From the NCBI GenBank assembly GCA_023379675.1, contig JAMCPL010000008.1, positions 30,720 through 94,719 of the forward strand: a stretch of 64,000 nucleotides of DNA. Reading direction: 5' to 3'. This document shows, one piece after another, positions 1 to 64,000 of this stretch; positions within the stretch are counted from its first letter, which is position 1, and every line of letters starts with the position of its first letter. This DNA is from Actinomycetota bacterium (GTDB lineage Bacteria; Actinomycetota; Acidimicrobiia; Acidimicrobiales; JAMCPL01). The translations under genes were made by a program, and so were the position numbers. A model generated the notes under the pieces. It had not been told where the DNA came from, did not search any database, and worked only from the letters and a program-made list of their open reading frames with translations.

Positions 1-1
1 C

Positions 2-298
2 TCGCAGGAAGCCATGGAGGAGATTGCGCTCGATATTGCGGAGGGAGCCGATATTGTCATGGTCAAGCCTGCCCTGTCGTATCTTGACATAATCTCACGA
101 ATATCTTCCACCGTGAATGTTCCGGTTGCCGGCTACCATGTAAGCGGCGAATACTCAATGGTAAAAGCTGCCGGGGAACGAGGATGGCTGGATGCCGGAG
201 CTGTGATGATGGAACATCTCGTGTCCATAAAGCGAGCCGGCGCCCGATTTATAATCAGCTATGCAGCCGCCGAGATTGCAGAAATGATCGGACGGTGA
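2..298 (+). CDS. hemB: porphobilinogen synthase (delta-aminolevulinate dehydratase), 3' fragment; the gene starts upstream of the window
   Basis: The frame is open from the window edge. The translation ...[17 protein letters not shown]...[14 protein letters not shown]...[12 protein letters not shown] matches the conserved HemB C-terminus. hemL follows directly, as in haem operons. Confidence 0.85.
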
Positions 299-406
299 TG
301 ACAGTGATAATGCCGATAATCGGACAATGATAATGTCGCATACTCCAGCCTGTTGCCGTCCCCGTCACCACATGGGAAAGTGGTGAAGCGATGCTTACAA
401 CTTAAA

Positions 407-1786
407 ATGAACGATCTCAACGATGAGTGGTTCGCGAGAGCCCAGCGAGTGATTCCGGGGGGTGTGGACTCACCAGTACGATCCTTCAGCTCCGTGGGAG
501 GCACCCCCGTAACGGTGGACCACGGCAAGGGAGCATACCTATACGATGTGAATGGCCACCGGTATGTGGACATGATCCAGTCGTATGGTGCAGTAATCCT
601 CGGCCATGCCGATCCCGGTATCACTAGTGCGCTTTACGACGCAATTAGCAAGGGTACGACATTCGGCACCCCCACCAGAGGCGAGGTGCTGCTTGCAGAG
701 GAGATATGCGCAAGAGTACCCGGTTGCGAGCAGGTGCGGTTTGTATCGTCAGGCACTGAGGCTGCAATGAGCGCCATACGTCTGGCAAGGGGAGCCACCG
801 GGAGGGACCGGGTGATCAAGTTCGCAGGTTGCTACCATGGTCACTCGGACGGATTGCTGGCAAAAAGCGGCAGTGGCGTTGCCGTCATGGGGTTGTCCGG
901 GTCGGAGGCAGGGTCGGAGGCAGGGTCGGAGGCAGGGTCGGAGGCAGGGTCGGAGGCAGGGTCGGAGGCAGGGTACCTGCCAGGCTCACTGCCTGGATCT
1001 GCAGGTGTGCCTGTTGCAAGCGTAAGTGACACCATAATATGTCCATACAACCAGGTGCCTTCCCATGATGTGCTGGATGAAAAAGTGGCATGCGTAATAG
1101 TGGAACCAGTTGCGGCCAACATGGGTGTAGTGCTTCCCGCACCGGGTTTCCTGCAAGGTTTGCGTAACGCATGTGATGCCGCTGGTGCCCTGCTCATCTT
1201 CGACGAGGTAATCACCGGCTTCAGGGTGGCTTACAGCAACGCGTCAACCATGTGTGGCGTGATACCGGATATCTACTGCTTCGGCAAGGTCATCGGTGGT
1301 GGACTCCCCCTTGCGGCGTTTGGCGGAAAGGCCGGATTACTGAAGCAGCTTGCACCCGTTGGGCCCGTTTACCAGGCAGGTACACTCTCGGGTAACCCAC
1401 TTGCCACAGCTGCAGGTCTGAGTGTATTGAACCGCCTGGACGAGAATGCGTTTACTACGCTGGCGAGCAAGGTGGAGTCATTCGCCGCAGGACTTCAATC
1501 TGTACTGAGTGATGCAGGGCTGGAGGCTGCCGTCCAACGATACGGTACGCTATGCAGTGTGTTCTTCGGAACAAGCAACACAGTATCTGACTATGATACT
1601 GCCTCAGCTTCAGCCGCCACCGGCATATACAGCAAGTTCTTCCACCATATGCTGGACCGCGGAGTGATGCTCCCGCCTGGTCCGTACGAAGCACTGTTCG
1701 TTGGATTGGCGCACAGCGACGCAGACTTGGACTACGTACTGGAGCAGGCAAGGACTGCTGCGTCAGAGACCGCAATGCGTATTTGA
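407..1786 (+). CDS. hemL: glutamate-1-semialdehyde 2,1-aminomutase
   Basis: FARAQRVIPGGVDSPVRSF, DEVITGFR and FGKVIGGGLP are class-III aminotransferase / HemL hallmarks. I moved the start to ATG 407 (MNDLNDEWF); the ORF-track start is 353. The gene carries an in-frame (GSEA)6 tract. Confidence 0.93.
   Translation: MNDLNDEWFARAQRVIPGGVDSPVRSFSSVGGTPVTVDHGKGAYLYDVNGHRYVDMIQSYGAVILGHADPGITSALYDAISKGTTFGTPTRGEVLLAEEICARVPGCEQVRFVSSGTEAAMSAIRLARGATGRDRVIKFAGCYHGHSDGLLAKSGSGVAVMGLSGSEAGSEAGSEAGSEAGSEAGSEAGYLPGSLPGSAGVPVASVSDTIICPYNQVPSHDVLDEKVACVIVEPVAANMGVVLPAPGFLQGLRNACDAAGALLIFDEVITGFRVAYSNASTMCGVIPDIYCFGKVIGGGLPLAAFGGKAGLLKQLAPVGPVYQAGTLSGNPLATAAGLSVLNRLDENAFTTLASKVESFAAGLQSVLSDAGLEAAVQRYGTLCSVFFGTSNTVSDYDTASASAATGIYSKFFHHMLDRGVMLPPGPYEALFVGLAHSDADLDYVLEQARTAASETAMRI
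899..970 (+). repeat. perfect 12-bp tandem repeat (GGGTCGGAGGCA) x6 inside hemL, encoding (GSEA)6
   Basis: Counted directly: six identical 12-mers from 899 to 970, in frame. Confidence 0.98.
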
Positions 1787-1814
1787 TGCATATTTGGCCA
1801 AAGGAACGCCTCGC

Positions 1815-2888
1815 TCAGTAGGGCAGGCAGACCGGCCGCCAGAGTGTGGACATTTTATCCATATCTACTGCACGTACCCTACCCTCCTGAGTAAGCTTGC
1901 GGAGATGCGCCCATAACGAATAGCGCGCCATAGAGTGTAGGGACTCCGGAACATCTCTATATACTGTCATGATCATATCATCTATAGATATACCCTGTCC
2001 GTGACCATCGTTGATACTCTTGCTACCACTGCCGGACACAACCTGTAACCCTCGGTTTGGATGATGCTGCTGGTCGCCGTTGGTGCTCTTGTCCTGATCA
2101 CCGCTCTCGCCAGGATGACGACTTAGCCTCCCATCTTGGTCTCCATCTTGATCCATACTAAGGCGAGTCACCTGAGGTGTCCTGCTCAGGCGACAGAGCG
2201 CTTCCCATACGGCCTCCTCGCGCATCCGGCGATGCTCGATGACGGAGGAGACCATCCTGGCCGGATCGTCCATGCACATACCGTGGCCTGGCAACAGCGC
2301 CCTGACCGGAGGCGTAATCTCCAGCAACAGCCGTAGGCTGTCCATGTATCTGGCCATGTCGCCATCCAGAGGGGCTATAACCACCGTGGAACCCTGCATT
2401 AGATGATCTCCGGTAAAAAGCAGGTCCTCTCCCAACAACATGTAGCACAGATGGTCCGACGAGTGACCCGGCGTGTAAATAGCCCGCAACCCAGCTCCCT
2501 GCACGCTCAGTATGTCCCCGTTCGTCAGCAGCCTGTCAGGTTCGAACCCGGGACTCCGGGTAAATCCGGCTGTCTCTGCGCCGGTAATACGCGCCAATAG
2601 AGCTGCAGCAGGTGCATGATCAAGGTGCTTGTGAGTGACGGCGATCTTGCTTATCCGACCTTCACCTATATCCGCCAGCAAATGCACATGCTCGGCCAAC
2701 TCCGGACCAGGATCCACAACCACCAGCTCATCGCTGCCTATGATATAGCTGTTGGTCCCTGGCCCGGTCATGGCTCCTGGGTTGGGAGCAACCACCCTGG
2801 TCACTCCGGGAAAGAGCTTCGCGGGTTCTCCAGGTATACAAGCTTGATAAGGATCGAAATGCTCGGAATGCACTACGGAAAGCATCAC
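1815..2888 (-). CDS. MBL-fold metallo-hydrolase with a low-complexity insert near the C-terminus
   Basis: HxHxDH motif (VTHKHLDHAPAA) and downstream TPGHSSDH. There is a roughly 60-aa D/Q/G/S-rich insert (MDQDGDQDG...GDQDKSTNGDQQHH) at about 1977-2162. Confidence 0.8.
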   Translation of the reverse strand: MMLSVVHSEHFDPYQACIPGEPAKLFPGVTRVVAPNPGAMTGPGTNSYIIGSDELVVVDPGPELAEHVHLLADIGEGRISKIAVTHKHLDHAPAAALLARITGAETAGFTRSPGFEPDRLLTNGDILSVQGAGLRAIYTPGHSSDHLCYMLLGEDLLFTGDHLMQGSTVVIAPLDGDMARYMDSLRLLLEITPPVRALLPGHGMCMDDPARMVSSVIEHRRMREEAVWEALCRLSRTPQVTRLSMDQDGDQDGRLSRHPGESGDQDKSTNGDQQHHPNRGLQVVSGSGSKSINDGHGQGISIDDMIMTVYRDVPESLHSMARYSLWAHLRKLTQEGRVRAVDMDKMSTLWRPVCLPY

Positions 2889-2975
2889 TCCTCAGTCTAT
2901 CGCCAGTCTGATCGCTGCAATCCTGCGCATCTATCAGGCATCCACATTACAAGCTGAGCGGATATCCAGGCACTA

Positions 2976-4055
2976 TCAGGGAGAAGTGTCTCCGATAAGG
3001 TCACCCAGGTCGCCAGAGAAAAGTTCCAGATCGACTCCGTGATCGACGAGAATCCTCAGCACAACTTCTGCAAACATCTCCGGCTCTGCTATCAGCCACG
3101 TATGGCTGCCCTCCACCACCGTGCTCTGCACGCCAGCCGCACGGCACAAGCCTGTCACGGCACCATGGGGCACAAGCCTGTCACGGTCAGACCACACGAT
3201 GGACACGGGGGTACCCGCTAAGGAAACCCGTTCCAGCTCAGCCATAAGATCAGCCCTGCGCACCACATTGACCATCTTCACCACTTCCGGGAGATTCCTC
3301 AAAAGATTGGGCATAGCTCCCTCTGCCACAGCTGGGAGTACCTTGGCTACTGACGATCCGGCAATCAGGTCCGTACCTAGGTCCTGGCCCCATTCCCACA
3401 AAGGTCTGCGAGCCATCAGCTCGATCTCGCCATCCGCACCACACCGTATAGGGCCACCAACAGGATTACACAAAACGGCCAATCGGACCATTTCGGGAAA
3501 GTCGTGCGCCACCTGGATAGCCACACCGCCGCCAAACGAATGGCCTATAACCGTAACCGGATCCTTCTGGCCCGCGGCATCCAGAAACCGTGCCGCCCAT
3601 TCTGCATAGACCGGAAATGATCTCTCCCCGGCAACAAGCCTGGGCGACCCTCCGAAGCCAGGTTGCGCCGGAGCAAGTACCCGGCACCCGATGCTTGCCA
3701 GTGACGCAATTGCAGACTTATAGGTTCTGTGACTTACTCCCCAGCCATGCAGGAAAAGCACCGGCAGTCCCTCTCCAGCAACAGCGTAGCTGAAAACACC
3801 TTCCACCATCTCGGCCTGCCGCCATGAAATGGCACAGCTGGTCGACTTGGAACTGGCTGCATCATCTGTCCTATCCTCTGCATTACCATCTGAACCGGCT
3901 GAACCGCCCCAAGGCAGGGATAAGCGTGGAAAAGATATGTTAACCGGTAACCTCAGGCCTACCTTGGGTGCGCTTCCCATGGTAAGCATGGTACACCCTG
4001 CAGTTGGCGGTTTCCAGTATCTTGCCGCTCCTGATAGAACTATGCGCCAGACCAA
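2976..4055 (-). CDS. alpha/beta-fold hydrolase
   Basis: LFLHGWG oxyanion region and GHSFGG nucleophile elbow. The N-terminal ~80 aa look non-homologous, so ATG 3809 (MVEGVF) is an alternative start. Confidence 0.75.
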   Translation of the reverse strand: MVWRIVLSGAARYWKPPTAGCTMLTMGSAPKVGLRLPVNISFPRLSLPWGGSAGSDGNAEDRTDDAASSKSTSCAISWRQAEMVEGVFSYAVAGEGLPVLFLHGWGVSHRTYKSAIASLASIGCRVLAPAQPGFGGSPRLVAGERSFPVYAEWAARFLDAAGQKDPVTVIGHSFGGGVAIQVAHDFPEMVRLAVLCNPVGGPIRCGADGEIELMARRPLWEWGQDLGTDLIAGSSVAKVLPAVAEGAMPNLLRNLPEVVKMVNVVRRADLMAELERVSLAGTPVSIVWSDRDRLVPHGAVTGLCRAAGVQSTVVEGSHTWLIAEPEMFAEVVLRILVDHGVDLELFSGDLGDLIGDTSP

Positions 4056-4093
4056 GATTTTGACCTAAATCGTGGTATATTGGATGCCCAGCG

Positions 4094-5107
4094 ATGGAAA
4101 AACCTACCGGCCAGGATGAGACCGAGAACGGCAACGAGTCCGGACGTGATCGGACCAAGCTGCGTCATGCCGGGCGCCACCGCGTGCCCACAGCCCTGAT
4201 TACCTGGAGTGTCATAATTGTCGTTGCCATCGTGGCATTGGCCCTGATCGGCCTGAAGCTGCTGAGTTCGCCAATTGTTATAAAACCTAATCCTTTCCCG
4301 GTCGCTTCGTCATCGACTCTTCGCGAACTAAGTACCGAAGCGCTCTCCACATTGAGTAATACTGGTGGTTACGATACTGCAGGACTTGCCATGCCGGTAT
4401 TGATTCGGTCCGGTAACAACGGGTCCATCCCCAATGGCTATAGTAGTAGGGCTCAGGGGAGCTCTTCTAGCAGGAACTCCACACCGGGAGGCAACGCGGT
4501 ATCGCAGTTGCCTGTTGTGACGTTTGTAGGGAGCGAGTACTGCCCTTACTGTGAAGCCGCCAGCTGGCCGCTGGTACTGGCGTTGAGCAGGTTTGGCACT
4601 TTCAGAAAGTTGGGAATAGCCAGTTCTTCCAGCGCGGAAGCATTCCCAAGCATAAACGGCTTCTCATTTTACCGGCTGGCATACACGAGTAAGTACGTAG
4701 ACTTCACTGGCGTGGAAGAGGCATCTTCCACGCCCTCGAGCAATCCCTACAATGGATTTACAACCATGAACCGTCCGAGCGAATCCCTATCATCGCTTCT
4801 CCAGCGCTATGACAAGCCTCCTTATGTTGCACAGGCCGATGCAGGAGCACTGCCTTTCCTGGATATATCGAACCAGGTAATCGTGGCCGGGCCAATGTTC
4901 TCCGCAGGGCTACTCCAGGCCAAGAGCTACGGCACCATCGCCAATGATATAGCCAGCCCCTCCAAGTCCATTGCTGGGCAAGCAATCATCACCTCGGCCA
5001 ACCTCATCACAGCTGGCCTATGCGCAGTCACCGGAGCAAAGCCGGCCGCTGTGTGCTCATCTCCTGCAATCCAGCAGGCTACCGCGCTGCTCGCCGCAAG
5101 CTCCTAA
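4094..5107 (+). CDS. DUF929-family membrane-anchored thioredoxin-like protein
   Basis: One N-terminal TM helix, then GSEYCPYCEAASWPLVLALSRFGTF, which matches the DUF929 CPxC signature as I remember it. Confidence 0.65.
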   Translation: MEKPTGQDETENGNESGRDRTKLRHAGRHRVPTALITWSVIIVVAIVALALIGLKLLSSPIVIKPNPFPVASSSTLRELSTEALSTLSNTGGYDTAGLAMPVLIRSGNNGSIPNGYSSRAQGSSSSRNSTPGGNAVSQLPVVTFVGSEYCPYCEAASWPLVLALSRFGTFRKLGIASSSSAEAFPSINGFSFYRLAYTSKYVDFTGVEEASSTPSSNPYNGFTTMNRPSESLSSLLQRYDKPPYVAQADAGALPFLDISNQVIVAGPMFSAGLLQAKSYGTIANDIASPSKSIAGQAIITSANLITAGLCAVTGAKPAAVCSSPAIQQATALLAASS

Positions 5108-5118
5108 CCCTGCGCGCC

Positions 5119-5943
5119 TCATTGCGAGCAGACAGGCCATCGCCAGGAACCTGCTGGCAAGGACACACGCCCGTGCTCCGTGCGCCATTTGGAATAGCTT
5201 TTCGCCCACTCTTCGTGCCACTTGACCTCCGAGGCATGCAACTCATCTATAGACAGGCGTCCAAGGTCGGGGTACTGTTCAGCCTGCGCCATCGCTACGG
5301 CCACCGCAGCGCCGGCATCTCCAGCCGCATCGTGAGCAGAGGGGAGATCGACCCCGTAGTGGCTGCACAGCATCTGAAGAGTGCGCTTACCCTTGCGGAA
5401 CCGGTCAAAGTGCCGGTCTATGACCAGAACATCGACTACCCGCAAGTCCGGCAACATCACACCCGTACCAAACCACTGGCGTGAAACGGCATCAATCATG
5501 GTCAGATCGTAACTGAGATTCATACCCGCAACGACAGCACCGGTAGCTGAGGCAAACCCAAGCGCAGCAATGATATGAGAGATGCCGGACTCGAGCGTCA
5601 CGCCTTCAGAAGCCGCCCGCGCCGTGGTAATCCCATGTATAGCCACTGCCTGGGATGGTATGGGCCTACCGGGGTCAATCAAAAAATGATCTACATTCAC
5701 CGTCCTGCCTCCCTGGACATAAACCAATGCCGCCGAAACAGGAACGTCATCGAAAGGATCGACACCAGTAGTCTCCAGATCGAATCCGAGCAGGCGCCCC
5801 CTTGCCCACGAATCCAGCTGGGAATCCGCAGGATGAGGCTCCTGGCTGGTCCATTCGAATGGTTTCACCCTGACATCCTCCCTAGGGCTAAAGCCCGGGG
5901 ATTGCGCTTGCACTTTGGGGACGGTACTCGACTTCACGGGCAC
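5119..5943 (-). CDS. DEDDh 3'-5' exonuclease (DnaQ/epsilon-like)
   Basis: Exo I motif GFDLETTG, an Exo II-like region, and Exo III HDAAGDA. Confidence 0.75.
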   Translation of the reverse strand: MPVKSSTVPKVQAQSPGFSPREDVRVKPFEWTSQEPHPADSQLDSWARGRLLGFDLETTGVDPFDDVPVSAALVYVQGGRTVNVDHFLIDPGRPIPSQAVAIHGITTARAASEGVTLESGISHIIAALGFASATGAVVAGMNLSYDLTMIDAVSRQWFGTGVMLPDLRVVDVLVIDRHFDRFRKGKRTLQMLCSHYGVDLPSAHDAAGDAGAAVAVAMAQAEQYPDLGRLSIDELHASEVKWHEEWAKSYSKWRTEHGRVSLPAGSWRWPVCSQ

Positions 5944-6441
5944 CTACTCACGCCGACCAATTCGTGTATTTGCCCGTCTCAGATACCGGTGCGAACAATC
6001 CCACAACCACCGGGCCATCAGGTGTCTGGTGTCTTTCGCTGGATTGCGCACACAATCGACAACATGCAAGCACCTGTCCTGCACCATCACGGCAAGTGTA
6101 GCCGCCTTTCCCGAGCTGTGGGCCGTTTAGCACCAGACAACCCAGCCACAGGCCACGCTCCGCTCATTACTGGATATATGCCTCATTATTGGAAGATACT
6201 AACATGCACCTGTAACGCTTACCTGGTATGCCGTATACGCGCAATGCATATACAGGACGGCGGACTTGCCATACAGCCGAGGTAAGCGTTTGGAACGGCA
6301 GATCCGGGGTACATCCAGCGCCGTCAAAGTCATCGATATCACCCAAGATGACACGCGCATACATGCTAAGCGCTGGCTAGACGCATCATATGCCGACATA
6401 CCGTTACCTCGATCCACCTTCACGGGAATGCCGCTATCTGA

Positions 6442-6936
6442 TCACCCCGCCTTATCCAGGTACACCATCCATTCAGGCTCAGGAGTAAAGCGCATCAGCC
6501 ATGCCTCCCGGCCAAGAGGACGGTACGGTACCCTGTGCAGGACCCAGCCCATCTCTTTTACGGTCTTGGCGCCTTTCTTGCCATTGCATCTGGTACAGGC
6601 CGCCACGACATTCTCCCAGGAATGACTACCGCCATTGCACCGCGGTATCACATGGTCGGTGGTGGTGGCCGGCTTTCCGCAGTAGGCACAGACATGATGA
6701 TCTCGAGCCAGAACGTTACGAGTGGTCAATGCCACTGAACGGCCGTACGGCACGACTACGTAACGCATCAGGCGTATGACGGACGGCACGACTACGCTGA
6801 CGCTTGGACTATTGAAGACTGCAGTCGATTCACAAACCGTTTCAGCCTTACCACCAAACAGCAGCGATAGGGCTCTTTGGGGTGATACGACGCTCAGTGG
6901 CTCGTAGCTGGCATTCAACAACAGTACTCGGCTCAT
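6442..6936 (-). CDS. HNH endonuclease
   Basis: CAYCGKPATTTDHVIPRCNGGSHSWENVVAACTRCNGKKG is a canonical HNH/zinc-finger core. Confidence 0.85.
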   Translation of the reverse strand: MSRVLLLNASYEPLSVVSPQRALSLLFGGKAETVCESTAVFNSPSVSVVVPSVIRLMRYVVVPYGRSVALTTRNVLARDHHVCAYCGKPATTTDHVIPRCNGGSHSWENVVAACTRCNGKKGAKTVKEMGWVLHRVPYRPLGREAWLMRFTPEPEWMVYLDKAG

Positions 6937-7253
6937 AATCCTACCACTTTACTCTACTCGCTCCAGCGGTAGGACTTCAAGTACGGTAATGTACCCGAAA
7001 CTCGACGATAGTCTTTCACACAAGCCTGTCTCGCCACCTGCACTTTGCAGCTGTAACCTACAGTCCAGCAAATCCGTATAACTTGCGAGAATCCAGCACG
7101 CCCGCAGAACTGATACCATTACTGCCTCAATTACTGCCTCAATGAGTTGTAACTGAACTGGGGGTGCGATTTCCCGATATCAGGCAGCCATTAAATTGTG
7201 AATCCAAGTTATTTTAGCCTACCGGTTGCCAAGCCGTCGTGAGCGCGCTATAA

Positions 7254-7280
7254 TTAGCACTCACAAGGCAAGAGTGCTAG
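7254..7280 (+). promoter_or_regulatory. CIRCE operator (HrcA binding site) upstream of groES
   Basis: TTAGCACTC-N9-GAGTGCTAG versus consensus TTAGCACTC-N9-GAGTGCTAA (1 mismatch). It lies about 250 nt upstream of the groES ATG. Confidence 0.85.
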
Positions 7281-7533
7281 GTATCAGGTACCATGTATCA
7301 GGTATCAATGAGTATCGGGCAATGAGCATGCCGAGCAGTCTTGCAGGTATGTTGGACATGCGACATGCGGTACTCTTGTCCTTGCTGTAGAAAGCCCGTG
7401 CTGGGTGAGGCGGCATTGCAGTAGTGCAGGGTTGCAGGTATGTCCTGTCCTGGCCGGGCAGTGCAAAGATGCCCACGACGGGCAGTGCAGGTAGTAGGTA
7501 ATTGATAGCTAACAGACAGGAGGCTCAACAGAC

Positions 7534-7827
7534 ATGAAACTTCAGCCACTCGAGGACAGGATAGTAGTCCGCCCGGGAGAGTCGGAGGAGACCACGGCAT
7601 CCGGCCTTGTCATCCCTGACACGGCAAAAGAGAAGCCGCAGCAAGGAGAGGTGATAGCCGTAGGCCCGGGGCGGCGGGCAGAGCACACCGGAGAGCTTGT
7701 ACCGGTAGGTGTATCGGTGGGCGATACGGTTGTGTATTCAAAGTACGGTGGCACCGAGATCACTGTGGATGGTGAGGATCTCCTCATCCTTTCCAGTAGG
7801 GATGTACTGGCCATAGTAGTCAAGTAG
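7534..7827 (+). CDS. groES: co-chaperonin GroES
   Basis: 97 aa; [11 protein letters not shown]...[28 protein letters not shown]; RBS CAGGAGG upstream. Confidence 0.97.
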
Positions 7828-8056
7828 CTGCTTCCTTGCAGTACAGTAGATGCACTGCAAGTACTGTAAGGACAGGTCTCTCACATTTCCTGGCCAGCAG
7901 GGACGTGTCGTCGTAGTGGTCAAGTGGTCGCACGTTTCACGTTCAGGCAGGATGAGGCAGGATATCAGGTAGGACATAGCGTAACAGAGCACATACAAGC
8001 AACAGTACGCAGACATTAAAGACACAAATATAGATACAAGGATAGAAGGACATACA

Positions 8057-9664
8057 ATGCCGAAGATACTTCATTATGATGCCCAGGCGCGTAGAGGCCT
8101 GGAAGCCGGGGTCGACAAGCTTGCCAATGTAGTGCGAGTGACCCTGGGTCCCAAGGGCCGCAATGTGGTGATAGACAAGAAGTGGGGCGCACCTACCATC
8201 ACCAACGACGGCGTAACCATCGCCCGTGAGGTGGAGTTGGAGGACCCCTTCGAGAACATGGGAGCCCAGCTGGTCAAAGAAGTGGCGACCAAGACCAACG
8301 ATGTTGCAGGTGATGGTACCACGACCGCCACAGTACTGGCTCAGGCGCTCATCCACGAGGGACTGCGCAATGTGACCGCCGGTGCCAACCCGATGGCGCT
8401 GAAGCGGGGCATCGACAAGGCTGTGGCGTCGGTGGTGGAGTCGATCCGTGGGCAATCCCACGAAATATCGTCCAAGGAGGAAATCGCCCAGGTGGCATCC
8501 ATCTCCGCTGCTGACAACTCCATTGGAGAGATACTGGCGGATGCCATAGACCGGGTGGGCAAGGACGGCACCGTCACGGTCGAGGAGTCCAACACGTTTG
8601 GTCTTGAACTCGACTTCACAGAAGGGATGCAGTTCGACAAGGGATACCTGTCGCCCTACTTCGTGACCGATCCCGAACGCCAGGAGGCCGTGCTCGAGGA
8701 TGCCTATATCCTTATAGTCAACTCGAAAATCAGCTCCATACACGATCTGCTCCCGATACTGGAGAAGGTCATGCAATCCGGCAAGCCGTTGCTCGTCATA
8801 GCGGAGGATGTCGAAGGAGAGGCGCTGGCCACCCTGGTGGTCAACAGGGTTAGGGGCATATTCACTTCGGTATCCGTCAAGGCTCCCGGTTTCGGCGAGC
8901 GTCGTAAGGCAATGCTGCAGGACATAGCCGTGCTGACTGGCGGGCAGGTGATATCAGAGGAGATTGGGCTGAAGCTGGAAGGTGTCACCCTTGACCTTCT
9001 TGGTAGGGCAAGGAGAGTGGTGGTCACCAAGGACGACACGACCGTGGTGGACGGTGCCGGTTCCGAGGAGGACATCAAGGGTAGGATCGCCCAGATCAAG
9101 CGGGAGATAGAGGAGACCGATTCCGATTGGGATCGTGAGAAGCTCCAGGAGCGCTTGGCCAAGCTTTCCGGCGGTGTTGCCGTGGTACGCGTGGGTGCTG
9201 CCACCGAAGTGGAACTCAAGGAGAAGAAACACCGCATAGAAGATGCGCTCTCCGCCACCAGAGCCGCAATCGAGGAGGGCGTAGTTGCAGGCGGTGGCAC
9301 GGCCCTTGTACGTGCCATGGGCGATGTTCGGAAGCTGGTGTCGTCGCTGCAGGACGATGAGGCGACCGGGGCTTCCATCGTTGCCCGTTGCCTGGCTGAG
9401 CCGCTCAAGTGGATTGCCGCTAATGCAGGGATGGAGGGCGCGGTGATGGCCCAGCATGTGGAATCGGAATCCGGGTCGACCGGCCTCAATGCCGCGAGCG
9501 GCGTGATCGAGGACTTGATGAAGGTCGGTATCATCGACCCGGCGAAAGTGACTCGTTCCGCACTGCAGAATGCCGCATCCGTAGCAGGGTTGCTGCTCAC
9601 CACCGAAGTGCTTGTGGCTGACAAGCCTGAGCAGAAAGACACCGCTACGCCTGGAGCAGCCTGA
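8057..9664 (+). CDS. groEL: chaperonin GroEL
   Basis: 535 aa; [31 protein letters not shown]. Full-length Cpn60. Confidence 0.98.
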
Positions 9665-9680
9665 GGAGTGCTGTAGGACC

Positions 9681-9786
9681 GTGTGCTGCCTGCGAGCAGG
9701 TGCAGCCGTTGGCCCGCGTGGCGGGTCCGGCGATAGAGCTGGTCAGGGTTACCGGTGTGCTGCCTGCAAGCAGGTGCAGCCGTTGG
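9681..9786. repeat. two copies of a 32-bp hairpin-forming repeat (9681-9712 and 9755-9786, 1 mismatch) in the convergent gap after groEL; probable bidirectional terminators
   Basis: GTGTGCTGCCTGC(G/A)AGCAGGTGCAGCCGTTGG seen twice. Each copy contains an imperfect GC-rich stem (CTGCCTGC / GCAGGTGCAG). Confidence 0.6.
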
Positions 9787-9807
9787 AGCTCGCTCGTGGT
9801 GCAACAG

Positions 9808-11400
9808 CTACCTGCCGAAGCATGCTGGTTGGGTGTGCAGGGGCGCCAACGCTGATGACTTGGTGTAGGGATACCACTTTCCCCCGTCGCAGTTCTGCCA
9901 CGCGCCCTTTTCCCCGTCCAGGTTGCTCTTAGCCGTAGGATTCCACCAGCCGACCTGGTAGCTCGTAGCTGGATAGAAGCTGTAAGGTCCGCTGCGCCAG
10001 GGACCGAACTCTCCCATCGAGGTTTTTGTCGTGATGGAGGGGGGGATCTTGTAGATTCCCCTGGCGAAAGTCTGGGGAGTCAGGTCTGGTCCTGCAGCTT
10101 GCAGCCTGGAGAACAGCTCCAAGGCCATCTTGTAGGCAAGGGCGAAGTAGGGTTCCTGCGGCCGGCCTCCATGATCCGCCAGATGGAACACTTTGAGCGC
10201 TTCGCTCTGTGAAGCGCTTGGCCACTGTCCCGCATCCATGACAAGGGAGTGCTTCGCCTGGGGAGGCGAGATACGGCGCATTAGCGGGTCGAGCCACCAG
10301 TCGAACATCCACTCGGGATAGTACCCCTCTGATGTGGCGGTGGAAGTGAACAGTATAGGTTCCAGCGGATCGCAACCACATATTATCGTAGTGACCCCGT
10401 GGGCTTTCATCTGAGCGATAGCGGTGGAAGCCTGCTGCGATGCCTGCGACACGGAAAGGGCGTAGTTGTCCCTTGCGGCGAAGTTGACGCCACACTGGGA
10501 GGCAAGGCGGCTGGCTATATAGTTGCCATCTGCGGCATACAGCGGATTGTCAGGTATGAGTAGACCGAATACCCGTTTGCGGCTGCGCATACGAGGGGTT
10601 CCCGCAAATATCGCTTTCATGCCGGCCATCCTTTCGCAGATGAAGTTCACAGTGGCCTGATTGTTCTGCGTACCGGTGGGGAAGATTGTGTATTCATAAG
10701 GATAGTACTGTCTCAGCCATGAGTCGGGCATGTAGATGGAACCGAGCGAGATGATGTGCTGTACAGCCAGGTATTGCTCGTACATCTGGGAGGAGAACAT
10801 CGGAAAGGTCAGATCCGCGAAAGCACCGAGTTGCTTTGCGGTGACTGCATCAGCCTGTGCCTGGGGCTGATCGAGCCCCTGGTCTTCGGAAAGGAAGTTC
10901 CCGGTGGCGGTGAAGGGCTTCAGCACCACCTTGCGTCCCCACAGCTCGTAGGTCCGATTGAAGAAGCTGATGTAGGTATGCAGGTCCGCGAGAAATTCCT
11001 TGTCATTGGGCATGGCACTAGTCACCAGGGAAGCTATGGATGCCTGGTCGCTGGAGCTCTCCTTGCGATAGGTGACGGTAATCGTGCTGGTGGTCACGCC
11101 TGGAGAGGTAGCGCCCCCATTGTACCCATGCCAGGCCGGTACGCACGAAGGTGCATATGCCGACCAGGGCACCTGGCGCACACCGGGGCCGCATTGTACT
11201 CCACTCATTGCCCTACCCGGTGCACCGGCCACAGGAACAGGGGTGATGCCTGACGGCAGTTGAGTGGGGGCAAGGTTGCCCTGTGGCGGTCCGGGTGGCA
11301 GCAACTGTAGGATGGCGACTGCCGCCGCTGCAAGCACGATCGGTATGGCATATCGTCTTGCCAGTATCGGGAAAGTGGGGCTGTTCGGTGTAGTGCTCAT
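9808..11400 (-). CDS. ABC transporter substrate-binding protein (type-1 periplasmic binding fold, Liv-like), membrane-anchored
   Basis: N-terminal TM/signal anchor. It sits directly downstream of the fused Liv-type permease/ATPase gene. It is a clear paralog of the 58349-60010 protein (RQVPWS.YAP.CVP.W.G.N.GATS.GVT, FELWGRKVV). Confidence 0.8.
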   Translation of the reverse strand: MSTTPNSPTFPILARRYAIPIVLAAAAVAILQLLPPGPPQGNLAPTQLPSGITPVPVAGAPGRAMSGVQCGPGVRQVPWSAYAPSCVPAWHGYNGGATSPGVTTSTITVTYRKESSSDQASIASLVTSAMPNDKEFLADLHTYISFFNRTYELWGRKVVLKPFTATGNFLSEDQGLDQPQAQADAVTAKQLGAFADLTFPMFSSQMYEQYLAVQHIISLGSIYMPDSWLRQYYPYEYTIFPTGTQNNQATVNFICERMAGMKAIFAGTPRMRSRKRVFGLLIPDNPLYAADGNYIASRLASQCGVNFAARDNYALSVSQASQQASTAIAQMKAHGVTTIICGCDPLEPILFTSTATSEGYYPEWMFDWWLDPLMRRISPPQAKHSLVMDAGQWPSASQSEALKVFHLADHGGRPQEPYFALAYKMALELFSRLQAAGPDLTPQTFARGIYKIPPSITTKTSMGEFGPWRSGPYSFYPATSYQVGWWNPTAKSNLDGEKGAWQNCDGGKWYPYTKSSALAPLHTQPACFGR

Positions 11401-11500
11401 ATTCGGCTCCTGCCTTGTGCCATATGACCCGTGTCATGGCATCGGTTCGTGCCTCTTACGCCGTTGCCGGCCTCGACCATCCAGCCATTGCTGCCGCTGC

Positions 11501-14500
11501 TCATACGCTGTTCCTAACGCTGGCCGTGGGGGATGCCGAAAGGATCTCTTCACCGCTTCCCAAATATGCTGCAAGTACTGCGGGTGAGTGCAGTACCGAC
11601 TGCACACTTCCTTCGGCGATGATACGTCCCAGATGCAGGCAGATGAGCCTGTCTGCTATGGACGACACCAGCGGTACGTCATGCTCGATGACAATAAGCG
11701 TTGCCCTGGTGTCCTCTGCCACCCCTAGGAGGAGTTCGGCAAGTGCTTCACTCTGTCTCTGGGCGATGCCTGCCGAAGGCTCGTCGAGGAGCAGCACTGA
11801 TGGATCGTGTCCCAGCACACAGGCCAGTTCAAGCATGCGGCGAGTACCGGTGGACAGTTCGGAGACTATGGAATCACGGTAATGAGTGAGACCCATCTGT
11901 GCCATCAACTCGTCGATTCGCCCATGGACCACCCGTTCGGACCTGCGGGCATCTTTCAGGTGTAAGATGTTGGCAAGAGGATCACGTACCGGTACAGTGC
12001 GCTCTATGGCTGCCGCCAGTGCTTCTGACACTGTCATCGAGGGGAACAGCCTGGAGTCCTGAAACACCCTGCCAAGGCCCAGCTCGGCCCGAGCTGGAGG
12101 AGACAACCTGGTGATGTCCTTGCCGTTCAATGCCAGCCGACCGGTATCCAGCTTGGTATAGCCCCCGAAAATGTCAAAGAGGGTGCTCTTGCCTGCTCCA
12201 TTTGCCCCGATGATACCAAGTATCTCACCTTGCTGGACGCTCAGGCTTATATCCTCTATGGCTACCAGCCCTCCGTATGACTTGGAGACGTTCCGCACGG
12301 TGAACGCCTCTGCAGATGCTGCGCCCGGTTGCGGCGCCTGGGCGTTCTGAGCAGTTCCGGGGGGTGGCGCGGTAACCGGTGGCGCGGTAACCCCACCAGC
12401 CCCAGAGGGTCCGGCGCCTTCCGTAGCCCGTCTCTGATCAGACTTCTTCATGGCGTGGATAAACACTGATCTGAGCAGTTCTGGGTGCTTCTCCACACTT
12501 GGAGTCGGTCCGCTGAATCGGATGCGGCCGCGCTCAAAAAATACCGCCCTTTGAGCAACGGCACTGGCTACATTGATCGACTGCTCCACGATCACGAAGG
12601 TCACCCCTGATGCAGCAAGCGATTTCACCGTCTGGAGCAACTGGTCAATTACCTTTGGCGACAGACCAAGCGACATCTCGTCTATCAGCATTAGTATAGG
12701 CCTGCACAGCAACGCCTGGCTTAAGGCGAGCATCTGCTGTTCCCCTCCGGAGAGCTTTCCCGCCTTCATATTTGCCCGTTCGTGCAGGGACCGGAAGACC
12801 GTCAACACTCTTTGAGCGTCAGCCTTCGCAAAGTGCCGGTCATGGTGATGGCGTTTCACGGTCCAGCTTGCAAGCCGCAGGTTCTCAGTAACAGTAAGAG
12901 AGCTGAAAACTCCCTGCCGGGCAGGGACCATTATCATGCCAGAATGCGCCCGCTGGAAGGTGCTCAGCCGAGTTATATCCTGGCCAAGCAGCTCCACCTG
13001 CCCGCGGGTGGTAGGGATGAGCCCGGATACCACTCCAAGAAATGTAGATTTGCCGGAACCGTTGCTCCCCAGTATGGCCACTATCTCGCCCTGGGCGATG
13101 CCCATTCCGGTATTGAAAAGCGCTTGCATACGACCATAGTGAGCGTCTATGCCCTTTGCAGCCAATATTGCCGGCCGCCCACCACTTGGTGGGATGTATC
13201 CCGGAGTGTAACCCTGCCTGCCGCCTACCGGCGTGCCGGTCATACCGTTGGTGGACATTTCAAGGGTTTCCAGCGCCGCCATCTGCAGGGCCGCCCTTGC
13301 GGTCCGTGACTCCTCCGACCGGGTGGCTCGAGTTTCCAGAAGCGCTCGAGTTGGGTGAGTTGCCTGGGCCGTTGTTCCTTGCACGCTGCCCTGACCTGCT
13401 CCAGTGGCTGCCACCCTGCCATCTTGCGTTCCACGCATTTCCGGTTCTCCGGGCGCCCCGTATACCGATTCCGGCCGGGATGAGAGCATGCCTGCCAGAC
13501 GGTTCCTGACCCTGATGGCCACGCCTCCCAGCCCGCTGGGTAGGATCATAAGGAGAACCAGCAGGCCTGCTCCAGTGGCGAAAAGTTGCATGCCACCTTT
13601 CACGAAGTATAGTACTCCTTCCACATAGGCGGCTCCCAGTATGGCGCCGAGCAGTGAGCCCATTCCTCCTATTACGACCATGGTGAATATCTGGATGCTG
13701 TACTGGGGGGGGAATCCTCCAAACGAAATACCACCCAGGGCCACCACGTACAGCCCTCCGGCTATGCTCGCCATCGCGCCTGAGACACCGAAAGCCAGCA
13801 GCTTCACCCTTATAGGGCTTATACTGTAAGCAATTGCGTTCTTCTCGTTGTCACGCACGGCAAGCATTGCCCTGCCGAGTCGTGAGTTCCTCAGGCTCAG
13901 CGCGGCGAGCAGGACAACAGCCAGTACCGCCAGGCACAGCTCGTAGAATGGAAGCGGGGAGACAAGGTTGATTTTTCCAAAGAGTTCCGGGCGACTGATA
14001 CTGCTGGGTGTGATATACGGGAAGTAGCTCGGGCTCAATAGCCAGGTCGACAGCGGCACGGCAAACGCCATGGTGACCACCGCCAGGTACAGCCCCTGGA
14101 AACGCAGTGCAGGAATCCCTATTATACATGCCACGACAGCTCCGGTGATTCCGGCCAGAGCCAGAGCGACGAGTATCTCGACATGAGCATGTACCATCAG
14201 CGATGCCGTAGTAGCGGCGCCGACACCGGCAAAGGCAAACTGACCGAGGCTGATCTGGCCTGCCCAGCCGGACAGCACCACCAGTGAGACTGCGATAATG
14301 CCAAAGATTACGATGTACGAGAGTAGAGTGATCCTTGATGCGTTCAGTAGCGACGGTACCATTATGGCTGCTGCAGCTACGGCTGCGATGGCAATGGCGC
14401 GTCCCACTTTTATCTCCGGCCTCTTACGCAACGCCTCTGGCAGGGGATGCACTTCCTGCACTGCTACGTAGTCGCCCATGCCCTGGTCGGCAACCCTGGT

Positions 14501-15574
14501 ATCACTACGAGCAGAGCGCTTGAGCAGCATGCCTACCACCAGCAACACGAAGAGAGCTACATCGGAGTAGACCGTGGTATGGAAGGACCAGTAGACAGCC
14601 TGCTGCATGATGCCTATGACGAGAGACAATCCCACCGCGACCGGTAGGCTCTCCATGTTTGCCAGCATGGCTGCCACCAGTGGAATCAGCAGATCCGTGG
14701 GTCCTGACGCAACGCCGACGTTTACCCCCAGGATGGGCCCGGAAAGAGTGGCGCCCACTCCTGACAGTAGTGATGCGACCACCCAGGCGGTGATGCTGAG
14801 CCTGCGCACCGGTATACCCAGCAGTGTCGCACGACTTGGCGAGTCGGCTACCGCCCTGATGCCGATTCCGGTATCCGTATGCTTGAGGAATATCCATATT
14901 GCAACCAGGGCGATTGGCACTACGATCCAGGCAGCCAGGTAATTACCGTTGAAGATGAAGGAGCCTACCGATGCCTTGAAGCTGAACGGAACTGAGAAGG
15001 AAGTCACCGACTTCAAGGGTACGAACAGTCTGGGCAGTTCCATTTCGGCGGCCCCGAACATCTGCGCCACCCCGATGGTTGCCACCGTGAGTATCAGCCG
15101 TGGCGCTTTCTCAAATCTTCTGACCACGATGGTGGCTACGAGTATCCCGCTGGCGGCGGCAACGAGCAGGCCTATGGGAACGGCTGCATAGTATGGCAGC
15201 GCTGTCCGGCCGATTACCAGCACAATGGCGGCTGATGCAGCAAGACCGCCGATTACGCCCTGGGAGAAGTTGATTATGCGGGCGGAACGGTAGATGAGTA
15301 TGAGCCCCATGGCCGTCATGGCGCTGAGAGCACCCAGCGACAGGCCTTCCACGGTGACACCGAGGGGCAGGTGGTTTGGCAGGAGGATGGTGACAACCAG
15401 CCATGCGATTGCAATAGCTGCCGGTAGAAGCAGTCTGGCTCCGAGGGGTCCGGTTGCACCCCGGAACCTCGTGGCACCTGAAGACCTGGTTGCATGCCGG
15501 GATCCGGCTGTGTCTGGGAGTGTGGCTGTGTCCTGGGATCCGGTAGTGCCCGACCTTCCCTCTGACGCCTTCAC
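11501..15574 (-). CDS. single-polypeptide branched-chain-amino-acid-type ABC importer: LivH-like permease + LivM-like permease + LivF-like ATPase + LivG-like ATPase
   Basis: 1357 aa. There are two blocks of TM helices (IINFSQGVIGGLAA; GQISLGQFAFAGVGA). Two ABC cassettes follow (GSNGSGKST...LSGGEQQM...LLMLIDE and GANGAGKST...LSTGTRRM...LLLDEP), joined by low-complexity linkers. Confidence 0.88.
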   Translation of the reverse strand: MKASEGRSGTTGSQDTATLPDTAGSRHATRSSGATRFRGATGPLGARLLLPAAIAIAWLVVTILLPNHLPLGVTVEGLSLGALSAMTAMGLILIYRSARIINFSQGVIGGLAASAAIVLVIGRTALPYYAAVPIGLLVAAASGILVATIVVRRFEKAPRLILTVATIGVAQMFGAAEMELPRLFVPLKSVTSFSVPFSFKASVGSFIFNGNYLAAWIVVPIALVAIWIFLKHTDTGIGIRAVADSPSRATLLGIPVRRLSITAWVVASLLSGVGATLSGPILGVNVGVASGPTDLLIPLVAAMLANMESLPVAVGLSLVIGIMQQAVYWSFHTTVYSDVALFVLLVVGMLLKRSARSDTRVADQGMGDYVAVQEVHPLPEALRKRPEIKVGRAIAIAAVAAAAIMVPSLLNASRITLLSYIVIFGIIAVSLVVLSGWAGQISLGQFAFAGVGAATTASLMVHAHVEILVALALAGITGAVVACIIGIPALRFQGLYLAVVTMAFAVPLSTWLLSPSYFPYITPSSISRPELFGKINLVSPLPFYELCLAVLAVVLLAALSLRNSRLGRAMLAVRDNEKNAIAYSISPIRVKLLAFGVSGAMASIAGGLYVVALGGISFGGFPPQYSIQIFTMVVIGGMGSLLGAILGAAYVEGVLYFVKGGMQLFATGAGLLVLLMILPSGLGGVAIRVRNRLAGMLSSRPESVYGAPGEPEMRGTQDGRVAATGAGQGSVQGTTAQATHPTRALLETRATRSEESRTARAALQMAALETLEMSTNGMTGTPVGGRQGYTPGYIPPSGGRPAILAAKGIDAHYGRMQALFNTGMGIAQGEIVAILGSNGSGKSTFLGVVSGLIPTTRGQVELLGQDITRLSTFQRAHSGMIMVPARQGVFSSLTVTENLRLASWTVKRHHHDRHFAKADAQRVLTVFRSLHERANMKAGKLSGGEQQMLALSQALLCRPILMLIDEMSLGLSPKVIDQLLQTVKSLAASGVTFVIVEQSINVASAVAQRAVFFERGRIRFSGPTPSVEKHPELLRSVFIHAMKKSDQRRATEGAGPSGAGGVTAPPVTAPPPGTAQNAQAPQPGAASAEAFTVRNVSKSYGGLVAIEDISLSVQQGEILGIIGANGAGKSTLFDIFGGYTKLDTGRLALNGKDITRLSPPARAELGLGRVFQDSRLFPSMTVSEALAAAIERTVPVRDPLANILHLKDARRSERVVHGRIDELMAQMGLTHYRDSIVSELSTGTRRMLELACVLGHDPSVLLLDEPSAGIAQRQSEALAELLLGVAEDTRATLIVIEHDVPLVSSIADRLICLHLGRIIAEGSVQSVLHSPAVLAAYLGSGEEILSASPTASVRNSV

Positions 15575-15650
15575 TTTTCGTCAGCCTTGCTGCTTTTTTC
15601 GGCTAATGCCCTCAATTTTGGCGACACCCTTGCCTGCCCTCACGACCGCA

Positions 15651-15693
15651 CTCCACCTACATACCTACATTCAGGCTCCACCTACATACCTAC
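15651..15693. repeat. 18-bp perfect direct repeat x2 (CTCCACCTACATACCTAC, period 25) upstream of the ABC importer gene
   Basis: Read directly at 15651-15668 and 15676-15693. Confidence 0.9.
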
Positions 15694-15869
15694 GCTCCCA
15701 CATCCCTGTACCCACATCTCCGAAACCCGCCACCTGGTATCCCAGCATACACATATCTACTGTGCTGGGTAGCTATTGTTGCAGATTACATTATCAACTG
15801 CGCGACAGTACGCTGTCAATGCTTTCTCATGTAACAGGGTCGGGATGCTTCGGTAACCTTGCCGCCCTA

Positions 15870-16715
15870 TTAGCTCTGCCGCACGATCCGGGTAGGTAGC
15901 ACTCCTATTCCCTCTATCTCCACTTCCACCAGATCACCGTCCGACAGGTAGATTGGGGGTGTACGGCCAGCTCCCACGCCTTCAGGTGTTCCCGTCGAGA
16001 GCACGTCACCAGGCAAGAGCGTCATCGAGCCTGAGATATATGCGAGAATGTCTGGAGCGCGAAATATCATATCCGAAGTGTTGCCGGACTGCATGGTAAT
16101 GCCATTGACCCGAGTCTCCAGATTGAGATTGTAGGGGTCACCCAACTCATCAGGTGTGACAAGCTCGGGACCGGCCGGCGCCGTGCGATCGGCATTCTTA
16201 CCCAGTGTCCATTGTGTCGTAGCATGTTGGTATCCTCTTGCGCTGAGATCGTTAAGGCAGGTATAGCCCAGTATTGCTGTATTGGCCTCTTGCGGACCGA
16301 CATTTTTCAACGTTGCCCCTATTACCACGGCCAGTTCTCCTTCCCAGTCAAGACGCTCATCGCCAGGAGGTATGGGAACTTCGCTGCCCGCACCCGTCAG
16401 GGTCGATGCGAATCTTGCAAAGATCGTTGGTTTGGACGGGAATTCTTTCCCTGACTCCGCGGCATGGCGGGCATAATTGAGTCCTATGCACAGTATTCGC
16501 GAGGTGGTGGGTACCGGCGGCGCCAAGGTGAGCGAATCCAGGTCCAAGATATTCCGGGTCGGAATGGCGTTACCGGTCCCAGCGTTGCGGGCTTCTTCCA
16601 GCGACTCCGGCAGTGCGGTAAAGAAGTCATCAATCTGCCCCAGCGGCACCACCATGTTGCCATGCAGCACTCCTATGCGCCGTCCATCGCTTGCTTCGTA
16701 ACCTACCAACCTCAT
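15870..16715 (-). CDS. fumarylacetoacetate hydrolase (FAH) family protein
   Basis: LCIGLNYARHAAESG...PTIFARF...WEGELAVVIG...GDVLSTGTPEGVG are typical FAH-family blocks. Confidence 0.85.
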   Translation of the reverse strand: MRLVGYEASDGRRIGVLHGNMVVPLGQIDDFFTALPESLEEARNAGTGNAIPTRNILDLDSLTLAPPVPTTSRILCIGLNYARHAAESGKEFPSKPTIFARFASTLTGAGSEVPIPPGDERLDWEGELAVVIGATLKNVGPQEANTAILGYTCLNDLSARGYQHATTQWTLGKNADRTAPAGPELVTPDELGDPYNLNLETRVNGITMQSGNTSDMIFRAPDILAYISGSMTLLPGDVLSTGTPEGVGAGRTPPIYLSDGDLVEVEIEGIGVLPTRIVRQS

Positions 16716-16905
16716 CTATGGATTTCCTTCCTGTCCGGTTGCCAGCAGCTCATCCTCGTTCGCGTTATAACCTGCTGGCAGCATTACCGCCTCAGCCAAC
16801 CTGCCACGCATAATGCCAGTATCCACCCATTGGATACATTGCTACATTGCTACCTTGCTACTTGATAAGCTGTCACAACATATGTCAAACATGGGTGATA
16901 CATTG

Positions 16906-17784
16906 CTACCTTGCCACCCACCCACCGTCCACCAGCAGGTCCGTGCCAGTGATAAACGATGCTGATTCCCCGGCAAGGAAGCAGACAGCCTGTGCTATCT
17001 CGTCCGGTTCAGCCCAGCGACCCAGAGCCTGCTCGCTTTCCCTTTCAGCTTTCACCTCATCAAAGGGTAGACCCATCCGCTCTGCCTCCATGGAGATGTC
17101 TCCGCGCAGCATGGCTGTGTCCACTGAGCCAGGGCTTACTGAATTGACCCTGATCCTGTATGGCGCCAGCTCCCAGGCGAGCGCCCTTACCATGGAGATT
17201 ATTGCCCCCTTGGTCGAGCCGTAGAGCGCATGGTCTCGCTGCCCGACATGGCCGGAGACGGACGCCATGCATACTATCGATCCGCCCATTACCTGGATCA
17301 TTATCGGGATCGTGTACTTGCACATCAAGAAAGTGCCTCCCAGGTTGGTGTCTACGACCTTGCGATATTCCTCCCAGGACGTATCCTGGAATGGCTTGAC
17401 GAGCACCACTCCCGCCACGTTGGCCAGTACGTCTATGCGACCGTAATCGGATCCTATACTGGCGAGCACTTTTGAAACTGCATCTTCGTCAGATACATCG
17501 CACTGGTAATACCGCGACACAATAGGTATGTCTGCCGGCTTGGGCGAGGGCGCTGGCGAGGGCGCTGGCGAGGGCGCGGAGGTAGGTGAGGATGAGTACA
17601 TGAGCATGCCTGCAGGCGTGCCGACATCATGCTCATGCCACCCGGCGAGCGCCGCATCTTCTTCCGGGACAATGTCTATCGCTGCGACTGCATATCCGAG
17701 CATGTCCAGGCGTATTGCGGTTGCGCGGCCAATTCCATGAGCCGCTCCGGTCACGACTGCGACCTTTCTGGTCCGCTCATTCAC
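16906..17784 (-). CDS. SDR-family oxidoreductase with a P/S/A-rich insert
   Basis: TGAAHGIGRA Rossmann motif and YGSTK catalytic motif. The insert SSSPTSAPSPAPSPAPSPKP is encoded partly by the 12-bp x3 repeat at 17543-17578. Confidence 0.88.
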   Translation of the reverse strand: MNERTRKVAVVTGAAHGIGRATAIRLDMLGYAVAAIDIVPEEDAALAGWHEHDVGTPAGMLMYSSSPTSAPSPAPSPAPSPKPADIPIVSRYYQCDVSDEDAVSKVLASIGSDYGRIDVLANVAGVVLVKPFQDTSWEEYRKVVDTNLGGTFLMCKYTIPIMIQVMGGSIVCMASVSGHVGQRDHALYGSTKGAIISMVRALAWELAPYRIRVNSVSPGSVDTAMLRGDISMEAERMGLPFDEVKAERESEQALGRWAEPDEIAQAVCFLAGESASFITGTDLLVDGGWVAR

Positions 17785-18580
17785 GGATGTATCCTATGCC
17801 AAGTATTTCCCTGGCTTCGGCCGGGGTGGCGACTGGCCTTCCCATGGAACAGCTGAGTTCTGCGGCTTCACGTACAAGCTCATGAGTGGCAAGCAAAGTG
17901 CCATTACGACCGTAGGGGTTGTCTTCCGTTCCTACCCGTATATGGTCGCCCGCTGCCAGGGCACAGGCCAGAAGCTCCATCTGACCCTCTCCCATAATGC
18001 TGACGGTGGCCACAGAGTCTTCGGGGAGATAGCGGCGCCGGTGAAGGTATTCTTCGGGATCAGCTGGCGACCACGTTCCGCCCGGCCAATTGAAGAAGAG
18101 AGTAGTCACAAACGGCGGTGATACAAGGTCGCGCTTGATCAGGTATGCAAGGTTCCATATAGAGCCCGTATGCCATATCTCGAACTCCATCCTTATCCCA
18201 TAGCGAGCGGAAGCGCTTGCGTAGGCCTCAAGCTCATCACGGGTATGCAGTACGTTGGTATTGATGCCTCCAGCGAATGCCTCATCGTGGTGACTCGCTA
18301 TCACCGAGAGCATATCCGTTCCACTTTCCAGCGCCTCCATGCGGGAGTCGAGCGAAAGGCTGGACATGCCGCACTGGATGATGATGTCACTGCGAGAGCG
18401 TACCGCCCTAATCGATTCCGCCCAACTGTCTTCGCCGTGCATATGGAGGACAGCTGCGCCGTTCTCCGCGCAGAGTCCCGCTTCTTCGGCGCGCTCCTCG
18501 GGCGTGCACGGGTAGGGCACTTCGGGATGGAGCCAGCACACATTGGGTGTAGCGGTAATAATGACTGGTGTCTTGTCCAT
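17777..18580 (-). CDS. beta-keto acid cleavage enzyme (BKACE / DUF849, 3-keto-5-aminohexanoate cleavage family)
   Basis: PVIITATPN...VPYPCTPEERAEEAGLCAENGAAVLHMHGED matches the DUF849 N-terminal signature. I moved the start to ATG 18580. There is an 8-nt overlap with the downstream SDR gene. Confidence 0.8.
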   Translation of the reverse strand: MDKTPVIITATPNVCWLHPEVPYPCTPEERAEEAGLCAENGAAVLHMHGEDSWAESIRAVRSRSDIIIQCGMSSLSLDSRMEALESGTDMLSVIASHHDEAFAGGINTNVLHTRDELEAYASASARYGIRMEFEIWHTGSIWNLAYLIKRDLVSPPFVTTLFFNWPGGTWSPADPEEYLHRRRYLPEDSVATVSIMGEGQMELLACALAAGDHIRVGTEDNPYGRNGTLLATHELVREAAELSCSMGRPVATPAEAREILGIGYIRE

Positions 18581-18633
18581 GTGGCCTACTCTACCGTTAA
18601 TATATAATGATGTGCATACAAGGAGGCTACCGC

Positions 18634-19905
18634 GTGGGCAATAGATTTGTTCCGTTATCATTCGACAAGCACAAGCTGCTCTCCACAATGCAGGAGGTAG
18701 GGATAGGAGCCATGATCCTCACCTCCCCAGAGAACGTGTTCTATGTAACCGGCTATCCGGTACTCACAAGTGCAGGCAACCCCATCCTGCATACTCTTTC
18801 CAATCAGTTTCCTGTTGTGGCATGCATTGACCGTGAGGGCAAGGTCATGCTGGCCTGCTGGCTGGTTTCCACCCTGGGTGCGGACTTTGGCGCTGACGAA
18901 TTGTTGCTCTACCTCGACAGGGAAGGCGCTGCCGGAGAAATTCGTAAACTCGTGGACCATGCAGCTGAGCAGCCAGGGAGGGTAGGCATAGAGTCGACCT
19001 GTCCTTATCATGTGGTGAAGATGTTGGAGGAATCCCTTGGTACAGGCGCTACTGGCGCGGGCAACGCCGGCGTCGATGCCGGGGCCGGTGGGGCTCGCAG
19101 CGTTGCTGCTGAGAGTGATGCGGGAATGGCTGGTACGGCCGGTGGTAGGGGAGATCAAGGTGGCGGGGTCAGCGGGAATAGTAAGGTGGTGCTGGTGGAC
19201 GCACTCATGCTGGATATGAGGGTGGTAAAGAGTGCTGCGGAAATAGCGTTTCTTGAAAACTCCATAAGGATAGTAGAGCGGTCCGTTTCTGAACTGTTCG
19301 GCCTTCTCCGCCCAGGCATGTCGCGCCTCGATCTGATCGGCAAGGCAAAAGAGATCATGGCGGCCAACGGGGCTTCGGGGGTCAGCCATGTCACGGTATC
19401 GTTCGGTAAGGAGAATCCTGAGCTGGCGATAGATGAGACACTCGTCGGTGATCGGCTGGTGACCCTGGATCTCGGTGCTTTCTACCAGGGGTATGCATCC
19501 GATAATCGCCGCTATGCCTATACGGGCACGCCTCCTGCTGCGCTGGTAAAGGCTCATGATATGATGGTGGACATTGTCGATCAAGTGGGTGCGGCTCTGT
19601 GTCCGGGAACTTCAGAGGGCGATATCTTCCAGCTGGCTGCGGAACTCTTCAATCGACACGGCCTTGATCCCTTCTTTGACCATGCAGGCCACCATGTCGG
19701 CCTCCAGACAGAGGAACGCTGGATCACTTCTGCGTCGAAGCGCCCGCTTCAAGTAGGTATGGTCGTCAACATTGAGCTGTACACTCCCGTCGAGGGCATC
19801 GACTTTGTGGGCAACGAGGAGACATTCGTAATTGATGTCTCCGGTTCCCGGCGGATATCGCAGCTTTCCAGGGAGATCATCCCGCTACCCTCAGAGGCCT
19901 GGTAG
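18634..19905 (+). CDS. M24-family metallopeptidase (Xaa-Pro peptidase / creatinase-like) with a G/A-rich insert
   Basis: Creatinase_N-like N-terminus (GIGAMILTSPENVFYVTGY) and a pita-bread domain (DLGAFYQGYASD, HHVGL, NIELY). The likely start is GTG 18634, 7 nt after AAGGAGG; the ORF-track start is 18607. Confidence 0.8.
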   Translation: MGNRFVPLSFDKHKLLSTMQEVGIGAMILTSPENVFYVTGYPVLTSAGNPILHTLSNQFPVVACIDREGKVMLACWLVSTLGADFGADELLLYLDREGAAGEIRKLVDHAAEQPGRVGIESTCPYHVVKMLEESLGTGATGAGNAGVDAGAGGARSVAAESDAGMAGTAGGRGDQGGGVSGNSKVVLVDALMLDMRVVKSAAEIAFLENSIRIVERSVSELFGLLRPGMSRLDLIGKAKEIMAANGASGVSHVTVSFGKENPELAIDETLVGDRLVTLDLGAFYQGYASDNRRYAYTGTPPAALVKAHDMMVDIVDQVGAALCPGTSEGDIFQLAAELFNRHGLDPFFDHAGHHVGLQTEERWITSASKRPLQVGMVVNIELYTPVEGIDFVGNEETFVIDVSGSRRISQLSREIIPLPSEAW

Positions 19906-19976
19906 ATGAGCGATAGCGCCTGCCCCGATGCAAGGCGCCACGGGAATGTCGTGTACAGGAAGGGTATGAGGCCGGA

Positions 19977-21119
19977 ATGATGCGGAGCTTGCCAACGGCG
20001 CCAGACCGGCTTCGCGCGTCTCATTCACATCCGGTGAGGGTCGGCATGATCGGGCTTGGTACGATCCACGCGGTGCATGCAGAGGCGTTCAAACGGCCTA
20101 CCGCCAGCGCCAGCCTGCATGCCGGTATACACGCTGGCGGAGATACTGATGCAGTGAGTATGCCCGGAATAGGATTACCCGGAGAGATCGTGGCAGTGTG
20201 CGATACGGATGCCGGCAGGGCGCGCCAAGTCTCCACTGACCTGGGCTGCGCTGCGTACACTGATTACGGTGCACTGCTCAACGATGCGGATGTCGATGCG
20301 GTTGACATAACCTTGCCACATTCCCTTCACTACCAGGTTGCTCGCGATGCGTTGCAAAGTGGGAAGCACGTACTAGTGGAAAAGCCGATGGCGCCCTCGT
20401 CGGCACAGTGCAGGGAACTCATAGATCTGGCGCGGCAGCAGGGGCTTGTATTTACGGTCGCCGAGAACACGCGATTCGTACATGCATACCAGGAGGCAAG
20501 GAAGCTGCTGGATGCCGGCAAGATAGGCCAACCGAGATTGATACGTACGTTGGTCTGCGGGACGGAAGTGGCGCGACTTCGTGACAAATCGCTCTGGAAA
20601 GGTCGCGTGGACGGCACTGCCGGCGGCACTATCATGGATGCCGGGCCTCATTCTTTCTACCTATTGAAATGGCTGTGCGGGCCGGTGGTGTCTCTCCGGG
20701 CGTTCGGGTCGAAGCTGGTGGACGAGAGCGAGGTGGAAGATCATGCTGTGGTGTCCGGCTACCTGGCAAACGGCGCGATTTTCACGTCCGAGTTTACCTT
20801 TACGTCAGAGATGCCATGGAACGAGAGACTGGAGATCCATGGCACGGATGGGACTATCGTAGTAGACCAGCTGGCGAACCCACCCCTCACCGTATACAAG
20901 GGTGAGCTGGATTTTTTTGGCGCCCATCAGGCGGGAGTTGCCCATGATCCTGCGTGGTGGAAGGGTGGCTCAATCGTGGCAGGAGTGGCCGATTTCGTGC
21001 ATGCCGTCCATGACCGCCGGCCCGCAACGGTGGACCCCTGGGACGGATGCTACACCATTGAGATTGTCGAAGCGGCCTACCGCTCGTTCGGTAATGGAGG
21101 GGTCTTAGTAACCCCGTAG
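19977..21119 (+). CDS. Gfo/Idh/MocA-family oxidoreductase
   Basis: VRVGMIGLGTIH Rossmann start, EKPMA motif, and a C-terminal alpha/beta dimerisation domain. Confidence 0.8.
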   Translation: MMRSLPTAPDRLRASHSHPVRVGMIGLGTIHAVHAEAFKRPTASASLHAGIHAGGDTDAVSMPGIGLPGEIVAVCDTDAGRARQVSTDLGCAAYTDYGALLNDADVDAVDITLPHSLHYQVARDALQSGKHVLVEKPMAPSSAQCRELIDLARQQGLVFTVAENTRFVHAYQEARKLLDAGKIGQPRLIRTLVCGTEVARLRDKSLWKGRVDGTAGGTIMDAGPHSFYLLKWLCGPVVSLRAFGSKLVDESEVEDHAVVSGYLANGAIFTSEFTFTSEMPWNERLEIHGTDGTIVVDQLANPPLTVYKGELDFFGAHQAGVAHDPAWWKGGSIVAGVADFVHAVHDRRPATVDPWDGCYTIEIVEAAYRSFGNGGVLVTP

Positions 21120-21152
21120 AGACTGCTCAGGTCTCCCGGTCCACGGTAGACT

Positions 21153-22127
21153 GTGTCTATGCAGCAGCTTCCTCCGTGGACACCGGTGAGGGCATTGACC
21201 ACCTTTGCAACAGGGCCGTGGGCGATAGTGACCTTGGCCGTGGAAATTATCGTTGTACTCTGGTATTTACAGGCAGTGAAGGTGCTTAGCACCCACAAGT
21301 CGAAGCGATGGCCCGTTGTACGCACTGTGTGTTTTGCCGGTGGCGTGCTTTCCGTGGCAGCAGCGTGGCAGTCGAGCATCTCGCCTTACGCTTCCAGGAC
21401 TTTCATAGATCATGTCATGCAGCATGTGCTCCTCATGCTGGCAGCACCCATCTTGCTTTCCCTTGGCGCCCCGGTGACTCTGGCAATGCAGACCGTGAGG
21501 CGGGTCACGAAGGTTAGGATGCTGCGCTTCTTTGCCAGCCGTCCATGGAAGTGTCTTGCCCATCCGCTGCCGGCCAACCTGGGCAACTACGGGATAATGT
21601 ACTGGTTCTTTCTGGCGGGGGGGATTATTCCGGCAATGAACCATCCAGCGTTGATGGACTTTGTGAACACGCTTTTTCTTTTCTTCGGGTGTCTCGTATG
21701 GTGGCCTCTTCTCAGCATCGACTGGATAGGTCGGCGACGTTTCACTTATCCGGCACGCCTGGGCCTAAGCGCACTTGCCATGCCGTTCGACTCGTTTCTC
21801 GCTATAGCGTTGTTGGGGGGAGCCGCTCATAATTCCGTCGATCCCCAGATGTACTCACTTGCCAACACCCATGCCGGTGCTTCCGTATTCTGGATTGTCA
21901 CTGGACTGATCACTTCGCTCATGACCATAGCCATAGCTGCTCAGTGGGCCACAAAAGAGAGGCAGGTAAATGCACGAGCCGATCGCATGAGCGACAAGGG
22001 TATCTATACCGGTGGTTCGCCTATTGTCGGGTGGGCTGGCGAGGTACAGTTGGATACCGATGGCACGATGATCGTACCGTGGGCGGATGCCGGGATCGTA
22101 GCGGACCTGGAACCTTTGGAGGAGTGA
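21153..22127 (+). CDS. cytochrome c oxidase assembly protein (Caa3_CtaG family), polytopic membrane protein
   Basis: RWPVVRTVCFAGGVL...FIDHVMQHVLLMLAAPILLSLGAPVTL resembles the CtaG family core. Multiple TM helices. Confidence 0.7.
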   Translation: MSMQQLPPWTPVRALTTFATGPWAIVTLAVEIIVVLWYLQAVKVLSTHKSKRWPVVRTVCFAGGVLSVAAAWQSSISPYASRTFIDHVMQHVLLMLAAPILLSLGAPVTLAMQTVRRVTKVRMLRFFASRPWKCLAHPLPANLGNYGIMYWFFLAGGIIPAMNHPALMDFVNTLFLFFGCLVWWPLLSIDWIGRRRFTYPARLGLSALAMPFDSFLAIALLGGAAHNSVDPQMYSLANTHAGASVFWIVTGLITSLMTIAIAAQWATKERQVNARADRMSDKGIYTGGSPIVGWAGEVQLDTDGTMIVPWADAGIVADLEPLEE

Positions 22128-22148
22128 GAATACTAGGTGCGGATGCCG

Positions 22149-22463
22149 CTAAACAGCGTTTGCGGGCAATCCTAAGTAATTCTTGACGATTTTCATATCA
22201 CCTTTGAGTTCGCCCACGTCTTTGACCAGCTGGTCGATCCTTGCAGTCTGCTGGTCGATCCTTGCAGTCTGCTGGTCGATCCTTGCAGTCTGCTGGTCGA
22301 TCCTTGCAGTCTGCTGGTCGATCCTTGCAGTGAGGTCAGATGCCATCTTGATCATTTCAGAACGTAAAGCATTGCCTTGCTGGACAACAAGGACCACCAA
22401 TACTCCGAACATCCCCAACAAAGGTCCGAGAATGGTCCAAAGCTGCCCAGTGGTCATGAACAT
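22149..22463 (-). CDS. small membrane-anchored coiled-coil protein with (TARIDQQ)n repeats; function unknown
   Basis: N-terminal TM helix (LWTILGPLLGMFGVLVVLVV), then about 5 heptad repeats encoded by a perfect 21-bp tandem repeat. Paralogous to 36013-36408. Confidence 0.6.
   Translation of the reverse strand: MFMTTGQLWTILGPLLGMFGVLVVLVVQQGNALRSEMIKMASDLTARIDQQTARIDQQTARIDQQTARIDQQTARIDQLVKDVGELKGDMKIVKNYLGLPANAV
22230..22330. repeat. perfect 21-bp tandem repeat (CTGGTCGATCCTTGCAGTCTG) x4.8
   Basis: Counted directly. In frame within the 104-aa ORF. Confidence 0.97.
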
Positions 22464-22546
22464 ATATTATCATGCCGAGGACGACCGTACACAACGGTTC
22501 ACCGGAGAACTTATTGTCTATAGCGTCATGTCACGAGATGCCAAGG

Positions 22547-24226
22547 TCAACACACTCCATGAGTCTTTGAGCGAGACCGGATGCCATCTCCGGCGGTTTG
22601 GCTGGTGGCAGCCTGGCCGGCATCGGCCGCGTGGTTACCAGTATGGGCTGCATGAACTGCGCGACCTGCATGGTCCGTGTGGTCTACGCCGCCTGCACGA
22701 GCTTCACGCCTTTTTGCCACAAGGCCCGGCTTCCCGCCTGCTTCCAGATGTGCAATTGCATGGGACAGGTCCTCCACCAGGGAACCAGCCAAGTCCCGGC
22801 TAAGCCCCTCACGCACCACCACCCTCAATACGGCGATGTGTTCGGCATCCGGTGCCATAGTATATGCTGGAACGATCCATCCTCGTTCTTTCAGAATATC
22901 TGATATGTCGAATTCCGTGTACGGGTGTGGCCCGGTAAGCTTGAAACAGACTACGGGCAGGTCGTTGCCGTCGTTTACTATCTCGAATATCCCCAGTGAG
23001 CCTATCTGTGCTGCAAGCCACTTGGCGCTTGCCTGCAGCGTGCGCATGATGGATACATATCCTTGGCGACCCAAGCGTAGCAAGTTGTAGTATTGTGCAA
23101 TGATCTGGCTGGCTCCCCGTGAGAAGTTAAGCTGAAATGTGGGATGGTCGCCGCCCAGGTAGTTCACGTGAAATATCAGGTCCTCTGGAAGGTAGGACTC
23201 GTCACGCCAGACGACCCAGCCTACTCCGGGGTATACGAGCCCGTACTTGTGGCCTGAGGTGTTGATCGAGGACACCCGGGGGATCCGGAAGTCCCACTCA
23301 AGATCCGGCTGCAGGAATGGCGCCACGAAACCTCCACTGGCGGCGTCCACATGCAACGGCACGTCCAACCCCGTTCTAGACTGCAAGTCGTCAAGAGCCG
23401 CCGCCAGCCCGCCCACCGGTTCGTACTCGCCGGTGTAAGTCGATCCGAGAATGCCGACCACGCCGATCGTTCGCTCGTCCACCCTTGACATGGCTTCGTC
23501 CACATCGATCACATACCTGTTCTCCGTCAGGGGAACGTAGCGTGGTTCTACGTCGAAGTACCTGGCGAACTTCTCCCAGCACACTTGCACATTATGACCC
23601 ATTACGATATTTGGCCGGTCGTCCGGTAAGCCGGCAGCCTGCCGTTTCGCTCTCCAGCGCCACTTCATGGCCAGGCCTGCAAGGTGTATCGCTTCTGACG
23701 AACCAACTGTGGCACAGCCAGTGTAGTTCGCCTCCTCCGGTGCATTGAATAGGCTGGCTATTATGTTTACGCAACGATCGTGAATCTCTACAGTCTGTGG
23801 GTATTCGTCTGCATCGACGAAGTTCTTGTCCAGGGTAGATGCTATGAGCTGGTCGGCTTCCGGCTCCATCCAGGTGGTCACGAAGGATGCCAGATTGAGG
23901 GCGGGGTTGCCGTCCAGGTTCAGCTCGTCTGCGATTATCTTGGCCGCTACCCCGGCGGGCATAGAATCTTCCGGGATACGGTACCGGGGTACGGGAGTAC
24001 TCAGTCCTCGGGCTGCATACATGGGGATGAGGTACTCGTCCTCCGTTGGCCCTGCTACGCCTTGTACGGTTGCAGTCTCCCGGGAAGACGCGATTTCCTG
24101 GTCCGTTACGGTTCTTGTGCCGGTTCCCGATCCGGTATCTGGTGCGCCTGTACTCGTTGCACCAGTACTTGTTGTCGTATCGGGGCGTGTTCTGCTGGTT
24201 CTGCTGGTTCGGTTTCGTGCAAGCAT
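22547..24226 (-). CDS. gadB: glutamate decarboxylase (PLP-dependent, group II) with low-complexity N- and C-terminal extensions
   Basis: LNLASFVTTWMEPEADQL, SGHKYGLVYPGVGWVVWR (PLP-Lys), and VPAYTMAP near the C-terminus. Confidence 0.9.
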   Translation of the reverse strand: MLARNRTSRTSRTRPDTTTSTGATSTGAPDTGSGTGTRTVTDQEIASSRETATVQGVAGPTEDEYLIPMYAARGLSTPVPRYRIPEDSMPAGVAAKIIADELNLDGNPALNLASFVTTWMEPEADQLIASTLDKNFVDADEYPQTVEIHDRCVNIIASLFNAPEEANYTGCATVGSSEAIHLAGLAMKWRWRAKRQAAGLPDDRPNIVMGHNVQVCWEKFARYFDVEPRYVPLTENRYVIDVDEAMSRVDERTIGVVGILGSTYTGEYEPVGGLAAALDDLQSRTGLDVPLHVDAASGGFVAPFLQPDLEWDFRIPRVSSINTSGHKYGLVYPGVGWVVWRDESYLPEDLIFHVNYLGGDHPTFQLNFSRGASQIIAQYYNLLRLGRQGYVSIMRTLQASAKWLAAQIGSLGIFEIVNDGNDLPVVCFKLTGPHPYTEFDISDILKERGWIVPAYTMAPDAEHIAVLRVVVREGLSRDLAGSLVEDLSHAIAHLEAGGKPGLVAKRREARAGGVDHTDHAGRAVHAAHTGNHAADAGQAATSQTAGDGIRSRSKTHGVC

Positions 24227-24253
24227 GTTTTCCAGTCTTGCAGGTTTACTTGC

Positions 24254-27200
24254 TTATTGCGGGTCAAGAGGCATTACTTTTTCTGCTATGAGGCTTGTAA
24301 CACCTTCAGCATGTTCGACGTGGCCCTGTACTATGAGAGCGTCCGTGGATAGCGCCACATGCTGCCATCGAACCCAAGCTCCAGGTGAAAAGACGACATT
24401 CACCATTCCTGTTTCGTCCTCCAAGTTCATGAATACAGTGCCTCCGGCGGTTGGTGGCCGCTGCCTGTGGGTCACCGTGCCGGCCACTTTTATCCTGCCA
24501 TCCATGCATCCGGCCTTGGCAAGAGTTGAAGCCAGCACGATCCCTACGGAATCGAGCGTGGATCTTGCGAGGCTGATTGCCGTAGGACCTGTAGTAAGGC
24601 CGGACGCATACACCTCCGCGTTTGTCACTTCAAGAAGGGTCATGGGAGGAAGATTGGGAGCGTCGCAATCCATCTCTACGTTAGCAATACGTGCCTGCCT
24701 GCCCAGAGAACCGGCAACAGCGTTCCTGACGCTAGCGCGCGCAACCAGGCCGGCAGACCACGCAGTTGCCCTACGCCTAGTTGCTTCCTCTGGCACGCCA
24801 GACATACCAGACATACCAGGGTTACATGATTCGCCTGATGCATATGGCGTATTCTTGTCCTGCTCGTACCTCCGGTTGCTGACCGCCAAACCATCAAGAG
24901 CTCCGGCGCCGGCAAGTAACTCCATGTGCGTTGCACTCAGTTCCGCCCTCTCTACGAGGCCTTCCATAGACCTATATGGTCTCATTGACGCGATGCGCCT
25001 GGCTGTTTCCACTCCGAGAGACCGTATACCAGCAAGACCCAGCCGTACCGCCAGGTTCACCGTCCTCTTGCCCGCTTCTGGGCCAACCTGGCAATCTACC
25101 CGGCTGCCTGCCTGCAAACATGACTGCCTGCCACCAGGCTGAGTACCTGCCCGGATACCTAACTGGACATCCGCCTGTTTACTTCCTAGCTCTGGCCTTG
25201 CTTGCCGGCTGTCCTTCTCTCTACTTTCGCGGCAAGGCCCCAGAGAGGCCAATTCAGACGAATGGCACACATGCGGACCAAGCACCTCCACGCCGTGGCG
25301 TTGGGCGTCGAGCACGATACTTTGTGGAGACCAGAACCCCATGGGCTGGGCTCCTAGCAGCGCTGCATAGAAAGCAGCCGGGTAGTGCAGCTTGATCCAT
25401 GCACTCACGTACACCATATAGGCAAAAGAGACAGCATGGCTTTCCGGAAAGCCGAAGTTGGCAAATGCGGCAAGTTTGCCGTACATTTCCTCGGCCTGTT
25501 CTCGGTCAATGCCATTTGCAGCCATTCCGGCGAATATGCGTTCACGTAGCTTCACCATCCTTTCAGAAGAGCGCTTGGAACCCATTGCCTGGCGGAGTGC
25601 GTCGGCCTCCGTCGCGGTGAACCCGGCTACATCCATCACCATGGTCATGAGCTGTTCCTGGAACAAGGGAACACCCAAAGTTCTGGCAAGGGATCGTTCA
25701 GCCAGCGGGTGAGGCGCCTGCGTACTTTCCTTTCCCTGGCGACGCCTGAGATAGGGATGTACGGTACCTCCTTGTATAGGACCGGGTCTGATTAGGGCTA
25801 TCTCTACGACAAGATCGTAAAAGGATCGCGGCTGCATACGAGGTAACGTGGCCATCTGAGCACGGCTTTCCACCTGGAATACACCGACTGTGTCTGCCTT
25901 GCAGAGCATGTCGTACACTTTCTCATCTTGGGGGAGTGCACCTATATCCAGGTCTACACCGTATGTATCGTGTATGAGATCGACTGCCATGTGGATGGCT
26001 TGGAGTATGCCTAGTCCGAGCAGGTCAATCTTGATAAGTCCCATAGCTGCGCATCCGTCTTTGTCCCATTGCAGCACGGTCCTGCCCGGTCGCCGGGCAT
26101 GCTCTACGGGGCATACCTCGGATATAGGCCTGTTGCATACCACGATCCCTCCTGGATGAAGACCAAGATGCCTGGGTACACCGATCATCTCAGACATGAG
26201 GTCGGCATGGCAGTCTACATTGCCAGGCACGGACAGGTCGTGACCGGATACGGGCAGGCGGTCACCGTTACTCGATGCAGGCATACCGCGGCTGGATGAA
26301 GTGCGGCTATTCGCCACCAGAGGACCACCTAACGCTTTGCCCAGATCCCGTAATGCAGACCTGTACCGGTAGGTGATGACACTGGAAACTTGAGCAACGT
26401 GTTCGATGCCATAGCGATTGTAGACGTACTCGATCACTTCGTCACGGCGTTGGGGCTCTATGTCCACATCTATGTCGGGTGGCTCTTCGCGAGCCGGCGA
26501 GAGGAACCTTTCGAACAAGAGACCCAGAGAAACCGGATCGGCTTGAGTAATGCCAAGCGAGTAACACACTGCGGAATTGGCCGCAGAACCGCGACCCTGG
26601 CAGTATATGCCATTTTCCCTGCAAAACTTCACAATATCCCATACCACCAGGAAGTAGCCTGCATACCCAAGGCTGAGTATCACTTCCATCTCATGGTCTA
26701 TCTGTTTCCAAGCCCTTCCGGCGGATGATACATTTCGTCCTCCGTAACGGTAGGCTGCCCCAGCTTCCACCAGATGCGCAAGCCATGATTGCTGGGAATG
26801 TCCGCGAGGTACTGCGAAACTTGGAATCTGCGGTGCCAGCGGATGCAACTCCAGTGTACACTCGCCTGCTATACAAGCTGCCCGTTCCACTGCCCCGGGC
26901 CAGCGCGCGAAGCGCCTATACTGTTCCGCCGCGCTACGCAAGGATGCAGTGGCATTCGGGCTGATGTACCGTTGAGCCTCTTCGAGGGTATGGCCTTCCC
27001 TGACCGCCGCAAGTATCGAAGCCAAGCGGTACGAGGAAGCACGGGCATAGTGAACGATGTTCGTAGCTACCAGCTGTACATTCTTCTTGATGGCAATTGC
27101 AGCAAGCGCATCATTGCGGGCAGTATCCAGCGGGGTGCCATGGTTCCATATCTCGATCGCAACGTTGTCCCGGCCGCACATACCGATCAGCTTGTCGAGT

Positions 27201-27703
27201 TCCCGAGCTGCCGCTGAAGGCCCTGCATCCAACAGTGCACTGCACAGGGGTCCCTTACTGCAACCGGTAAGAACCATCCAATGACTGGTGTCCATACCAG
27301 CGATGTCATAATCATGCAGCAGGAAGCTGCCTTTGGCGCCTCCTGCCAGATTGGCATGCGATAGTGTTCTCGAGAGCAATGAGTAACCCTCCATATCTTT
27401 TGCCAGTACGACCAGATGCCTGCTTGCAGGGTGCCCCCTATTATTCTCGTACTTCTCCTGGATACTGTGCGGTGCAGTCCACGTAACCTTAATCTCTGAT
27501 CCGAAGATGGATGGCAACCCATGAGATCGAGCCGCTTCGCTGAAACTGGCTACTCCATAAAGGCCATTATGGTCAGTGAGAGCCAGCCCGGCAAGTCCAA
27601 GCCGATCGGCCTCTTCCACTAGCTCCTCTGGGCTGGATGCGCCATCCAGAAAGCTGAAATACGAATGGCAGTGCAATTCGGCATAGCGCCGTATATCAGT
27701 CAT
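24254..27703 (-). CDS. dnaE2: error-prone DNA polymerase III alpha-like subunit DnaE2 (ImuC)
   Basis: PHP domain start YAELHCHSYFSFLDGAS. 1149 aa. The gene sits last in an imuA'-imuB-dnaE2 arrangement, with an 8-nt overlap with imuB. Confidence 0.9.
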   Translation of the reverse strand: MTDIRRYAELHCHSYFSFLDGASSPEELVEEADRLGLAGLALTDHNGLYGVASFSEAARSHGLPSIFGSEIKVTWTAPHSIQEKYENNRGHPASRHLVVLAKDMEGYSLLSRTLSHANLAGGAKGSFLLHDYDIAGMDTSHWMVLTGCSKGPLCSALLDAGPSAAARELDKLIGMCGRDNVAIEIWNHGTPLDTARNDALAAIAIKKNVQLVATNIVHYARASSYRLASILAAVREGHTLEEAQRYISPNATASLRSAAEQYRRFARWPGAVERAACIAGECTLELHPLAPQIPSFAVPRGHSQQSWLAHLVEAGAAYRYGGRNVSSAGRAWKQIDHEMEVILSLGYAGYFLVVWDIVKFCRENGIYCQGRGSAANSAVCYSLGITQADPVSLGLLFERFLSPAREEPPDIDVDIEPQRRDEVIEYVYNRYGIEHVAQVSSVITYRYRSALRDLGKALGGPLVANSRTSSSRGMPASSNGDRLPVSGHDLSVPGNVDCHADLMSEMIGVPRHLGLHPGGIVVCNRPISEVCPVEHARRPGRTVLQWDKDGCAAMGLIKIDLLGLGILQAIHMAVDLIHDTYGVDLDIGALPQDEKVYDMLCKADTVGVFQVESRAQMATLPRMQPRSFYDLVVEIALIRPGPIQGGTVHPYLRRRQGKESTQAPHPLAERSLARTLGVPLFQEQLMTMVMDVAGFTATEADALRQAMGSKRSSERMVKLRERIFAGMAANGIDREQAEEMYGKLAAFANFGFPESHAVSFAYMVYVSAWIKLHYPAAFYAALLGAQPMGFWSPQSIVLDAQRHGVEVLGPHVCHSSELASLGPCRESREKDSRQARPELGSKQADVQLGIRAGTQPGGRQSCLQAGSRVDCQVGPEAGKRTVNLAVRLGLAGIRSLGVETARRIASMRPYRSMEGLVERAELSATHMELLAGAGALDGLAVSNRRYEQDKNTPYASGESCNPGMSGMSGVPEEATRRRATAWSAGLVARASVRNAVAGSLGRQARIANVEMDCDAPNLPPMTLLEVTNAEVYASGLTTGPTAISLARSTLDSVGIVLASTLAKAGCMDGRIKVAGTVTHRQRPPTAGGTVFMNLEDETGMVNVVFSPGAWVRWQHVALSTDALIVQGHVEHAEGVTSLIAEKVMPLDPQ

Positions 27704-29234
27704 AGGTGGCCTCCATATACCAATAGCCCCCTTCCTCCAGGAGCAAATACCCGATCCCGGATACCGTCACCACCTGTATGCGCGCTTGACGCAACGCACT
27801 ATAAGCGTTCTGGGTGCGCGTACTCTGTATGCCCTGCATACCATACTTACCCTGCGAGCGATGCCCTGCACTCTTGGCTGCATGGTTGCCTGTGCTATGG
27901 GTCGAGCAAGCGCCTGTGCTATGACATCGGTGAGATCCGTATGCATTCCGCTCCCACCACCGACCCTCGAAAACCCATGGTCCTGCCCATGACGATATCC
28001 AGACCTGTGCGTTACGTCCGATTACGAGTAGATATGGCTCTCCGCTTACCTCGCCATTTGAATACACTCGCACCCTTTCCCCTTTCCGGTCACGTACTGC
28101 AACTGGTGTGGGGTTCCTGTACAAGACAACGGGAGATGGACCAGGAAGATACCCTGACCATACCTCAGGCATATCCATGGAAGATGGTGGGCCGGCATTT
28201 GCTGCGCAATCCAGCCAGACCTCGGGTTTGCCAATGAAGCCTATGCCAGACCTGCCTTGCCCATTGACATACCCAGCCGGTGGCGCTACATGCGAGGTGT
28301 CCAACTGAAGATTTTTTTTGCCGGCATCTACGGCGTTCTCTGTTTTGCCTAAACTGATTTGGCCTGGCTCGTGCCAGCCCGGCACATGACTGGACATCTC
28401 TTTCGGGGTCCACGCAATCTGTTCTGCACGTTCAGCAGGATAACGACCTCCATGCAGCTTCCCCATGCTGACTGATCCGTATCCCATTGATCGATATACA
28501 TCGTATATGGCTATACAGGCTTGCCCATCCTGCTGGCTGGGTGGCTCGCTCCAGCGGTTGGGTATTCCATGCCGTTTGCTGGCAACTCCATCCGGTCGAC
28601 TGGCGATTCCAGGATCATGCTCTTTTGCACTAAACGGCTCTTTGCCATCCTGCAGGCATACGGCCAACCACTTCATGATGGAGTCGTATATAGTAGGCGT
28701 AAGCTTACCTTGTTTGCCAGTGGCTATTTGTCGGCAATAAAGTATATTCCTCCCGAAACGATTCAGCACGTCTTTTTCGGGAAGCCTGGCCAGATCTCCA
28801 AAGGTGTCTATCCCTAGAATATCTGGATGCAGTGCACATCCTGTCAGAATATGCACTGGCAATGGCGCCAGGAAGTCAGGGGTCTCTCCTTGCGGTACCA
28901 CAATGGTACCGTTGCCTACTGCCATGCAGGCAGCCAGAAGAGCAGCAACCATACCATCTGCCACGCCTGCGGTGGTTCCCACCCCATTATCCCTGGTTGC
29001 ATCTTCAACAGCTTGCTTGGCAGCCGCTGCGAATGACTCTTCCCCGCCAAAATAGCGTGGCTCTCGCCATATCGTTGAACTATATATTCCTATATTGACT
29101 TCTCGGAAAGAGGGGCCAACTGCAGCTAGAGCATTGCATACCTGCATGGGTGCAAGAGACCGGTAATCGAGATCACCGGCGTACAGCAACGCAGGGGTGA
29201 TTATCACCAAGGTACGTTCCATGCCAATTTCCAT
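27696..29234 (-). CDS. imuB: ImuB-like Y-family polymerase homolog (mutasome adaptor)
   Basis: RYFGGEESFAAAAKQ...GVADGMVAALLAA...FLAPLPVHIL...FGDLARLPEKDVLNRFG fits the ImuB pattern. The position between imuA' and dnaE2 agrees. Confidence 0.75.
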   Translation of the reverse strand: MEIGMERTLVIITPALLYAGDLDYRSLAPMQVCNALAAVGPSFREVNIGIYSSTIWREPRYFGGEESFAAAAKQAVEDATRDNGVGTTAGVADGMVAALLAACMAVGNGTIVVPQGETPDFLAPLPVHILTGCALHPDILGIDTFGDLARLPEKDVLNRFGRNILYCRQIATGKQGKLTPTIYDSIMKWLAVCLQDGKEPFSAKEHDPGIASRPDGVASKRHGIPNRWSEPPSQQDGQACIAIYDVYRSMGYGSVSMGKLHGGRYPAERAEQIAWTPKEMSSHVPGWHEPGQISLGKTENAVDAGKKNLQLDTSHVAPPAGYVNGQGRSGIGFIGKPEVWLDCAANAGPPSSMDMPEVWSGYLPGPSPVVLYRNPTPVAVRDRKGERVRVYSNGEVSGEPYLLVIGRNAQVWISSWAGPWVFEGRWWERNAYGSHRCHSTGACSTHSTGNHAAKSAGHRSQGKYGMQGIQSTRTQNAYSALRQARIQVVTVSGIGYLLLEEGGYWYMEATYD

Positions 29235-29316
29235 GTCTTTACTCTAGTCTAAATGGCGAACATATGTTTGCCATGCATGCTCGCGTCCAGTCCCTTTGCA
29301 ACGCCGTTCAGCGACC

Positions 29317-29372
29317 GGTAGGTAGGTAGGTAGGTAGGTAGGTAGGTAGGTAGGTAGGTAGGTAGGTAGGTA
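29317..29372. repeat. (GGTA)14 tetranucleotide microsatellite in the imuA'-imuB intergenic region
   Basis: Counted directly: 14 perfect units, 56 bp. Confidence 0.98.
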
Positions 29373-29468
29373 GGATGGCCGTTACTCAAGTCCCATGATG
29401 AAGCCCCTTGCGAATACCCGGCCAGTCCTGCTCCAGTAGGAATCGCCGCCGCACCTCCGCTGCCCCGA

Positions 29469-30221
29469 TCACCCTGCCGTAGCCACCTTGCCGTCTGACC
29501 CTGGAAGGTACAGTGTTCGCCTTGCCGGGTGTGCTGCGGCACCCCTACCGGTCGACTCGACCAGAGCTACGCGACTATGCAAACGGCCGAATCCTCCAGA
29601 TGGCCCCAACCACTTCGAGGAGACCACTTCCATGATTACGCTTGCACCTATGCTCCGAGCGGCCTGCCCCTGTAGGGACGTGCCCATGCCTGAAACCAGT
29701 ACAATACATATAGAATTGTATTTTCTGGCAATTGCAGCCAAGCGCTGTATGGTATGTATGTATCGCTGCAGGTAGGTATCCTGCAGGCTCAGATTCAACA
29801 GTACTATGTCGATTCCCTTCAGTAGGGTGGCTATAGCCTGCCAGAACTCTGCCGAAGGAAATGGCGATGCAGGCGCCGGCGGAGAGGTTGGTGGAGATAC
29901 CATCACCATACGATTTAGATCGACACCAAGCTCGCAGGTGGCCAGTAACCCCAGGTCGGTGAGTCCGGCAACCGCGCACCACGCGCCTTGGCTCGAAGCA
30001 GCCGCCAGCAGTGAAATAGCCAGGGTACAGGCACCATTGCCAACAATACTGCTCAGTACTTCTATGAGGGTACCTTTCTGCATGCCTCCGTATGGGAAGA
30101 ACGGGGCCAGCGCATCTATCACCGGCAGCACTGAATGATTGTCGTAACAAGAGCCTTTAATGAAGAAAGGGCTCGGTACTGAACCGCCGGCTATTCCTGT
30201 ACTATTTACATTAGCGAACAT
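29469..30221 (-). CDS. imuA': ImuA'-like RecA-fold/SulA-like mutasome protein
   Basis: GACTLAISLLAAASSQGAWCAVAGLTDLGLLATCELGVDLNRMVMV resembles ImuA'. It is the first gene of the cassette. The ORF track extends to 30314, but an SOS box lies inside that extension, so I place the start at ATG 30221. Confidence 0.6.
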   Translation of the reverse strand: MFANVNSTGIAGGSVPSPFFIKGSCYDNHSVLPVIDALAPFFPYGGMQKGTLIEVLSSIVGNGACTLAISLLAAASSQGAWCAVAGLTDLGLLATCELGVDLNRMVMVSPPTSPPAPASPFPSAEFWQAIATLLKGIDIVLLNLSLQDTYLQRYIHTIQRLAAIARKYNSICIVLVSGMGTSLQGQAARSIGASVIMEVVSSKWLGPSGGFGRLHSRVALVESTGRGAAAHPARRTLYLPGSDGKVATAG

Positions 30222-30227
30222 CTGTTC
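30215..30227. promoter_or_regulatory. LexA (SOS) box CGAACATCTGTTC upstream of / at the start of imuA'
   Basis: Palindromic CGAAC-N4-GTTC. On the gene strand it is immediately preceded by TATTATAT (-10-like). The same motif class occurs at recA. Confidence 0.7.
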
Positions 30228-30382
30228 TATATAATAGCATGACTGCACCCCTTGTGGCCTTTTTGTATCTTGGTCACTTTGGTATATCTTGTACATGGCG
30301 TAGCGGTAGGCCACAGAACGGGGAGGAGCCGGTAGGGTGGTGGCTGGCGATCTGGCCGTACCTGTAACGTACTGATTGCCCT

Positions 30383-31306
30383 ATGGCCTGCACCTTCCAG
30401 GACGGAGCACTATTCTTGGGTACTGTGGAATCCAATGCGGTGGAACCTGATGTTCGGAGCATCTCTGAGCGCGACTTGCTACGGTGGAGCGAGAGCCTTG
30501 CTGCAATAGCCCGTACGGGGCTCGGTTTTACGGAAAGCCTGTACGAGCAGGAAAGATTCGAAGAAGTACTGCATATAGCGGCAGATATGCGTGCAGCAGC
30601 AGACGAGGAACGGGCAAATTCAATACGGGCGTATGACGCGCAGGCAAGCGACGCGAAAAGTACAGGGAGCGCTGCTCAGCTCCCTGGATCCAGCAACAGG
30701 GCAGGTGAAATGGGCAGAGCAGGCAAGGCGGATGAGTGGGTCCATGAATGGATGGGCCAGATAGGTAAAGGCATAGCAGGTTACGTAACTCCGAAAGTGG
30801 CAGTAGGTGCAGCCGTGGGAAACAGTGAGGGTCAATTATTGCTTATCAAGAGGGCTGATTCCGGCATATGGCTGTACCCTACCGGATGGGCGGATGTCGG
30901 GTACTCCGCAGCAGAGGTTGTAGTGAAGGAGGTCAGGGAAGAAACGGGCATCGACGTCGAGCCACTTCGCATTATTGCCGTACTCGATGGGTTCCGGCTT
31001 GGTTTCACAAGAATACCTCTATACTCACTGGTATTCCAGTGCAGACCATTAGGCGGATCACTCAAACCACACCCATTGGAATGCCTGGATGTGGGATGGT
31101 TTGGCGAAAGCGAGCTTCCTTCACCGTTGGCTGCCGCCGAGCGATGGAAGGATCACGTATTCAAGGCCATCCGAGGCGAGCCCGTCGAGGTGCTTTACGA
31201 TGTCGTCCGCAGGCCAGTATGGAAGGGTGAAACCGGTGATGCCGGCAGGGTTGGTGCTGAGCCGCTCCACTCGGCCGCTCCACCTGACCGTACAAAGGAA
31301 AAGTAA
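30383..31306 (+). CDS. NUDIX hydrolase with an N-terminal Nudix_N-type domain
   Basis: LLRWSESLAAIARTGLGFTESLYEQERFEEV (N-terminal domain) and Nudix box GWADVGYSAAEVVVKEVREETGI. A low-complexity insert lies between the domains. Confidence 0.8.
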   Translation: MACTFQDGALFLGTVESNAVEPDVRSISERDLLRWSESLAAIARTGLGFTESLYEQERFEEVLHIAADMRAAADEERANSIRAYDAQASDAKSTGSAAQLPGSSNRAGEMGRAGKADEWVHEWMGQIGKGIAGYVTPKVAVGAAVGNSEGQLLLIKRADSGIWLYPTGWADVGYSAAEVVVKEVREETGIDVEPLRIIAVLDGFRLGFTRIPLYSLVFQCRPLGGSLKPHPLECLDVGWFGESELPSPLAAAERWKDHVFKAIRGEPVEVLYDVVRRPVWKGETGDAGRVGAEPLHSAAPPDRTKEK

Positions 31307-31332
31307 GCTCATGGAAGGATGTAGTATCCACA

Positions 31333-31821
31333 TCAAGGCCCTGCAGGGCAGCTACCACCCACATTATCGTCACCAGACGAAAGATGAGCTATGACATGAC
31401 AGACCGTAGAGGGGGGACAATCCGCCGGATCCAGCCGGGCACCTCTTTCAGCCAGTTGCTCCAGCTCACCCTTGAGCAGTTCCAGGTCGGCAATACGCTT
31501 GGATATGTCATTACTGTGAGTACGAATGAGCTCGAGAACGTAAGCACATGGAACCTGCCCATCGTCTCGCATGGTAATTATCTCCCGTATCTCACCAAGG
31601 GTCAGGCCTATTGCCTGCGCTGAGCGGATGAACTTCAGCTTGTCCAGAGTGTCGTTAGTATAGATCCTGTATCCATTGGCTTGCCGGAACGGGGCAGGAA
31701 GTACCCGAACCTGTTCGTAGTATCTAATGGTCTTGGCGCTGACACCTGCCAGCTCAGCCAGTTCACCAATGTTGTATCCCTCCTGTATTACGGAAGGGGA
31801 CTGTAGCTGTTTCTCATTCAT
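31333..31821 (-). CDS. merR: MerR-family metal-responsive transcriptional regulator
   Basis: HTH YNIGELAELAGVSAKTIRYYE, Cys in VPCAYV plus C-terminal DCPPSTVC. Divergent from merA, with a MerR-type operator between them. Confidence 0.85.
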   Translation of the reverse strand: MNEKQLQSPSVIQEGYNIGELAELAGVSAKTIRYYEQVRVLPAPFRQANGYRIYTNDTLDKLKFIRSAQAIGLTLGEIREIITMRDDGQVPCAYVLELIRTHSNDISKRIADLELLKGELEQLAERGARLDPADCPPSTVCHVIAHLSSGDDNVGGSCPAGP

Positions 31822-31946
31822 ATTGCCTGCCGATTTCCAGTATCTACCTTGCCCAAATCCAGCTACCCAAAATGCATTCTATGAAGCATGCGTGGCTGTA
31901 TGGACATCCACTAATCACAATGCTATAACAATCTTCACTTTACCTC

Positions 31947-31978
31947 TTGACCTTCCATCTGAATGGAAGGTTTATAGT
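31947..31978 (+). promoter_or_regulatory. MerR-type promoter/operator: -35 TTGACC, 20-nt spacer containing a perfect dyad ACCTTCCAT-N4-ATGGAAGGT, -10 TATAGT
   Basis: Read directly. The overlong spacer with a dyad is the hallmark of MerR-activated promoters. Confidence 0.8.
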
Positions 31979-32020
31979 CATGATTGTAATCAATTACACG
32001 AAGAAGGGAGAGTAATTGCC

Positions 32021-33739
32021 ATGGTAAGCATACCGAAAATGCTGGGAAATGAGCAACAAGCGCTGATCAAGATAGAAGGTATGAGCTGCACTGATTGCGA
32101 GCACCACATAAAGACTGCGCTGGAAGGAGCCGGCGCCATGGCCGTGGAAGCCAACTGGGAAAGGGGTGAGGCCCGATTCACCTGGGCAAAAGAAGTGAGC
32201 GAGGAAGATCTCAAAGGCGCCGTGCACGCCGCAGGATACCAACCGAAGGAAATTACCCTGATAGGAACCTTGGGAGCTTCTCCAGACCCGACCGGTTCCG
32301 CTCAGGCTCACAAGGCACAGGCCAAGGTCCCTGGTGCTCCGGGTTTCGACTATGACCTGGTGATCGTAGGCGCCGGATCGGCAGCATTTGCCGGAGCGAT
32401 CAAGGCCAAGGAGGCAGGATACAGCGTAGCTCTCATCGAAAGAGGAACCATTGGAGGTACCTGTGTCAACATCGGTTGTGTGCCATCGAAAGCCCTGTTA
32501 AAAGCTGGTGAGATTTACTGGCAGGCAGGGCATCATCCCCTAGAAGGTGTTTCGACAACTGCTTGCAAGATGGACCTGGGTGCGGTTGTCGCTCAGAAGG
32601 ATGATCTGGTTACACATCTTCGCCAGGCAAAGTACACTAACCTGATCGCTGGTTACGGTTTCGACGTGATCCAGGGAAATGCACGATTTACCAGTCCCAG
32701 CAAAGTGGAGGTGAACGGCAACGCCATATCTGCGCAAGCATTCATAGTGGCAACTGGCGCCTCGCCGGCCATACCGCCTATTCCTGGATTGGAAACGACC
32801 GGCTACCTTACATCCACTACTGCCCTTGACCTTACCGAAATACCTGGACGTTTGGCAGTGATCGGAGCCAATGCCATTGGACTCGAACTTGGCCAGTTCT
32901 TCCAGCACATCGGTTCAGAGGTTACCTTCATCGACGTTGCCCCGAGGATAGCACCTTTCGAAGAACCAGAGGTATCCGATATACTAGCCGGTATACTTAC
33001 CAGCCAGGGAGCCATGATCCACGCTGGAGCCCAGGTGCTGGAAGTAAAGCGGACCGGTAACCACATCGACATCACGATCGCTGTCTCAGGTAAGCAGGTA
33101 GTTGTAGCAGCAGATCAGGTACTCATTGCCACTGGACGGCAACCCAATACCGCCGGGCTCGGTCTCGAAACCGCGGGAGTAGCGATAGACAGTCACGGCG
33201 CCGTAATTGTCGACAGTCACCTGCGCACCGCCAATCCAGTCATATTTGCAGCCGGTGATGTAACCGGGGCTCCTCAGTTTGTCTACGTATCAGCCTACGA
33301 AGGGGCATTGGCAGTGGACAACGCGATTCTTGGTGCAACCAGGGATGTCGATTTCAGCGGGCTTCCACGAGTCACCTTTACGCTGCCCCAGGTCGCATCG
33401 GCTGGCGTCACCGAAGCTCAAGCACGTGAGTCCGGGGCTGAAGTGATCGTATCGGTGTTACCCCTCTCTGCGGTACCGAGAGCTCTGGTCAATCACGAGA
33501 CAGCCGGGCTTGTAAAGCTTGTTGCAGATGGCCCATCCAGGCGGCTATTGGGTGCAACGGTTCTGTCTGATGCTGCAGGAGAGATTATACAGAGCGCGGT
33601 ACTGGCCATACGCCACGACATCACAGTTGACGATCTCGCGAGCACTTTCCACCCGTATCTCACCATGGTAGAGAGTATAAAACTAGCTGCCCAGACATTC
33701 GACCGTGACGTATCAAAGCTCTCCTGCTGTGCTGCATGA
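32021..33739 (+). CDS. merA: mercuric reductase MerA with one N-terminal HMA (NmerA) domain
   Basis: GMSCTDCEHH metal-binding motif, redox-active GGTCVNIGCVPSK, and a C-terminal vicinal Cys pair (SCCAA). The start is ATG 32021, after GAAGGGAG; the ORF-track start 31727 overlaps merR. Confidence 0.95.
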   Translation: MVSIPKMLGNEQQALIKIEGMSCTDCEHHIKTALEGAGAMAVEANWERGEARFTWAKEVSEEDLKGAVHAAGYQPKEITLIGTLGASPDPTGSAQAHKAQAKVPGAPGFDYDLVIVGAGSAAFAGAIKAKEAGYSVALIERGTIGGTCVNIGCVPSKALLKAGEIYWQAGHHPLEGVSTTACKMDLGAVVAQKDDLVTHLRQAKYTNLIAGYGFDVIQGNARFTSPSKVEVNGNAISAQAFIVATGASPAIPPIPGLETTGYLTSTTALDLTEIPGRLAVIGANAIGLELGQFFQHIGSEVTFIDVAPRIAPFEEPEVSDILAGILTSQGAMIHAGAQVLEVKRTGNHIDITIAVSGKQVVVAADQVLIATGRQPNTAGLGLETAGVAIDSHGAVIVDSHLRTANPVIFAAGDVTGAPQFVYVSAYEGALAVDNAILGATRDVDFSGLPRVTFTLPQVASAGVTEAQARESGAEVIVSVLPLSAVPRALVNHETAGLVKLVADGPSRRLLGATVLSDAAGEIIQSAVLAIRHDITVDDLASTFHPYLTMVESIKLAAQTFDRDVSKLSCCAA

Positions 33740-33890
33740 ATCGTAGAGCATGCCTGCCGCCTGGAGAGTTCTGGCAAGAGATTCGCTGATGGCTTGAGAG
33801 ACAGAAAGGTGGTGGTAACAGCGCATTCCAGTCCCTGTCCCCTCTACCCGTAATCGCTGGTTTGCCACACGAAAGCGGCAAATCGGGTAC

Positions 33891-33925
33891 AGGACGAGCA
33901 ACAGCGATACGCTGTTGCTCGTCCT
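33891..33925. terminator. perfect 16-bp stem / 3-nt loop hairpin between convergent merA and acs (probable bidirectional terminator)
   Basis: AGGACGAGCAACAGCG-ATA-CGCTGTTGCTCGTCCT. There is no clear U-tract. Confidence 0.55.
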
Positions 33926-33987
33926 CGACTTGCCACTCAGCTCTTGCTGGCCGTATTCCTGCGCGGAGAACACGATGGCAGGACAGC

Positions 33988-35967
33988 TTACCGCTGGACG
34001 GTGAGCTCCTCCTTGAGCTTGTCCAGCACTTCCGGGTCTTCCAGACCAGTTGTATCGCCTTCTACGGTGCCCGTGGTGACCAGCTCCTGCAGGAGCCTCC
34101 GCACGATCTTGCCGCTACGGGTTCTCGGCATGGTCGACAGCAGATAAATCTGCTTGGGTCTGGCTATCGGCCCTATAGATTCCACCAAGCGATCTGCAAG
34201 ATCGGCCTCACTTATGGAGCCGTCCTTACCGGCTGCCAGCGTTACGAAACCCACTGGCACCTGTCCTTTGGTGTCATCGGCAACACCGATTACTGCAGCT
34301 TCGGCGACGCCAGGCATCGATAGAAGGGCACTTTCCATCTCCATGGTCGACAATCTGTGTGCTGCAACATTGATAACCCCGTCCACCCTGCCCACCACCC
34401 AGACATGACCGTCTTCATCTTCCAGGGCAGCGTCGGCGGTATCATATAGCGCTGGACCTAAGCGGGTGAAATACTGCGTCTTGTAACGCTCATGGTCGCG
34501 CCAGATATCCCTGAACAGAGTCGGGAACGGCTTGTCAAGCGCCAAGAAACCGACCTGGCCTCGTGGAGCAGGGTTGTTGTCGCTATCCAGGATAGTGTAG
34601 CTATGTCCCGGCAACGCCGGACCGCAAGATCCGGGCTTTGCGGGAGTGACGCCTACGATCGAAGAAGTCCAAGCACTACCCGTCTCGCTCTGGCCGTAGG
34701 TATTATTGATCTCGAGGTTGCCCTGGCCGACGTTGTCATGCGTCCAGTGCCATGTCTTTGCATCCAGCGGTTCGCCGACCAGCGAAATCAATTCCAAGTG
34801 AGATATATCGTGCTTCTCCAACCACTGTACACCGTAACGAGCCAGCATCCGCAGGAGAGTGGGAGCCGTGAACACCTTGTTCACCCGGTAGCGCTCGACT
34901 ATGTCATAGAAACGGTCAGGGGCTGGGAAATCGAGCGCCCCCTCGTAGGCAAGCATGGTTGCCCCCATAGCCGTGGCTCCTACCAGTTCAAATATAGGGA
35001 AGGTCAGCCATCCGGTATCTGCCGTGCACCAGTATACGTCTTCCGGGCACAGATCGACCGCCATCTTTGTGTTGTGGTAAGCACCTACCAGGAATCCCAA
35101 CCCGCTGTGCACGAGCCCTTTGGGCTTTGCGCTGGTTCCACTCGTATAGATGATGAATGCAGGCTCGTTGGCTTCCATGGCAACTGGTTCCGCCAGAGAT
35201 GTCGTGCGTTCGAGGAGATCGTCCCAGTATACATCACGAGGTGCACTCATGGGTACATCCGTGCTGCCACTCCTGCGCACGACCACCACGTGCTCTATAG
35301 TGGGCAAGTAAGACAGTACGCTATCCAGGTTCTTCTTCAAACTAATTGTATTGCCGCGCCGGAAAGCCTCATCTGCGGTAACTACGACTTTTGCTCCGGT
35401 ATCCTCAATCCTATCTGCCAGTGCCTGTGGGGAAAATCCTGAAAAGATTATATTGTATATAGCACCTATCCTGTAACAGGCGTGGACGGTTGCAAAGGTT
35501 TCGAGGAGGTTGGGCAGGAGAATAGCTACGACGTCCCCCTTCTTCACTCCCATTTCGGTCAGCGCCTGGGCAAAGCGGGCGGTCTGTTCCAGTAGATCGC
35601 CGTATGTCCAGTGCCGCTCGGAACCGTCCTCACCTATCCAGTGTATGGCGGTGCGTTGTGGATTTTCGCGCGCATGCCGGTCTACGCAGTTGATACTGGT
35701 ATTTCCGTATGCGCCAGGAAAGTACTGGAAACCCGATTCCAAGTCCCCAGTCATGGCTACGTCCGGTGGCCATCCTGAAAGCCATTCGAGCTCGGAGGCT
35801 ACGGACACCCAATAGGATCCCGGACTTGTGAGTGACTTTCGATACAGATCCTGGTAGTCCTGCAGTGTTTCCATACCCAACCGCCCGGATGGCTTTCTCG
35901 GTGGCGGTACGAGCTGGCTGTCACGTACCATTGGAGGCAACTCTGGTAATGCTTCTGTATCGGACAT
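33988..35967 (-). CDS. acs: acetyl-CoA synthetase family (AMP-forming acyl-CoA ligase)
   Basis: 659 aa. NCVDRHARENPQRTAIHW, YTSGTSAKPKGLVHS (AMP-binding motif) and a C-terminal RTRSGKIVRRLL. Confidence 0.85.
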   Translation of the reverse strand: MSDTEALPELPPMVRDSQLVPPPRKPSGRLGMETLQDYQDLYRKSLTSPGSYWVSVASELEWLSGWPPDVAMTGDLESGFQYFPGAYGNTSINCVDRHARENPQRTAIHWIGEDGSERHWTYGDLLEQTARFAQALTEMGVKKGDVVAILLPNLLETFATVHACYRIGAIYNIIFSGFSPQALADRIEDTGAKVVVTADEAFRRGNTISLKKNLDSVLSYLPTIEHVVVVRRSGSTDVPMSAPRDVYWDDLLERTTSLAEPVAMEANEPAFIIYTSGTSAKPKGLVHSGLGFLVGAYHNTKMAVDLCPEDVYWCTADTGWLTFPIFELVGATAMGATMLAYEGALDFPAPDRFYDIVERYRVNKVFTAPTLLRMLARYGVQWLEKHDISHLELISLVGEPLDAKTWHWTHDNVGQGNLEINNTYGQSETGSAWTSSIVGVTPAKPGSCGPALPGHSYTILDSDNNPAPRGQVGFLALDKPFPTLFRDIWRDHERYKTQYFTRLGPALYDTADAALEDEDGHVWVVGRVDGVINVAAHRLSTMEMESALLSMPGVAEAAVIGVADDTKGQVPVGFVTLAAGKDGSISEADLADRLVESIGPIARPKQIYLLSTMPRTRSGKIVRRLLQELVTTGTVEGDTTGLEDPEVLDKLKEELTVQR

Positions 35968-36012
35968 TGATGTCCCCCTTCTCTGTCTAGTTGAATTCTT
36001 TCTTTGGGATGC

Positions 36013-36408
36013 TCAGGCCGTCACTTGATGCGTATAAGGATCGTGCATATGACCCCGCAACTCGCTTCTTAGCTCTGCGAAATCAGTTCGAAGCTGCCCA
36101 ACATCTACAGTAAGTCGGTAGATCCGCTCGGTCTGTGCGTCTATCCTGGCAGTCTGGCCGATTATCTCTTCCTTCAATTCTACACGCAGGCTGTCTATCC
36201 GCTCGGTCTGTGCGTCTATCCTGGCAGTCTGGCCGATTATCTCTTCCTTCAATTCTACACGCAGGCTGTCTATCCGCTCGGTCTGTGCGTCTATCCTGGC
36301 AGCAAGCCTATCCATTTTTTGCCAAGTCATAGTCAACAAAGCAACCATAAACGCCCCAAGTATCCCAATTGTTGTCCAACTTGCTGTCGTTGTCGCGAAA
36401 AGCCTCAC
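36013..36408 (-). CDS. small membrane-anchored coiled-coil protein with 25-aa repeats (ARIDAQTERIDSLRVELKEEIIGQT); function unknown
   Basis: N-terminal TM helix (WTTIGILGAFMVALLTM), then 2.4 copies of a 25-aa repeat from a perfect 75-bp tandem repeat. It shares the ARID(A/Q)QT motif and overall architecture with 22149-22463. Confidence 0.6.
   Translation of the reverse strand: MRLFATTTASWTTIGILGAFMVALLTMTWQKMDRLAARIDAQTERIDSLRVELKEEIIGQTARIDAQTERIDSLRVELKEEIIGQTARIDAQTERIYRLTVDVGQLRTDFAELRSELRGHMHDPYTHQVTA
36124..36302. repeat. perfect 75-bp tandem repeat x2.4
   Basis: Unit starts at 36124, 36199 and 36274. The copies are identical as far as I can read. Confidence 0.95.
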
Positions 36409-36547
36409 ATAATCACCTTACCAGCCGTGTGACTCGCTTGCCATGCCAACCCATACTTGCTTGATGCACGTATCGCCTTGACAGCCGTGTGTATCCCCTT
36501 AACGACTTCGAGTCGTTGTCCGATATTTCATCCACACGAGCCGCCAT

Positions 36548-37594
36548 TCAACTTTTTACATCCTGGGTGGCCATTTCCACCTCTGAGCCGGCTTCCTGCT
36601 GATCCTTGTCCTCACTTGGAGCAAGCCGTGTTCTGATGCGCTCATCAATCTCAACTGTCAATTCAGGCGTATCTCTCAGGAACTGCTTGACATTTTCCCG
36701 CCCCTGGCCAAGCTGCTCACCTTCATAGGTAAACCATGCCCCGGCCTTTTTCACGATGCCCAACTCCACAGCGACATCGAGTAACGATCCTTCACGGCTT
36801 ATTCCCGTCCCATACATGATGTCAAACTCTGCTTGCTTGAATGGTGGCGCTATCTTGTTCTTGACAACCTTCACCCTTGTCCGGTTGCCTATTGCATCGG
36901 GGCCATCCTTGATCGACTCAATCCTGCGGATATCGAGACGTACAGATGAATAGAATTTCAGGGCACGCCCCCCGGGAGTCACTTCCGATGAGCCGTAAAC
37001 TACGCCCACCTTTTCCCGTAGCTGATTGATAAAGACCGCAACAGTACCAGACTTGGACAACGATGCAGTCAGCTTTCTCAGCGCTTGCGACATCAAGCGA
37101 GCCTGCAGCCCTACATGGGCATCACCCATATCACCTTCTATCTCGGCACGAGGTGTCAGTGCGGCCACGGAGTCTATGACAACCACGTCCAATCCACCTG
37201 AGCGTATGAGCATGTCGACTATCTCCAGCGCCTGCTCACCCGTATCGGGCTGAGATATCAGCAATTCATCTATATCTACGCCGATAGCCTTTGCATAAGT
37301 CGGATCCATGGCATGCTCGGCATCGATATATGCACATGTTCCCCCATTACGCTGAGCCTCCGCCACCACGTGCAACGCTAGGGTGGATTTGCCACTGGAC
37401 TCCGGTCCGAATATCTCTATCACCCTCCCTCTCGGGAGACCGCCTATCCCGAGCGCCAGGTCGAGGGACATGGCTCCTGTCGGTATCGATTCAACCAGCA
37501 TATGCGTACGCTCCCCCATTTTCATAATCGATCCTTTCCCAAACTGCTTCTCGATCTGCCCTATGGCCACTTCCAATGCCTTCTCTTTCTCCAT
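36548..37594 (-). CDS. recA: recombinase RecA
   Basis: [24 protein letters not shown], Walker [19 protein letters not shown]. The start is ATG 37594, after AAGGAGA; the ORF-track start is 37702. Confidence 0.98.
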
Positions 37595-37730
37595 TACTGT
37601 CTCCTTGTCTCTATTCACGGCGTACTCACGCCGGCTGGCATTCCCATCGTCACATGCCTGTATCTGTTGTGCACCCGACACCATAAGGCAGGGGTGTATC
37701 ACTAACGATTACACCAGGACAGTATACAAT

Positions 37731-37743
37731 CGAACAGCTGTTC
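37731..37743. promoter_or_regulatory. LexA (SOS) box CGAACAGCTGTTC upstream of recA
   Basis: CGAAC-N4-GTTC palindrome about 140 nt upstream of the recA ATG. On the gene strand it is followed by TGTATACT (-10-like). Confidence 0.75.
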
Positions 37744-37848
37744 TGTGGTGGATGGTATGATTCTTGGTGCTCACTCCGGACAATACTCACTCGGCACAGT
37801 TCGCGCCGCTCAAGGCCAAGCAGGCATCTTTGCGCTAACCTGCTGGAT

Positions 37849-39213
37849 ATGATTTCGGCTCGTATCATTGCGGCTCCCGATTCCTTCAAGGAAACAGCAC
37901 CAGCCATACAGATCGTTCACGCCATTTGCGAATCGGCATCTCGGCTGGGCATAGAGTGTGATCCAACTCCCATGTCTGACGGAGGTGAGGGGTTCGCACA
38001 GACATATGTCAGTGCACTGGAAGAGCATGGCATATTCTATTCACGACATCCTGTAACAGTAGCTGGACCTGCCGGCAAACCTGTCGAGGCTGTTTACTAT
38101 ACGGTCGATCCTGGAAGCACACCCCGCTTGGCCATAATGGATTGCGCGTCTGCAACAGGTCTAGCTCTGGTGGGAGGCGCCAGATGCAATGACCCTCTGG
38201 CCGCCACCTCACGGGGAGTCGGGGAATTGATCATGGCTGCAATTACTGCCGGTATCAGGCAAATACTGATCGGACTAGGAGGTTCTGCCTGTACCGATGG
38301 AGGCTTGGGCGCGGTGCAAGTAATTACAGAAATGTACGACCCGAGGAGCAATCCGGTCGGGAGCCTGGACGGGGATCCGGTCGGGAGCCTGGGTGATGGC
38401 ACAAAGGCCGGCGCGGCAAGAGATCCGGCAACTGACGTTGCCGGCCAAGCGAACGTCGACCAGGGGAAGGACCTGAGTAAAGATGGGAACACAGTAGATG
38501 GTCTTACCGGACGCACGACTGTAGTCGCAGCCGTCAACACCGGCAAGAAATTAGGTGGCGTGGAATTGATTGCCTGCTACGATGTTGGCACTGCATTTCT
38601 GGATGCGGCTAGGGTATTTGCTCCTCAAAAAGGAGCTACTGCCGAGCAAGTCGACATCCTATCGCAAAGACTGGTGGACCTGGCTCATTACTACAAGACG
38701 GATTACGGGATAGATGTAAATGCCTTGGCCGGTGGTGGGGCCGCTGGAGGGCTGGGAGGTGGACTTGCCGCATTGGGAGCGCGCCTTGTACCTGGCTTCG
38801 ATACCATCGCGAACGCAGTACGGTTACAGGAAAGGATGGCTGGAGCGATTCTGGTAATCACTGGGGAAGGTCGTCTTGATACTACATCCTTCGAGGGAAA
38901 AGTGGTTGGTAGGATTATCCGAACTGCACATGATCAAGACGTGCCTGTGGCGGTGATAGCGGGATCGGTCGATCACGGGTTGCCTGGGTTGGAACACTCT
39001 GATGTAGGATGGTTTTCGATGGAAGTGCCCGCCAAACTGCTGGCTGACCGATCGGCGATGATGCCATCTCAGATGAGTGCTAACCAAACCTGCCAGGCAA
39101 GCGTCCAGGTAGTGAGCTTGGTTGAACGATATGGAAGCGCCAGGGCGCTCGGGGACACACTTGGATGCGTGAAGGACGCGACCACGAGCATTCTCACTGG
39201 CCATACCTGTTAG
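37849..39213 (+). CDS. glycerate kinase (class I, GlxK/GarK family) with a low-complexity insert
   Basis: IIAAPDSFKE...PMSDGGEGF N-terminal signature and a C-terminal ITGEGRLD. The insert includes an 18-bp exact repeat (38351-38368 and 38375-38392) giving NPVGSLDGDPVGSLGDG. Confidence 0.85.
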   Translation: MISARIIAAPDSFKETAPAIQIVHAICESASRLGIECDPTPMSDGGEGFAQTYVSALEEHGIFYSRHPVTVAGPAGKPVEAVYYTVDPGSTPRLAIMDCASATGLALVGGARCNDPLAATSRGVGELIMAAITAGIRQILIGLGGSACTDGGLGAVQVITEMYDPRSNPVGSLDGDPVGSLGDGTKAGAARDPATDVAGQANVDQGKDLSKDGNTVDGLTGRTTVVAAVNTGKKLGGVELIACYDVGTAFLDAARVFAPQKGATAEQVDILSQRLVDLAHYYKTDYGIDVNALAGGGAAGGLGGGLAALGARLVPGFDTIANAVRLQERMAGAILVITGEGRLDTTSFEGKVVGRIIRTAHDQDVPVAVIAGSVDHGLPGLEHSDVGWFSMEVPAKLLADRSAMMPSQMSANQTCQASVQVVSLVERYGSARALGDTLGCVKDATTSILTGHTC

Positions 39214-39225
39214 AGGACATATCGT

Positions 39226-41004
39226 ATGCAGGTAACGGGAATTCTTCGGTCACCACAAGACGAGACCACTTCTCACGGTCCTCTTTCCTCGAAAAGAAAG
39301 GCTGCCATCCTGGCTGTCCTCTGTATTTCCATATTGATGACTACGCTGGACAATACCGTCCTGAATGTCGCTCTCCCTACCCTGGCGCGGCAACTTCACT
39401 CAACGGTTAGCGATTTACAGTGGATCGTAGACGCCTACACCCTGGTCTTTGCTGGGCTGGAAATCACGGCAGGCAACATTGGAGACCGCTACGGTCGTAA
39501 AGGTATACTGTTTGGCGGCATGGCCGTATTCGGTCTGGGTTCGGCAATGTCAGCATTCTCCACTTCCTCCTCGGAGCTCATTGCATTCAGATGCGTCATG
39601 GGAGTAGGTGGGGCCTTTGTGATGCCGGCTACCCTTGCAGTCATCATGGACGTATTTGTAGATCCACACGAAAGGGCAAAGGCCATAGGGATATGGTCAG
39701 GTGCTTCCGGCTTGGGCGTGGCCATAGGACCGATACTGGGCGGGGTGCTACTGGCCCATTACTGGTGGGGCTCCGTATTCCTTATCAATGTTCCAATAGT
39801 AGTATTTGGCCTGGTGACCATAGCCTTTCTGGTGCCACCCTCAAGGGATCCGAGGACACGCCCACCCGACCCTGTAGGTTCCATGCTCTCCATAGCAGGT
39901 ATAGGCATGCTGGTATGGGGCATCATAGACGTACCGATCAATGGCTGGGGCGATCCTACTGTACCGGTAGCCATGGCGGCAGGTGCTGTGATCATGGGGC
40001 TCATGGTGCTGTGGGAAAGGCATTCAGCACATCCTATGCTTAACATGTCCCTCTTCAAGAAGAGAAGGTTCACCGCCGCCGCCGCCTCGCTGACGCTCAC
40101 GTTCTTCGCACTGGCAGGGGTGATGTTCCTGATGACCCAGTACATGCAGTCTGTGCTGGGATACTCCCCCATCCACATGGGCTTTGCGATAGCACCAGTG
40201 TCGGTACTGCTTGCCGGCGGTGCTGTCCTGTCGAGTTTTCTCGTGCCGCGTATCGGGACCAAGATAGTAGTCTCAGTAGGCCTTGGAGCGATTATCGCTG
40301 GCCTACTGCTGCTGTCAAACCTTACTGTCAAGGAGCAGTACACCAGCCTGCTGGCTCCGCTGTTCCTCATCGGCGCAGGTGTGGGTATTGCCATGCCGCC
40401 ATCCACCGATTCCATCATGGGTTCGTTCTCTCATGAGGAATCCGGGGTGGGTTCCGCCATGAATGGCACTGCATTACAGCTCGGCGGCACGCTTGGTGTC
40501 GCTGTAATCGGAAGTATGCTCAATGCTCGTTACAGAGCGGGAATTACGCCCCTCCTGGTCGGGCAGAAAGTTCCTACTCAAGCACTCCACTATATAGAGG
40601 GGTCGTTGGCGGGTGCTCTTGCGGTAGCAGGATACGTATCCTCTCATGTAAGTGCCAAGCTGGGTGTGGAACTTGCCGCAGTGGCAAAGCACTATTTCAC
40701 CATAGGGGTGAACCAGGCCAATCTTATCGGTGCAGGATGCACATTTTTGGGGGTACTCATAGCCTTTATTTTTCTACCCTCGAGGCCACACCCGGAAGAC
40801 CAGGCTCGCGAAGCTGAAAGGCTCGAAACAGCAAAGAAAAGTTACAGGACAGCACCGAACACTGATAGTACCACCAACGCATTTACCGAACATGATCATG
40901 AAGTCGGTCAAGAAGAAAGTTCGGCTTCAGCCAGTACAAAGCATTCTGGCAACGTGCCAGATCATATCGCTGACACAGATGAAGCCAGCACGGATCACTA
41001 TTAG
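39226..41004 (+). CDS. MFS transporter, DHA2 (EmrB/QacA-like, 14-TMS) drug:H+ antiporter family
   Basis: LDNTVLNVALPTL, GDRYGRK motif, about 14 hydrophobic segments, and a hydrophilic C-terminal tail. Confidence 0.85.
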   Translation: MQVTGILRSPQDETTSHGPLSSKRKAAILAVLCISILMTTLDNTVLNVALPTLARQLHSTVSDLQWIVDAYTLVFAGLEITAGNIGDRYGRKGILFGGMAVFGLGSAMSAFSTSSSELIAFRCVMGVGGAFVMPATLAVIMDVFVDPHERAKAIGIWSGASGLGVAIGPILGGVLLAHYWWGSVFLINVPIVVFGLVTIAFLVPPSRDPRTRPPDPVGSMLSIAGIGMLVWGIIDVPINGWGDPTVPVAMAAGAVIMGLMVLWERHSAHPMLNMSLFKKRRFTAAAASLTLTFFALAGVMFLMTQYMQSVLGYSPIHMGFAIAPVSVLLAGGAVLSSFLVPRIGTKIVVSVGLGAIIAGLLLLSNLTVKEQYTSLLAPLFLIGAGVGIAMPPSTDSIMGSFSHEESGVGSAMNGTALQLGGTLGVAVIGSMLNARYRAGITPLLVGQKVPTQALHYIEGSLAGALAVAGYVSSHVSAKLGVELAAVAKHYFTIGVNQANLIGAGCTFLGVLIAFIFLPSRPHPEDQAREAERLETAKKSYRTAPNTDSTTNAFTEHDHEVGQEESSASASTKHSGNVPDHIADTDEASTDHY

Positions 41005-41215
41005 GCGGCTTTGCGTTTACTTCTGACTCACACAGGCATTTTTTTCTCAAAAACCCACTGTTGCCATGTCCCGTAGTGTAAACTACCAGTCATAGTAGCT
41101 ATGCTACCGCTAAAGGCCATTTCACCTGGTCTTATGTACTGATGGCATTGCGTCAGGATATAGCGGGGCATTGCAGGATTAAAGCGTTTACGTATAGTGA
41201 AAGGGGCAAACTCCA

Positions 41216-43345
41216 TTGAGCAGTACCACCAGTACCATGGACTCCGGCACCGGAGGAGCGCAGTCATCGTCGCCGAAGGGACGATTCCGATTCATCATTG
41301 ACAGGTCGATGGACATATACCCGGATACCGCCCCCAGATATACCTATCTGGGGATCACCGTGGCAATCACCATAGTGCTCTACTACCTGTACTTCGTGGA
41401 GGGGGCCGTCACTCCTCTCATGCTGCCCTACTATCACATGTCCTTCCTCTACTTCATGACGCTGGTGGTGATCGGCAATGCCGCCGCCGCTGTAACTGCC
41501 CTTGTCGGCGGTCTGTCGGACAAGATAGGCAGGGTGAACCTTACGATCTATGGAGTGCTGGCAGTGGCGTTGCTGCAGCTTCTCGCCATACCGAACATCC
41601 ACTCGGAACTGGGCTTCGGTATCGCTTACACCGCAATAGGCTTTGCTGAAGGGATCGTACTGGTTTCCACCCCGGCGCTGATAAGAGATTTCTCTCCGCA
41701 GATGGGCCGGGCATCGGCCATGGGATTCTGGACTCTCGGTCCGGTAATAGGAAGCCTGGCGGCCACCTTGGTTGCCGAGCATACGCTTGCCCATCTACAT
41801 CCCTGGCAGGATCAGTTCATCATCTCTGGCATTGTGGCGCTGGTGATCTTTATCGTAGCTTTCGTCGGCCTTCGCGAGCTGTCGCCGGGACTGCGTGACC
41901 AGCTGATGGTATCGGAAAAGGAAAGAGCGCTCGTCCAGGCGCGAGCCAAGGGCATTGACATAGAGAAATCCCTGAAAAGTCCGCTGCGCACCATGTTCAA
42001 GTGGGACCTAATCGTTTCCGCTTTCGGCATCTCTACATTCCTACTCATCTATTATGCGGCCGTCACGGTGTTCACCCTCTATTTTGTCGTAGTCTTCGGC
42101 CAGAGCACCGCCAATGCCAATGGCATAGACACCTGGTACTGGGCATTCGATGCAATAGCCCTCGTTGTCATGGGCATCCTCTCGGACAAGTTGCGAGTAC
42201 GCAAGCCATTCATGCTGGTGGGAGCAATCGGCATGATTGTGGCCACGTATATTTTCTTGAGCAAGGTCCATTCTCCGGCTACCGGGTACTACACGCTGGT
42301 ATGGATCGTTGTATTCATCGGCATATTCGACGCAATGGCCTACGCTCCGTGGATGGCCGCTTATACCGAAGCGGTGGAGGAAAAGAATCCTGCCCTCTCA
42401 GCGACCGGACTTGCTGTATGGGGATGGGTGCTGCGAATAGTCATTGCCGCCTCCTTCCTGGTGATGCCAAGAGTCATTTCCACCGCATCGACACTTGTCG
42501 ACAACCAGACCTCCGCCACAACGCTTCAAACCCTGAAGTCGGCCTCGCCGTATGTCACCAACCACAAGCCTGCTCCTCCTGATGTGCTCGCAGCACTGAA
42601 GGCGACGGGCGAGCCTTACGGTAAGGCACTTGCGGCCTACCTTGCAACTCCGGAAAGCGTAAATACCGTCAGCACCCTTCAGGCACTCGAGGTCGCAGCA
42701 CCGTACGCAACGGCCAAGAAACCGGCCCCTGCAACGGTGGTTACTGATCTGAAGGCGACACACGAGCCCTACAGCCTAGCACTGGCTGATTACATCTCCA
42801 GCGGGTACAACTTCGCCGCCGTACCCCATCCCCTATTCAACCAGTTGCTTGGCCTGATCAATTTCAGCCCTGCCGCGGCCAGTGTCCAGGCCGGAAAGCC
42901 GGTATCTGCGGCAACGGTGGCCAGTATCAAGAAGTACTCGCCGCAACTCGCCGTCCTGCTCAACAATGAGAAGAGAATAGCCGTAGCTCAACCAGGTGTT
43001 TTCAACCAGCTACAGGGACTGAACTACTTCAGTCCTGCCGCGGCTGGTGTCCAGGCCGGAAAGCCGGTATCTGCGGCAACGGTGGCCAGTATCAAGAAGT
43101 ACTCACCGCAACTCGCCGTACTGCTTAGCGTCGAGAAAAAGGTGATCCCTGCCCAGAAGCACTCCCCCAACCAGTGGGAAGTGTGGTGGTGGGTATGCCT
43201 GGGAGGGCAAGTGCTCTTTCTCATCCTGCTCTTTACCATCAAGGGCAGGTGGAGCCCGAAAGCTGCCAGGAGGGACTTCGAAGAGTACCAGAAAACCATC
43301 GACAAGGAACTGGCCGCTCTGGCGTCCAGTCACACTACGAGCTGA
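41216..43345 (+). CDS. MFS-type transporter fused to a ~250-aa internally repeated (A-A-B-B) domain and an extra C-terminal TM helix
   Basis: About 12 TM segments in the first ~420 aa. Two ~45-aa repeats follow (LQTLKSASPY.../LQALEVAAPY...), then two ~55-aa repeats (FNQL.GL..FSPAAA.VQAGKPVSAATVASIKKYSPQLAVLL), then the TM helix WWWVCLGGQVLFLILLF. The start is uncertain: TTG 41216 or ATG 41237. Confidence 0.75.
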   Translation: MSSTTSTMDSGTGGAQSSSPKGRFRFIIDRSMDIYPDTAPRYTYLGITVAITIVLYYLYFVEGAVTPLMLPYYHMSFLYFMTLVVIGNAAAAVTALVGGLSDKIGRVNLTIYGVLAVALLQLLAIPNIHSELGFGIAYTAIGFAEGIVLVSTPALIRDFSPQMGRASAMGFWTLGPVIGSLAATLVAEHTLAHLHPWQDQFIISGIVALVIFIVAFVGLRELSPGLRDQLMVSEKERALVQARAKGIDIEKSLKSPLRTMFKWDLIVSAFGISTFLLIYYAAVTVFTLYFVVVFGQSTANANGIDTWYWAFDAIALVVMGILSDKLRVRKPFMLVGAIGMIVATYIFLSKVHSPATGYYTLVWIVVFIGIFDAMAYAPWMAAYTEAVEEKNPALSATGLAVWGWVLRIVIAASFLVMPRVISTASTLVDNQTSATTLQTLKSASPYVTNHKPAPPDVLAALKATGEPYGKALAAYLATPESVNTVSTLQALEVAAPYATAKKPAPATVVTDLKATHEPYSLALADYISSGYNFAAVPHPLFNQLLGLINFSPAAASVQAGKPVSAATVASIKKYSPQLAVLLNNEKRIAVAQPGVFNQLQGLNYFSPAAAGVQAGKPVSAATVASIKKYSPQLAVLLSVEKKVIPAQKHSPNQWEVWWWVCLGGQVLFLILLFTIKGRWSPKAARRDFEEYQKTIDKELAALASSHTTS
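42869..43126 (+). repeat. internal direct duplication: 93 bp at 42869-42961 versus 43034-43126 (about 5 mismatches, including a ~56-bp identical run), period 165 bp
   Basis: Aligned by eye. In frame (55 codons). Confidence 0.9.
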
Positions 43346-43422
43346 TACAGGCTGGACGTAGTCGTTGCACGCTCTGCACGCCTGATCGTGTGGTGACCGC
43401 GGCCCCGTCCGAGGGAGAGGAA

Positions 43423-44325
43423 CTAGGAGTGGATCTTGCCCAGGCGAACCAGTACTTGGTGTGCCGCGCTATCCAGTTCGATGGGTGCAGACCCCAGAGG
43501 CGGTCGGCACTGCCCCGATGGAAGGCCGAGAGCTCTGCACGCGGCTTTGGCGGGCAGGGGGTTTGGAAAGGTCTCGGAGGTTTCGAATAGGTAGGACTCT
43601 ATTAGAGTCGCGTTGGTTGTGGCGGCTCTTTCCGGCCTGCCCTTCTTGAAAGCTGAAATCATCTGGCTGAGTTCCTCGCCTGCCCAATGACCGGCTACGC
43701 TGATCAGGCCCACGGCGCCTATTGATAGGAATGGCAGTGTGAGAGAGTCATCGCCACTGTACATCTCGAAATATCCAGGTGCATCCGCGATGAGTCTGGC
43801 TGCCGAAGGGATATCTCCGGTGGCGTCCTTTATCCCGATTATGTTTTTCACCTCGTTTACCAAGCGTAAAGTGGTGTCTATCGCGATACGACGCCCTGTT
43901 CGCGAAGGTATATCGTACAGTAGTACAGGTAGGCCGGTTGCCTCGCTTGCGGTCTTGAAATGCTCGAAAAGACCCTGCTGGGAAGGGCGTAGGTAGTACG
44001 GAGTCACCAGCAGTATGCCATCCACTTTGCACTCCTGCGCTATCTTGGTCATCTCCACCGTATGGCGCGTATCTGCAGTTCCGGTCGCGGCCATGACCGG
44101 TACGGTGACGTTCCGAGCCACCTCCGACCAGAGCACTCGTTTTTCCTCATCGGAGAGCACCGGACCCTCACCGGTCGAACCAGCAAGCACCAAGCCTTCA
44201 CTACCATGATCGACGAGCCAACGTGCCAGCTTCACTGCACCATCTGCGTCAAAGGAGCCATCTGCAAGAAATGGGCTTACCATAGCGGTCGACAGCGCAC
44301 CAAACCTCGGTGACGGCCTACTCAT
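43423..44325 (-). CDS. dapA: 4-hydroxy-tetrahydrodipicolinate synthase
   Basis: TAMVSPF...GSEGLVLAGSTGEGPVLSDEEK...YYLRPSQ...YDIPSRTG. The ATG at 44325 overlaps the upstream stop as ATGA. Confidence 0.9.
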   Translation of the reverse strand: MSRPSPRFGALSTAMVSPFLADGSFDADGAVKLARWLVDHGSEGLVLAGSTGEGPVLSDEEKRVLWSEVARNVTVPVMAATGTADTRHTVEMTKIAQECKVDGILLVTPYYLRPSQQGLFEHFKTASEATGLPVLLYDIPSRTGRRIAIDTTLRLVNEVKNIIGIKDATGDIPSAARLIADAPGYFEMYSGDDSLTLPFLSIGAVGLISVAGHWAGEELSQMISAFKKGRPERAATTNATLIESYLFETSETFPNPLPAKAACRALGLPSGQCRPPLGSAPIELDSAAHQVLVRLGKIHS

Positions 44326-45143
44326 AAAGTATCCACCACTCCCAGATGGCCAGTGTCCCATAGTCTTACGCCACCAAGTATACCGGCGGAGTTGTCGATG
44401 ATCACGCAGTCAGGCGGAAGCTCCATAGTGAGCTTCTTGGCATTACCGCCACCGACGAAGCACTTGTCGAAAAACACCAGATTGCGCAGTATATCCAGTG
44501 TCCTTAACACCCTTTTGGTCCATTTGTGTTCCCCTACTTCGCGCAGCGCACTGTCACCCACATAATCGTTGTACGTTTCGTCACCGTGCAGCGGATGATG
44601 CGCAAACTCCATATGGGGCAACAAGCCTCCATTGTAGAACAGGGCGGTTCCGCAGCCGGTGCCGAGAGTGACCACCAGCTCGAGCCCCTTGCCCTCCACC
44701 ACAGCGGCCCCCTGTACATCGGCATCGTTAGCCACCCTGGTCGGTTTCCCGAGTACGTCCTCAAGGGCATTCGCAAGGTCAAAATTATGCCATGCAGTAA
44801 CAAGATCTTTGTCAATAGGAGTACCAAGCCCACCAATCCGTGAGAATTGCGGAGCGGTGATGACAATACCGTGGCGCACCATGCCGTTGAATCCAACAGA
44901 CACCCTATCGTACTCAACCAGCTTGCCTGCCATGGATGCGAGTGAATCCACCAAGCGCTCCGGGCTCAGCGGGTAAGGAGTCTCGATCCTCAGCTTCTCT
45001 GTAACCATCCGCGCCCGCGCATCCAAGACGGCAGCCTTCAATCCGCTGCCTCCAATATCCACACCCAGCGTAAAAGGATGCGATAGCTCATCACTATCCG
45101 GCATATGTCTCTTGGTTCGAGTAGGTAAACTAGTACACATCAT
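44322..45143 (-). CDS. ppgK: ROK-family kinase, polyphosphate glucokinase-like
   Basis: LGVDIGGSGLKAAVLD, VANDADVQGAA, TLGTGCGTALF, and a C-terminal FVGGGNAKK. Size and motif order match PpgK. The start may be the internal ATG (MPDSDEL). Confidence 0.65.
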   Translation of the reverse strand: MMCTSLPTRTKRHMPDSDELSHPFTLGVDIGGSGLKAAVLDARARMVTEKLRIETPYPLSPERLVDSLASMAGKLVEYDRVSVGFNGMVRHGIVITAPQFSRIGGLGTPIDKDLVTAWHNFDLANALEDVLGKPTRVANDADVQGAAVVEGKGLELVVTLGTGCGTALFYNGGLLPHMEFAHHPLHGDETYNDYVGDSALREVGEHKWTKRVLRTLDILRNLVFFDKCFVGGGNAKKLTMELPPDCVIIDNSAGILGGVRLWDTGHLGVVDTL

Positions 45144-45207
45144 GGGCTACAAATCATGTCAGTCCATATTGTACCAGCGCGAGCGGCATCTTCACGACTG
45201 AAATCCA

Positions 45208-47091
45208 TCAAGTCTTATTCTCGCGGAGCACGGCAGGCTTTCCCTGGCTATCGGTGCACAATTGCATCACCCCGTCGGTACATAACGACATTACCCGGCC
45301 TACAATAAATCTGTACTTGGAAGTGGTTCTCATGTATGTCATCTTATCCTGTTCGGCCAGTCCCGCCACATGCTTGCCTTTTTCCAATGCCGAGAGAAGG
45401 GAAGCCGTGTAATTCCCCATCTCCTCGAGCATATGTGTTTCCATGTCGCGAGAGACTGCCCTCAGACGTTGCATGAGGTCATAGCGTGCCCTACCAGCGT
45501 GCTTGTCGAGTTCTCTAGTCAGGTAATCCGCGACATGATCGAGCATCTTGCGCCTGGCTATACTCCCGGGGAGCAGCCTGCGTGACACCTTGCTCAGTAG
45601 TTCTATGTCGCTTCCCACGTGGAGGAAGATGAATGTAAACAGTTCATCTTTCGAGTCAACTGTTGGTACGTCTACTTCGGGCAGGGCGATGCCCACAAGC
45701 TCTGAGGCAACTTCACGAATCTTGTTCACCCGCTCCTGGGTCTCCTCTTTCAGTCTTTCAGCTAGTCTGGCCCATTCGCTCTCTGCAAACACAGCCAGTT
45801 CCCTGCGGTATCCGTCAAGCTGGTCGGTTATATATTTCTCTGCAGCGGTCACCAGGTCGTTTTCAAGCGATCTTGTAGTGCCATATGCTGCCGCCCTGAC
45901 AGCGAGCAAATCCTTTCCTTGGGCGGCGCTGCTGCTTACAAACGCCTCCAGCTTCCCGGACAGTTCTTTATCCAGGTCATCTATTCCTTTTTTCAACAGG
46001 ACCCTGGAGTCGTCGAACTTTGATCTTTCAGCAGAGGCGGCCTTTCCCAGCCGCTCCAGTGTGCTGCTTACCTGTTCCAGAGACGCCCTCAAGGTGGAGC
46101 CGGTAATGTCCAGTAACGCATTCCACTCGGAAGCGATCCGGCGGAGTTCCTTTCGTGACGCATCCGCGACCGCCCTGTCGAGAGTCTCGCTGCCGAAGCT
46201 GCGGAGGGTGGCTTCCAGATTACCAAACTCTCCTGAATCGGCGTCAAGCGCACGTCCTACCAGTTTCGCCGATAGCGCTTTGGCGGCTGAGACGTACCAG
46301 ATATTTGAAGGTACCCTATTCAATTCAGTCATTGCACCGTCCACGTAGTCCATGACCTTGTCAAGGTCGCCTGGACCAAGATGGTCTATCTTGTTCACGA
46401 CGTAATAAGTGGCTTTTTCGCGGCGCTGCAGCATCAAGATAAGATCTTTCTCGTGCTGGGAAAGCGGTGCGTCCGCTGAGAGCACGACCACCGCCCCGTC
46501 AGTGTCGAGTATGGCCCTTTGTGCAGCCGCGTCGTTGTGAGCGTTGATCGAGGCAATCCCTGGAGTGTCCACCAGCACGATACCGGGTTCAAGAAGGCCT
46601 GCAGGCCAAGTTACCTCGACTCGTGATACATGCTTCTCATTGCCTGGGTTGCCACATTCAGTTACATAATCTCCAAGGCTGGATGCTGCTATTTCCTGTA
46701 CGGTTCCGTTCTCGTACACCACCACAGCGCCTTTCTCGCCGTATGTGACCTCCACCGCTGTAGCTGTCAGCGGTATTACTCCAGTGGGAAGTACTTGCGC
46801 TCCCAGAAGTGCATTTACGAAGGTCGACTTCCCGCGTTTGAACTCCCCTATGATGCTGATATGAAACTTGCCTGACCCTAGCCTTTCTGCCACGCGCCGT
46901 GTCCTTCTGGACAGTTCTTCCGAATCGTTTTGCATGGCATCCGCCATTTCCAATGCCACAGACTGCAGCAATCCGGCGGTTGGACGTGCCGACTCTGTAC
47001 TTCCACCGTGATATCTCCATATTGACATACAGACTCCTTTTCGGGGATCCATACAGGAGCTATCAGCTGTACAGCGCTTTCGAGGAACCAT
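45208..47091 (-). CDS. bacterial dynamin-like GTPase
   Basis: G1 GEFKRGKST, G3 DTPG, G4 NKID, followed by a long helical stalk region. An alternative start is ATG 47028. Confidence 0.8.
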   Translation of the reverse strand: MVPRKRCTADSSCMDPRKGVCMSIWRYHGGSTESARPTAGLLQSVALEMADAMQNDSEELSRRTRRVAERLGSGKFHISIIGEFKRGKSTFVNALLGAQVLPTGVIPLTATAVEVTYGEKGAVVVYENGTVQEIAASSLGDYVTECGNPGNEKHVSRVEVTWPAGLLEPGIVLVDTPGIASINAHNDAAAQRAILDTDGAVVVLSADAPLSQHEKDLILMLQRREKATYYVVNKIDHLGPGDLDKVMDYVDGAMTELNRVPSNIWYVSAAKALSAKLVGRALDADSGEFGNLEATLRSFGSETLDRAVADASRKELRRIASEWNALLDITGSTLRASLEQVSSTLERLGKAASAERSKFDDSRVLLKKGIDDLDKELSGKLEAFVSSSAAQGKDLLAVRAAAYGTTRSLENDLVTAAEKYITDQLDGYRRELAVFAESEWARLAERLKEETQERVNKIREVASELVGIALPEVDVPTVDSKDELFTFIFLHVGSDIELLSKVSRRLLPGSIARRKMLDHVADYLTRELDKHAGRARYDLMQRLRAVSRDMETHMLEEMGNYTASLLSALEKGKHVAGLAEQDKMTYMRTTSKYRFIVGRVMSLCTDGVMQLCTDSQGKPAVLRENKT

Positions 47092-47177
47092 ATATGCTCT
47101 GCAACCAGGCGGACCCGACAGGTACCTGTCCGCAGAGTCAATTCAGTGGAACCGTCCAGCGAGCTCCATCGCTGTAG

Positions 47178-48875
47178 ATGTATTATAGCATTGGCATGGC
47201 AAGGCAGTACAGGACAGATTTGCATCAGCCCAACCGCGGGTCGGATGGAAGCGATACAGTCGTGGAGTGGGAAGAGGCATACCAGGCGGAGCACAAGCGC
47301 AAGCAGGACTTTCGTACACTGTCGGGAATATCGCTCGAACCAGTATACGGCCCAGAAAATGCCGAGATGCCTGGAGTCTATCCATTCACGAGAGGTCCTT
47401 ATGCATCGATGTACCGTACCAAACTATGGACCATGCGGATGTTTGCCGGGTTCGGCACGGCGGAGGAGACCAACGGCCGCTTTCGTAGGCTGTTGGCAAA
47501 TGGCCAGAGTGGCCTTTCGGTGGCATTTGACCTCCCCACCCTGATGGGACGTGATTCCGACGATCCGCGTTCCGAAGGTGAAGTGGGCCGTTGTGGAGTT
47601 GCGGTGGATACTCTCGAGGACATGAAGACGCTCTTCAAGGGAATTGATCTCGATTCGATAAGCACTTCGATGACCATAAATGGCTCCGCCATAGCCCTGC
47701 TGGCTATGTATATCGCAGTAGCAGAGATGCAGGGCGTACAGAGGAAAGCACTGGCTGGTACTATTCAGGCCGACATATTGAAGGAGTACCAAGCTCAGAA
47801 GGAATATATATTCCCGCCTAGGCCGGCTGTGCGCATTGTATCGGACATGATCCGCTACTGTGCCCTGGAGATGCCGAGCTACCATCCAGTATCTGTATCG
47901 GGGTACCACATCAGGGAGGCCGGATCGACTGCAGTACAGGAACTGGCCTTCACTCTTGCAAACGGCTTTGCCTATGTCGAGGAAGTCATGAGAAAGGGCA
48001 TGGATATAGATGACTTTGCACCTGGGCTGTCCTTCTTCTTCAACAGCCACATTGATTTCTTCGAGGAGATAGCCAAGCTGAGAGCCGCCAGGAGGATATG
48101 GGCACGATGGATGAAGGATTATTATCACGCCAGGAACCCTCTTTCCATGAGGTGCCGCTTCCATGTCCAGACTGCGGGATGCTCGCTCACCGCATCGCAG
48201 GCCGAAGTCAACATAGCCAGGACTGCGATAGAGGCTCTGGCCGGTGTCCTGGGCGGTACGCAGAGCCTTCATACCAACTCCATGGATGAAGTTCTTTCTC
48301 TCCCCACGGAGAAAGCGGCTCGTATTGCTTTGCGTACCCAGCAGGTCATAGCTCACGAGACAGGAGTGGCGGATGTGGCAGACCCGCTCGGCGGTAGCTG
48401 GTACGTCGAAAGCCTAACCGAGGAGATGGAACGCCGGGCGGAGGAGATATTTGCAAGGATACTGGAGATGGGTGGCGGTTCTTTTCTTGAAGGTTCTTAT
48501 GCAGGAATAGAACAGGGATGGTACCAGCGGGAGATAGCGGAGGCAGCTTACGAGCAAGAGCGACGCATATCGTCGGGGAACCGTATTTTTGTGGGTGTGA
48601 ACGCTTTCCTGGAGGGGAACGAAGAGGCAATTCCCACCCTGGTAATAGGAGAGGATGCCGAGTCGAGGCAGGTGGATGCTCTGCAACGTGCAAAAGCAAG
48701 CCGCGATGCCAGACTGGTCGCTTCTACTCTGGCTACATTGGTTGCCAGCGCTGGAGATGGGAGCAACCTGGTACCTCCAATGATAGAGGCGGTCAAAGCA
48801 GGCTGTACGGTAGGCGAGACCATGGATGCATTGGCGACAGTATTCGGCACGTATGAAGAGCCGGTATTCACCTAG
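47178..48875 (+). CDS. acyl-CoA mutase large (substrate-binding TIM-barrel) subunit, without a B12-binding domain
   Basis: FTRGPYASMYRTKLWTMRMFAGFGTAEETN, GLSVAFDLPT, SGYHIREAG. It is 565 aa and ends before any B12-binding DxHxxG domain. Confidence 0.85.
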   Translation: MYYSIGMARQYRTDLHQPNRGSDGSDTVVEWEEAYQAEHKRKQDFRTLSGISLEPVYGPENAEMPGVYPFTRGPYASMYRTKLWTMRMFAGFGTAEETNGRFRRLLANGQSGLSVAFDLPTLMGRDSDDPRSEGEVGRCGVAVDTLEDMKTLFKGIDLDSISTSMTINGSAIALLAMYIAVAEMQGVQRKALAGTIQADILKEYQAQKEYIFPPRPAVRIVSDMIRYCALEMPSYHPVSVSGYHIREAGSTAVQELAFTLANGFAYVEEVMRKGMDIDDFAPGLSFFFNSHIDFFEEIAKLRAARRIWARWMKDYYHARNPLSMRCRFHVQTAGCSLTASQAEVNIARTAIEALAGVLGGTQSLHTNSMDEVLSLPTEKAARIALRTQQVIAHETGVADVADPLGGSWYVESLTEEMERRAEEIFARILEMGGGSFLEGSYAGIEQGWYQREIAEAAYEQERRISSGNRIFVGVNAFLEGNEEAIPTLVIGEDAESRQVDALQRAKASRDARLVASTLATLVASAGDGSNLVPPMIEAVKAGCTVGETMDALATVFGTYEEPVFT

Positions 48876-48919
48876 GGCATATTCAGTGAGAATTACTATC
48901 GCCTACTCGGATACAACGG

Positions 48920-50017
48920 ATGCATGAGGCCATACGGGAAGCAGCAAGGATTATACGTGGCGGAGGTCTGGTAAGCTTTCCCACTGAGACCGTTTACGGG
49001 CTGGGGGCAGATGCCAGCAATGCGACTGCAGTTAGCAGGATATACCGTGTCAAGCAGCGTCCTTGCGAAGATCCACTTATCGTACATATATCGTCTCTGG
49101 AAAGCATTGATGCAATATCCGGGCAAGCTTCACCTGCGGTAAAGGAATTAGCAAGTCTCTTCTGGCCTGGCCCGTTGACGATGGTGCTGCAGCGGTCAGG
49201 AAACATGGTTGTTCCGCAGGTGTCCGGGGGACGCCCGACAGTAGCGGTAAGAATGCCGGATCACCCGGTGGCGCTTGCAATAATCGAAGCGGCCGGAGTG
49301 CCCGTGGCGGCCCCTAGCGCCAACCGGTTCGGTCATGTCAGTCCCACCTGCGCCGAGGATGTGGTTGCCGACCTCGGAGACGAGGTGGATATGGTGATCG
49401 ATGCTGGCCCGACTCGCATAGGCGTTGAATCCACTGTGATCGACATGACCGCGGCAATCCCGTCAATACTTCGACCGGGTGGAGTAACTATCGAGGAGTT
49501 GCGCCAAATACTACCAAAGGTAGAGTACAAGTCACGCGAGGTCGATGATAGTCCAGATGCCCCGGGCCGCTACTTGCGGCACTATGCGCCTGATACTCCT
49601 ATGGTGGTAGTAGATGGCGAGGATCGGGAACTTCTGTACAAGATGGCTCAGGAATTAGCACGCAAGGGGAAACGAGTCGTGGTGATAAGTGGTGTCACCA
49701 ATCGGGAATACGAAGCCACCGGGCGGGGTCGTATGAATTATGATGATATGTCAGGTGGCACGATACTGACGCTGGATCGATACGATGCGACTGGAATGGC
49801 TCGAAATCTTTACAGGATGCTGCGACTGGCGGATTCCCAGGGTGCAGATATCATCCTGGCAGGTGTGCTGGAGGAGACCGGAGTCGGTGTTGCGGTGAAT
49901 GATCGCTTGTTCAGGGCAGCAGGTGGAAGGGTGATTACCGATGATTCGCCGGCTGCTGTGGAGACCATATCAGCACTGGCAACGGCAGAACCACAGGAAA
50001 CATTCAGCCAAGAGTAG
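48920..50017 (+). CDS. L-threonylcarbamoyladenylate synthase (YrdC + Sua5 domains)
   Basis: GGLVSFPTETVYGLGADA, KQRPCEDPLIVHI, SANRFGHVSPT. Confidence 0.9.
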   Translation: MHEAIREAARIIRGGGLVSFPTETVYGLGADASNATAVSRIYRVKQRPCEDPLIVHISSLESIDAISGQASPAVKELASLFWPGPLTMVLQRSGNMVVPQVSGGRPTVAVRMPDHPVALAIIEAAGVPVAAPSANRFGHVSPTCAEDVVADLGDEVDMVIDAGPTRIGVESTVIDMTAAIPSILRPGGVTIEELRQILPKVEYKSREVDDSPDAPGRYLRHYAPDTPMVVVDGEDRELLYKMAQELARKGKRVVVISGVTNREYEATGRGRMNYDDMSGGTILTLDRYDATGMARNLYRMLRLADSQGADIILAGVLEETGVGVAVNDRLFRAAGGRVITDDSPAAVETISALATAEPQETFSQE

Positions 50018-50519
50018 ATATATTGAGTTCGCTATCGGATATACGCGTATCGTCCGCCATGCGGGCGGCATAGACACTGAGGGTTTCTTCCAGCTTCTGA
50101 TCGCCAATAGCGATTATCCTGGCAGCAAGGATTGCAGCGTTGGTTGCCCCTCCGATGGCCACTGTGGCTACGGGCACGCCTTTTGGCATCTGCACAATGG
50201 ACAGTAACGAATCCAGGCCGTCCAGGTAGCGAAGTGCAACAGGAACTCCAATGACTGGCAACGTCGTGGTGGCGGCAAGCATTCCAGGCAGGTGTGCTGC
50301 GCCGCCAGCACCGGCCACCAGCACTTGCAGCCCGCGTCCCCTAGCGCTACGACCGTATGCCAGCAGGTCGTCAGGGGCGCGGTGCGCTGACACCACTCTG
50401 ATTTCGTAGCCGATACCCCACTCATCCAGCAGATCAGCCGCTGCTCGCATAGTATCCAGGTCGGAACGGCTGCCCATGACGATGCCTACTCTTACAGCTG
50501 ATGGTACTGTACCGGACAT
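50004..50519 (-). CDS. purE: 5-(carboxyamino)imidazole ribonucleotide mutase
   Basis: VGIVMGSRSDLDTM...SAHRAPD...AGGAAHLPGM...PVIGVP. I moved the start to ATG 50519. Confidence 0.93.
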   Translation of the reverse strand: MSGTVPSAVRVGIVMGSRSDLDTMRAAADLLDEWGIGYEIRVVSAHRAPDDLLAYGRSARGRGLQVLVAGAGGAAHLPGMLAATTTLPVIGVPVALRYLDGLDSLLSIVQMPKGVPVATVAIGGATNAAILAARIIAIGDQKLEETLSVYAARMADDTRISDSELNISTLG

Positions 50520-51103
50520 GTACAAAACGTAGCACAATGCCACTATCCGATCCACTTCGTCGAACTGGCACTATTACGACAAGTACCACCAACAACCAGC
50601 ACCATTCCGTGGTCCTTCTACTAGGTACGCTATTGGTTTACGTTTAGGTACTACGGGATCATAGTAATCTGTACCCACTATGTCAGGCGGGAGGCGGCAG
50701 TGGCTGTTGTACATTTTTGTATATTATGCCATCTTCACACAACCAAAGATGAACCCGACTTAAGTGGGATTATTCGTATCACGTATCTATCAAGTCCAGG
50801 AACTTACCTACATGGTTTTCTCGCCCTAGCTTACCAGGGGAACACGATTTTCACGATTTGCATCAGACTTATGCGGCGCTTCTCATGGGCCAAAATGCTC
50901 ATCCACGGGTGACAACAGAGTGCTGGAAACATTCACCCATCAACGTACACATTCACACTTACGGCTATCTGCTACCAGATTGGCCGAGGAACCGACGAAG
51001 AAGCTCGTTCAGACATGGACAACTATCAAAGGATAAATTAAGAATCGCTACACGTGCCTGTCACTCCACGTGCCTAGCTTTTGTAACCTGGCCTGAGCTC
51101 ATT

Positions 51104-51179
51104 TGGCTGGCGGGGAAGGGCTCGAACCTTCAACCTCTGGGTCCAAAGCCCAGCGTTCTGCCAATTGAACTACCCGCCA
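51104..51179 (-). tRNA. tRNA-Gln (anticodon UUG), 76 nt with encoded CCA
   Basis: Folded by hand: 7-bp acceptor stem with U1:A72, D stem GUUC/GAAC, anticodon stem CUGGG/CCCAG with loop CUUUGGA, T arm GAAGG-UUCGAGC-CCUUC, discriminator G73, CCA. Confidence 0.95.
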
Positions 51180-51467
51180 ATGCGTAAACGCTTCAGGTAT
51201 GTCCAGTACCAAGCGTCAAAGCCACCAGCGACCCCATGCGTCGATCTTTACCAGCTACATTCAATACTAGCAAAGTGATGCGTACAACAGCACCGCTCCT
51301 GCTCGCTTTCCCTGCGTAATGCCTCGCTGGACGCACGGCACTACCGATTATCGCTCTTCAGCTACGGGCCGGCGCCGCTACCCAGCGTTGCTATGCGCAA
51401 CATGCTTGTCTGTTTGCCCTCCCCAGATTGGCGCCGACCCTTAAGTTGGGCTATTGTACTCAGAGCA

Positions 51468-51569
51468 ATGGGATCACTGATAAAAAAGCGCCGCAAGCGC
51501 ATGCGTAAAAAGAAGCACAAGAAGCTGCTCAAGGCAACGCGCTGGCAGAGGCGCTCCGCGGGCAAGTAA
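51468..51569 (+). CDS. 30S ribosomal protein bS22 (33 aa; AURKAIP1/COX24-domain small basic protein)
   Basis: Translation MGSLIKKRRKRMRKKKHKKLLKATRWQRRSAGK is nearly identical in pattern to mycobacterial bS22 (MGSVIKKRRKRM.KKKHRKLL..TR.QRR). It is below the ORF-track length cut-off. Confidence 0.8.
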   Translation: MGSLIKKRRKRMRKKKHKKLLKATRWQRRSAGK

Positions 51570-51576
51570 TCCGCCG

Positions 51577-52329
51577 TCAGCTGCGTCTTTCCACCCGGCC
51601 GTTCCGGTAAACGTCACGCGCAGAGCCTTGGTCTCTGGGCATGAGGACAATCTCGTCAATGTTGACATGGTCCGGTCGCGTGACCGCCCACCTTATCGCG
51701 TCAGCTACATCACCGGCACTGAGCGGAACCAGGCCTTCATATACCTTGCTTGCGCGCGTCAGATCTCCTTCGAAACGTACCAGGGAGAAATCGGTTTCAA
51801 CCATGCCCGGAGCTATGTCGATGACACGTACCGGCTTTCCCAGCAATTCAAGTCTGAGGGTCCTAGCCACCGCCCTTTGAGCGTGTTTAGCTGCGACATA
51901 CCCGGCGCCACCAGGATATGCCTGCCTGGCTGCAACACTGGTTACAAACACGACACTGCCCCGCCCGGTTGCCTCCAGCTTGGGAAGCAACGCCCTGGTC
52001 ATGTAAAGCGAACCCATCACATTTGCATTGAACATCCAGAGCCAATTGCTGTCATTGGCCTCAGCTACAGGTTCCATGCCAAGTGCACCACCGGCGTTAT
52101 TGACCAGGACTCCCACCTCATCAATCTTGGCTGCAAAGTCGGCCACAGAATTGGTATCCGTGACATCAAGATAATAGGCATCCGCCCCTATTTCCACTGC
52201 TATGGCATTCAGGCGATCCAGTCGCCTCGCGCCCATGACCACCTTGTAACCTTCCGCGGCAAGGACACGAGCAGTGGCCTCGCCTATCCCGCTGGAAGCT
52301 CCCGTCACCACCGCAACTTTCGATTCCAC
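51577..52329 (-). CDS. SDR-family oxidoreductase
   Basis: VAVVTGASSGIGEATA, NNAG, YVAAK catalytic motif. Confidence 0.85.
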   Translation of the reverse strand: MESKVAVVTGASSGIGEATARVLAAEGYKVVMGARRLDRLNAIAVEIGADAYYLDVTDTNSVADFAAKIDEVGVLVNNAGGALGMEPVAEANDSNWLWMFNANVMGSLYMTRALLPKLEATGRGSVVFVTSVAARQAYPGGAGYVAAKHAQRAVARTLRLELLGKPVRVIDIAPGMVETDFSLVRFEGDLTRASKVYEGLVPLSAGDVADAIRWAVTRPDHVNIDEIVLMPRDQGSARDVYRNGRVERRS

Positions 52330-52345
52330 GTCTATTCCTTACCTG

Positions 52346-53191
52346 CTAAAGAGCACGTGCCGGCAGTGTGCATGCCTCCACTATAGGCGCTCGATTGCTT
52401 TTCATGACAAGTGCATCCCTACCACTCAGTCCCAGTTGCTCCTTGGTTCCTTCTACATACCAGGTCGTCCCGCTGCCGGCCAGATGAGGCCGGCACCCGG
52501 TGGCGTTGCCAAGTACATCCCGCCACAATTCGAGCTGCGGCTGCAGACGGAGCGCCGCACTTTCAAGATCGTTGAAATACCCATCATCGCTAGTACTACT
52601 GTGTTGCAAAGACGGTGCCAAGCTATCCCAACTCTCGTAGACCCGACCTGTCTCGATACCGAATGGCGGCATCATCAAGACAAACCGCTTCTCTTCAAAT
52701 GGCATCTGTGCTACGTCCTCACCCAGCCCGCAAACACGGGCCTTGCCCCCCGATAGGCAGAACGGCACGTCAGCGCCCAATCGTGCAGCAGCTTTGTGCG
52801 AGGTGTAGCCGGCCCATCGAAGTACTGCAGCCGCATCCGCAGATCCGCCTCCCAATCCAGCACCCGAAGGAATCCGCTTGATCAGCCTAACTCCCACATC
52901 GGCGCCCACCATACGTATAGCCCTGTTGACCAGATTCGAATCACCCGCCGTAATATCCCTCAGGCCCAGTCCGCCGACGACTTCATCCACCACCTGCAGA
53001 CCTCTACCGGGCTCGAAAACAAGTTCGTCGGCAAAATCCACGGTTACCACTTGCGCCTCTATCAAATGATAGCCGTCGTCCCTCCTGCCAACCACCTTGA
53101 ACGACAGGGTGAGCTTCGCATACGCCGACACGGTAGTCACACTATTGCCACTATTAGTTCTTTTACTTGTATATTGTGTCACGATCATCAC
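52346..53191 (-). CDS. ispE: 4-(cytidine 5'-diphospho)-2-C-methyl-D-erythritol kinase
   Basis: AYAKLTLSFKVVGRRDDGYH and the GHMP motif IPSGAGLGGGSADAAA. Confidence 0.9.
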   Translation of the reverse strand: MMIVTQYTSKRTNSGNSVTTVSAYAKLTLSFKVVGRRDDGYHLIEAQVVTVDFADELVFEPGRGLQVVDEVVGGLGLRDITAGDSNLVNRAIRMVGADVGVRLIKRIPSGAGLGGGSADAAAVLRWAGYTSHKAAARLGADVPFCLSGGKARVCGLGEDVAQMPFEEKRFVLMMPPFGIETGRVYESWDSLAPSLQHSSTSDDGYFNDLESAALRLQPQLELWRDVLGNATGCRPHLAGSGTTWYVEGTKEQLGLSGRDALVMKSNRAPIVEACTLPARAL

Positions 53192-53291
53192 CCAACAAGC
53201 TCACATCACAATCAGCCTACACACGTAATCCAGTCCATTCCGCAGCAGAACAACTACATACTATATACAATCGTTACATACCATGGTTGCG

Positions 53292-54185
53292 TCAACTGTC
53301 GCCGCTCCGGATCGCAGCCGCCAGCCTGCCCCACTCTATGATGCTCAGCTCTTGCGGGCGTGACTCGGGGGACACACCTGCATGCAAGAACGCCTCCTGG
53401 CTGCACCAGCCTGCAAGCGAATGCCTCAGCATTTTCCGCCTGTGCCGGTACGAAGCATAGATCAATTCCACCATGGACGCGTAGCCGGCTACAGTGGGAT
53501 CTACGGCCACTTCCGGAAGCCTCTTGATCTGGACCAGTGACGATTCCACCCTGGGTCGTGGCACAAAGACATTCCTCGACACGGTGCCCAGCAACTGGGA
53601 TGTTGCAAAATACGACATCCTGACCGTCACTGCACTATAGGTGCTGGAACCTGGCCTGGCCGTCCATCTTCGGGCAACCTCGCGCTGTGCCATGACGACC
53701 ATGGATTCCACCTGGGGCGCATCTTCCAGTATTCTCATCACCGCAGGCGTGGCTATGTTGTAGGGCAGGTTGGACACCATCTTCCATCTATCTTGCCCGA
53801 GTATCTCGTCAAAAGATATCCGTAGAATATCGCCCTCGACTATACGGACCCTGCCAGAGCGCTCCATGGGACGTAATCTCTCCACAAGGCGACGATCTAT
53901 CTCTACGGCAGTCACAAATGCACCGGCGTCCACAAGCGCACCGGTCAGAGCGCCAAGCCCTGGTCCTATTTCCAATACCCTGTCACCAGGATGCAACCTT
54001 CCCAACCAGGCAATCTTTCTCAATGTGTTGGGATCGATAACGAAATTCTGCCCCAGCGACCGCTTGGGAACCAGCAAGCCCAGCGAGTAGGCCTCTCGGG
54101 CCCTCGCCTCTGGATTATCTGAAGTTGCCGCGTGCATGGTTCCGCATGGGCCGGCACAGAAACCAGAAGCCAGGATGTCCGTCAC
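53292..54185 (-). CDS. rsmA: 16S rRNA (adenine1518/1519-N6)-dimethyltransferase
   Basis: LGQNFVIDPN, SAM motif VLEIGPGLGALT, NLPYNIATP. Confidence 0.93.
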   Translation of the reverse strand: MTDILASGFCAGPCGTMHAATSDNPEARAREAYSLGLLVPKRSLGQNFVIDPNTLRKIAWLGRLHPGDRVLEIGPGLGALTGALVDAGAFVTAVEIDRRLVERLRPMERSGRVRIVEGDILRISFDEILGQDRWKMVSNLPYNIATPAVMRILEDAPQVESMVVMAQREVARRWTARPGSSTYSAVTVRMSYFATSQLLGTVSRNVFVPRPRVESSLVQIKRLPEVAVDPTVAGYASMVELIYASYRHRRKMLRHSLAGWCSQEAFLHAGVSPESRPQELSIIEWGRLAAAIRSGDS

Positions 54186-54200
54186 GACGCCCGCAAGGCA

Positions 54201-55193
54201 CTACGCAATCCTGAACGCAGCACGGGTATTGTCCGCGGTGATCCGCCGTATCTCGTCCTCGCCGATTCCCAACAACCTGCCGATGCAATTGCCGACCAGT
54301 GTAACCCATCCCGGACGGTTGGGCTTACCCCTGTGTGGAACAGGGCTCAGGAATGGAGCATCCGTCTCCACAAGTAGGCGTTCAAGCGGGCACCGCCTGG
54401 CCGCTTCCCGTACCTCTTCTGCATTGCCAAAAGTCACTATACCGCTAAACGATATATATGCCCCAAGGGCAACCGCTCGATCAAGCTCACCAGGACCTCC
54501 CGTAAAACAGTGCATGATGGTCCTCGCGGGTGCCCCCTCTGATTCCAGTATTTCGAATACATCATCCCAGGCATCTCGCGCATGGATCACCAGCGTAAGG
54601 TCGTGGGAATTGGCCAGACCGATCTGGTCGGCAAAGGCCCTTTTCTGCAAGTCTTTCGAGGGAGCGTCGTAGTGATAGTCAAGACCGCACTCACCAATAC
54701 CTACAAGCATCCCTGGATGCATCCTGGCCGACCCGGTAACCAGCTTTTCCATATCCGGCTCGATATCCGCCCAAGTCTCAGCATCGTGGGGATGTACTCC
54801 AGCGGTATACCACAGGCCGAATCCATCCAGGCTGCCATGACCGCCTGAATCCTCCGCATGAAGGCGCTCGTAAACTGCCATGTTCCTTGCCTCACCGCTC
54901 GTATCACCACCAGAGGCAGTGTTGGAACTCGTTGCGCATCGGCCAGCCGCCTCTGTCTCGAGCCATTTTTCCTTCGATTCAGGAAAGTAAGCTTCCCTCA
55001 TCCGGGTACGTAGGTAAGTCACCAGATCCCGGGCCGACACGGAACTTTCCAGATCCGTACCCACGCAAACCAGTCCCACAACTCCGTTCGACCTGGCATC
55101 CACCACAGCATCAATGGGGTCTTTCCACTGATCACCATACTCGCCTTGAATATGGCAATGGCTGTCTATCCATCCAAGCTGGAACGCCTTCAC
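54201..55193 (-). CDS. tatD: TatD-family metal-dependent hydrolase/DNase with a ~58-aa low-complexity insert
   Basis: WIDSHCH, GIGECGLDYHY, VIHARDA, FSGIVTF, LVETDAPFL. The insert lies at about 54824-54998. Confidence 0.85.
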   Translation of the reverse strand: MKAFQLGWIDSHCHIQGEYGDQWKDPIDAVVDARSNGVVGLVCVGTDLESSVSARDLVTYLRTRMREAYFPESKEKWLETEAAGRCATSSNTASGGDTSGEARNMAVYERLHAEDSGGHGSLDGFGLWYTAGVHPHDAETWADIEPDMEKLVTGSARMHPGMLVGIGECGLDYHYDAPSKDLQKRAFADQIGLANSHDLTLVIHARDAWDDVFEILESEGAPARTIMHCFTGGPGELDRAVALGAYISFSGIVTFGNAEEVREAARRCPLERLLVETDAPFLSPVPHRGKPNRPGWVTLVGNCIGRLLGIGEDEIRRITADNTRAAFRIA

Positions 55194-55307
55194 GCTTCAA
55201 GTGTACCTGAACCTCGCAAAGCTGGCATCACTCCTGCAGCTTGCTGTAGAACCTCACGAATAGCTCGCTCATCCTCGGCCGTCGGGCACTGAGACGCCAA
55301 TTTTGCA

Positions 55308-55718
55308 CTATGTAGATCGGTCTTGCGGGCTGATCACGGCAAATCCAGCATTGATGGCTGCCGTAACGAGCCTATTGTCGTAGGCAATGAGCGCATCCAG
55401 CTCATTCTCGAGAATACGCATGGTAGCCAAGTGGATAGCATCCAAGGATCGCAGCATACGGTCCGGTTCGTTCATGGCGATGCTGACAATATCCTCGTCT
55501 ATACCGATGTAATCAAATGCACGTAAGAGATCCCGTGCCTCAGGAATTGCTGCCGGCAGAGCACATGTAACTGCTCGCATCACCTCAATGCGCAATAATG
55601 CAGAGCTTACCCATGAGCTGCTGGCACTGCTGTCGTAGAATGCGGCTAATGCATTTGAATGAGCTTCTTCGACAAGCAGCTTGAGAACAGCCGACGTGTC
55701 CACATAGTACATGCTCAC
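55308..55718 (-). CDS. vapC: type II toxin VapC (PIN-domain ribonuclease)
   Basis: YYVDTSAVLKLLVEE (first acidic residue), and a later DAIHLATM. 4-nt overlap (GTGA) with the upstream antitoxin gene. Confidence 0.8.
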   Translation of the reverse strand: MSMYYVDTSAVLKLLVEEAHSNALAAFYDSSASSSWVSSALLRIEVMRAVTCALPAAIPEARDLLRAFDYIGIDEDIVSIAMNEPDRMLRSLDAIHLATMRILENELDALIAYDNRLVTAAINAGFAVISPQDRST

Positions 55719-56023
55719 CAGACTTCCTCATCACGCAGCAGTGCCAGCGTCTCACTGAGCTGGTCACCGTGATCACTGCGTGGCCGCATCTTCGGGCGGT
55801 ATCCTGGTCTAGTTGCCGGCTGAGCTTTACCGGACTTGATCAACTGTGCCATGACCTGCGTGGGCACCTGTGTTTGCACCGGAATAATCCTCGCTATCGG
55901 ACGGCCATATTCTGTTATATCAACAATTTCTCCCCGCCGGACGCGAGCCATTACCCTACTGGTATCATGACGAAGCTCTCGAAGTCCCACAGCATGGGAC
56001 TCGTGATCATTGACCATTGCCAT
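55715..56023 (-). CDS. type II antitoxin (Phd/YefM-like) paired with VapC
   Basis: VGLRELRHDTSRVMARVRRGEIVDITEYGRPIARIIP is a Phd/YefM-type N-terminus. Translationally coupled to vapC. Confidence 0.75.
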   Translation of the reverse strand: MAMVNDHESHAVGLRELRHDTSRVMARVRRGEIVDITEYGRPIARIIPVQTQVPTQVMAQLIKSGKAQPATRPGYRPKMRPRSDHGDQLSETLALLRDEEVW

Positions 56024-56100
56024 ATAAATAAGTGTATCACATTTTTGTGGCTACATATCTTCTCTAGCGAGGTCAGGCAACACCAAGTGAAACAGGCACT

Positions 56101-56264
56101 CGCAATATGACATTATGATCATACCTGCCGCCACGTCCCGGTGGTTCTCCTGCAGGATCGTCACGATGCCAGGAATTCAAGGCAAGCTCCCTGGACCACC
56201 CCGCAAGCACCAGCGAATCGTCCAGATCCCCCATCCGAGGATCTGTTATACCTGCATGATCGAA
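56101..56264 (-). pseudogene. orphan fragment duplicating the last ~55 codons (minus the final tail) of the metallophosphoesterase gene at 62312-63994
   Basis: 164 bp aligns without gaps to 62340-62503, with 12 mismatches by my count. The frame is preserved ([55 protein letters not shown]), but a stop codon lies just upstream. Confidence 0.75.
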
Positions 56265-56266
56265 GG

Positions 56267-56297
56267 ACGTTCAGGTACGCGCTGGCAGTGGCGCCCG
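56267..56297. repeat. left copy of the perfect 31-bp direct repeat ACGTTCAGGTACGCGCTGGCAGTGGCGCCCG
   Basis: Identical to 58302-58332. Together the two copies bracket the ATPase/DUF4276 cassette. Confidence 0.97.
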
Positions 56298-56416
56298 CAC
56301 TCATACACCTGCATCGTCCTGCCACAAGCCAATTGACCCCGACAAATAGGGCGACATTCTTGGGAATATCTTGTTTCCAAGCCCGACCCAGCCGGTTTTA
56401 CCTGTGGTATTCTAGT

Positions 56417-57673
56417 ATGATGTATCTTGAGCAGCCCAGCAACATAAATGGGCCAGGGCGAGGAGAATCATTCCCGGTACCGCCTCGCATTGAGAGCTTA
56501 CGAGTCCAGAACTATCGCGTTCTCCGTAATCTTGAACTGAAGCAACTGTCTCCCCTGTCGGTACTCCTCGGTCCTAACGGAAGCGGCAAGTCGACCGTCT
56601 TCGATGTGTTCGCCTTTCTTTCAGAGTGTTTTACGGTAGGTTTGCGAAGGGCATGGGATCGACGCAACCGTTTCAAAGAACTGCGCAGCCGGGGAGCAGA
56701 AGGGCCAATTGTAATTGAACTGAAGTACCGGGAACAGCCTGATCTTCCTCTTATCACCTATCACCTAGCTATTGACGAGACCAGGCGAGGACCGGTCGTA
56801 GCTGAAGAATGGCTGCGTTGGACTCGCGGCCGGCAAGGCCGTCCCTTCAAGTTTCTGGAATTCAACAATGGAGAGGGGCATGTCATCTCCGGCGAGCTTC
56901 CCGAGGTCAACGATGAACGCATTGACTCCACTTTGGAGTCGCCGGACCTCCTGGCGGTCAATACGTTGGGGCAATTCAAGGACCATCCCCGTGCCAGCGC
57001 TTTACGGCGTTTCATAAGCGGGTGGTACCTTTCATACCTTAGCGCCGACAGTACAAGAGGCGTTCCGGAATCGGGACCACAGGAACGACTTTCTCAGGCT
57101 GGTGACAACCTGCCAAATGTCATCCAGTATCTGAAAGAGCAATATCCAGCGCACTTGGAACATATACTACAAGTTCTTGCCGAGCGGATTCCCCGGCTCG
57201 AAAGTGTGAATGCTGGACTTCTTGCAGACGGACGCTTACTGCTCCGGATCAAGGATGCCCCATTCAGCGAACCCATTTTGGCAAAGTTTGCTTCAGATGG
57301 CACATTGAAGATGCTTGCATATCTTATAGTGCTCTACGATCCCGATCCACCACCATTGGTCGGCATCGAAGAGCCTGAGAACCAGCTGCATCCACGCCTA
57401 TTGCAAGCGCTGGCGGAAGAATGTCGGCAGGCGGCATCAAGAAGCCAGCTGCTTGTCACCACCCACTCTCCGTTCTTTGTCGATGGGCTGCATGCAGAAG
57501 AACTGTGGGTGCTATATCGTACTAATGATGGATTTGCCAAGATCATGAGGGTCAGCAAAATGGATAGTGTCAGGGCATTCGTGAACGAAGGTGCAAAACT
57601 GGGAGACCTTTGGATGGAAGGTTTTTTCGAGGTAGGTGACCCATTAGCCACCAGCAGCCAATCAAGAAACTAA
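56417..57673 (+). CDS. ABC-type (AAA_15/AAA_21-like, OLD/AriA/GajA-class) ATPase
   Basis: [17 protein letters not shown], Walker [10 protein letters not shown], Walker B/D-loop [20 protein letters not shown] moved the start to ATG 56417, because the ORF-track N-terminus (56141) runs through the direct repeat and the pseudogene fragment. Confidence 0.85.
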
Positions 57674-57679
57674 TTACCA

Positions 57680-58300
57680 GTGCATCTTGAAGTGCTGGTC
57701 GAAGAGGCTTCGGCCGAAAAGGCGCTTAGCGTCCTCCTGCCCAAGATAGTAGGACCTGATGTCGATTTCACCATTCACGTGTTCCAGGGCAAGCGTGACC
57801 TGCTCGACAAGCTTGCCTCTCGATTGAAGGGTTACTCGCATTGGATCCAGGGGACTCACACAAAGATAGCCGTACTGGTCGATGAAGACCGGCAGAATTG
57901 CCTTGCACTCAAGGAAAAGTTGGAAAAAGCGGCAGCCGAGGCGGGACTCAGTACGAAAACTGCTGTGGGGAATGGAAACCCTTTTTTGGTCCTCAACCGT
58001 ATAGCCGTAGAGGAACTGGAGGCATGGTTTATCGGTGATTGCGATGCCCTTAGGGCTGCGTATCCTCGGATTTCCCCTTCTCTCGAAAATACCAGCCGCT
58101 TTCGTGATCCAGATGCGGTCAGAGGTGGCACATGGGAACAGCTTGATCGGGTTCTGCAACAAGCCGGTTACCATGCTGGTGGAATGGCCAAGACCCGAGC
58201 TGCCGAAGAAATAGCTGTCCATATGGATCCGTACTGCAACCGGTCGCGCAGTTTCAAGCAATTCTGTACAGGATTGCAAGCACTGGTGCAATCGATATAG
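57680..58300 (+). CDS. DUF4276-like protein, probable Toprim-fold partner of the upstream ATPase
   Basis: GTG start 6 nt after the ATPase stop. N-terminal beta-strand with acidic pair LEVLVEEASAE, then AVLVDEDRQ (DxD-like) and VEELEAWF. This is compatible with DUF4276/Toprim as I recall them. Confidence 0.6.
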   Translation: MHLEVLVEEASAEKALSVLLPKIVGPDVDFTIHVFQGKRDLLDKLASRLKGYSHWIQGTHTKIAVLVDEDRQNCLALKEKLEKAAAEAGLSTKTAVGNGNPFLVLNRIAVEELEAWFIGDCDALRAAYPRISPSLENTSRFRDPDAVRGGTWEQLDRVLQQAGYHAGGMAKTRAAEEIAVHMDPYCNRSRSFKQFCTGLQALVQSI

Positions 58301-58301
58301 C

Positions 58302-58332
58302 ACGTTCAGGTACGCGCTGGCAGTGGCGCCCG
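58302..58332. repeat. right copy of the perfect 31-bp direct repeat
   Basis: Identical to 56267-56297. Confidence 0.97.
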
Positions 58333-58348
58333 TCCGGCAGCCACGCTG

Positions 58349-60010
58349 TCAGGGCACTGACGGGATGGCTGAAGATGGAGGCGCCCAAGGCGCCGTCGAT
58401 CCACCGTTCCCAAAACACTCCAATTGCCTACCGGCTGGAAGTCCAGACACCAAGTCATAGTACGAATAAAATGCTCCATGATTACATGCTACGAATGCGC
58501 CCTGTTCAGCGGTAATAGGTCCCCTTGCGTCATTGCTCCAATAGAGCACCTGAAAATTGGATGGAGTGGTGTAATGGCCTGGACCGAACGACCACCCACC
58601 CATACCAGCATCCTGCACCGACGGAGGAAGCGACCACATCCCCTTCTGGAACGTAGCCGGAGTAAGGTCCGGACCGGCTTGCTGCAGCGCGCTGAACAGC
58701 AACAATATTCCCTGGTATACCGTTCCGGCGTCTCCAATCGCAGGAGGACTGGACAGCTCATGACCGGTGGCCAACTTGTATGCAACGGTAAACTCTTGGT
58801 CTCGCGCAGGCGTAGGCTGAACCATCGTTGTCAGGGCATGCGCCCACTCGGCCTTGTCCTGCGGGGATGACATGATTCCCCGGATCATCGTCTCATCACT
58901 GACCGACATGGCAAGCCACTCGGGATAGTAGTGCTGTGCCGCAGCTGCATCCGCCAGGAAGGAAGGAGTTAGGGGATCACACGCACATACCACCGTAGTA
59001 ACTCTCTTGCTACGGAAGTTTGCCATTGCAGCAGTAGCCTCCTGCATCACGCTACCAAAGTTGGCCATCGAATAGACGAATGTAGCGGCTACCGGCACGT
59101 GCGCTGCTTGTAGCCCGCCGGTCAAGTCCGCTGCACATGCCCTGATGACTGGAGCATTGGGATATACAAGGCCTATCCTGGCAGGCGCATCGTGTATGCC
59201 CTTTCCGGCGGCATATATAGCCGGCAATCCATTGAAAGCACTCTTGACCACATCTATTGTACTTTGGGCAAATTTGCTACAGCTTTCATAGTAAGAATAC
59301 TCATAGGGTGCATTCTGCTGGTACCAAGAATGTGGCATGAACTCACCGCCTATGGCAATTACGTGGTGTTGCGCCAGAGCGGTATCGTATGGAGGCGTAG
59401 AGGATACCTCCGATATATCGGCAAAAGCGCCAAGAGATGCTGCGGTCTGGGCATCCGCCTCTGCCTGAGATTGGTCCTGTCCCAGTAATTCGTTGACATA
59501 ACAGCCTTGCCCGTTGAAATATTTTACAACCACTTTCCGGCCCCATAGCTCAAAATCTTTGTTGAACAGGCCGACATAAGCATTTATATTGTGCTCGAAC
59601 ACCGCAGTCGATGCAATTGATTTGCTCCCCGACTTTGCCAGAAATGTGCAAAGCCCCCCATTATTGGCAATATCCACAGTCACTGTAATGCTTCTGCCGG
59701 TTACTCCAGAGGATGTGGCGCCACTGTTGTTGCCGGTCCATCTCGGCACGCAGTATGGAGCATACTCCGACCATGGAACTTGTCTTTTACCGCGGGTACA
59801 CATATATCCACCTACCGTCGTGCCCGCCAGCCCTTCTCCTGGGGGTCTGTAGAGAACGAATCCGCTGTTGCCCTTGGACACTACGGGGTCTTGTGCATTC
59901 ACGCTGTGCACGGAAGGAACGAACAGTAATACCAAGATGATCACAGCCATCCCAAGAACAAACCTCTTATATCGATTTACAATGACTTGGAACTTTTCCA
60001 ATTGCATCAT
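58349..60010 (-). CDS. secreted ABC-type substrate-binding protein (paralog of 9808-11400), with no adjacent permease or ATPase
   Basis: Signal peptide ending VNA|QD. Long collinear similarity to the Liv-like SBP at 9808-11400. I moved the start to ATG 60010, which overlaps the upstream stop as ATGA. Confidence 0.8.
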   Translation of the reverse strand: MMQLEKFQVIVNRYKRFVLGMAVIILVLLFVPSVHSVNAQDPVVSKGNSGFVLYRPPGEGLAGTTVGGYMCTRGKRQVPWSEYAPYCVPRWTGNNSGATSSGVTGRSITVTVDIANNGGLCTFLAKSGSKSIASTAVFEHNINAYVGLFNKDFELWGRKVVVKYFNGQGCYVNELLGQDQSQAEADAQTAASLGAFADISEVSSTPPYDTALAQHHVIAIGGEFMPHSWYQQNAPYEYSYYESCSKFAQSTIDVVKSAFNGLPAIYAAGKGIHDAPARIGLVYPNAPVIRACAADLTGGLQAAHVPVAATFVYSMANFGSVMQEATAAMANFRSKRVTTVVCACDPLTPSFLADAAAAQHYYPEWLAMSVSDETMIRGIMSSPQDKAEWAHALTTMVQPTPARDQEFTVAYKLATGHELSSPPAIGDAGTVYQGILLLFSALQQAGPDLTPATFQKGMWSLPPSVQDAGMGGWSFGPGHYTTPSNFQVLYWSNDARGPITAEQGAFVACNHGAFYSYYDLVSGLPAGRQLECFGNGGSTAPWAPPSSAIPSVP

Positions 60011-60309
60011 CCGTCCACTACCTCGGGAATGTCTGAGGATGTCTCCGGCATGCCATAGCTCCATCCGCTTATGGAGTCCCATCCGCTTATGTCCTGTCTC
60101 GCCTCTGCTTCGGCTGCGTCATAGAGTTCTCCGATTACGGACTCCATACGACCGATCTGCGACTCTATGAAAGCTGCAGCAAGAAAGCTGCCGACATTGA
60201 TTCCCCTCAGGGCAAGCACCGCCTTTTCAGCACCTTCCAAAATGGCCGATGCCGCAAAGTCAATCTCAATCAAACCACCTTCTCTGTTTGTAACACACGG
60301 AACCGTCAT
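60007..60309 (-). CDS. hypothetical 100-aa acidic protein, translationally coupled to the SBP gene
   Basis: ATGA stop/start overlap with the downstream gene. I recognise no family. Confidence 0.5.
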   Translation of the reverse strand: MTVPCVTNREGGLIEIDFAASAILEGAEKAVLALRGINVGSFLAAAFIESQIGRMESVIGELYDAAEAEARQDISGWDSISGWSYGMPETSSDIPEVVDG

Positions 60310-60473
60310 GTTTCGCTGTACCTCCTTCTATAATTACCTTTCTTGTCCTATGTCATTGAAGCTAACAGGGCAAGGTTAAGCATTCGGAACGAGAACAAGG
60401 CACCAAGATGAACTGATGGGAATATTTCAGTGAATTGCAGGAATGGTATTCAGCGGGAATATCGTTTGCGGCT

Positions 60474-60620
60474 AGTGGTCCGTCCCGCAAATAACGTGAT
60501 GGTATCCGGTGCGCAACCATCCAGTGGATGGTTGCGGAGAGGAAGGACATAAGCACGTTAACCCGCCAGAGGCGTCATCTGGTTGGCGGGAGCGCGCTGT
60601 TGTTTGCGGGACGGACCACT
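60474..60620. other. 147-bp structured intergenic element: 18-bp perfect inverted repeats enclosing two hairpins
   Basis: AGTGGTCCGTCCCGCAAA (60474-60491) pairs with TTTGCGGGACGGACCACT (60603-60620). An inner hairpin is CGCAACCATCC-AGT-GGATGGTTGCG (60512-60536). A second, imperfect hairpin lies at 60562-60590. A competing local pairing is TTTGCGG (60465-60471) with CCGCAAA (60485-60491). Confidence 0.6.
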
Positions 60621-60659
60621 AGGCGCGCCGGTTGCTCAATGGAATCTACGAACCATTAG

Positions 60660-61535
60660 TCAGCCGTGGACAGGGGATGCCAGCAGGCCGGTGGCATATA
60701 CCATACCGAAGACCAGTGTGATCATCCCGATTAGCAACGTAACTGCCGAAGCCCTCAAACGGGCGGCAAAGCCCAGGACGGTACCTATCATGAAAAAGCT
60801 ACATACGCCAGCAGTTACCAGCATCACAATTACCGGAACAGTGCCGACGGAGCGCACGGCCGCCAATCCTGCATGCCCGACAAGAAAAGGAGTCACCCCT
60901 ACAGCGAGGAGCGCCACCACGTCTAGAAAGAACGAAAGTCTCAACGCGTCACGAGGGCTCAGCCCGCGAAACAGCATGGGTGTCACTGTCACGGCACTAC
61001 GGCTGATGCCCGGCAGAGCTGCCAGTCCCTGGCACGCTCCGACAATGACAGTAGTCACGAACCCCGGAACCTTTCCCGGTATGGACTCATCCGCAGCCTC
61101 TTGCGTAGCTTTGCGAGCGACACGCTCCCGCGATGCGTTGACAACCGTACTTACCAGAAGGAGCAACCCCACTGCTATCATAAATATGTTGCCGGCCGAA
61201 GCATGAAACACCGAGATTACTCCGGCATACACAGGCAAGCCGATTACTGCCGTCATGACGGTAGCTATAACCAGAAACCGTAATCGGGCCGCGTCGATAC
61301 CAGTACCGAATGGATCACGTAATCCCTTCGTTGCTGACCACACGTCAACACGAAAGTACCATAGCGCAGCAAAAAACGAACCAAAATTAGCCAGAAGGCC
61401 CATCACATACGCCGTATTAGGAGAGTACCCCCCGCCAGTTACATACACCAGGCTGACCATGGTCTTGGAACTCACCGGCAACCACTCTGCGACACCTTGT
61501 AGCAAACCGGCCAGCCCGGCGATCAGCAGGTGCAT
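60660..61535 (-). CDS. uppP: undecaprenyl-diphosphate phosphatase (BacA/UppP)
   Basis: LLQGVAEWLPVSSKTMVSL N-terminal signature, PGISRSAVT motif, polytopic membrane protein. The start is ATG 61535 (MHLLIAG); the ORF-track start is 61634. Confidence 0.85.
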   Translation of the reverse strand: MHLLIAGLAGLLQGVAEWLPVSSKTMVSLVYVTGGGYSPNTAYVMGLLANFGSFFAALWYFRVDVWSATKGLRDPFGTGIDAARLRFLVIATVMTAVIGLPVYAGVISVFHASAGNIFMIAVGLLLLVSTVVNASRERVARKATQEAADESIPGKVPGFVTTVIVGACQGLAALPGISRSAVTVTPMLFRGLSPRDALRLSFFLDVVALLAVGVTPFLVGHAGLAAVRSVGTVPVIVMLVTAGVCSFFMIGTVLGFAARLRASAVTLLIGMITLVFGMVYATGLLASPVHG

Positions 61536-61581
61536 AACACCCAGACTGTTCTCACATATGGTCTCGCATATTGAACCACCA

Positions 61582-62049
61582 TCATGCGTCTCCTGTCCCC
61601 GACTGGTTATCGTGCCTGCTGGTAAGACCCTCACGCCAAGTCAAGTAACCTGCCTGCAGTAGGACATATCCAAATCCCACTGCCCATATGCCGCCAAAAA
61701 TCCCCCATAACGTAAGCAGCCCATGTCGTGACAAAGCTCCAGCTATCACCAGCACGACCCCGCCAACCAGGAGCAACAAACCAGACATGATCTGTATGCA
61801 TGTATAAGATCTTCGTGGCGCTTTTTGAACCGGTGGCACGCCCGAACCTGGATAGCGAGGCCCCGAGCCCTTGCCCAAGTCACTACCGCCGGCACGAGAA
61901 GGCCAGCGCTGCATTTGCCAAGGCAATGTGCCCGTAAACTGAGGCGGACCCCATTTAGCCTTTCCGGACATATCTTGAATATTCACAGAAGGCAGGCCAC
62001 CCGTATTCATTCCACCGCCTCGAGCCACTTCGCTATTCATGGCTCCCAT
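61582..62049 (-). CDS. hypothetical membrane protein (G/P-rich N-terminus, two C-terminal TM helices)
   Basis: ORF with plausible TM hairpin LLLLVGGVVLVIAGAL / LWGIFGGIWAVGFGYVLL. I recognise no family. Confidence 0.45.
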   Translation of the reverse strand: MGAMNSEVARGGGMNTGGLPSVNIQDMSGKAKWGPPQFTGTLPWQMQRWPSRAGGSDLGKGSGPRYPGSGVPPVQKAPRRSYTCIQIMSGLLLLVGGVVLVIAGALSRHGLLTLWGIFGGIWAVGFGYVLLQAGYLTWREGLTSRHDNQSGTGDA

Positions 62050-62169
62050 TATCCAGGCGTGAGGTGAACAGCAGGTAAACGCTGCAGGACGCTTGAATGA
62101 ACACTCGGTGAATACGCGCGAAGCCTGCCGATGCGGCTGTCTTTGAACCTACTCGCTATGCAGAACCCT

Positions 62170-62208
62170 GCCGGATGCACAATCATGCCGGATGCACAAT
62201 CATGCCGG
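62170..62208. repeat. 17-bp tandem repeat (GCCGGATGCACAATCAT) x2.3 in the intergenic region
   Basis: Read directly. Confidence 0.9.
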
Positions 62209-62311
62209 CTCCAGGCAACCACGTATGCTCGCTTCCATCATCTGCCCACCTATCATCATGGCCAGGGAATGCGTTCTGTACACTATCCAGTAACGATAGG
62301 CTTAGAGGCTC

Positions 62312-63994
62312 TTAGCTAAAGGCAAACGGAGCGGGAATCCGCAATATGACATTACGATCATATCTACCGCCACGTCCCGGCGGTTCTCCTGCAGGATCGT
62401 CACGATGCCACGAGTTCAAGGCAAGCTCCCTGGACCACCCCGCAAGCACCAGCGGATCGTCCAGATCCTCCGTCCGAGGATCCGTCATGCCTGCATGATC
62501 GAACACCGTGGAGTAGATGACCAGTTCGCCTGAACCTCTATCTATGGCAAGCTCGATAACCCGTCCCTGTTGCGGCCAATCGATCAGGGATGCGGTAGTG
62601 ATCTGCCAGATCCGGCACCCTGGATATTCCGGCGCCGCCTTCCAAGCACTGCGGGTTTTCCCGTTGCCATAGTCCGGCCCGGCACTGCTGAGCAAGGTTA
62701 TCTTATGGCGATGGGTATGGCCGTTCACCCACAGGATGACATTGGGAAAACGCCCGAGCAGCCCATCCAGATCACCGGCAAGTATCCTGCTGGAAGCTAA
62801 TGGAGAGTAACTATTCACGAGCGTCTCCAGCGGATGGTGACTGAACATAACAAACAGACGGTCCTCACGGCCACTAGTTGCCCATCTTCCATCTCCATCC
62901 AGCCAACGACTGTGCCCGTTCAACAGCTCTCCTTCGATCCAGGAAAGCTGTTCGGCATCGAGTGATCCCTGCCACCCACCCGACGGGTTCACTGTATCGA
63001 GCACAAGACACCGGACCGGGCCTGCATCAAAACTATAGTAGGAATGCCCTTTTTCAGGCGCTGGTGGCTGTATCATGCCGTTCGATACCCCGCCGGAATG
63101 GCCGTCGCCATGGCCGGCACTTTTGTAACCAGCATTTTCATGGCCATGGCCGGAATCCTGGCCGTAGCTTTCACCATCAATTGCAGTAATGCCATGCCGA
63201 AGTGCAACAAGCCACTGCTTCTGATCAACGAGCCGGCGATCCGGATCGGCAGTAACCTGTTCCCAGGGACCGCCGGACAACGCAGCTACGATATCAGGAG
63301 GTACGACACTGTGATTGGCGAGCAGGCTTCCCATGTCAGCCCCCTCCACCCATCCAGTGGCTTTCCTGTCACCCACCGCCACCCTTCTTAATATGCCAGT
63401 GTGCGGTATGGTCCCTGCAATCATGTAATCATGATTCCCTGGCACGTCATACCAGGGAATACCGAGTCCCGTAGAAGTAAACTCCCTGCGGCACGAATCA
63501 AGCAGTCCTGGCACATCCGGATACCCGAAGCGTTCATGGGCAATGTCCGAACCAGCTGAGGGTGACCCATGGCCGGCAAGCGGACCATCAGGATGCCAGT
63601 AGTACCAATCGTAGAAAGCCGTACTGCCTACTCCTTCGTAACTACTGCGATCACCCGAATCAGGTCTAATCGTCTTTCCCCCGTTCATCAGGTCGAGATA
63701 CCACTTGATCTCGTTGTACTGGGAGTTATCGGCTGCGTCACCCGTAATCATCGCAAAAGAAACAGGGCATCCAGTTACCGGCCCGTAATGCAAATTACGT
63801 ACCGCCACGGCCGTTGCCTCCACCACTTGCATGCTCAGCATGTCCTGAGGCCGGTAAGTACCGATATTGCCTAGTACAGGAAAAAACGCCGAATCAATGT
63901 TGCCGAGCCTGTCAAGGAACTCCGCCCTTGCAGGACTCTGTGCATCGGTAACGTGCAGATCAGTCAGGTGTACAAACGCCAGTAACGGCTCCAC
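62312..63994 (-). CDS. metallophosphoesterase (calcineurin-like; actinobacterial TIGR03767-like family); the N-terminus may extend beyond the window
   Basis: FVHLTDLHVTD (motif I), ITGDAADN (motif II), PGNHD (motif III), VMFSHHP, NGHTHRH. There is a G/H/S-rich insert (GQDSGHGHENAGYKSAGHGDGHSGG). Confidence 0.8.
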   Translation of the reverse strand: MEPLLAFVHLTDLHVTDAQSPARAEFLDRLGNIDSAFFPVLGNIGTYRPQDMLSMQVVEATAVAVRNLHYGPVTGCPVSFAMITGDAADNSQYNEIKWYLDLMNGGKTIRPDSGDRSSYEGVGSTAFYDWYYWHPDGPLAGHGSPSAGSDIAHERFGYPDVPGLLDSCRREFTSTGLGIPWYDVPGNHDYMIAGTIPHTGILRRVAVGDRKATGWVEGADMGSLLANHSVVPPDIVAALSGGPWEQVTADPDRRLVDQKQWLVALRHGITAIDGESYGQDSGHGHENAGYKSAGHGDGHSGGVSNGMIQPPAPEKGHSYYSFDAGPVRCLVLDTVNPSGGWQGSLDAEQLSWIEGELLNGHSRWLDGDGRWATSGREDRLFVMFSHHPLETLVNSYSPLASSRILAGDLDGLLGRFPNVILWVNGHTHRHKITLLSSAGPDYGNGKTRSAWKAAPEYPGCRIWQITTASLIDWPQQGRVIELAIDRGSGELVIYSTVFDHAGMTDPRTEDLDDPLVLAGWSRELALNSWHRDDPAGEPPGRGGRYDRNVILRIPAPFAFS

Positions 63995-64000
63995 CTCGGA

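Follow-up and report, generated by a model that had tools for sequence, protein, structure and literature searches.

The hemL gene, which encodes glutamate-1-semialdehyde 2,1-aminomutase (GSAM), was found on the forward strand at positions 407 to 1,786 of the window, by which we mean the whole 64-kb stretch of DNA that was analysed. The encoded protein has 459 residues. The stop codon occupies positions 1,784 to 1,786, and the ATG at position 407 is the likely start of the gene, as judged from its match to the MNDLNDEW of the homologues. The initial annotation had named this gene hemL, and the profile and structure searches agree. The protein scores well above the cutoff of the NCBIfam profile NF000818 (538.9 bits, cutoff 398), and its top matches in the PDB are all GSAMs (E = 1e-122 to 1e-104). 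An AlphaFold model of the protein (pTM 0.83) was compared with the PDB by Foldseek, and here the top 28 matches were again all GSAMs, at a target-normalised TM of 0.88-0.93. The score against the equivalog TIGR00713 is marginally below the cutoff (518.7 against 527.3), which is plausibly caused by an insert of 32 residues in the protein. The nearest named relatives are MAGs of the Acidimicrobiales/Actinomycetota.

Directly upstream of hemL, and on the same strand, lies the 3' end of hemB (porphobilinogen synthase, ALAD; positions 1 to 298), the open reading frame of which ends at position 298. The contig DAIDLQ010000001.1 (GCA_027449425.1; locus L094), which is 166,855 bp long, contains the window, with position 1 of the window corresponding to position 1908 of L094, and has the gene order cobA/hemD fusion, hemB and then hemL. 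In the corresponding locus of a sister species (L081) the genes form the operon hemA-hemC-cobA/hemD-hemB-hemL, in which hemL is the last gene. The hemB domain PF00490 was identified in both loci. The window and the sister locus also share the genes downstream of hemL, which encode a metallo-beta-lactamase-fold protein, an alpha/beta hydrolase, a DUF929 protein, an HNH protein, GroES and GroEL.

A perfect tandem repeat is present within hemL at positions 899 to 970 of the forward strand. It consists of six identical copies of the 12-bp unit GGGTCGGAGGCA (GGGTCG-GAGGCA), which are translated as (GSEA)6, and is followed directly on the 3' side by a partial seventh unit, GGGT, that runs to position 974. 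Tandem Repeats Finder accordingly delimits the array as 899-974, with a period of 12, 6.3 copies, 100% matches, 0 indels and a score of 152. The units keep the frame of hemL, the 459-aa product of which reads ...LLAKSGSGVAVMGLS(GSEA)6GYLPGSLPGSAGVPVAS.... Both the repeat finder and the translation thus reproduce, to the base, the six identical in-frame units that had been described earlier. Chance cannot account for six perfect repetitions of a 12-mer. Open reading frames on the minus strand or in alternative frames over the repeat (encoding PASD, GRRQ and PPTL repeats) were discarded as by-products, since the host gene is well supported. The repeat does not have the unit length of a phase-variable on/off locus, since it comprises four codons per unit inside an open reading frame and a change in copy number will always be in frame. 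An origin from an intein or a mobile element was dismissed as well: the insert is a low-complexity stretch of 32 aa, without repeats or open reading frames of its own.

The gating loop of GSAM is a textbook mobile lid that governs entry to the PLP active site, and it underlies the asymmetric, negatively cooperative behaviour of the enzyme. In the structure of the Arabidopsis enzyme at 1.25 A the gating-loop region comprises residues 151-184, of which the segment K161-G170 moves by up to 8 A, with G163, S164 and G165 being key to the reorientation (PMC4909244). Once the lid has closed, residues 164-168 form a short helix that acts as a plug in the entrance (PMC3747428), and the lid curbs the escape of the diaminovalerate intermediate (PMC3747428, PMC6399207). 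The corresponding region of the window HemL could be delimited from the correspondence of motifs and from the AlphaFold model as residues 143-208 (positions 833 to 1,030, forward strand), equivalent to residues 151-184 of Arabidopsis AtGSA1 plus the insert. Here the window segment K153-S-G155-S156-G157-V158-A159-V160-M161-G162 equals K161-A-G163-S164-G165-V166-A167-T168-L169-G170 of AtGSA1. All the PDB alignments are split at this site. They stop at around residue 164 of the query and restart at around residue 195, leaving some 30-32 residues that are unmatched in any solved GSAM found. From this gap, and from its absence in relatives, the lineage-specific insert was placed at S164-S194 (positions 896 to 988, forward strand; 32 aa by alignment), with an ambiguity of register of 1-2 residues at its edges, which stems from the LS/LP and LPGS duplications. 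The insertion point lies between the equivalents of G170-L171 and P172 of AtGSA1, three residues past the plug helix. The alignment with the solved GSAMs and the mapping of the AtGSA1 motif thus agree in locating the insert in the active-site lid, as had been proposed from the sequence of the window, and the alternative of a surface loop remote from the lid fails.

The window HemL shares its family, its fold and its catalytic residues with the solved GSAMs of Synechococcus (2GSA/2HOZ), Arabidopsis (AtGSA1, 5HDM) and B. subtilis (3BS8). The lid motif K-x-G-S-G-V-A-x-x-G, followed by LP-x-S-x-GVP, is common to the canonical GSAMs and the window protein, and they have the same place in haem biosynthesis and in the operon. 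What the canonical enzymes lack are the 32 extra residues that follow the equivalent of L171 and precede that of P172.

The edges of the insert resemble the canonical sequence around it. At the 3' edge a diverged duplication of 12 bp is found at positions 977 to 1,000 of the forward strand (CTGCCAGGCTCA / CTGCCTGGATCT, encoding LPGS-LPGS), the second copy of which corresponds to the loop's canonical LPGS. This 3' edge is a diverged copy of the adjoining canonical codons, and the GLSGS at the 5' edge resembles GLPGS. The resemblance suggests that the insert may have begun as a local duplication of the GLPGS-coding segment.

In the AlphaFold model residues 145-206 of the window HemL are coil, with a pLDDT below 50. 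A relative without the insert (P0002), which was modelled as a control, has a pLDDT below 50 for residues 145-174 too, so the low confidence belongs to the lid itself in these monomer models. The model was therefore set aside as evidence on a disruption of the lid by the insert. Compared with the control it has 32 additional unstructured residues and is otherwise unchanged, and it is compatible with a disordered excursion from the lid. Modelling had been suggested earlier as a check on the insert; it returns a disordered coil, and has no bearing on whether the lid still closes.

How rare such an extension is can be judged from three surveys. Among the 120 representatives of the nearest clusters extra residues at the site are absent in 117, and are found only in the cluster of the sister species and in a more distant HemL (P0006). 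A scan of a genome collection with the whole HemL yielded, among the matches listed, 80 HemLs from the genomes of diverse species, all at 58% identity or less, and the loop has its canonical length in 80 of these 80. Finally, an hmmalign survey was made of 271 sequences, to which a clustering of 1.84 billion proteins at 50% identity contributed 150 representatives; in 208 of the 271 (~77%) the stretch between two anchors measures exactly the canonical 36 residues. The additions recorded in this survey are 32 residues in the window protein, 20 in the sister species, 41 in P0006, and 11 and 9 in two distant proteins (P0177 and P0264, respectively), the inserts of which are at the same site as that of the window. 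The lid site is usually invariant in length, and has accepted large inserts at least twice. A gating loop of canonical length is a trait of the family, and not a formal criterion of membership; the window HemL departs from it by 32 residues.

Coding VNTRs are commoner in surface proteins. Together with low-complexity inserts in bacterial and protist proteins, and with the conserved signature indels that serve as markers in taxonomy, they resemble the window insert, as they are likewise generated by slippage, in frame, restricted to a lineage and bordered by conserved flanks. A search of the literature for indels in HemL returned only two taxonomic markers, a 1-aa insertion in the Chlorobiales and a 2-aa deletion in the Thermoleophilia (PMC9318685, PMC6544083). 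Compared with these published signature indels the insert in the window is far larger, varies in length between sister species and is located in the catalytically relevant lid.

The closest proteins are those of the sister species (cluster P0001/P0122; MCL5947909.1, 'Actinomycetota bacterium'), which share 88-91% identity with the window HemL. At the DNA level the sister species is ~90% identical to the window, with conserved gene order. In all five members of the cluster 20 extra residues are found at the same point, in the arrangement GLS-GSGSGSGS-VTEA-RYLPDS-LPGSAGVP. The exact sister protein P0122 was found on at least 24 contigs, and no variation in the length of the insert was seen among the sister proteins and contigs examined. 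The two species have the insertion point, the flanks (GLS-GS...EA-x-YLP-x-S-LPGSAGVP), the operon and the neighbouring genes in common, including the YLP(G/D)S-LPGS arrangement at the 3' edge of the insert. They differ in the length of the insert, which is 20 aa in the sister species and 32 aa in the window, and in its core. The core in the sister species is encoded by an imperfect hexamer tract (GGGTCG GGGTCC GGGTCC GGGTCG, followed by GTGACG GAGGCA), that is (GGGTCS)x4, encoding (GS)4 plus VT, whereas that of the window is the perfect 12-mer x6. The next relative, P0002, is 80% identical to the window HemL and has a canonical loop without an insert, as do P0003-P0005. The position and the flanks of the insert are thus common to two sister species, the only two known to carry it, at lengths of 20 and 32 aa, and are absent in the next relative. 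The homologous insert in the sister species indicates that the insertion is older than the expansion of the repeat, and that it is not an artefact of assembly. From the comparison of the two sequences, the insertion is older than the split of the sister species, and the repeat tracts would have grown separately later.

The six units contain ~20 synonymous sites. At a dS of 0.31 between the species, some three synonymous changes would be expected here in the window lineage since the split, and none was seen (P ~0.05), which indicates that the expansion, or the last homogenisation, of the repeat is much younger than the insertion. The initial annotation had read recent slippage from the identity of the units. 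This is reasonable for the GSEA expansion, but the insertion itself is not recent, as it has its homologous counterpart of 20 aa in the sister species. Replication slippage is the obvious mechanism of the expansion. The coding strand of the unit is strongly enriched in G (7 of 12 bases), and the minimum-energy fold obtained by ViennaRNA with quadruplexes allowed contains two-tetrad G-quadruplex elements in the array (-51.8 against -47.6 kcal/mol). It may be speculated that such elements promote slippage.

Further perfect repeats are found elsewhere in the window. A repeat of the (APSP) type (12 bp x2.9) is present in a gene for a short-chain dehydrogenase, repeats of 21 bp x4.9 and 75 bp x2.4 occur in two genes for small membrane-anchored coiled-coil proteins, and a (GGTA)14.5 microsatellite is located between open reading frames of at least 150 aa. 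These repeats suggest that the genome is prone to slippage.

With respect to the number of units, the repeat itself could be real while the count of six, or the perfect homogeneity, results from collapse or expansion during the assembly of the metagenome. The window belongs to an assembly of metagenome data made by a third party (GCA_027449425.1), and exact look-ups of the 459-aa and 477-aa versions of HemL recovered no second full-length copy on record, and with it no second full-length assembly of the allele. The 357-aa metallo-beta-lactamase-fold protein had no exact match on record either, and look-ups of GroEL and of the DUF929 protein led to the source contig and to four Logan runs. A scan of metagenome DNA with two repeat units gave four matches, all in unrelated loci and none in hemL, and a protein search with a 141-aa segment covering the loop returned only short distant fragments of 58% identity or less, with the sister protein itself not among them. 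The initial annotation had suspected a polymorphism in copy number; no second allele was found by these searches, the metagenome scan and the fragment search being uninformative on this point. Over 2-5 kb the four independent Logan assemblies (SRR10276728, SRR10278331, SRR10238610 and SRR10244963) show 100% identity to the window, and they represent the same strain. One of the Logan contigs (L095) starts within the array, of which it retains two units, and this shows that assemblers using a short k fail to traverse it; the same contig reproduces the 3' junction of the repeat exactly. The repeat and its 3' junction have thus been seen independently, and the count of six rests on one assembly. 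Against an artefact it can be noted that typical Illumina reads, and the large k-mers of common metagenome assemblers, exceed the 76 bp of the array in length, that the reading frame is preserved, and that a homologous insert is present at the same site on at least 24 contigs of the sister species. We therefore consider a wrong count, or a spurious homogeneity, to be rather unlikely.

Although the insert is located where a loss of gating should harm catalysis, the gene has the appearance of a working one. Relative to the sister species hemL has a dN/dS of 0.14 (dS 0.31, dN 0.044), indicative of purifying selection, and its reading frame is intact, without a frameshift or a stop codon. The codon of the catalytic PLP-binding lysine K294 (K274 in AtGSA1) is located at positions 1,286 to 1,288 of the forward strand. 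This residue occupies an invariant column in an alignment of 65 sequences that includes the window protein, as do D266, G155-S156-G157, Y322 and T326; the roles of these residues (catalytic lysine, PLP-binding aspartate, the G-S-G of the lid, and the tyrosine and threonine contributed by the other subunit) were taken from the literature (PMC4909244). On the basis of the conserved residues, the purifying selection and the context of a hem operon, the protein is most likely a functional GSAM. It could still be argued that this copy of hemL is decaying or has acquired another function, with a canonical hemL elsewhere in the genome supplying 5-aminolevulinate. Such a reading could point, besides the placement of the insert, to the score slightly under the equivalog cutoff of TIGR00713 and to the scope of the search for a second hemL, which covered 64 kb of the genome. 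Within that window tblastn found no second copy. Given also the low dN/dS, the uninterrupted frame, the retention of all catalytic and lid-motif residues, and the terminal place of hemL in the hem operon of the window species, of the sister species and of the P0006 lineage, we regard decay or neofunctionalisation as highly improbable.

The HemL designated P0006 (GCA_027321985.1, GCA_027414435.1) is 62% identical to the window protein and carries an unrelated insert of ~41 residues at the same site. Its gene is the last of the operon hemA-hemC-hemD-hemB-hemL. In both lineages a low-complexity insert is thus present at the same site of the lid, in a hemL that ends a hem operon. Unlike the insert of the window, that of P0006 contains no repeats and has a high content of Pro, Ala and Ser, and the residues of the plug helix are altered (GSGAARSA). 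The occurrence of this second, independent insert, together with the purifying selection and the operon context, indicates that this spot of the lid tolerates extra length. An insert of this kind had been called surprising for an essential enzyme of haem biosynthesis. Its rarity, both in the genome scan (80 of 80 canonical, among the matches listed) and in the hmmalign survey, agrees with that judgement, and the surprise is tempered by the same three observations that point to tolerance.

Taking these data together, we consider it probable that the locus contains a recent, slippage-expanded in-frame minisatellite within an older, lineage-specific low-complexity insert in the lid of a functional, operon-encoded HemL. 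At the start of the insert's history, the segment coding for GLPGS would have undergone a small duplication in its own vicinity, and low-complexity drift would afterwards have produced a (GS)4 tract of hexamers in the sister species and a (GSEA)6 tract of 12-mers in the window. The insert would then loop out into the solvent as a disordered stretch, and so make the lid longer at its C-terminal hinge. As the plug residues G155-S156-G157-V-A would be left in place, the enzyme would still open, close and make 5-aminolevulinate, and its gating kinetics would be changed modestly at most. To this it can be objected that, with so important a lid and a length that is canonical in 208 of the 271 sequences surveyed, a neutral addition of 32 residues is unexpected a priori.

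Other readings give the insert a function. It might be a selected flexible tether that alters the gating or the negative cooperativity, or that contacts HemA during the channelling of glutamate-1-semialdehyde, in which case the number of repeats would tune the flux of 5-aminolevulinate. The insert has been kept at the same site in two species at a dS of 0.31, a second lineage has independently gained a large insert at the same point, and the lid is found at the active site's entrance, at which the proposed channel between HemA and HemL would dock (PMC6399207). However, the inserts of the two sister species share only their flanks, with 20 as against 32 aa and a (GS)4 as against a (GSEA)6 core, the insert of P0006 is unrelated in sequence, and P0002, at 80% identity, does without one. 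Moreover, the insert is of low complexity and predicted to be disordered, and the pattern as a whole is one commonly left by neutral drift of low-complexity sequence. That the three inserts are not conserved in sequence argues against a role in tuning or in the docking of a partner, and a selected tether is in our opinion unlikely. A broader version holds that the lid is an evolvable 'rheostat' of variable length, in which the number of repeats would tune closure, the retention of diaminovalerate, the negative cooperativity between the subunits or the docking of glutamyl-tRNA reductase, and hence the tetrapyrrole flux, and which would have arisen independently at the same site in P0006. If true, this would constitute an in-frame tuning repeat in a core metabolic enzyme, but we expect it to be very unlikely.

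The preferred reading, that of slippage within an older and tolerated insert, describes most likely a rare and apparently tolerated extension of the lid by an in-frame low-complexity insert in an enzyme, and neither a new mechanism nor a new kind of system. The window provides a further example of slippage-driven, in-frame growth of repeats in core enzymes, here in an uncultured actinobacterium, with the short-chain dehydrogenase as the second case. For the GSAM family, the natural variants, whose genes look functional, carry 20, 32 and ~41 extra residues right behind the plug helix, and they suggest that large disordered additions can be accommodated at the lid's C-terminal hinge. These natural lid variants are ready constructs with which the length of the lid may be related to gating, to the retention of the intermediate and to channelling from HemA.

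Position 1 of a Logan contig of the source strain (L095, run SRR10276728) corresponds to position 945, so that the contig starts within the (GSEA)6 repeat of hemL, from which it follows that short-k assemblies break the hemL gene of this organism at the repeat. By such fragmentation the gene may be hidden from catalogue searches.

HemL is not the only enzyme in the window that carries an in-frame low-complexity repeat insert. A second is a short-chain dehydrogenase (ORF 16906-17784, minus strand; adh_short_C2, 200 bits), in which a perfect 12-bp x 2.9 repeat (17543-17577) encodes SAPSPAPSPAPSPKP and lies in an insert ahead of the profile-matching part (best match residues 90-289). Two small proteins encoded on the minus strand are also repetitive: one of 104 aa (22149-22463) holds a perfect 21-bp x 4.9 repeat at 22229-22331 (TARIDQQ x 5), and one of 131 aa (36013-36408) a perfect 75-bp x 2.4 tandem repeat at 36122-36302. 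Common to the two are a hydrophobic segment at the N-terminus and coiled-coil repeats of the ARID-Q-T type; against Pfam they gave weak, sub-threshold matches only (DUF7365, DivIC and similar). In a major-facilitator transporter of 709 aa (ORF 41216-43345, plus strand) the MFS_1 match is limited to residues 53-398, and the C-terminal extension contains a 165-bp x 1.9 repeat of 80% identity (42863-43174).

Between ORFs, a perfect (GGTA)14.5 microsatellite (29317-29374) separates 27696-29234 from 29469-30314, both on the minus strand; this repeat may belong to a promoter region and may be a candidate for phase variation. A 17-bp x 3 tandem repeat of 91% identity (62158-62208) is found between the minus-strand ORFs 61582-62049 and 62312-63994. 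The sole Rfam match at gathering threshold in the whole window was a single tRNA gene (51107-51179, minus strand).

Adjoining hemL is the gene of a metallo-beta-lactamase-fold protein (1815-2888, minus strand), with a Lactamase_B domain at residues 43-202 and a winged-helix domain at 301-342, joined by a long, low-complexity linker (…DQDGDQDGRLSRHPGESGDQDKSTNGDQQHHP…GSGSKSINDGHGQG…). Further on, about 1.3 kb (5115-6442), which encodes an RNase_T-family exonuclease (5119-5943, minus strand), is missing in the sister species; in its locus, L081, the HNH gene directly follows DUF929.

Finally, residue A140 of HemL (codon 824-826) is the equivalent of Glu148 in the Arabidopsis enzyme AtGSA1, which contacts the substrate and forms a hydrogen bond to the open lid (PMC4909244, PMC3747428). 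This position is Ala (KFAGCYHGH) in the window HemL, in the insert-bearing sister-species cluster P0001 and in the insert-free relatives P0002-P0005. Most relatives within the Acidimicrobiia have Asp here, and Glu is found in P0006, a 62%-identical HemL with an unrelated insert, and in many other bacteria. Ala at position 140 is a lid-anchoring change at the level of the clade, independent of the insert.

Follow-up and report, generated by a model that had tools for sequence, protein, structure and literature searches.

How do the conserved enzymes of a bacterium come to carry short in-frame tandem repeats and low-complexity inserts? The question is raised by a 64-kb stretch of DNA (the window, meaning the whole of the sequence analysed) from an uncultured Acidimicrobiia-type actinobacterium, in which perfect in-frame tandem repeats and disordered inserts in enzyme loops and linkers are unusually numerous (Table 1). 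An earlier note on this DNA had placed lineage-specific inserts inside housekeeping proteins, and the observation holds up. All of the repeats it listed were recovered by TRF, and Pfam, PDB and ortholog alignments confirmed inserts in HemL, the MBL hydrolase, the ABC linkers, the SDR, the M24 peptidase, Gfo, GAD, the Nudix protein, glycerate kinase, TatD and the metallophosphoesterase. Furthermore, ortholog alignments of HemL, SDR, GAD, Gfo, TatD and glycerate kinase reveal absent or shorter forms in relatives; these segments are lineage-specific and not ancestral. The pattern is best read as a known process, repeat slippage under a reading-frame filter, that is strongly expressed in one lineage; it involves no new mechanism.

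Table 1. Positions in the window of the repeats and inserts analysed
Feature	Position	Strand	Basis
HemL insert (GSEA x6 + GYLPGS)	887..994	+	TRF, alignment, PDB alignments
MBL hydrolase insert, D/Q/G/H-rich, about 60 residues	1977..2171	-	Pfam gap 202-301; LACTB2 alignment
ABC importer (fused protein), linker between two ATPase domains	12299..12457	-	TRF; Pfam domain layout
ABC importer, permease to first ATPase linker, about 100 residues, G/T/A/R-rich	13169..13486	-	Pfam layout
SDR insert after first beta-alpha-beta unit	17521..17655	-	TRF; alignment
M24 peptidase insert, inter-domain region, G/A/D-rich, about 50 residues	19033..19197	+	Pfam; alignment
Gfo/Idh/MocA oxidoreductase insert, Rossmann domain	20094..20186	+	profile; alignment
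Perfect 21-bp x4.9 heptad repeat (QQTARID)	22229..22331	-	TRF
Glutamate decarboxylase (GAD) C-terminal insert, His/Ala/Gly-rich	22583..22738	-	alignment
Glutamate decarboxylase N-terminal extension, T/S/G/R-rich	24041..24226	-	TRF, Pfam, alignment
DnaE2 MSG repeat, 9 bp x2.4	24798..24819	-	TRF; alignment
(GGTA)14.5 microsatellite, imuA'-imuB spacer, (TACC)n on gene strand	29317..29374	.	TRF
Nudix_N-NUDIX linker, expanded	30632..30790	+	Pfam; PDB 3o8s
MerA-like protein, HMA-to-reductase linker, AHKAQAK	32300..32330	+	comparison with sister species
Perfect 75-bp x2.4 repeat, second small TM/coiled-coil ORF (36013-36408)	36122..36302	-	TRF
Glycerate kinase insert, 63 residues	38326..38514	+	profile/homolog and sister-species comparison
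165-bp x1.9 duplication, 80 % matches, MFS transporter C-terminal extension	42863..43174	+	TRF
TatD insert, about 63 residues, TIM barrel	54813..55019	-	PDB comparison, ortholog alignment, AF2
17-bp x3 intergenic tandem repeat	62158..62208	.	TRF
Metallophosphoesterase G/H/S-rich segment (GHGHENAGYKSAGHGDGHSGG)	63059..63187	-	internal-repeat test

The excess concerns strong repeats. Five arrays with a TRF score of at least 100 lie in the 64-kb window, against 0.36–0.47 predicted from real-genome backgrounds (P about 1e-4), and ten reach a score of at least 50, against 2.3–5.2 from the same backgrounds and 0.1 per window in shuffled sequence. Set against 878 kb of other bacterial DNA, drawn from near hemL on metagenome contigs rather than from whole genomes, the enrichment in strong tandem repeats is about 10-fold. 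Seven of the eight arrays scoring at least 60 have 91–100 % matches. Array density declines from 0.71 per 10 kb in the source to 0.56 in the sister species, 0.30–0.49 in 55–75 % relatives and 0.06 in the background; in 63 kb of other Acidimicrobiales no strong tandem repeats were found (density 0). By contrast, low-complexity content, at 5.9 % in a SEG-like scan, is not above the GC-matched background (6.6 %) and is ordinary for the GC content. The earlier description of the region as unusual for a bacterium is therefore apt for perfect repeats and intra-domain inserts but not for low-complexity content overall.

In HemL, a perfect array (899–974, 12 bp x6.3, 100 % matches) encodes GSEA, and the insert adds 26–30 residues relative to the family profile and solved homologs. 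PDB alignments place it in the active-site gating loop, the residues of which have been defined previously (PMC4909244). It differs by 36 bp in length in the sister contig L001, has a shorter GSGSGS version in a 91 % relative and is absent in an 80 % relative. The MBL hydrolase insert falls between the MBL and winged-helix domains, about 60 residues in excess of LACTB2 (PDB 4ad9); in the sister species it is equally long, with 74 % identity against 91 % in the flanks. The TatD insert is placed between residues 54 and 61 of YcfH, between alpha2 and beta3, and is predicted to be disordered (AF2 pLDDT <50 at residues 69–118, >85 elsewhere); its length rises stepwise towards the source lineage. 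Relative to family profiles and solved homologs, the glycerate kinase insert measures about 43–63 residues; an 18-bp exact repeat with 24-bp spacing is visible in its sequence, and the sister species has an intact gene without the 63-residue insert. The metallophosphoesterase segment contains significant internal DNA repeats (P = 0.004) and is unchanged in length in the sister species.

Similar segments occur in further proteins. The ABC linker between the ATPase domains contains a 15-bp x2 array (12363–12392, VTAPPVTAPP), and the permease–ATPase linker shows an 18-bp difference from its sister-species counterpart and has internal repeats at P = 0.048. The SDR array (17543–17577, 12 bp x2.9) encodes APSP x3, and the profile match is split; the same site holds (TP)~25 in the sister species and no insert in a 60 % relative. 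The M24 inter-domain linker spans about 70 residues according to Pfam, and its place is taken in relative L005 by a separate insert some 25 residues farther upstream. The Gfo insert exceeds the profile by 24 residues and L005/L006 by 12, with 48 % identity to the sister species. Both GAD extensions are missing in L005/L006; the sister species has 27 bp more in the C-terminal one, and the N-terminal one includes a 9-bp x2.4 array (24189–24210). A 60–75 % relative lacks the SDR insert, both GAD extensions and the extra 12 Gfo residues. The sister species has 10.7 copies of the DnaE2 MSG unit (+81 bp) and (AQ)13 (6 bp x11.2) in the MerA-like linker, where the source has a single AQ. The Nudix linker is 43 residues longer than in PDB 3o8s, and that of the sister species is 21 bp longer still.

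The 21- and 75-bp arrays belong to two small TM/coiled-coil ORFs rather than to enzymes. The QQTARID array lies in a 104-residue ORF (22149–22463) with weak Pfam matches (DUF7365/DUF948), and the entire gene is missing from sister L004 (a blastn gap). The ORF with the 75-bp repeat has two additional 21-bp units in the sister species and belongs to a rare family (59 hits in 1.84 billion proteins). The 165-bp MFS duplication is conserved: the sister species and L094, an intermediate relative, both align across it with no internal gaps, so it is older.

Reading frame separates genes from spacers. Among arrays with a TRF score of at least 40, periods are divisible by 3 in 11 of 12 coding but in 1 of 5 intergenic cases (Fisher P = 0.01), so that the claim that every coding period is a multiple of three stands except for one weak 16-bp x2.1 match in imuA' (29756–29787). 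The GGTA microsatellite, once described as the sole non-triplet one, is joined by the 17-bp intergenic array as a second non-triplet array; other intergenic arrays have 7 bp x4 and 8 bp x3.4. The GGTA spacer is shorter by 33 bp in both sister assemblies, with 5.2 copies in L004 according to TRF. In coding DNA every net length change is a multiple of 3, compared with only 23 % of intergenic indels. This rule is the expected outcome of purifying selection; selection filtering for frame was correctly recognized, yet it is a generic expectation for any coding repeat.

The inserts turn over rapidly. Compared with roughly 90 % identical sister-species contigs, gap columns number 93.5 per 1000 inside inserts and 2.4 outside (39 times), and amino-acid identity is 79.4 % inside and 93.7 % outside, a contrast slightly inflated by the DUF929 and MerA linker boundaries, which were drawn after the indels were seen. 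Copy number (as assembled for arrays longer than the assembly k-mer) varies among roughly 90 % identical relatives at matching loci in HemL, SDR, DnaE2, the MerA linker, TatD, the coiled-coil ORFs and GGTA. Moreover, contigs otherwise 99.99 % identical differ by 72 bp, in frame, in Sua5, a length polymorphism within one species. Related lineages have independent inserts at other sites of the same protein (M24, glycerate kinase, the HemL homolog P0006). Relative to the rest, inserts are enriched in G (1.8x) and S (1.4x) and depleted in F (0.11x). Internal DNA repeats are statistically detectable in only about 5 of 16 inserts; slippage is thus shown for young inserts and extrapolated for old ones.

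The best explanation, to which we assign a probability of about 0.7, is that short direct repeats have repeatedly expanded and contracted in this lineage by replication slippage or unequal recombination, with a filter for frame. The data establish the repeats and their enrichment, the restriction of the inserts to the lineage, their rapid turnover and disorder, and the filter for frame; slippage is the probable generating mechanism and most inserts appear to be nearly neutral. Short direct repeats would lengthen and shorten by either route; all unit lengths (4, 7, 8 and 17 bp) would survive in intergenic DNA, and in genes the survivors would be frame-preserving changes where the fold tolerates them, in surface loops, inter-domain linkers and termini. 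New arrays would start perfect (GSEA x6, APSP x3, QQTARID x5), and point substitutions would wear them down into G/S/T/A/Q-rich, hydrophobic-poor disordered patches. Such patches could still change length, so that loops would grow stepwise and occasionally be lost. Indel-blind mismatch repair of the NucS type, which is characteristic of Actinobacteria, may provide a permissive setting: NucS leaves indels unrepaired in vivo in M. smegmatis (PMC7015689). Since this indel-blindness would be common to all Actinobacteria, it cannot alone explain the lineage-specific excess.

A tentative competitor, clearly less probable, is relaxed purifying selection, whereby slightly deleterious in-frame inserts arising at an ordinary rate drift to fixation because the effective population is small or the proteome tolerant. 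Consistent with it, the inserts are predicted to be disordered, evolve far faster than their flanks (79 % vs 94 % identity) and are gained or lost between sister species with the gene undisrupted, and low-complexity content is ordinary. The coding figure of about 103 substitutions per gap event is not obviously extreme either (about 11 in non-coding DNA; both are raw, uncalibrated ratios). However, intergenic DNA, where frame selection is irrelevant, shows an enrichment of perfect multi-copy arrays too (GGTA x14.5, 17 bp x3, 7 bp x4, 8 bp x3.4), and the about 10-fold excess of strong repeats points to mutational input beyond retention alone. Furthermore, GroEL, RecA and methylmalonyl-CoA mutase are insert-free and 95–99 % identical, and selection is therefore not globally weak. 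Still, higher mutational input is not separable from relaxed selection against inserts, so the elevated slippage or recombination regime put forward in the earlier note is not established.

It is unlikely that the segments are functional adaptations, i.e. putative flexible tethers or metal- or proton-buffering His/Asp/Gly-rich segments, selected and tuned in length by repeats. Such patches do occur in the GAD C-terminus, the metallophosphoesterase and the MBL insert, the latter two being equal in length between sister species, and the length of the HemL insert could affect kinetics through the catalytic gating loop. Nevertheless, His is enriched just 1.18x overall, the inserts have a composition common to disordered segments in general, close relatives differ in insert sequence, length and even position, and the sister species dispenses with the glycerate kinase insert.

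Mis-assembly or mis-binning of repeats in a metagenome-assembled genome is very improbable. Short-read k-mer assemblies do break at the HemL array, and Logan contig L099 ends within it, but GCA_027449425.1 and contigs from three independent SRA runs match the window at 100 % identity. Its TatD and glycerate kinase are found at 100 % identity on a 191-kb contig, an identical HemL protein is present in the independent sister-species assemblies L001, L002 and L003, and the Sua5 variant is common to L087 and L089.

Rickettsia palindromic elements insert in frame into genes and, like the segments described here, add peptide to housekeeping proteins with frame and fold intact. A small mobile or selfish element of this kind, or inteins, would agree with the similar size of several inserts (130–210 bp) and their location in housekeeping genes, but is effectively refuted: all-against-all blastn of 16 inserts gave only chance matches of 9–14 nt, the window contains no dispersed repeat family covering them and no terminal inverted repeats, they have no common consensus or palindromic structure that would make them copies of one element, the glycerate kinase insert has no second copy among the sequences compared, and Pfam scans show no intein or Hint domains.

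Repeat slippage filtered for frame has close parallels. As in prokaryotic coding SSRs/VNTRs generated by replication slippage (Lin & Kussell 2012, PMC3315296), the units are near-perfect and head-to-tail, copy number at the same locus differs between close relatives, triplet-multiple units occur in ORFs with other lengths confined to intergenic DNA, and linkers and termini are enriched. Here, however, many arrays are internal to housekeeping enzymes, a catalytic lid loop among the sites, rather than close to termini or in genes for surface or virulence functions, and strong arrays are about 10-fold denser than in the sampled background. The MIRU-VNTR loci of mycobacteria are another example of slippage-generated VNTRs. 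The arrays of the window showed no sign of on/off phase variation.

Conserved signature indels, reportedly described by Hu et al. 2018 in actinobacterial and Acidimicrobiia proteins, are likewise lineage-restricted inserts at defined positions of conserved proteins, and the MBL and metallophosphoesterase inserts keep their length within the genus-level clade. Most inserts, in contrast, comprise 30–100 residues, are compositionally biased and repeat-derived, and their length is not fixed even among sister species, so they do not qualify as stable signatures. In Plasmodium falciparum and other eukaryotes, housekeeping proteins carry low-complexity inserts, with a similar proteome-wide tendency for loops of conserved enzymes to take up repeat-derived segments that are disordered and evolve fast. 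Here, overall low-complexity content is not elevated, the inserts of this moderate-GC bacterium are G/S/T/A-rich instead of Asn/Lys-rich, and their extent is far more modest, at about 5 % of the residues in the window.

Net length differences between the coding sequences of the window and those of its sister species are always multiples of 3, and they fall in the same insert patches, i.e. in the extra segments carried by several enzymes (Table). The comparison was made with four regions of the sister species (L001, L004, L090 and L087; roughly 90 % nucleotide identity), which together cover nearly the whole window. Gap columns number 93.5 per 1000 within inserts versus 2.4 elsewhere, and amino-acid identity is 79.4 % in the inserts and 93.7 % outside them. 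Of 41 genes compared, 15 differ in length. Glycerate kinase was lost from that comparison and adds another case: its 189-bp insert is missing from the intact sister gene, at a junction that fits a 2-bp microhomology deletion. The TatD loop becomes longer step by step towards the lineage of the window, and more distant relatives carry different inserts at other sites of the same proteins (M24 in L005, glycerate kinase P0242 and HemL P0006). Furthermore, a 72-bp in-frame insertion in sister-species Sua5 is polymorphic between contigs that are otherwise 99.99 % identical (L087 14801-15979 versus L088 11812-12918). It consists of a duplicate of GKRVVVISGATN followed by 12 unrelated residues, and may have arisen by tandem duplication and subsequent change, or else be an effect of assembly. 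Ortholog alignments thus bear out the view of the earlier note that the inserts are lineage-specific; ancestral, widespread segments, the opposite outcome, were not seen among the relatives compared.

Table. Repeats, inserts and other features of the window, with their state in relatives
Feature	Position	In the window	In relatives or by comparison
Head-to-tail arrays (TRF)	899, 12363, 17543, 22229, 29317, 36122, 62158	91-100 % matches	
HemL array and insert	899-974	12 bp, GSEA x6 (6.3 copies)	family profile, ortholog and PDB alignments; 91 % relative with shorter 6-bp array (GSGSGS...), 80 % relative without
MBL hydrolase insert		about 60 residues	versus LACTB2
RNase_T-family exonuclease gene and flanks	5115-6442	1.3 kb	
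Stretch matching L006	6020-6139	120 nt	83 % match
Repeat-rich intergenic spacers	7279-7307, 7945-7963, 15655-15670, 16835-16861	GGTA/TACC, TGCAG, TACAT motifs	
Direct repeat downstream of groEL	9681-9786	32 nt, 97 % identical, 74 nt apart	sister contigs shorter by 22, 15, 6 bp
SDR insert		APSP x3 (2.9 copies)	family profile (Pfam); sister species (TP)~25, 9.7 copies; 60 % relative without insert
M24, Gfo, GAD inserts			family profiles (Pfam)
Coiled-coil ORF	22149-22463	104 residues	absent from sister L004
DnaE2 array		MSG x2 (2.4 copies)	x10.7 in relative
ImuB	27696-29234		
GGTA array	29317-29374	14.5 copies, (TACC)n on gene strand	5.2 copies in L004 (TRF); both sister assemblies 33 bp shorter
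Context of GGTA array	29234-29472	~150-nt spacer	
ImuA'	29469-30131		
MerA linker		one AQ	relative (AQ)13, 11.2 copies by TRF
Coiled-coil ORF	36013-36408	131 residues	two additional 21-bp units in sister species
Nudix linker		+43 residues	PDB homolog alignment; 21 bp difference from sister species
Glycerate kinase insert		63 residues (189 bp)	homolog/PDB comparison; intact sister gene without insert
tRNA-Gln	51104-51179		
TatD insert		about 63 residues; without GEVRGEVRG	between YcfH residues 54 and 61; sister species with extra GEVRGEVRG
VapB/VapC (PIN) pair	55308-56264		
Intergenic array	62158-62208	17 bp x3	
Metallophosphoesterase gene, 3' end	62323-62503		

The window encodes ordinary housekeeping genes according to Pfam, including hemB/hemL, groES/groEL, a fused branched-chain ABC importer, imuA'-imuB-dnaE2, recA, a MerA-like reductase, acetyl-CoA synthetase, glycerate kinase, methylmalonyl-CoA mutase, sua5, purE, ksgA, ispE and tatD. 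Its GC content is 0.56, its only RNA gene is a tRNA-Gln (Rfam and tRNA scans), and the best named homologs of its proteins come from MAGs and bear the label Acidimicrobiales or Actinobacteria. Window sequence is also found at 100 % identity in GCA_027449425.1 and in contigs from three SRA runs, and TatD and glycerate kinase have 100 % identical copies on one 191-kb contig; therefore, the features are not confined to one assembly. Copy numbers of the longer arrays come from short-read assemblies, and Logan contigs break at or before the HemL array, one of them stopping inside it.

Comparison with family profiles or solved structures confirmed the inserts proposed from sequence in HemL, MBL hydrolase, TatD, glycerate kinase, Nudix, M24, Gfo, SDR and GAD. 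No insert is present in RecA, methylmalonyl-CoA mutase, PurE, DHDPS, GroEL/ES, FAH, BKACE and CtaG (Pfam), so the pattern is frequent but not universal across the window proteins. In PDB alignments, the HemL array immediately follows the conserved K-x-G-S-G-V-A-x-x-G motif and therefore lies inside the active-site gating loop of GSAM, a mobile loop that corresponds to residues 151-184 of AtGSA1 (PMC4909244). In the inserts, G, S, Q, T and A are over-represented, whereas F, I, W, L and Y are strongly under-represented, which is a signature of disordered segments. AlphaFold models TatD with a mean pLDDT of 81.7, and no long stretch other than the insert has low confidence (pLDDT 33-48); in HemL, too, the insert is the least confident part (about 30), within a model that is poor overall (pLDDT 62.8, 12-sequence alignment). 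Composition, the TatD pLDDT and the loop or linker positions mapped onto PDB homologs all identify disordered low-complexity inserts.

Every repeat listed in the earlier note was recovered by TRF, most of them with 100 % matches. The rule drawn there from the coding periods measured, that they are multiples of 3, holds for 11 of the 12 coding arrays with a score of at least 40, the exception being a weak 16-bp x2.1 match in imuA', versus one of five intergenic arrays (Fisher P = 0.01); matches scoring 30-39 are at the level of shuffled sequence, about 8 per window. The GGTA array is intergenic, as had been noted, but it is not the sole non-triplet array, since a second one, with a 17-bp unit, also lies in an intergenic region. 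Of the 57 non-coding gap events in the comparison with the sister species, 23 % are multiples of 3. The non-triplet intergenic arrays and the intergenic indels of any length together show that the mutational process itself is not triplet-based. Four intergenic spacers contain dense short non-triplet tandem repeats, and most intergenic indels relative to the sister species fall there.

Strong arrays are in clear excess. As comparators, we used 80 hemL-centred metagenome loci (815 kb, diverse bacteria) and three loci of other Acidimicrobiales genomes (63 kb). Against these loci, the window has five TRF arrays with a score of at least 100 versus 0.36-0.47 expected (P = 4e-5 to 1e-4), and 10 arrays with a score of at least 50 versus 2.3 (GC-matched) or 5.2 (all loci) expected. 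Array density drops with distance from the source lineage, from 0.71 per 10 kb in the source to 0.56 in the sister species and 0.30-0.49 in relatives whose proteins are 55-75 % identical; it is 0 in the other Acidimicrobiales (63 kb) and 0.06 in the background. By contrast, an overall excess of low complexity can be rejected, as the SEG-like fraction of the window (5.9 %) is not above that of the GC-matched background (6.6 %), a measure to which TM segments and Ala-rich helices contribute most, with the background inflated by spurious ORFs in high-GC loci. Thus, the repeat density that the earlier note regarded as unusual is so for perfect repeats and intra-domain inserts, and not for bulk low complexity.

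The best-supported account is that slippage or unequal recombination would act on short direct repeats, that filtering for frame and fold would then sort the coding length changes, and that surviving arrays would decay by mutation into disordered patches that go on changing length. The repeats are head-to-tail units of high identity, vary in copy number at orthologous loci and have frame-preserving units within ORFs, as is the case for slippage-type coding SSR/VNTR loci, whose biology they fit (PMC3315296). Internal DNA repeats are detectable in only about 5 of 16 inserts in a per-insert test, which is no general proof of a slippage origin; accordingly, this origin is directly visible for young inserts, and for the rest we infer it. 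The excess may stem from a raised indel rate or from weaker selection against inserts, although the high conservation of the core proteins argues against globally weak selection. In M. smegmatis, indels are not corrected by the actinobacterial NucS mismatch repair (PMC7015689), and by analogy an indel-blind NucS is a plausible permissive background here, though not a lineage-specific one.

Other known phenomena were also compared. The inserts resemble conserved signature indels; in the sister species, length is unchanged for MBL, ImuB and a segment of the metallophosphoesterase, and among relatives it varies for HemL, SDR, M24, GAD, DnaE2, Nudix, glycerate kinase and TatD. An origin from a mobile in-frame, RPE-like element was rejected for want of a common sequence, common termini or a dispersed family. 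All-against-all blastn of the 16 inserts revealed nothing shared apart from chance matches (9-14 nt), a repeat search of the window found no dispersed or inverted-repeat family covering them, and Pfam detected no intein or other domain in them; they are therefore not copies of a mobile element. Phase-variable contingency loci failed the test, since repeat units in the coding arrays are 3n long and none of the relatives compared showed a frameshifted allele. Finally, a metal-binding role for the His-rich patches was rejected, with His only 1.18-fold enriched.

Collectively, the window offers a clear case of a known process, one that is lineage-specific and quantitatively notable; nothing points to a new mechanism, and no new molecular system is revealed. 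At a much smaller scale, the window inserts resemble the low-complexity inserts of Plasmodium proteins. A bolder possibility, which we consider unlikely, is that a genus-to-family-level clade of Acidimicrobiia has an altered mutational regime, with a lineage-specific defect or peculiarity of indel avoidance atop the indel-blind NucS, that steadily inflates its proteome with repeat-derived disordered loops, extending to functionally critical parts such as the HemL gating loop; if true, it would be a bacterial counterpart of the Plasmodium low-complexity expansion. Should the excess be genome-wide, it would offer a natural experiment on the way in which slippage generates disordered segments in bacterial proteins, and on the amount of insertion that essential enzymes tolerate, an example being the glutamate-1-semialdehyde aminomutase gating loop with its about 30 additional residues. 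Moreover, the variable arrays could be used as strain-typing markers for these uncultured organisms, with the caution that they break short-read assemblies and inflate apparent divergence in ortholog alignments.

The GGTA array lies in the spacer between imuA' and imuB, within the imuA'-imuB-dnaE2 operon, and from its position a variable (TACC)n tract could modulate the expression of the error-prone polymerase genes. A 28-codon ORF overlaps imuA' on its side of this spacer. Neither ImuB nor ImuA' matches a Pfam family at E <= 1e-3; for the sister-species ImuA' there is a precomputed match to PF27531 (MT3502_N). ImuB contains long stretches resembling low-complexity inserts.

Two paralogous ORFs each encode a TM helix at the N terminus and a coiled coil, for which perfect repeats of 21 and 75 bp provide the units. 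The more distant relative L006 has a comparable 21/75/96-bp repeat array (5042-5317) close to the end of its contig. The family is tiny: a search of 1.84 billion proteins gave 59 matches at E <= 1e-3, most of them to generic coiled coils.

Several blocks differ in presence between the window and its relatives. The RNase_T-family exonuclease gene with its flanks is shared with GCA_027449425.1 and missing in sister contig L001, in which DUF929 adjoins the HNH gene; the stretch matching L006 has no tRNA or Rfam family match. Downstream of groEL, the sister contigs are shorter, as would be expected if one copy of the direct repeat were missing from them. After the VapB/VapC pair comes a pseudo-copy of about 165-181 nt that is 89 % identical to the 3' end of the metallophosphoesterase gene, which itself lies 6.2 kb away. 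In sister contig L087, only 79 nt stand in place of the whole 1-kb block, and in the intermediate relative L092 an antitoxin/PIN pair is likewise located upstream of tatD.

Follow-up and report, generated by a model that had tools for sequence, protein, structure and literature searches.

Gene content of the locus

The window analysed in this study is a 64,000-nt stretch of DNA from an Actinomycetota bacterium (GCA_023379675.1, JAMCPL010000008.1:30720-94719). Towards its right-hand end lies a metallophosphoesterase (MPE) gene of the TIGR03767 family (62312-63994, minus strand), whose 5' end is off the window and whose full-length product has 627 aa. The protein scores 332 bits with the NCBIfam model TIGR03767 (cutoff 330.75) and also matches Pfam Metallophos, and in the gene tables of L002 and L018 its gene is the last of an ABC-transporter operon. 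The resident MPE keeps the C-terminal motif DRNVxLxIPAPF, which is conserved in all homologues.

The 3'-terminal 192 nt of this functional gene (62312-62503, minus strand; core 62340-62503) are repeated at 56073-56264 on the same strand (core 56101-56264). The two cores align without gaps at an offset of 6239 nt with 152 of 164 positions identical (92.7 %), in agreement with the 12 mismatches counted in the preliminary description, and share a longest exact run of 40 nt (56176-56215). The similarity is far above chance (BLAST E 1e-63 for the 164 nt against the orthologue in the sister-species contig L001). As had also been read earlier, the right-hand copy represents near-terminal MPE codons, from FDHAG to NVILR. 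The repeat had been described as abrupt at both ends; this holds for the 5' boundary, but at the 3' end a weaker homology runs past 56101 and 62340. Here both copies continue in the reading frame of the core for nine further codons, RVPVSLGVA-stop in the left copy and RIPAPFAFS-stop in the resident gene, with 16 of 30 nucleotides identical and the stop codons equally far away (56073-56075 and 62312-62314). As the two copies are homologous all the way to equidistant in-frame stops, the left one is an orphaned 3' end of MPE, 192 nt long and identical to the resident gene at 166 of these positions.

This pseudogene fragment is preceded by an in-frame TGA three codons before its first codon, and it has lost conserved residues: DRN has become DHN and PAPF has become PVSL, with which the family's C-terminal motif is gone. 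The view that it is a stranded remnant of the gene is thus borne out, and the remnant is decaying. In GenBank MAGs it is annotated as a 53-aa hypothetical protein, and P0001 matches it at 100 %.

An origin of the remnant in a second, once full-length MPE paralog, or in a chimeric MAG assembly, is hardly credible. Short-read contigs do break inside the repeat, and a TIGR03767 paralog (P0033) occurs in the same MAG series; this sole paralog seen is, however, only 45 % identical, compared to the 92.7 % identity of the remnant to the resident MPE, and decay of such a gene in place was rejected. There is no more MPE-like sequence upstream of the remnant, where the HEC-01 cassette starts. An assembly artefact was ruled out by the presence of the same junctions in assemblies made independently (NCBI, ENA and Logan), with some contigs spanning them; the arrangement recurs in L016 (100 % over 17.9 kb), in L017 (99.07 %) and in L007, which spans the junctions.

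The approximately 6.2 kb between the two copies begins with the HEC-01 cassette. It is bounded by direct repeats of 34 nt on the plus strand, the left one (56264-56297) directly adjoining the remnant and the right one (58299-58332) sharing 2 nt with the stop codon of the DUF4276 gene. The 31-bp cassette repeat noted earlier beside the remnant is real, being the exact 31-nt part of the 34-nt repeat, starting at 56267. Between the repeats are an ABC/AAA_21 ATPase gene of the HEC-01A type (56417-57673, plus strand; PADLOC HEC-01A E 7e-167; Pfam AAA_21 and AAA_15) and, 6 nt further on the same strand, HEC-01B (57680-58300, plus strand; PADLOC HEC-01B E 5e-86), which encodes a DUF4276 protein (Pfam E 6e-29), Toprim-like according to PMC12065111. 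Both proteins match the full lengths of their models, and on these matches the two genes are a predicted HEC-01 pair. The leader of the cassette is 85.7 % identical between the window and the sister species. The 34-nt repeats of this nested cassette co-evolve, and the cassette is the more curious part of the locus.

The remaining genes of the segment are all on the minus strand. An orphan substrate-binding protein (SBP) of the Peripla_BP_6 type is encoded at 58349-60010 (553 aa in public records; the longest ORF extends to 60082), and the start of its gene is overlapped by 4 nt by an ORF of 100 aa (60007-60309) for which Pfam and NCBIfam scans gave no family match. This ORF is conserved in the sister species, with a dN/dS of 0.39 between the window and the sister (W-S). 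They are followed by uppP/bacA, encoding undecaprenyl-diphosphate phosphatase (60660-61634; Pfam BacA E 1e-33, also matched in NCBIfam), and by a gene for a small membrane protein with weak likeness to DUF308 in Pfam (61582-62049). The cargo of uppP, SBP and membrane protein is housekeeping-like.

On the other side of the remnant lies vapBC, also on the minus strand. The antitoxin gene vapB (55715-56023) encodes a Phd/YefM-type protein (TIGR01552 E 1.5e-7) and overlaps by 4 nt with vapC (55308-55718), which encodes a PIN-domain toxin (Pfam PIN E 1e-10). Upstream of vapB, starting 8 nt past the stop codon of the remnant, is a putative promoter/operator block (56024-56065, minus strand) which contains a CACA-N4-TGTG palindrome and is conserved between the window and the outgroup L014, including a run of 25 identical nucleotides out of 25. 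With a PIN toxin, an overlapping antitoxin and this putative operator, vapBC is predicted to be a type II toxin-antitoxin system of the VapBC family. Its ancestral downstream neighbour tatD follows at 54201-55193 (minus strand).

Comparison with a sister species and an outgroup

The collections searched yielded two close lineages and one outgroup only. In the outgroup genome GCA_054636795.1 the gene order is rsmI-metG-vapB-vapC-tatD-ksgA-ispE, with nothing between metG, vapB, vapC and tatD; the tatD leader is conserved as well, and the ABC-MPE operon sits elsewhere, followed by purH. The VapB and VapC proteins of the window are 75.8 and 77.4 % identical to their outgroup orthologues in the same position, and the neighbouring TatD, IspE and KsgA are 73, 79 and 84 % identical, respectively. 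The order in the outgroup and a VapBC divergence equal to that of the neighbours indicate that the vapBC-tatD arrangement is ancestral, which in turn suggests that vapB formerly had a full MPE gene as its immediate neighbour and that the two were parted later by the 6.2 kb, as the preliminary description had anticipated.

The sister species, uncultured like that of the window, is represented by contigs from many MAGs and samples (L001, L011 and L018-L029; more than 20 contigs), all with the order metG-ABC-MPE-DUF308-uppP-orf100-SBP-HEC01-tatD. It thus has every gene of the 6.2-kb segment, in unchanged order, and lacks only the remnant and vapBC. As delimited by the break of colinearity in blastn, the part absent from the sister is the 1054 bp at 55218-56271, i.e. 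the remnant, vapB, vapC and 90 nt past vapC. The junction is identical in six sister contigs and carries a rearrangement scar of its own, a 73-bp tandem duplication. Nucleotide identity between the window and the sister is 80-97 % across the 6.2 kb and 81-96 % in the flanks, and dS is 0.10-0.42 inside the segment, where the DUF308-like gene is the most diverged between the two species (0.42), compared to 0.11-0.33 outside. As this divergence is like that of the flanks, the segment would predate the split of the species and, judged from these sequences, was already fixed in their common ancestor. Most likely the sister deleted the remnant together with vapBC.

The remnant, the resident copy and the sister copy are about equidistant (92.7, 92.1 and 93.3 %), and three sites at which resident and sister share derived states have the outgroup state in the remnant. 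These two observations suggest that the remnant is about as old as the species split, and the 7 % divergence upholds the earlier description of the copies as diverged and old. The phylogenetic signal within the 164 nt is conflicting, with 3-4, 2 and 2 sites supporting the three possible topologies.

The sister-type order could instead be ancestral, with vapBC and 192 nt of MPE tail regained by the window lineage from a relative whose MPE directly adjoined vapBC; homologous crossing-over would have taken place in tatD, and the other join would have been illegitimate, at TCGAT beside the HEC-01 repeat. The variable unit would then be the 1054 bp of 55218-56271 and not the 6.2 kb. The colinearity break of the sister lies within 8 nt of the 5' end of the remnant, the TCGAT at the sister junction could serve as microhomology, and the VapBC family is found in mobile contexts elsewhere. 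A raised dS would be expected of an imported tatD, and its W-S value of 0.33 is the second-highest of the locus, compared to 0.11-0.23 for ksgA, ispE and the SDR gene; it nevertheless falls inside the range of the locus (0.42 for the DUF308-like gene and 0.27 for uppP). We consider such a regain decidedly unlikely: it calls for an extra unobserved donor and for a loss followed by regain of vapBC at the exact ancestral position, VapBC has diverged from the outgroup as its neighbours have, and the 73-bp tandem duplication of the sister is compatible with a deletion at its junction.

Mobility signals and known systems

The absence of a recombinase, stated in the preliminary description, is supported by domain scans. 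Integrase, resolvase or transposase domains were found neither in the ORFs of the segment nor in the large ORFs of the 64-kb window (Pfam, NCBIfam and PADLOC), nor in the 10 kb that precede the operon, and the segment carries no mobility genes. Its only plasmid or phage relative is a distant match to the ATPase. The comparison of composition with the flanks proposed earlier gave no clear shift: GC is 53.7 % compared to 55.7 %, with a gene-to-gene standard deviation of 2 %, so that the segment deviates by about one standard deviation, and the z-scores of GC3 lie between -1.6 and +1.1. The empty site that had been proposed as a check, with MPE directly abutting vapB, was not encountered, as all window and sister contigs carry the 6.2 kb and two metagenome scans revealed neither an empty site nor an MPE-vapB adjacency. 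In L012 and L013, no homologues of the segment genes that could point to a donor context were found beside MPE.

The preliminary description regarded the repeats as the attL/attR signature of an integrative element. The closest known case is e14 (and phage 21) of E. coli K-12, integrated at the icd 3' end; in e14 the defence-type gene mcrA lies beside the far-end gene fragment, as HEC-01 does here. For e14, icd is completed by DNA of the element and icdC is left as a 3' pseudogene at the far end (PMC13626634, citing Hill et al. 1989); common to that arrangement and the present locus are an intact gene that ends in inserted DNA and a diverged 3' pseudogene fragment at the far end, in direct repeat. 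Direct repeats of the 3' end of a target gene, with the gene kept intact by the element-side copy, are thus present in the window. A recombinase inside the segment, presence/absence polymorphism, foreign composition or mobile genes were not found. Whereas e14 encodes an integrase and an excisionase, excises on SOS induction and is polymorphic among strains, no recombinase, excision, empty site or phage genes were found here, and the segment carries housekeeping-like cargo and is fixed in two species.

A decayed island of the e14/phage-21 type would have brought an attP with a replacement for the last ~190 nt of MPE, the two copies would be attL and attR, and the integrase module would have been lost later, perhaps replaced when the HEC-01 cassette landed beside attR, leaving the fixed cargo. 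Not only the e14/icd geometry speaks for it: the repeat opens abruptly inside the gene and extends to the stop, a defence-type cassette lies at the far end adjoining the remnant, and a second, nested repeat-flanked unit in this position fits accretion at an att site. Among the ORFs scanned, the segment and the window, however, hold no recombinase, excisionase or other mobility gene or pseudogene, the cargo is of a housekeeping kind, there is neither a shift in composition nor plasmid or phage kin, more than 20 contigs of the two species show no presence/absence polymorphism, and the copies, 7 % diverged, bear no sign of recent recombination. Taken together, we find this origin unlikely. The attL/attR reading therefore stands as a formal resemblance but not as a demonstration, and the data agree at least equally with an origin independent of a recombinase.

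CIMEs (cis-mobilizable elements) in Streptococcus are att-flanked accretion relics beside ICEs that are devoid of a recombinase. Like the present segment, they are DNA without recombination genes of its own, bracketed by direct repeats of a gene 3' end, with a second repeat-flanked unit nested or adjacent. The att sites of a CIME are also those of a resident or related ICE, the integrase of which is able to act in trans; no such ICE or integrase is known for the window lineage, and the repeats here differ in being 7 % diverged.

On a Meiothermus plasmid, the same two genes as in the HEC-01 pair lie inside a type I R-M operon, in the manner described for embedded defence candidates (bioRxiv 10.1101/2024.01.29.577857). 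In the window the pair has no such surroundings: its neighbours are a transporter gene on one side and a gene remnant on the other, and 34-nt direct repeats flank it. In published assays HEC-01 gave no phage protection (bioRxiv 10.1101/2024.01.29.577857), so a defence function is not established and the cassette is a candidate only.

Proposed displacement of the MPE 3' end

An intact gene with an orphaned 3' end downstream in the same orientation, as found here, also results from C-terminal displacement, which has been proposed to act through homology-facilitated illegitimate recombination (HFIR) and to leave orphaned 3' ends at Rhs, CDI and T6SS effector loci (PMC5361080, PMC3240628). In this process, homology in the conserved 5' part of the gene anchors the incoming DNA, the end of the gene is replaced and the old 3' end is shifted downstream, while the second join is illegitimate, at a short microhomology and without a recombinase (PMC5361080, PMC3240628). 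Those loci encode polymorphic toxins that acquire functionally different tips with immunity genes and have orphans in arrays; in the present locus, by contrast, one and the same conserved tail is encoded by the old end and the new, a single orphan is present, and 6.2 kb of unrelated genes came with the new end.

With moderate confidence, we interpret the repeat as the scar of such a 3'-end displacement, left by an old insertion. The ABC-transporter/MPE operon would have arrived between metG and vapBC-tatD, with the MPE stop a few bases before the vapB promoter. Before the species split, about 6.2 kb would then have been joined into MPE 192 nt ahead of its stop, bringing the genes for the DUF308-like protein, uppP, the 100-aa ORF and the orphan SBP, and, at that time or later, the HEC-01 cassette. 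The old MPE 3' end would have been pushed 6.2 kb downstream, beside vapB, while a complete 3' end carried by the incoming DNA would have kept MPE intact. Most likely, no dedicated recombinase took part; the join may have come about by homology-facilitated illegitimate recombination, or else by template switching through microhomology at the junction TCGAT. Thereafter the locus would have been frozen, the copies drifting to 7 % divergence, the remnant losing conserved residues and the sister deleting the 1054 bp.

At the junction, the remnant begins with TTCGAT, and in the sister TCGAT(A) immediately follows the HEC-01 repeat that adjoins the remnant in the window. A match of 5-6 nt may arise by chance and is by itself weak evidence for the mechanism of joining. 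Several points count against the displacement scar. The HEC-01 repeat meets the remnant exactly, a hint of a site-directed process, and over its last 28 nt the remnant has diverged by about 50 %, compared to 7 % for the core, which uniform neutral decay does not predict. The lack of an empty site, of an MPE-vapB adjacency and of a donor context in the material searched, as well as the conflicting site pattern within the 164 nt, also weigh against it, and an integrase encoded outside the window may have acted in trans.

The ABC-MPE operon, with a promoter region of ~145 nt, recurs as a block in three contexts in three lineages. This would suit an origin in one step, in which break-induced or template-switching replication placed a copy of a ~14-kb block (ABC operon, MPE and the 6.2 kb) between metG and vapB, jumping back via TCGAT to copy the terminal 192 nt of MPE a second time before it joined the region upstream of vapB, with no MPE-vapB intermediate. 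The abrupt ends of the remnant, the microhomology at its 5' end and the mere 8 nt from its stop to the conserved vapB block are in keeping with this. Copies made in this way would start identical, however, while the three outgroup-state sites in the remnant suggest different alleles or an older origin, and the mechanism is without direct evidence; we regard it as very improbable.

The displacement scar, reached by a homology-facilitated or microhomology-mediated route independent of a recombinase, is thus more likely than an integrase event of the e14/icd type. The preliminary interpretation is partly supported by this, and its fallback, an old or decayed island or else a segmental duplication with subsequent replacement, comes near to what can be concluded from the data. 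The locus is an old, frozen recombination scar and not a working mobile island, and it amounts to ordinary genome-evolution archaeology.

The orphaned gene tail and its surroundings

In the reading sense of the metallophosphoesterase gene (MPE, TIGR03767), the locus runs from the MPE stop at 62312 through genes for a DUF308-like membrane protein (62049-61582), UppP (61634-60660), a 100-aa ORF (60309-60007) and a Peripla_BP_6 substrate-binding protein (60010-58349), all on the minus strand, to one copy of a 34-nt repeat (58332-58299). Next, on the strand opposite to MPE, are the DUF4276 protein and AAA_21 ATPase genes (58300-56417), then the second repeat copy (56297-56264), an orphaned MPE 3' end (the remnant, 56264-56073), a spacer of 49 nt, vapB (56023-55715), vapC (55718-55308) and tatD (55193-54201), the remnant and these three genes again on the minus strand. 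Scans for promoters and terminators and against Rfam gave nothing beyond background at this locus.

Two features of the intergenic DNA were recorded. Between uppP and the operon of the 100-aa ORF and the binding protein lies a strongly structured element (60468-60626, minus strand) with a 28-bp outer stem around two to three hairpins (RNA MFE -90.8 kcal/mol, z = -9.3 against shuffles). In the sister species the arms are conserved around a replaced interior; the element has no Rfam match. Directly downstream of MPE, 108 bp (62133-62240) with three tandem 17-bp units at 62158-62208 are missing in the sister species.

The repeat noted in the preliminary description, gap-free with 12 mismatches, was confirmed: 56101-56264 and 62340-62503 are identical at 152 of 164 bases, at an offset of 6239, and their longest exact run is 40 nt (56176-56215). 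The second copy is located inside the MPE gene (62312-63994, minus strand), which matches the TIGR03767 family, runs off the window, encodes 627 aa in public records of the contig and comes last in an ABC-transporter operon. Homology had been described as ending abruptly on both sides. This holds for the 5' side of the remnant, which is cut off sharply with an in-frame TGA three codons upstream; on the stop side weaker in-frame homology runs nine codons further, to equidistant stops (56073-56075 and 62312-62314). Because frame and distance to the stop are common to both, the left copy is a complete 192-nt MPE 3' end. In the extension, stop included, 16 of 30 bases are identical (RVPVSLGVA* in the remnant, RIPAPFAFS* in the resident gene). 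The C-terminal ending DRNVxLx[IV]PAPF, present in every homologue examined, is intact in the resident gene and altered in the remnant, which is thus a decaying copy, stranded as had been proposed. Its last 28 nt are about 50 % diverged, compared to 7 % in the core, and its tail ends GCCTGA, as in the outgroup.

Chance and assembly artefact were ruled out as causes of the repeat by alignment statistics and independent assemblies. The same arrangement was present in another MAG (100 % over 17.9 kb), an ENA contig (99.07 %) and a junction-spanning contig; short-read contigs end beside the 40-nt exact run. Ordinary decay of a full-length MPE paralog, the other source considered initially, was also ruled out, as the only paralog seen is 45 % identical. 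With the 63-aa remnant peptide as query, the sole match was the remnant ORF itself. For annotation this is a caution: the 53-aa ORF called here as a 'hypothetical protein' is a pseudogene fragment.

The remnant, the resident tail and the copy of the sister species are about equidistant (pairwise identities 92.7, 92.1 and 93.3 %). In the 164-nt comparison with two outgroups, the remnant has the state of both outgroups at three sites where the resident and sister copies share a derived state, and two sites back each of the two other groupings, so the tree gives no clear grouping. The data are nevertheless compatible with an origin of the remnant at or before the split of the two species.

Sister species and outgroup

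Only one relative, a sister-species MAG (L001) with an MPE about 92 % identical, was found in a scan of a species-representative genome collection. It aligns colinearly with the window over 63997-56272 and resumes at 55217, immediately upstream of tatD; the intervening stretch 55218-56271, with the remnant, vapB, vapC and a further 90 nt, is absent, and 79 bp stand in its place. The 90 %-identity MPE protein cluster comprised seven sequences, for which 21 contigs were found for one member and one each for three others, all either of the sister type or of the window type. All sister-type contigs of sufficient reach have the order metG-ABC operon-MPE-DUF308-uppP-orf100-SBP-HEC01-tatD, SBP being the substrate-binding protein and HEC01 the ATPase/DUF4276 pair, with one identical junction. 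The genome alignment proposed at the outset to find MPE abutting the vapB side in some relatives gave no such case: MPE directly before vapB was absent from all cluster contigs looked up, of both types, and two metagenome scans, one for the MPE protein and one for the vapB operator 25-mer, found neither an empty site nor this adjacency.

Identity between the two species per 300 nt is 80-97 % over the 6.2 kb between the MPE tails and 81-96 % in the flanks, dS is 0.10-0.42 within the segment and 0.11-0.33 outside, and identity in the non-coding HEC-01 leader is 85.7 %. The common ancestor of the two species therefore already had the 6.2 kb, HEC-01 included.

GCA_054636795.1, an Acidimicrobiales MAG used as outgroup, has the closest VapC outside the species (77 %) and the next-closest MPE (71 %). 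Its gene order is rsmI-metG-vapB-vapC-tatD-ksgA-ispE-SDR with an empty metG-vapB gap; its ABC-MPE operon is at another locus, with purH-folD after it. Protein identities between the window species and the outgroup are 75.8 % for VapB, 77.4 % for VapC, 73.2 % for TatD, 79.1 % for IspE, 84.3 % for KsgA, 84.0 % for SDR and 71.4 % for MPE. The outgroup orthologue, at the same position, is the nearest non-self VapC; the next (72 %) has an unrelated and mobile-looking neighbourhood. Some 40 nt upstream of vapB are conserved between the window species and the outgroup, among them a run of 25/25 identical bases that contains a CACA-N4-TGTG palindrome, and the tatD leader is likewise conserved. Based on gene order, matching identities and these conserved leaders, vapBC-tatD is ancestral and vertically inherited, and the whole ~14-kb metG-vapB block is secondary. 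The vapB upstream block (56024-56065; 4033-4069 of outgroup contig L014; run CCACAAAAATGTGATACACTTATTT) is much better conserved than vapBC itself (~78 %), and is probably an operator plus leaderless-type promoter.

As vapBC is ancestral, the sister arrangement is most economically explained by a 1054-bp deletion of the remnant and vapBC. That the sister arrangement is instead the ancestral one, and that the window species regained the remnant and vapBC, seems improbable to us; the dS of tatD (0.33) is high, yet within the range of the locus, so a test for an imported patch by a step in dS is not decisive.

The sister junction carries a 73-bp tandem duplication and retains TCGAT(A), the first bases of the remnant. 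Upstream of tatD (L018 17803-17913; same in L001, 17608-17713) a 33-nt unit is exactly repeated around a 40-nt filler, for which no homology to the vapBC segment was found. The duplication creates a hairpin with a 9-bp stem and a 14-nt loop (GTGTACCTG...CAGGTACAC), where Logan contigs break. A 13-nt imperfect inverted repeat flanks the absent segment; we estimate that about 0.4 such pairs are expected there by chance, and it was given no weight.

In the sister species ~100 nt of unrelated sequence separate the metG stop from ~145 nt homologous to the promoter region of the outgroup ABC operon, indicating that the transporter/MPE operon moved as a block. The operon with this promoter region occurs in three genomic contexts in three related lineages (L018 5441-5685; L012 5482-5740; L013 54-2290), and in the third it adjoins a resolvase and a DNA methylase. 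It seems that the operon itself moves as a block. No homologues of the 6.2-kb genes were found beside MPE in the more distant relatives (L012, L013).

Origin of the insertion and the HEC-01 cassette

The remnant stop codon and the conserved block upstream of vapB are 8 nt apart. This is most simply read as a complete MPE having once adjoined vapB, with the 6.2 kb joined in later at a point 192 nt ahead of the stop; the full MPE 3' end would then have come with the incoming side of the join. One possible route is homology-facilitated illegitimate recombination, anchored in the operon or MPE gene and completed by an illegitimate join at the TCGAT microhomology; the other is a microhomology-mediated template switch. 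Either would result in a '3'-end displacement' of the kind suggested for Rhs and T6SS effector loci (PMC5361080, PMC3240628).

The preliminary description had suggested an att-bracketed island, which the data support only in part. An old insertion with an orphaned gene tail stands; other marks of an island were missing. As stated there, no recombinase was present: the segment, all large ORFs of the 64-kb window and the 10 kb upstream of the operon yielded neither a recombinase nor another mobility gene. The composition check showed no shift (GC 53.7 % compared to 55.7 %, gene-to-gene sd 2 %), no empty site was found in the contigs examined, no plasmid or phage relatives of the segment were found, and the cargo is housekeeping-like. 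We therefore lean, with modest confidence, towards a recombinase-independent origin by 3'-end displacement, an inferred step with a putative donor, intermediate and junction partner. Formally the locus is built like e14 of E. coli, where element DNA completes icd and leaves the icdC pseudogene at the far end (PMC13626634); for a decayed integrase-type element here, the MPE tail would come from the incoming side, with the remnant at the far end. However, with recombinase, empty site, composition shift and plasmid or phage relative all missing, we consider such an element unlikely. The locus bears the scar of an old and fixed insertion, together with an orphaned gene tail, a new instance of an already known type of event.

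The ATPase/DUF4276 pair gave full-length PADLOC matches to HEC-01A and HEC-01B (E 7e-167 and 5e-86), and its 34-nt repeat abuts the remnant to the base. Over the shared 26 nt the two copies are identical within the window species (56264-56297, 58299-58332) and within the sister species (L018 15759-15784, 17792-17817), whereas between species both differ at the same three positions (GCCAGCGCG and GCTGGCGTG, respectively). By its sequence pattern this 26-34-nt repeat, with copies 2 kb apart, is a case of concerted evolution. The HEC-01 genes have the lowest dS of the locus (0.10), and the cassette appears older than the species split; identical copies within each species then point to gene conversion or repeated recombination between them. 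The diverged 28-nt tail, the co-evolving repeats and the base-exact abutment keep alive a further, very improbable reading, that two nested, recombinase-less units, the 6.2 kb bounded by the MPE-tail repeat and the 2.0-kb HEC-01 cassette bounded by the 34-nt repeat, are live substrates of a trans-acting site-specific system, a CIME-like (att-flanked, cis-mobilizable) mini defence cassette targeting gene 3' flanks in Acidimicrobiia. The three lineage-specific substitutions common to both copies would then reflect repeated excision and re-integration or att-site homogenisation, and small defence cassettes would have a new way to move without their own recombinase.

A distant ATPase/DUF4276 pair on the Meiothermus taiwanensis plasmid pMtWR-220 (L035 3947-5844) lies between type I restriction-modification S and R subunit genes and adjoins DUF4433 and macro-domain genes, in line with the 'embedded defence gene' idea that underlies the HEC names.

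The wider window and the meaning of the scar

Elsewhere in the window, 24254-30314 (minus strand) encodes a DnaE2-type polymerase of 1149 aa and, after it, two ORFs of 512 and 281 aa that have no Pfam matches. It resembles the actinobacterial imuA'-imuB-dnaE2 mutagenesis cassette, to which we presume the two small ORFs belong. At 11501-15574 (minus strand) two BPD_transp_2 permease domains and two ABC ATPase domains are fused in one ORF of 1357 aa, which is predicted to encode a whole branched-chain-type importer without a binding protein. The 'orphan' Peripla_BP_6 protein (58349-60010) might, as a guess, be its partner.

The locus is mainly a worked example in reading scars: a gene-tail duplication resembles attL/attR, but once a sister species and an outgroup are compared, the bracketed DNA proves old and fixed, and the polymorphic unit is the remnant with the toxin-antitoxin pair. 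The scar also serves as a relative date, placing the insertion before the two species diverged. The metG-tatD gap of this uncultured acidimicrobial lineage seems to have accreted ~14 kb stepwise, as a transporter operon, genes of the cell envelope and a defence-type cassette.
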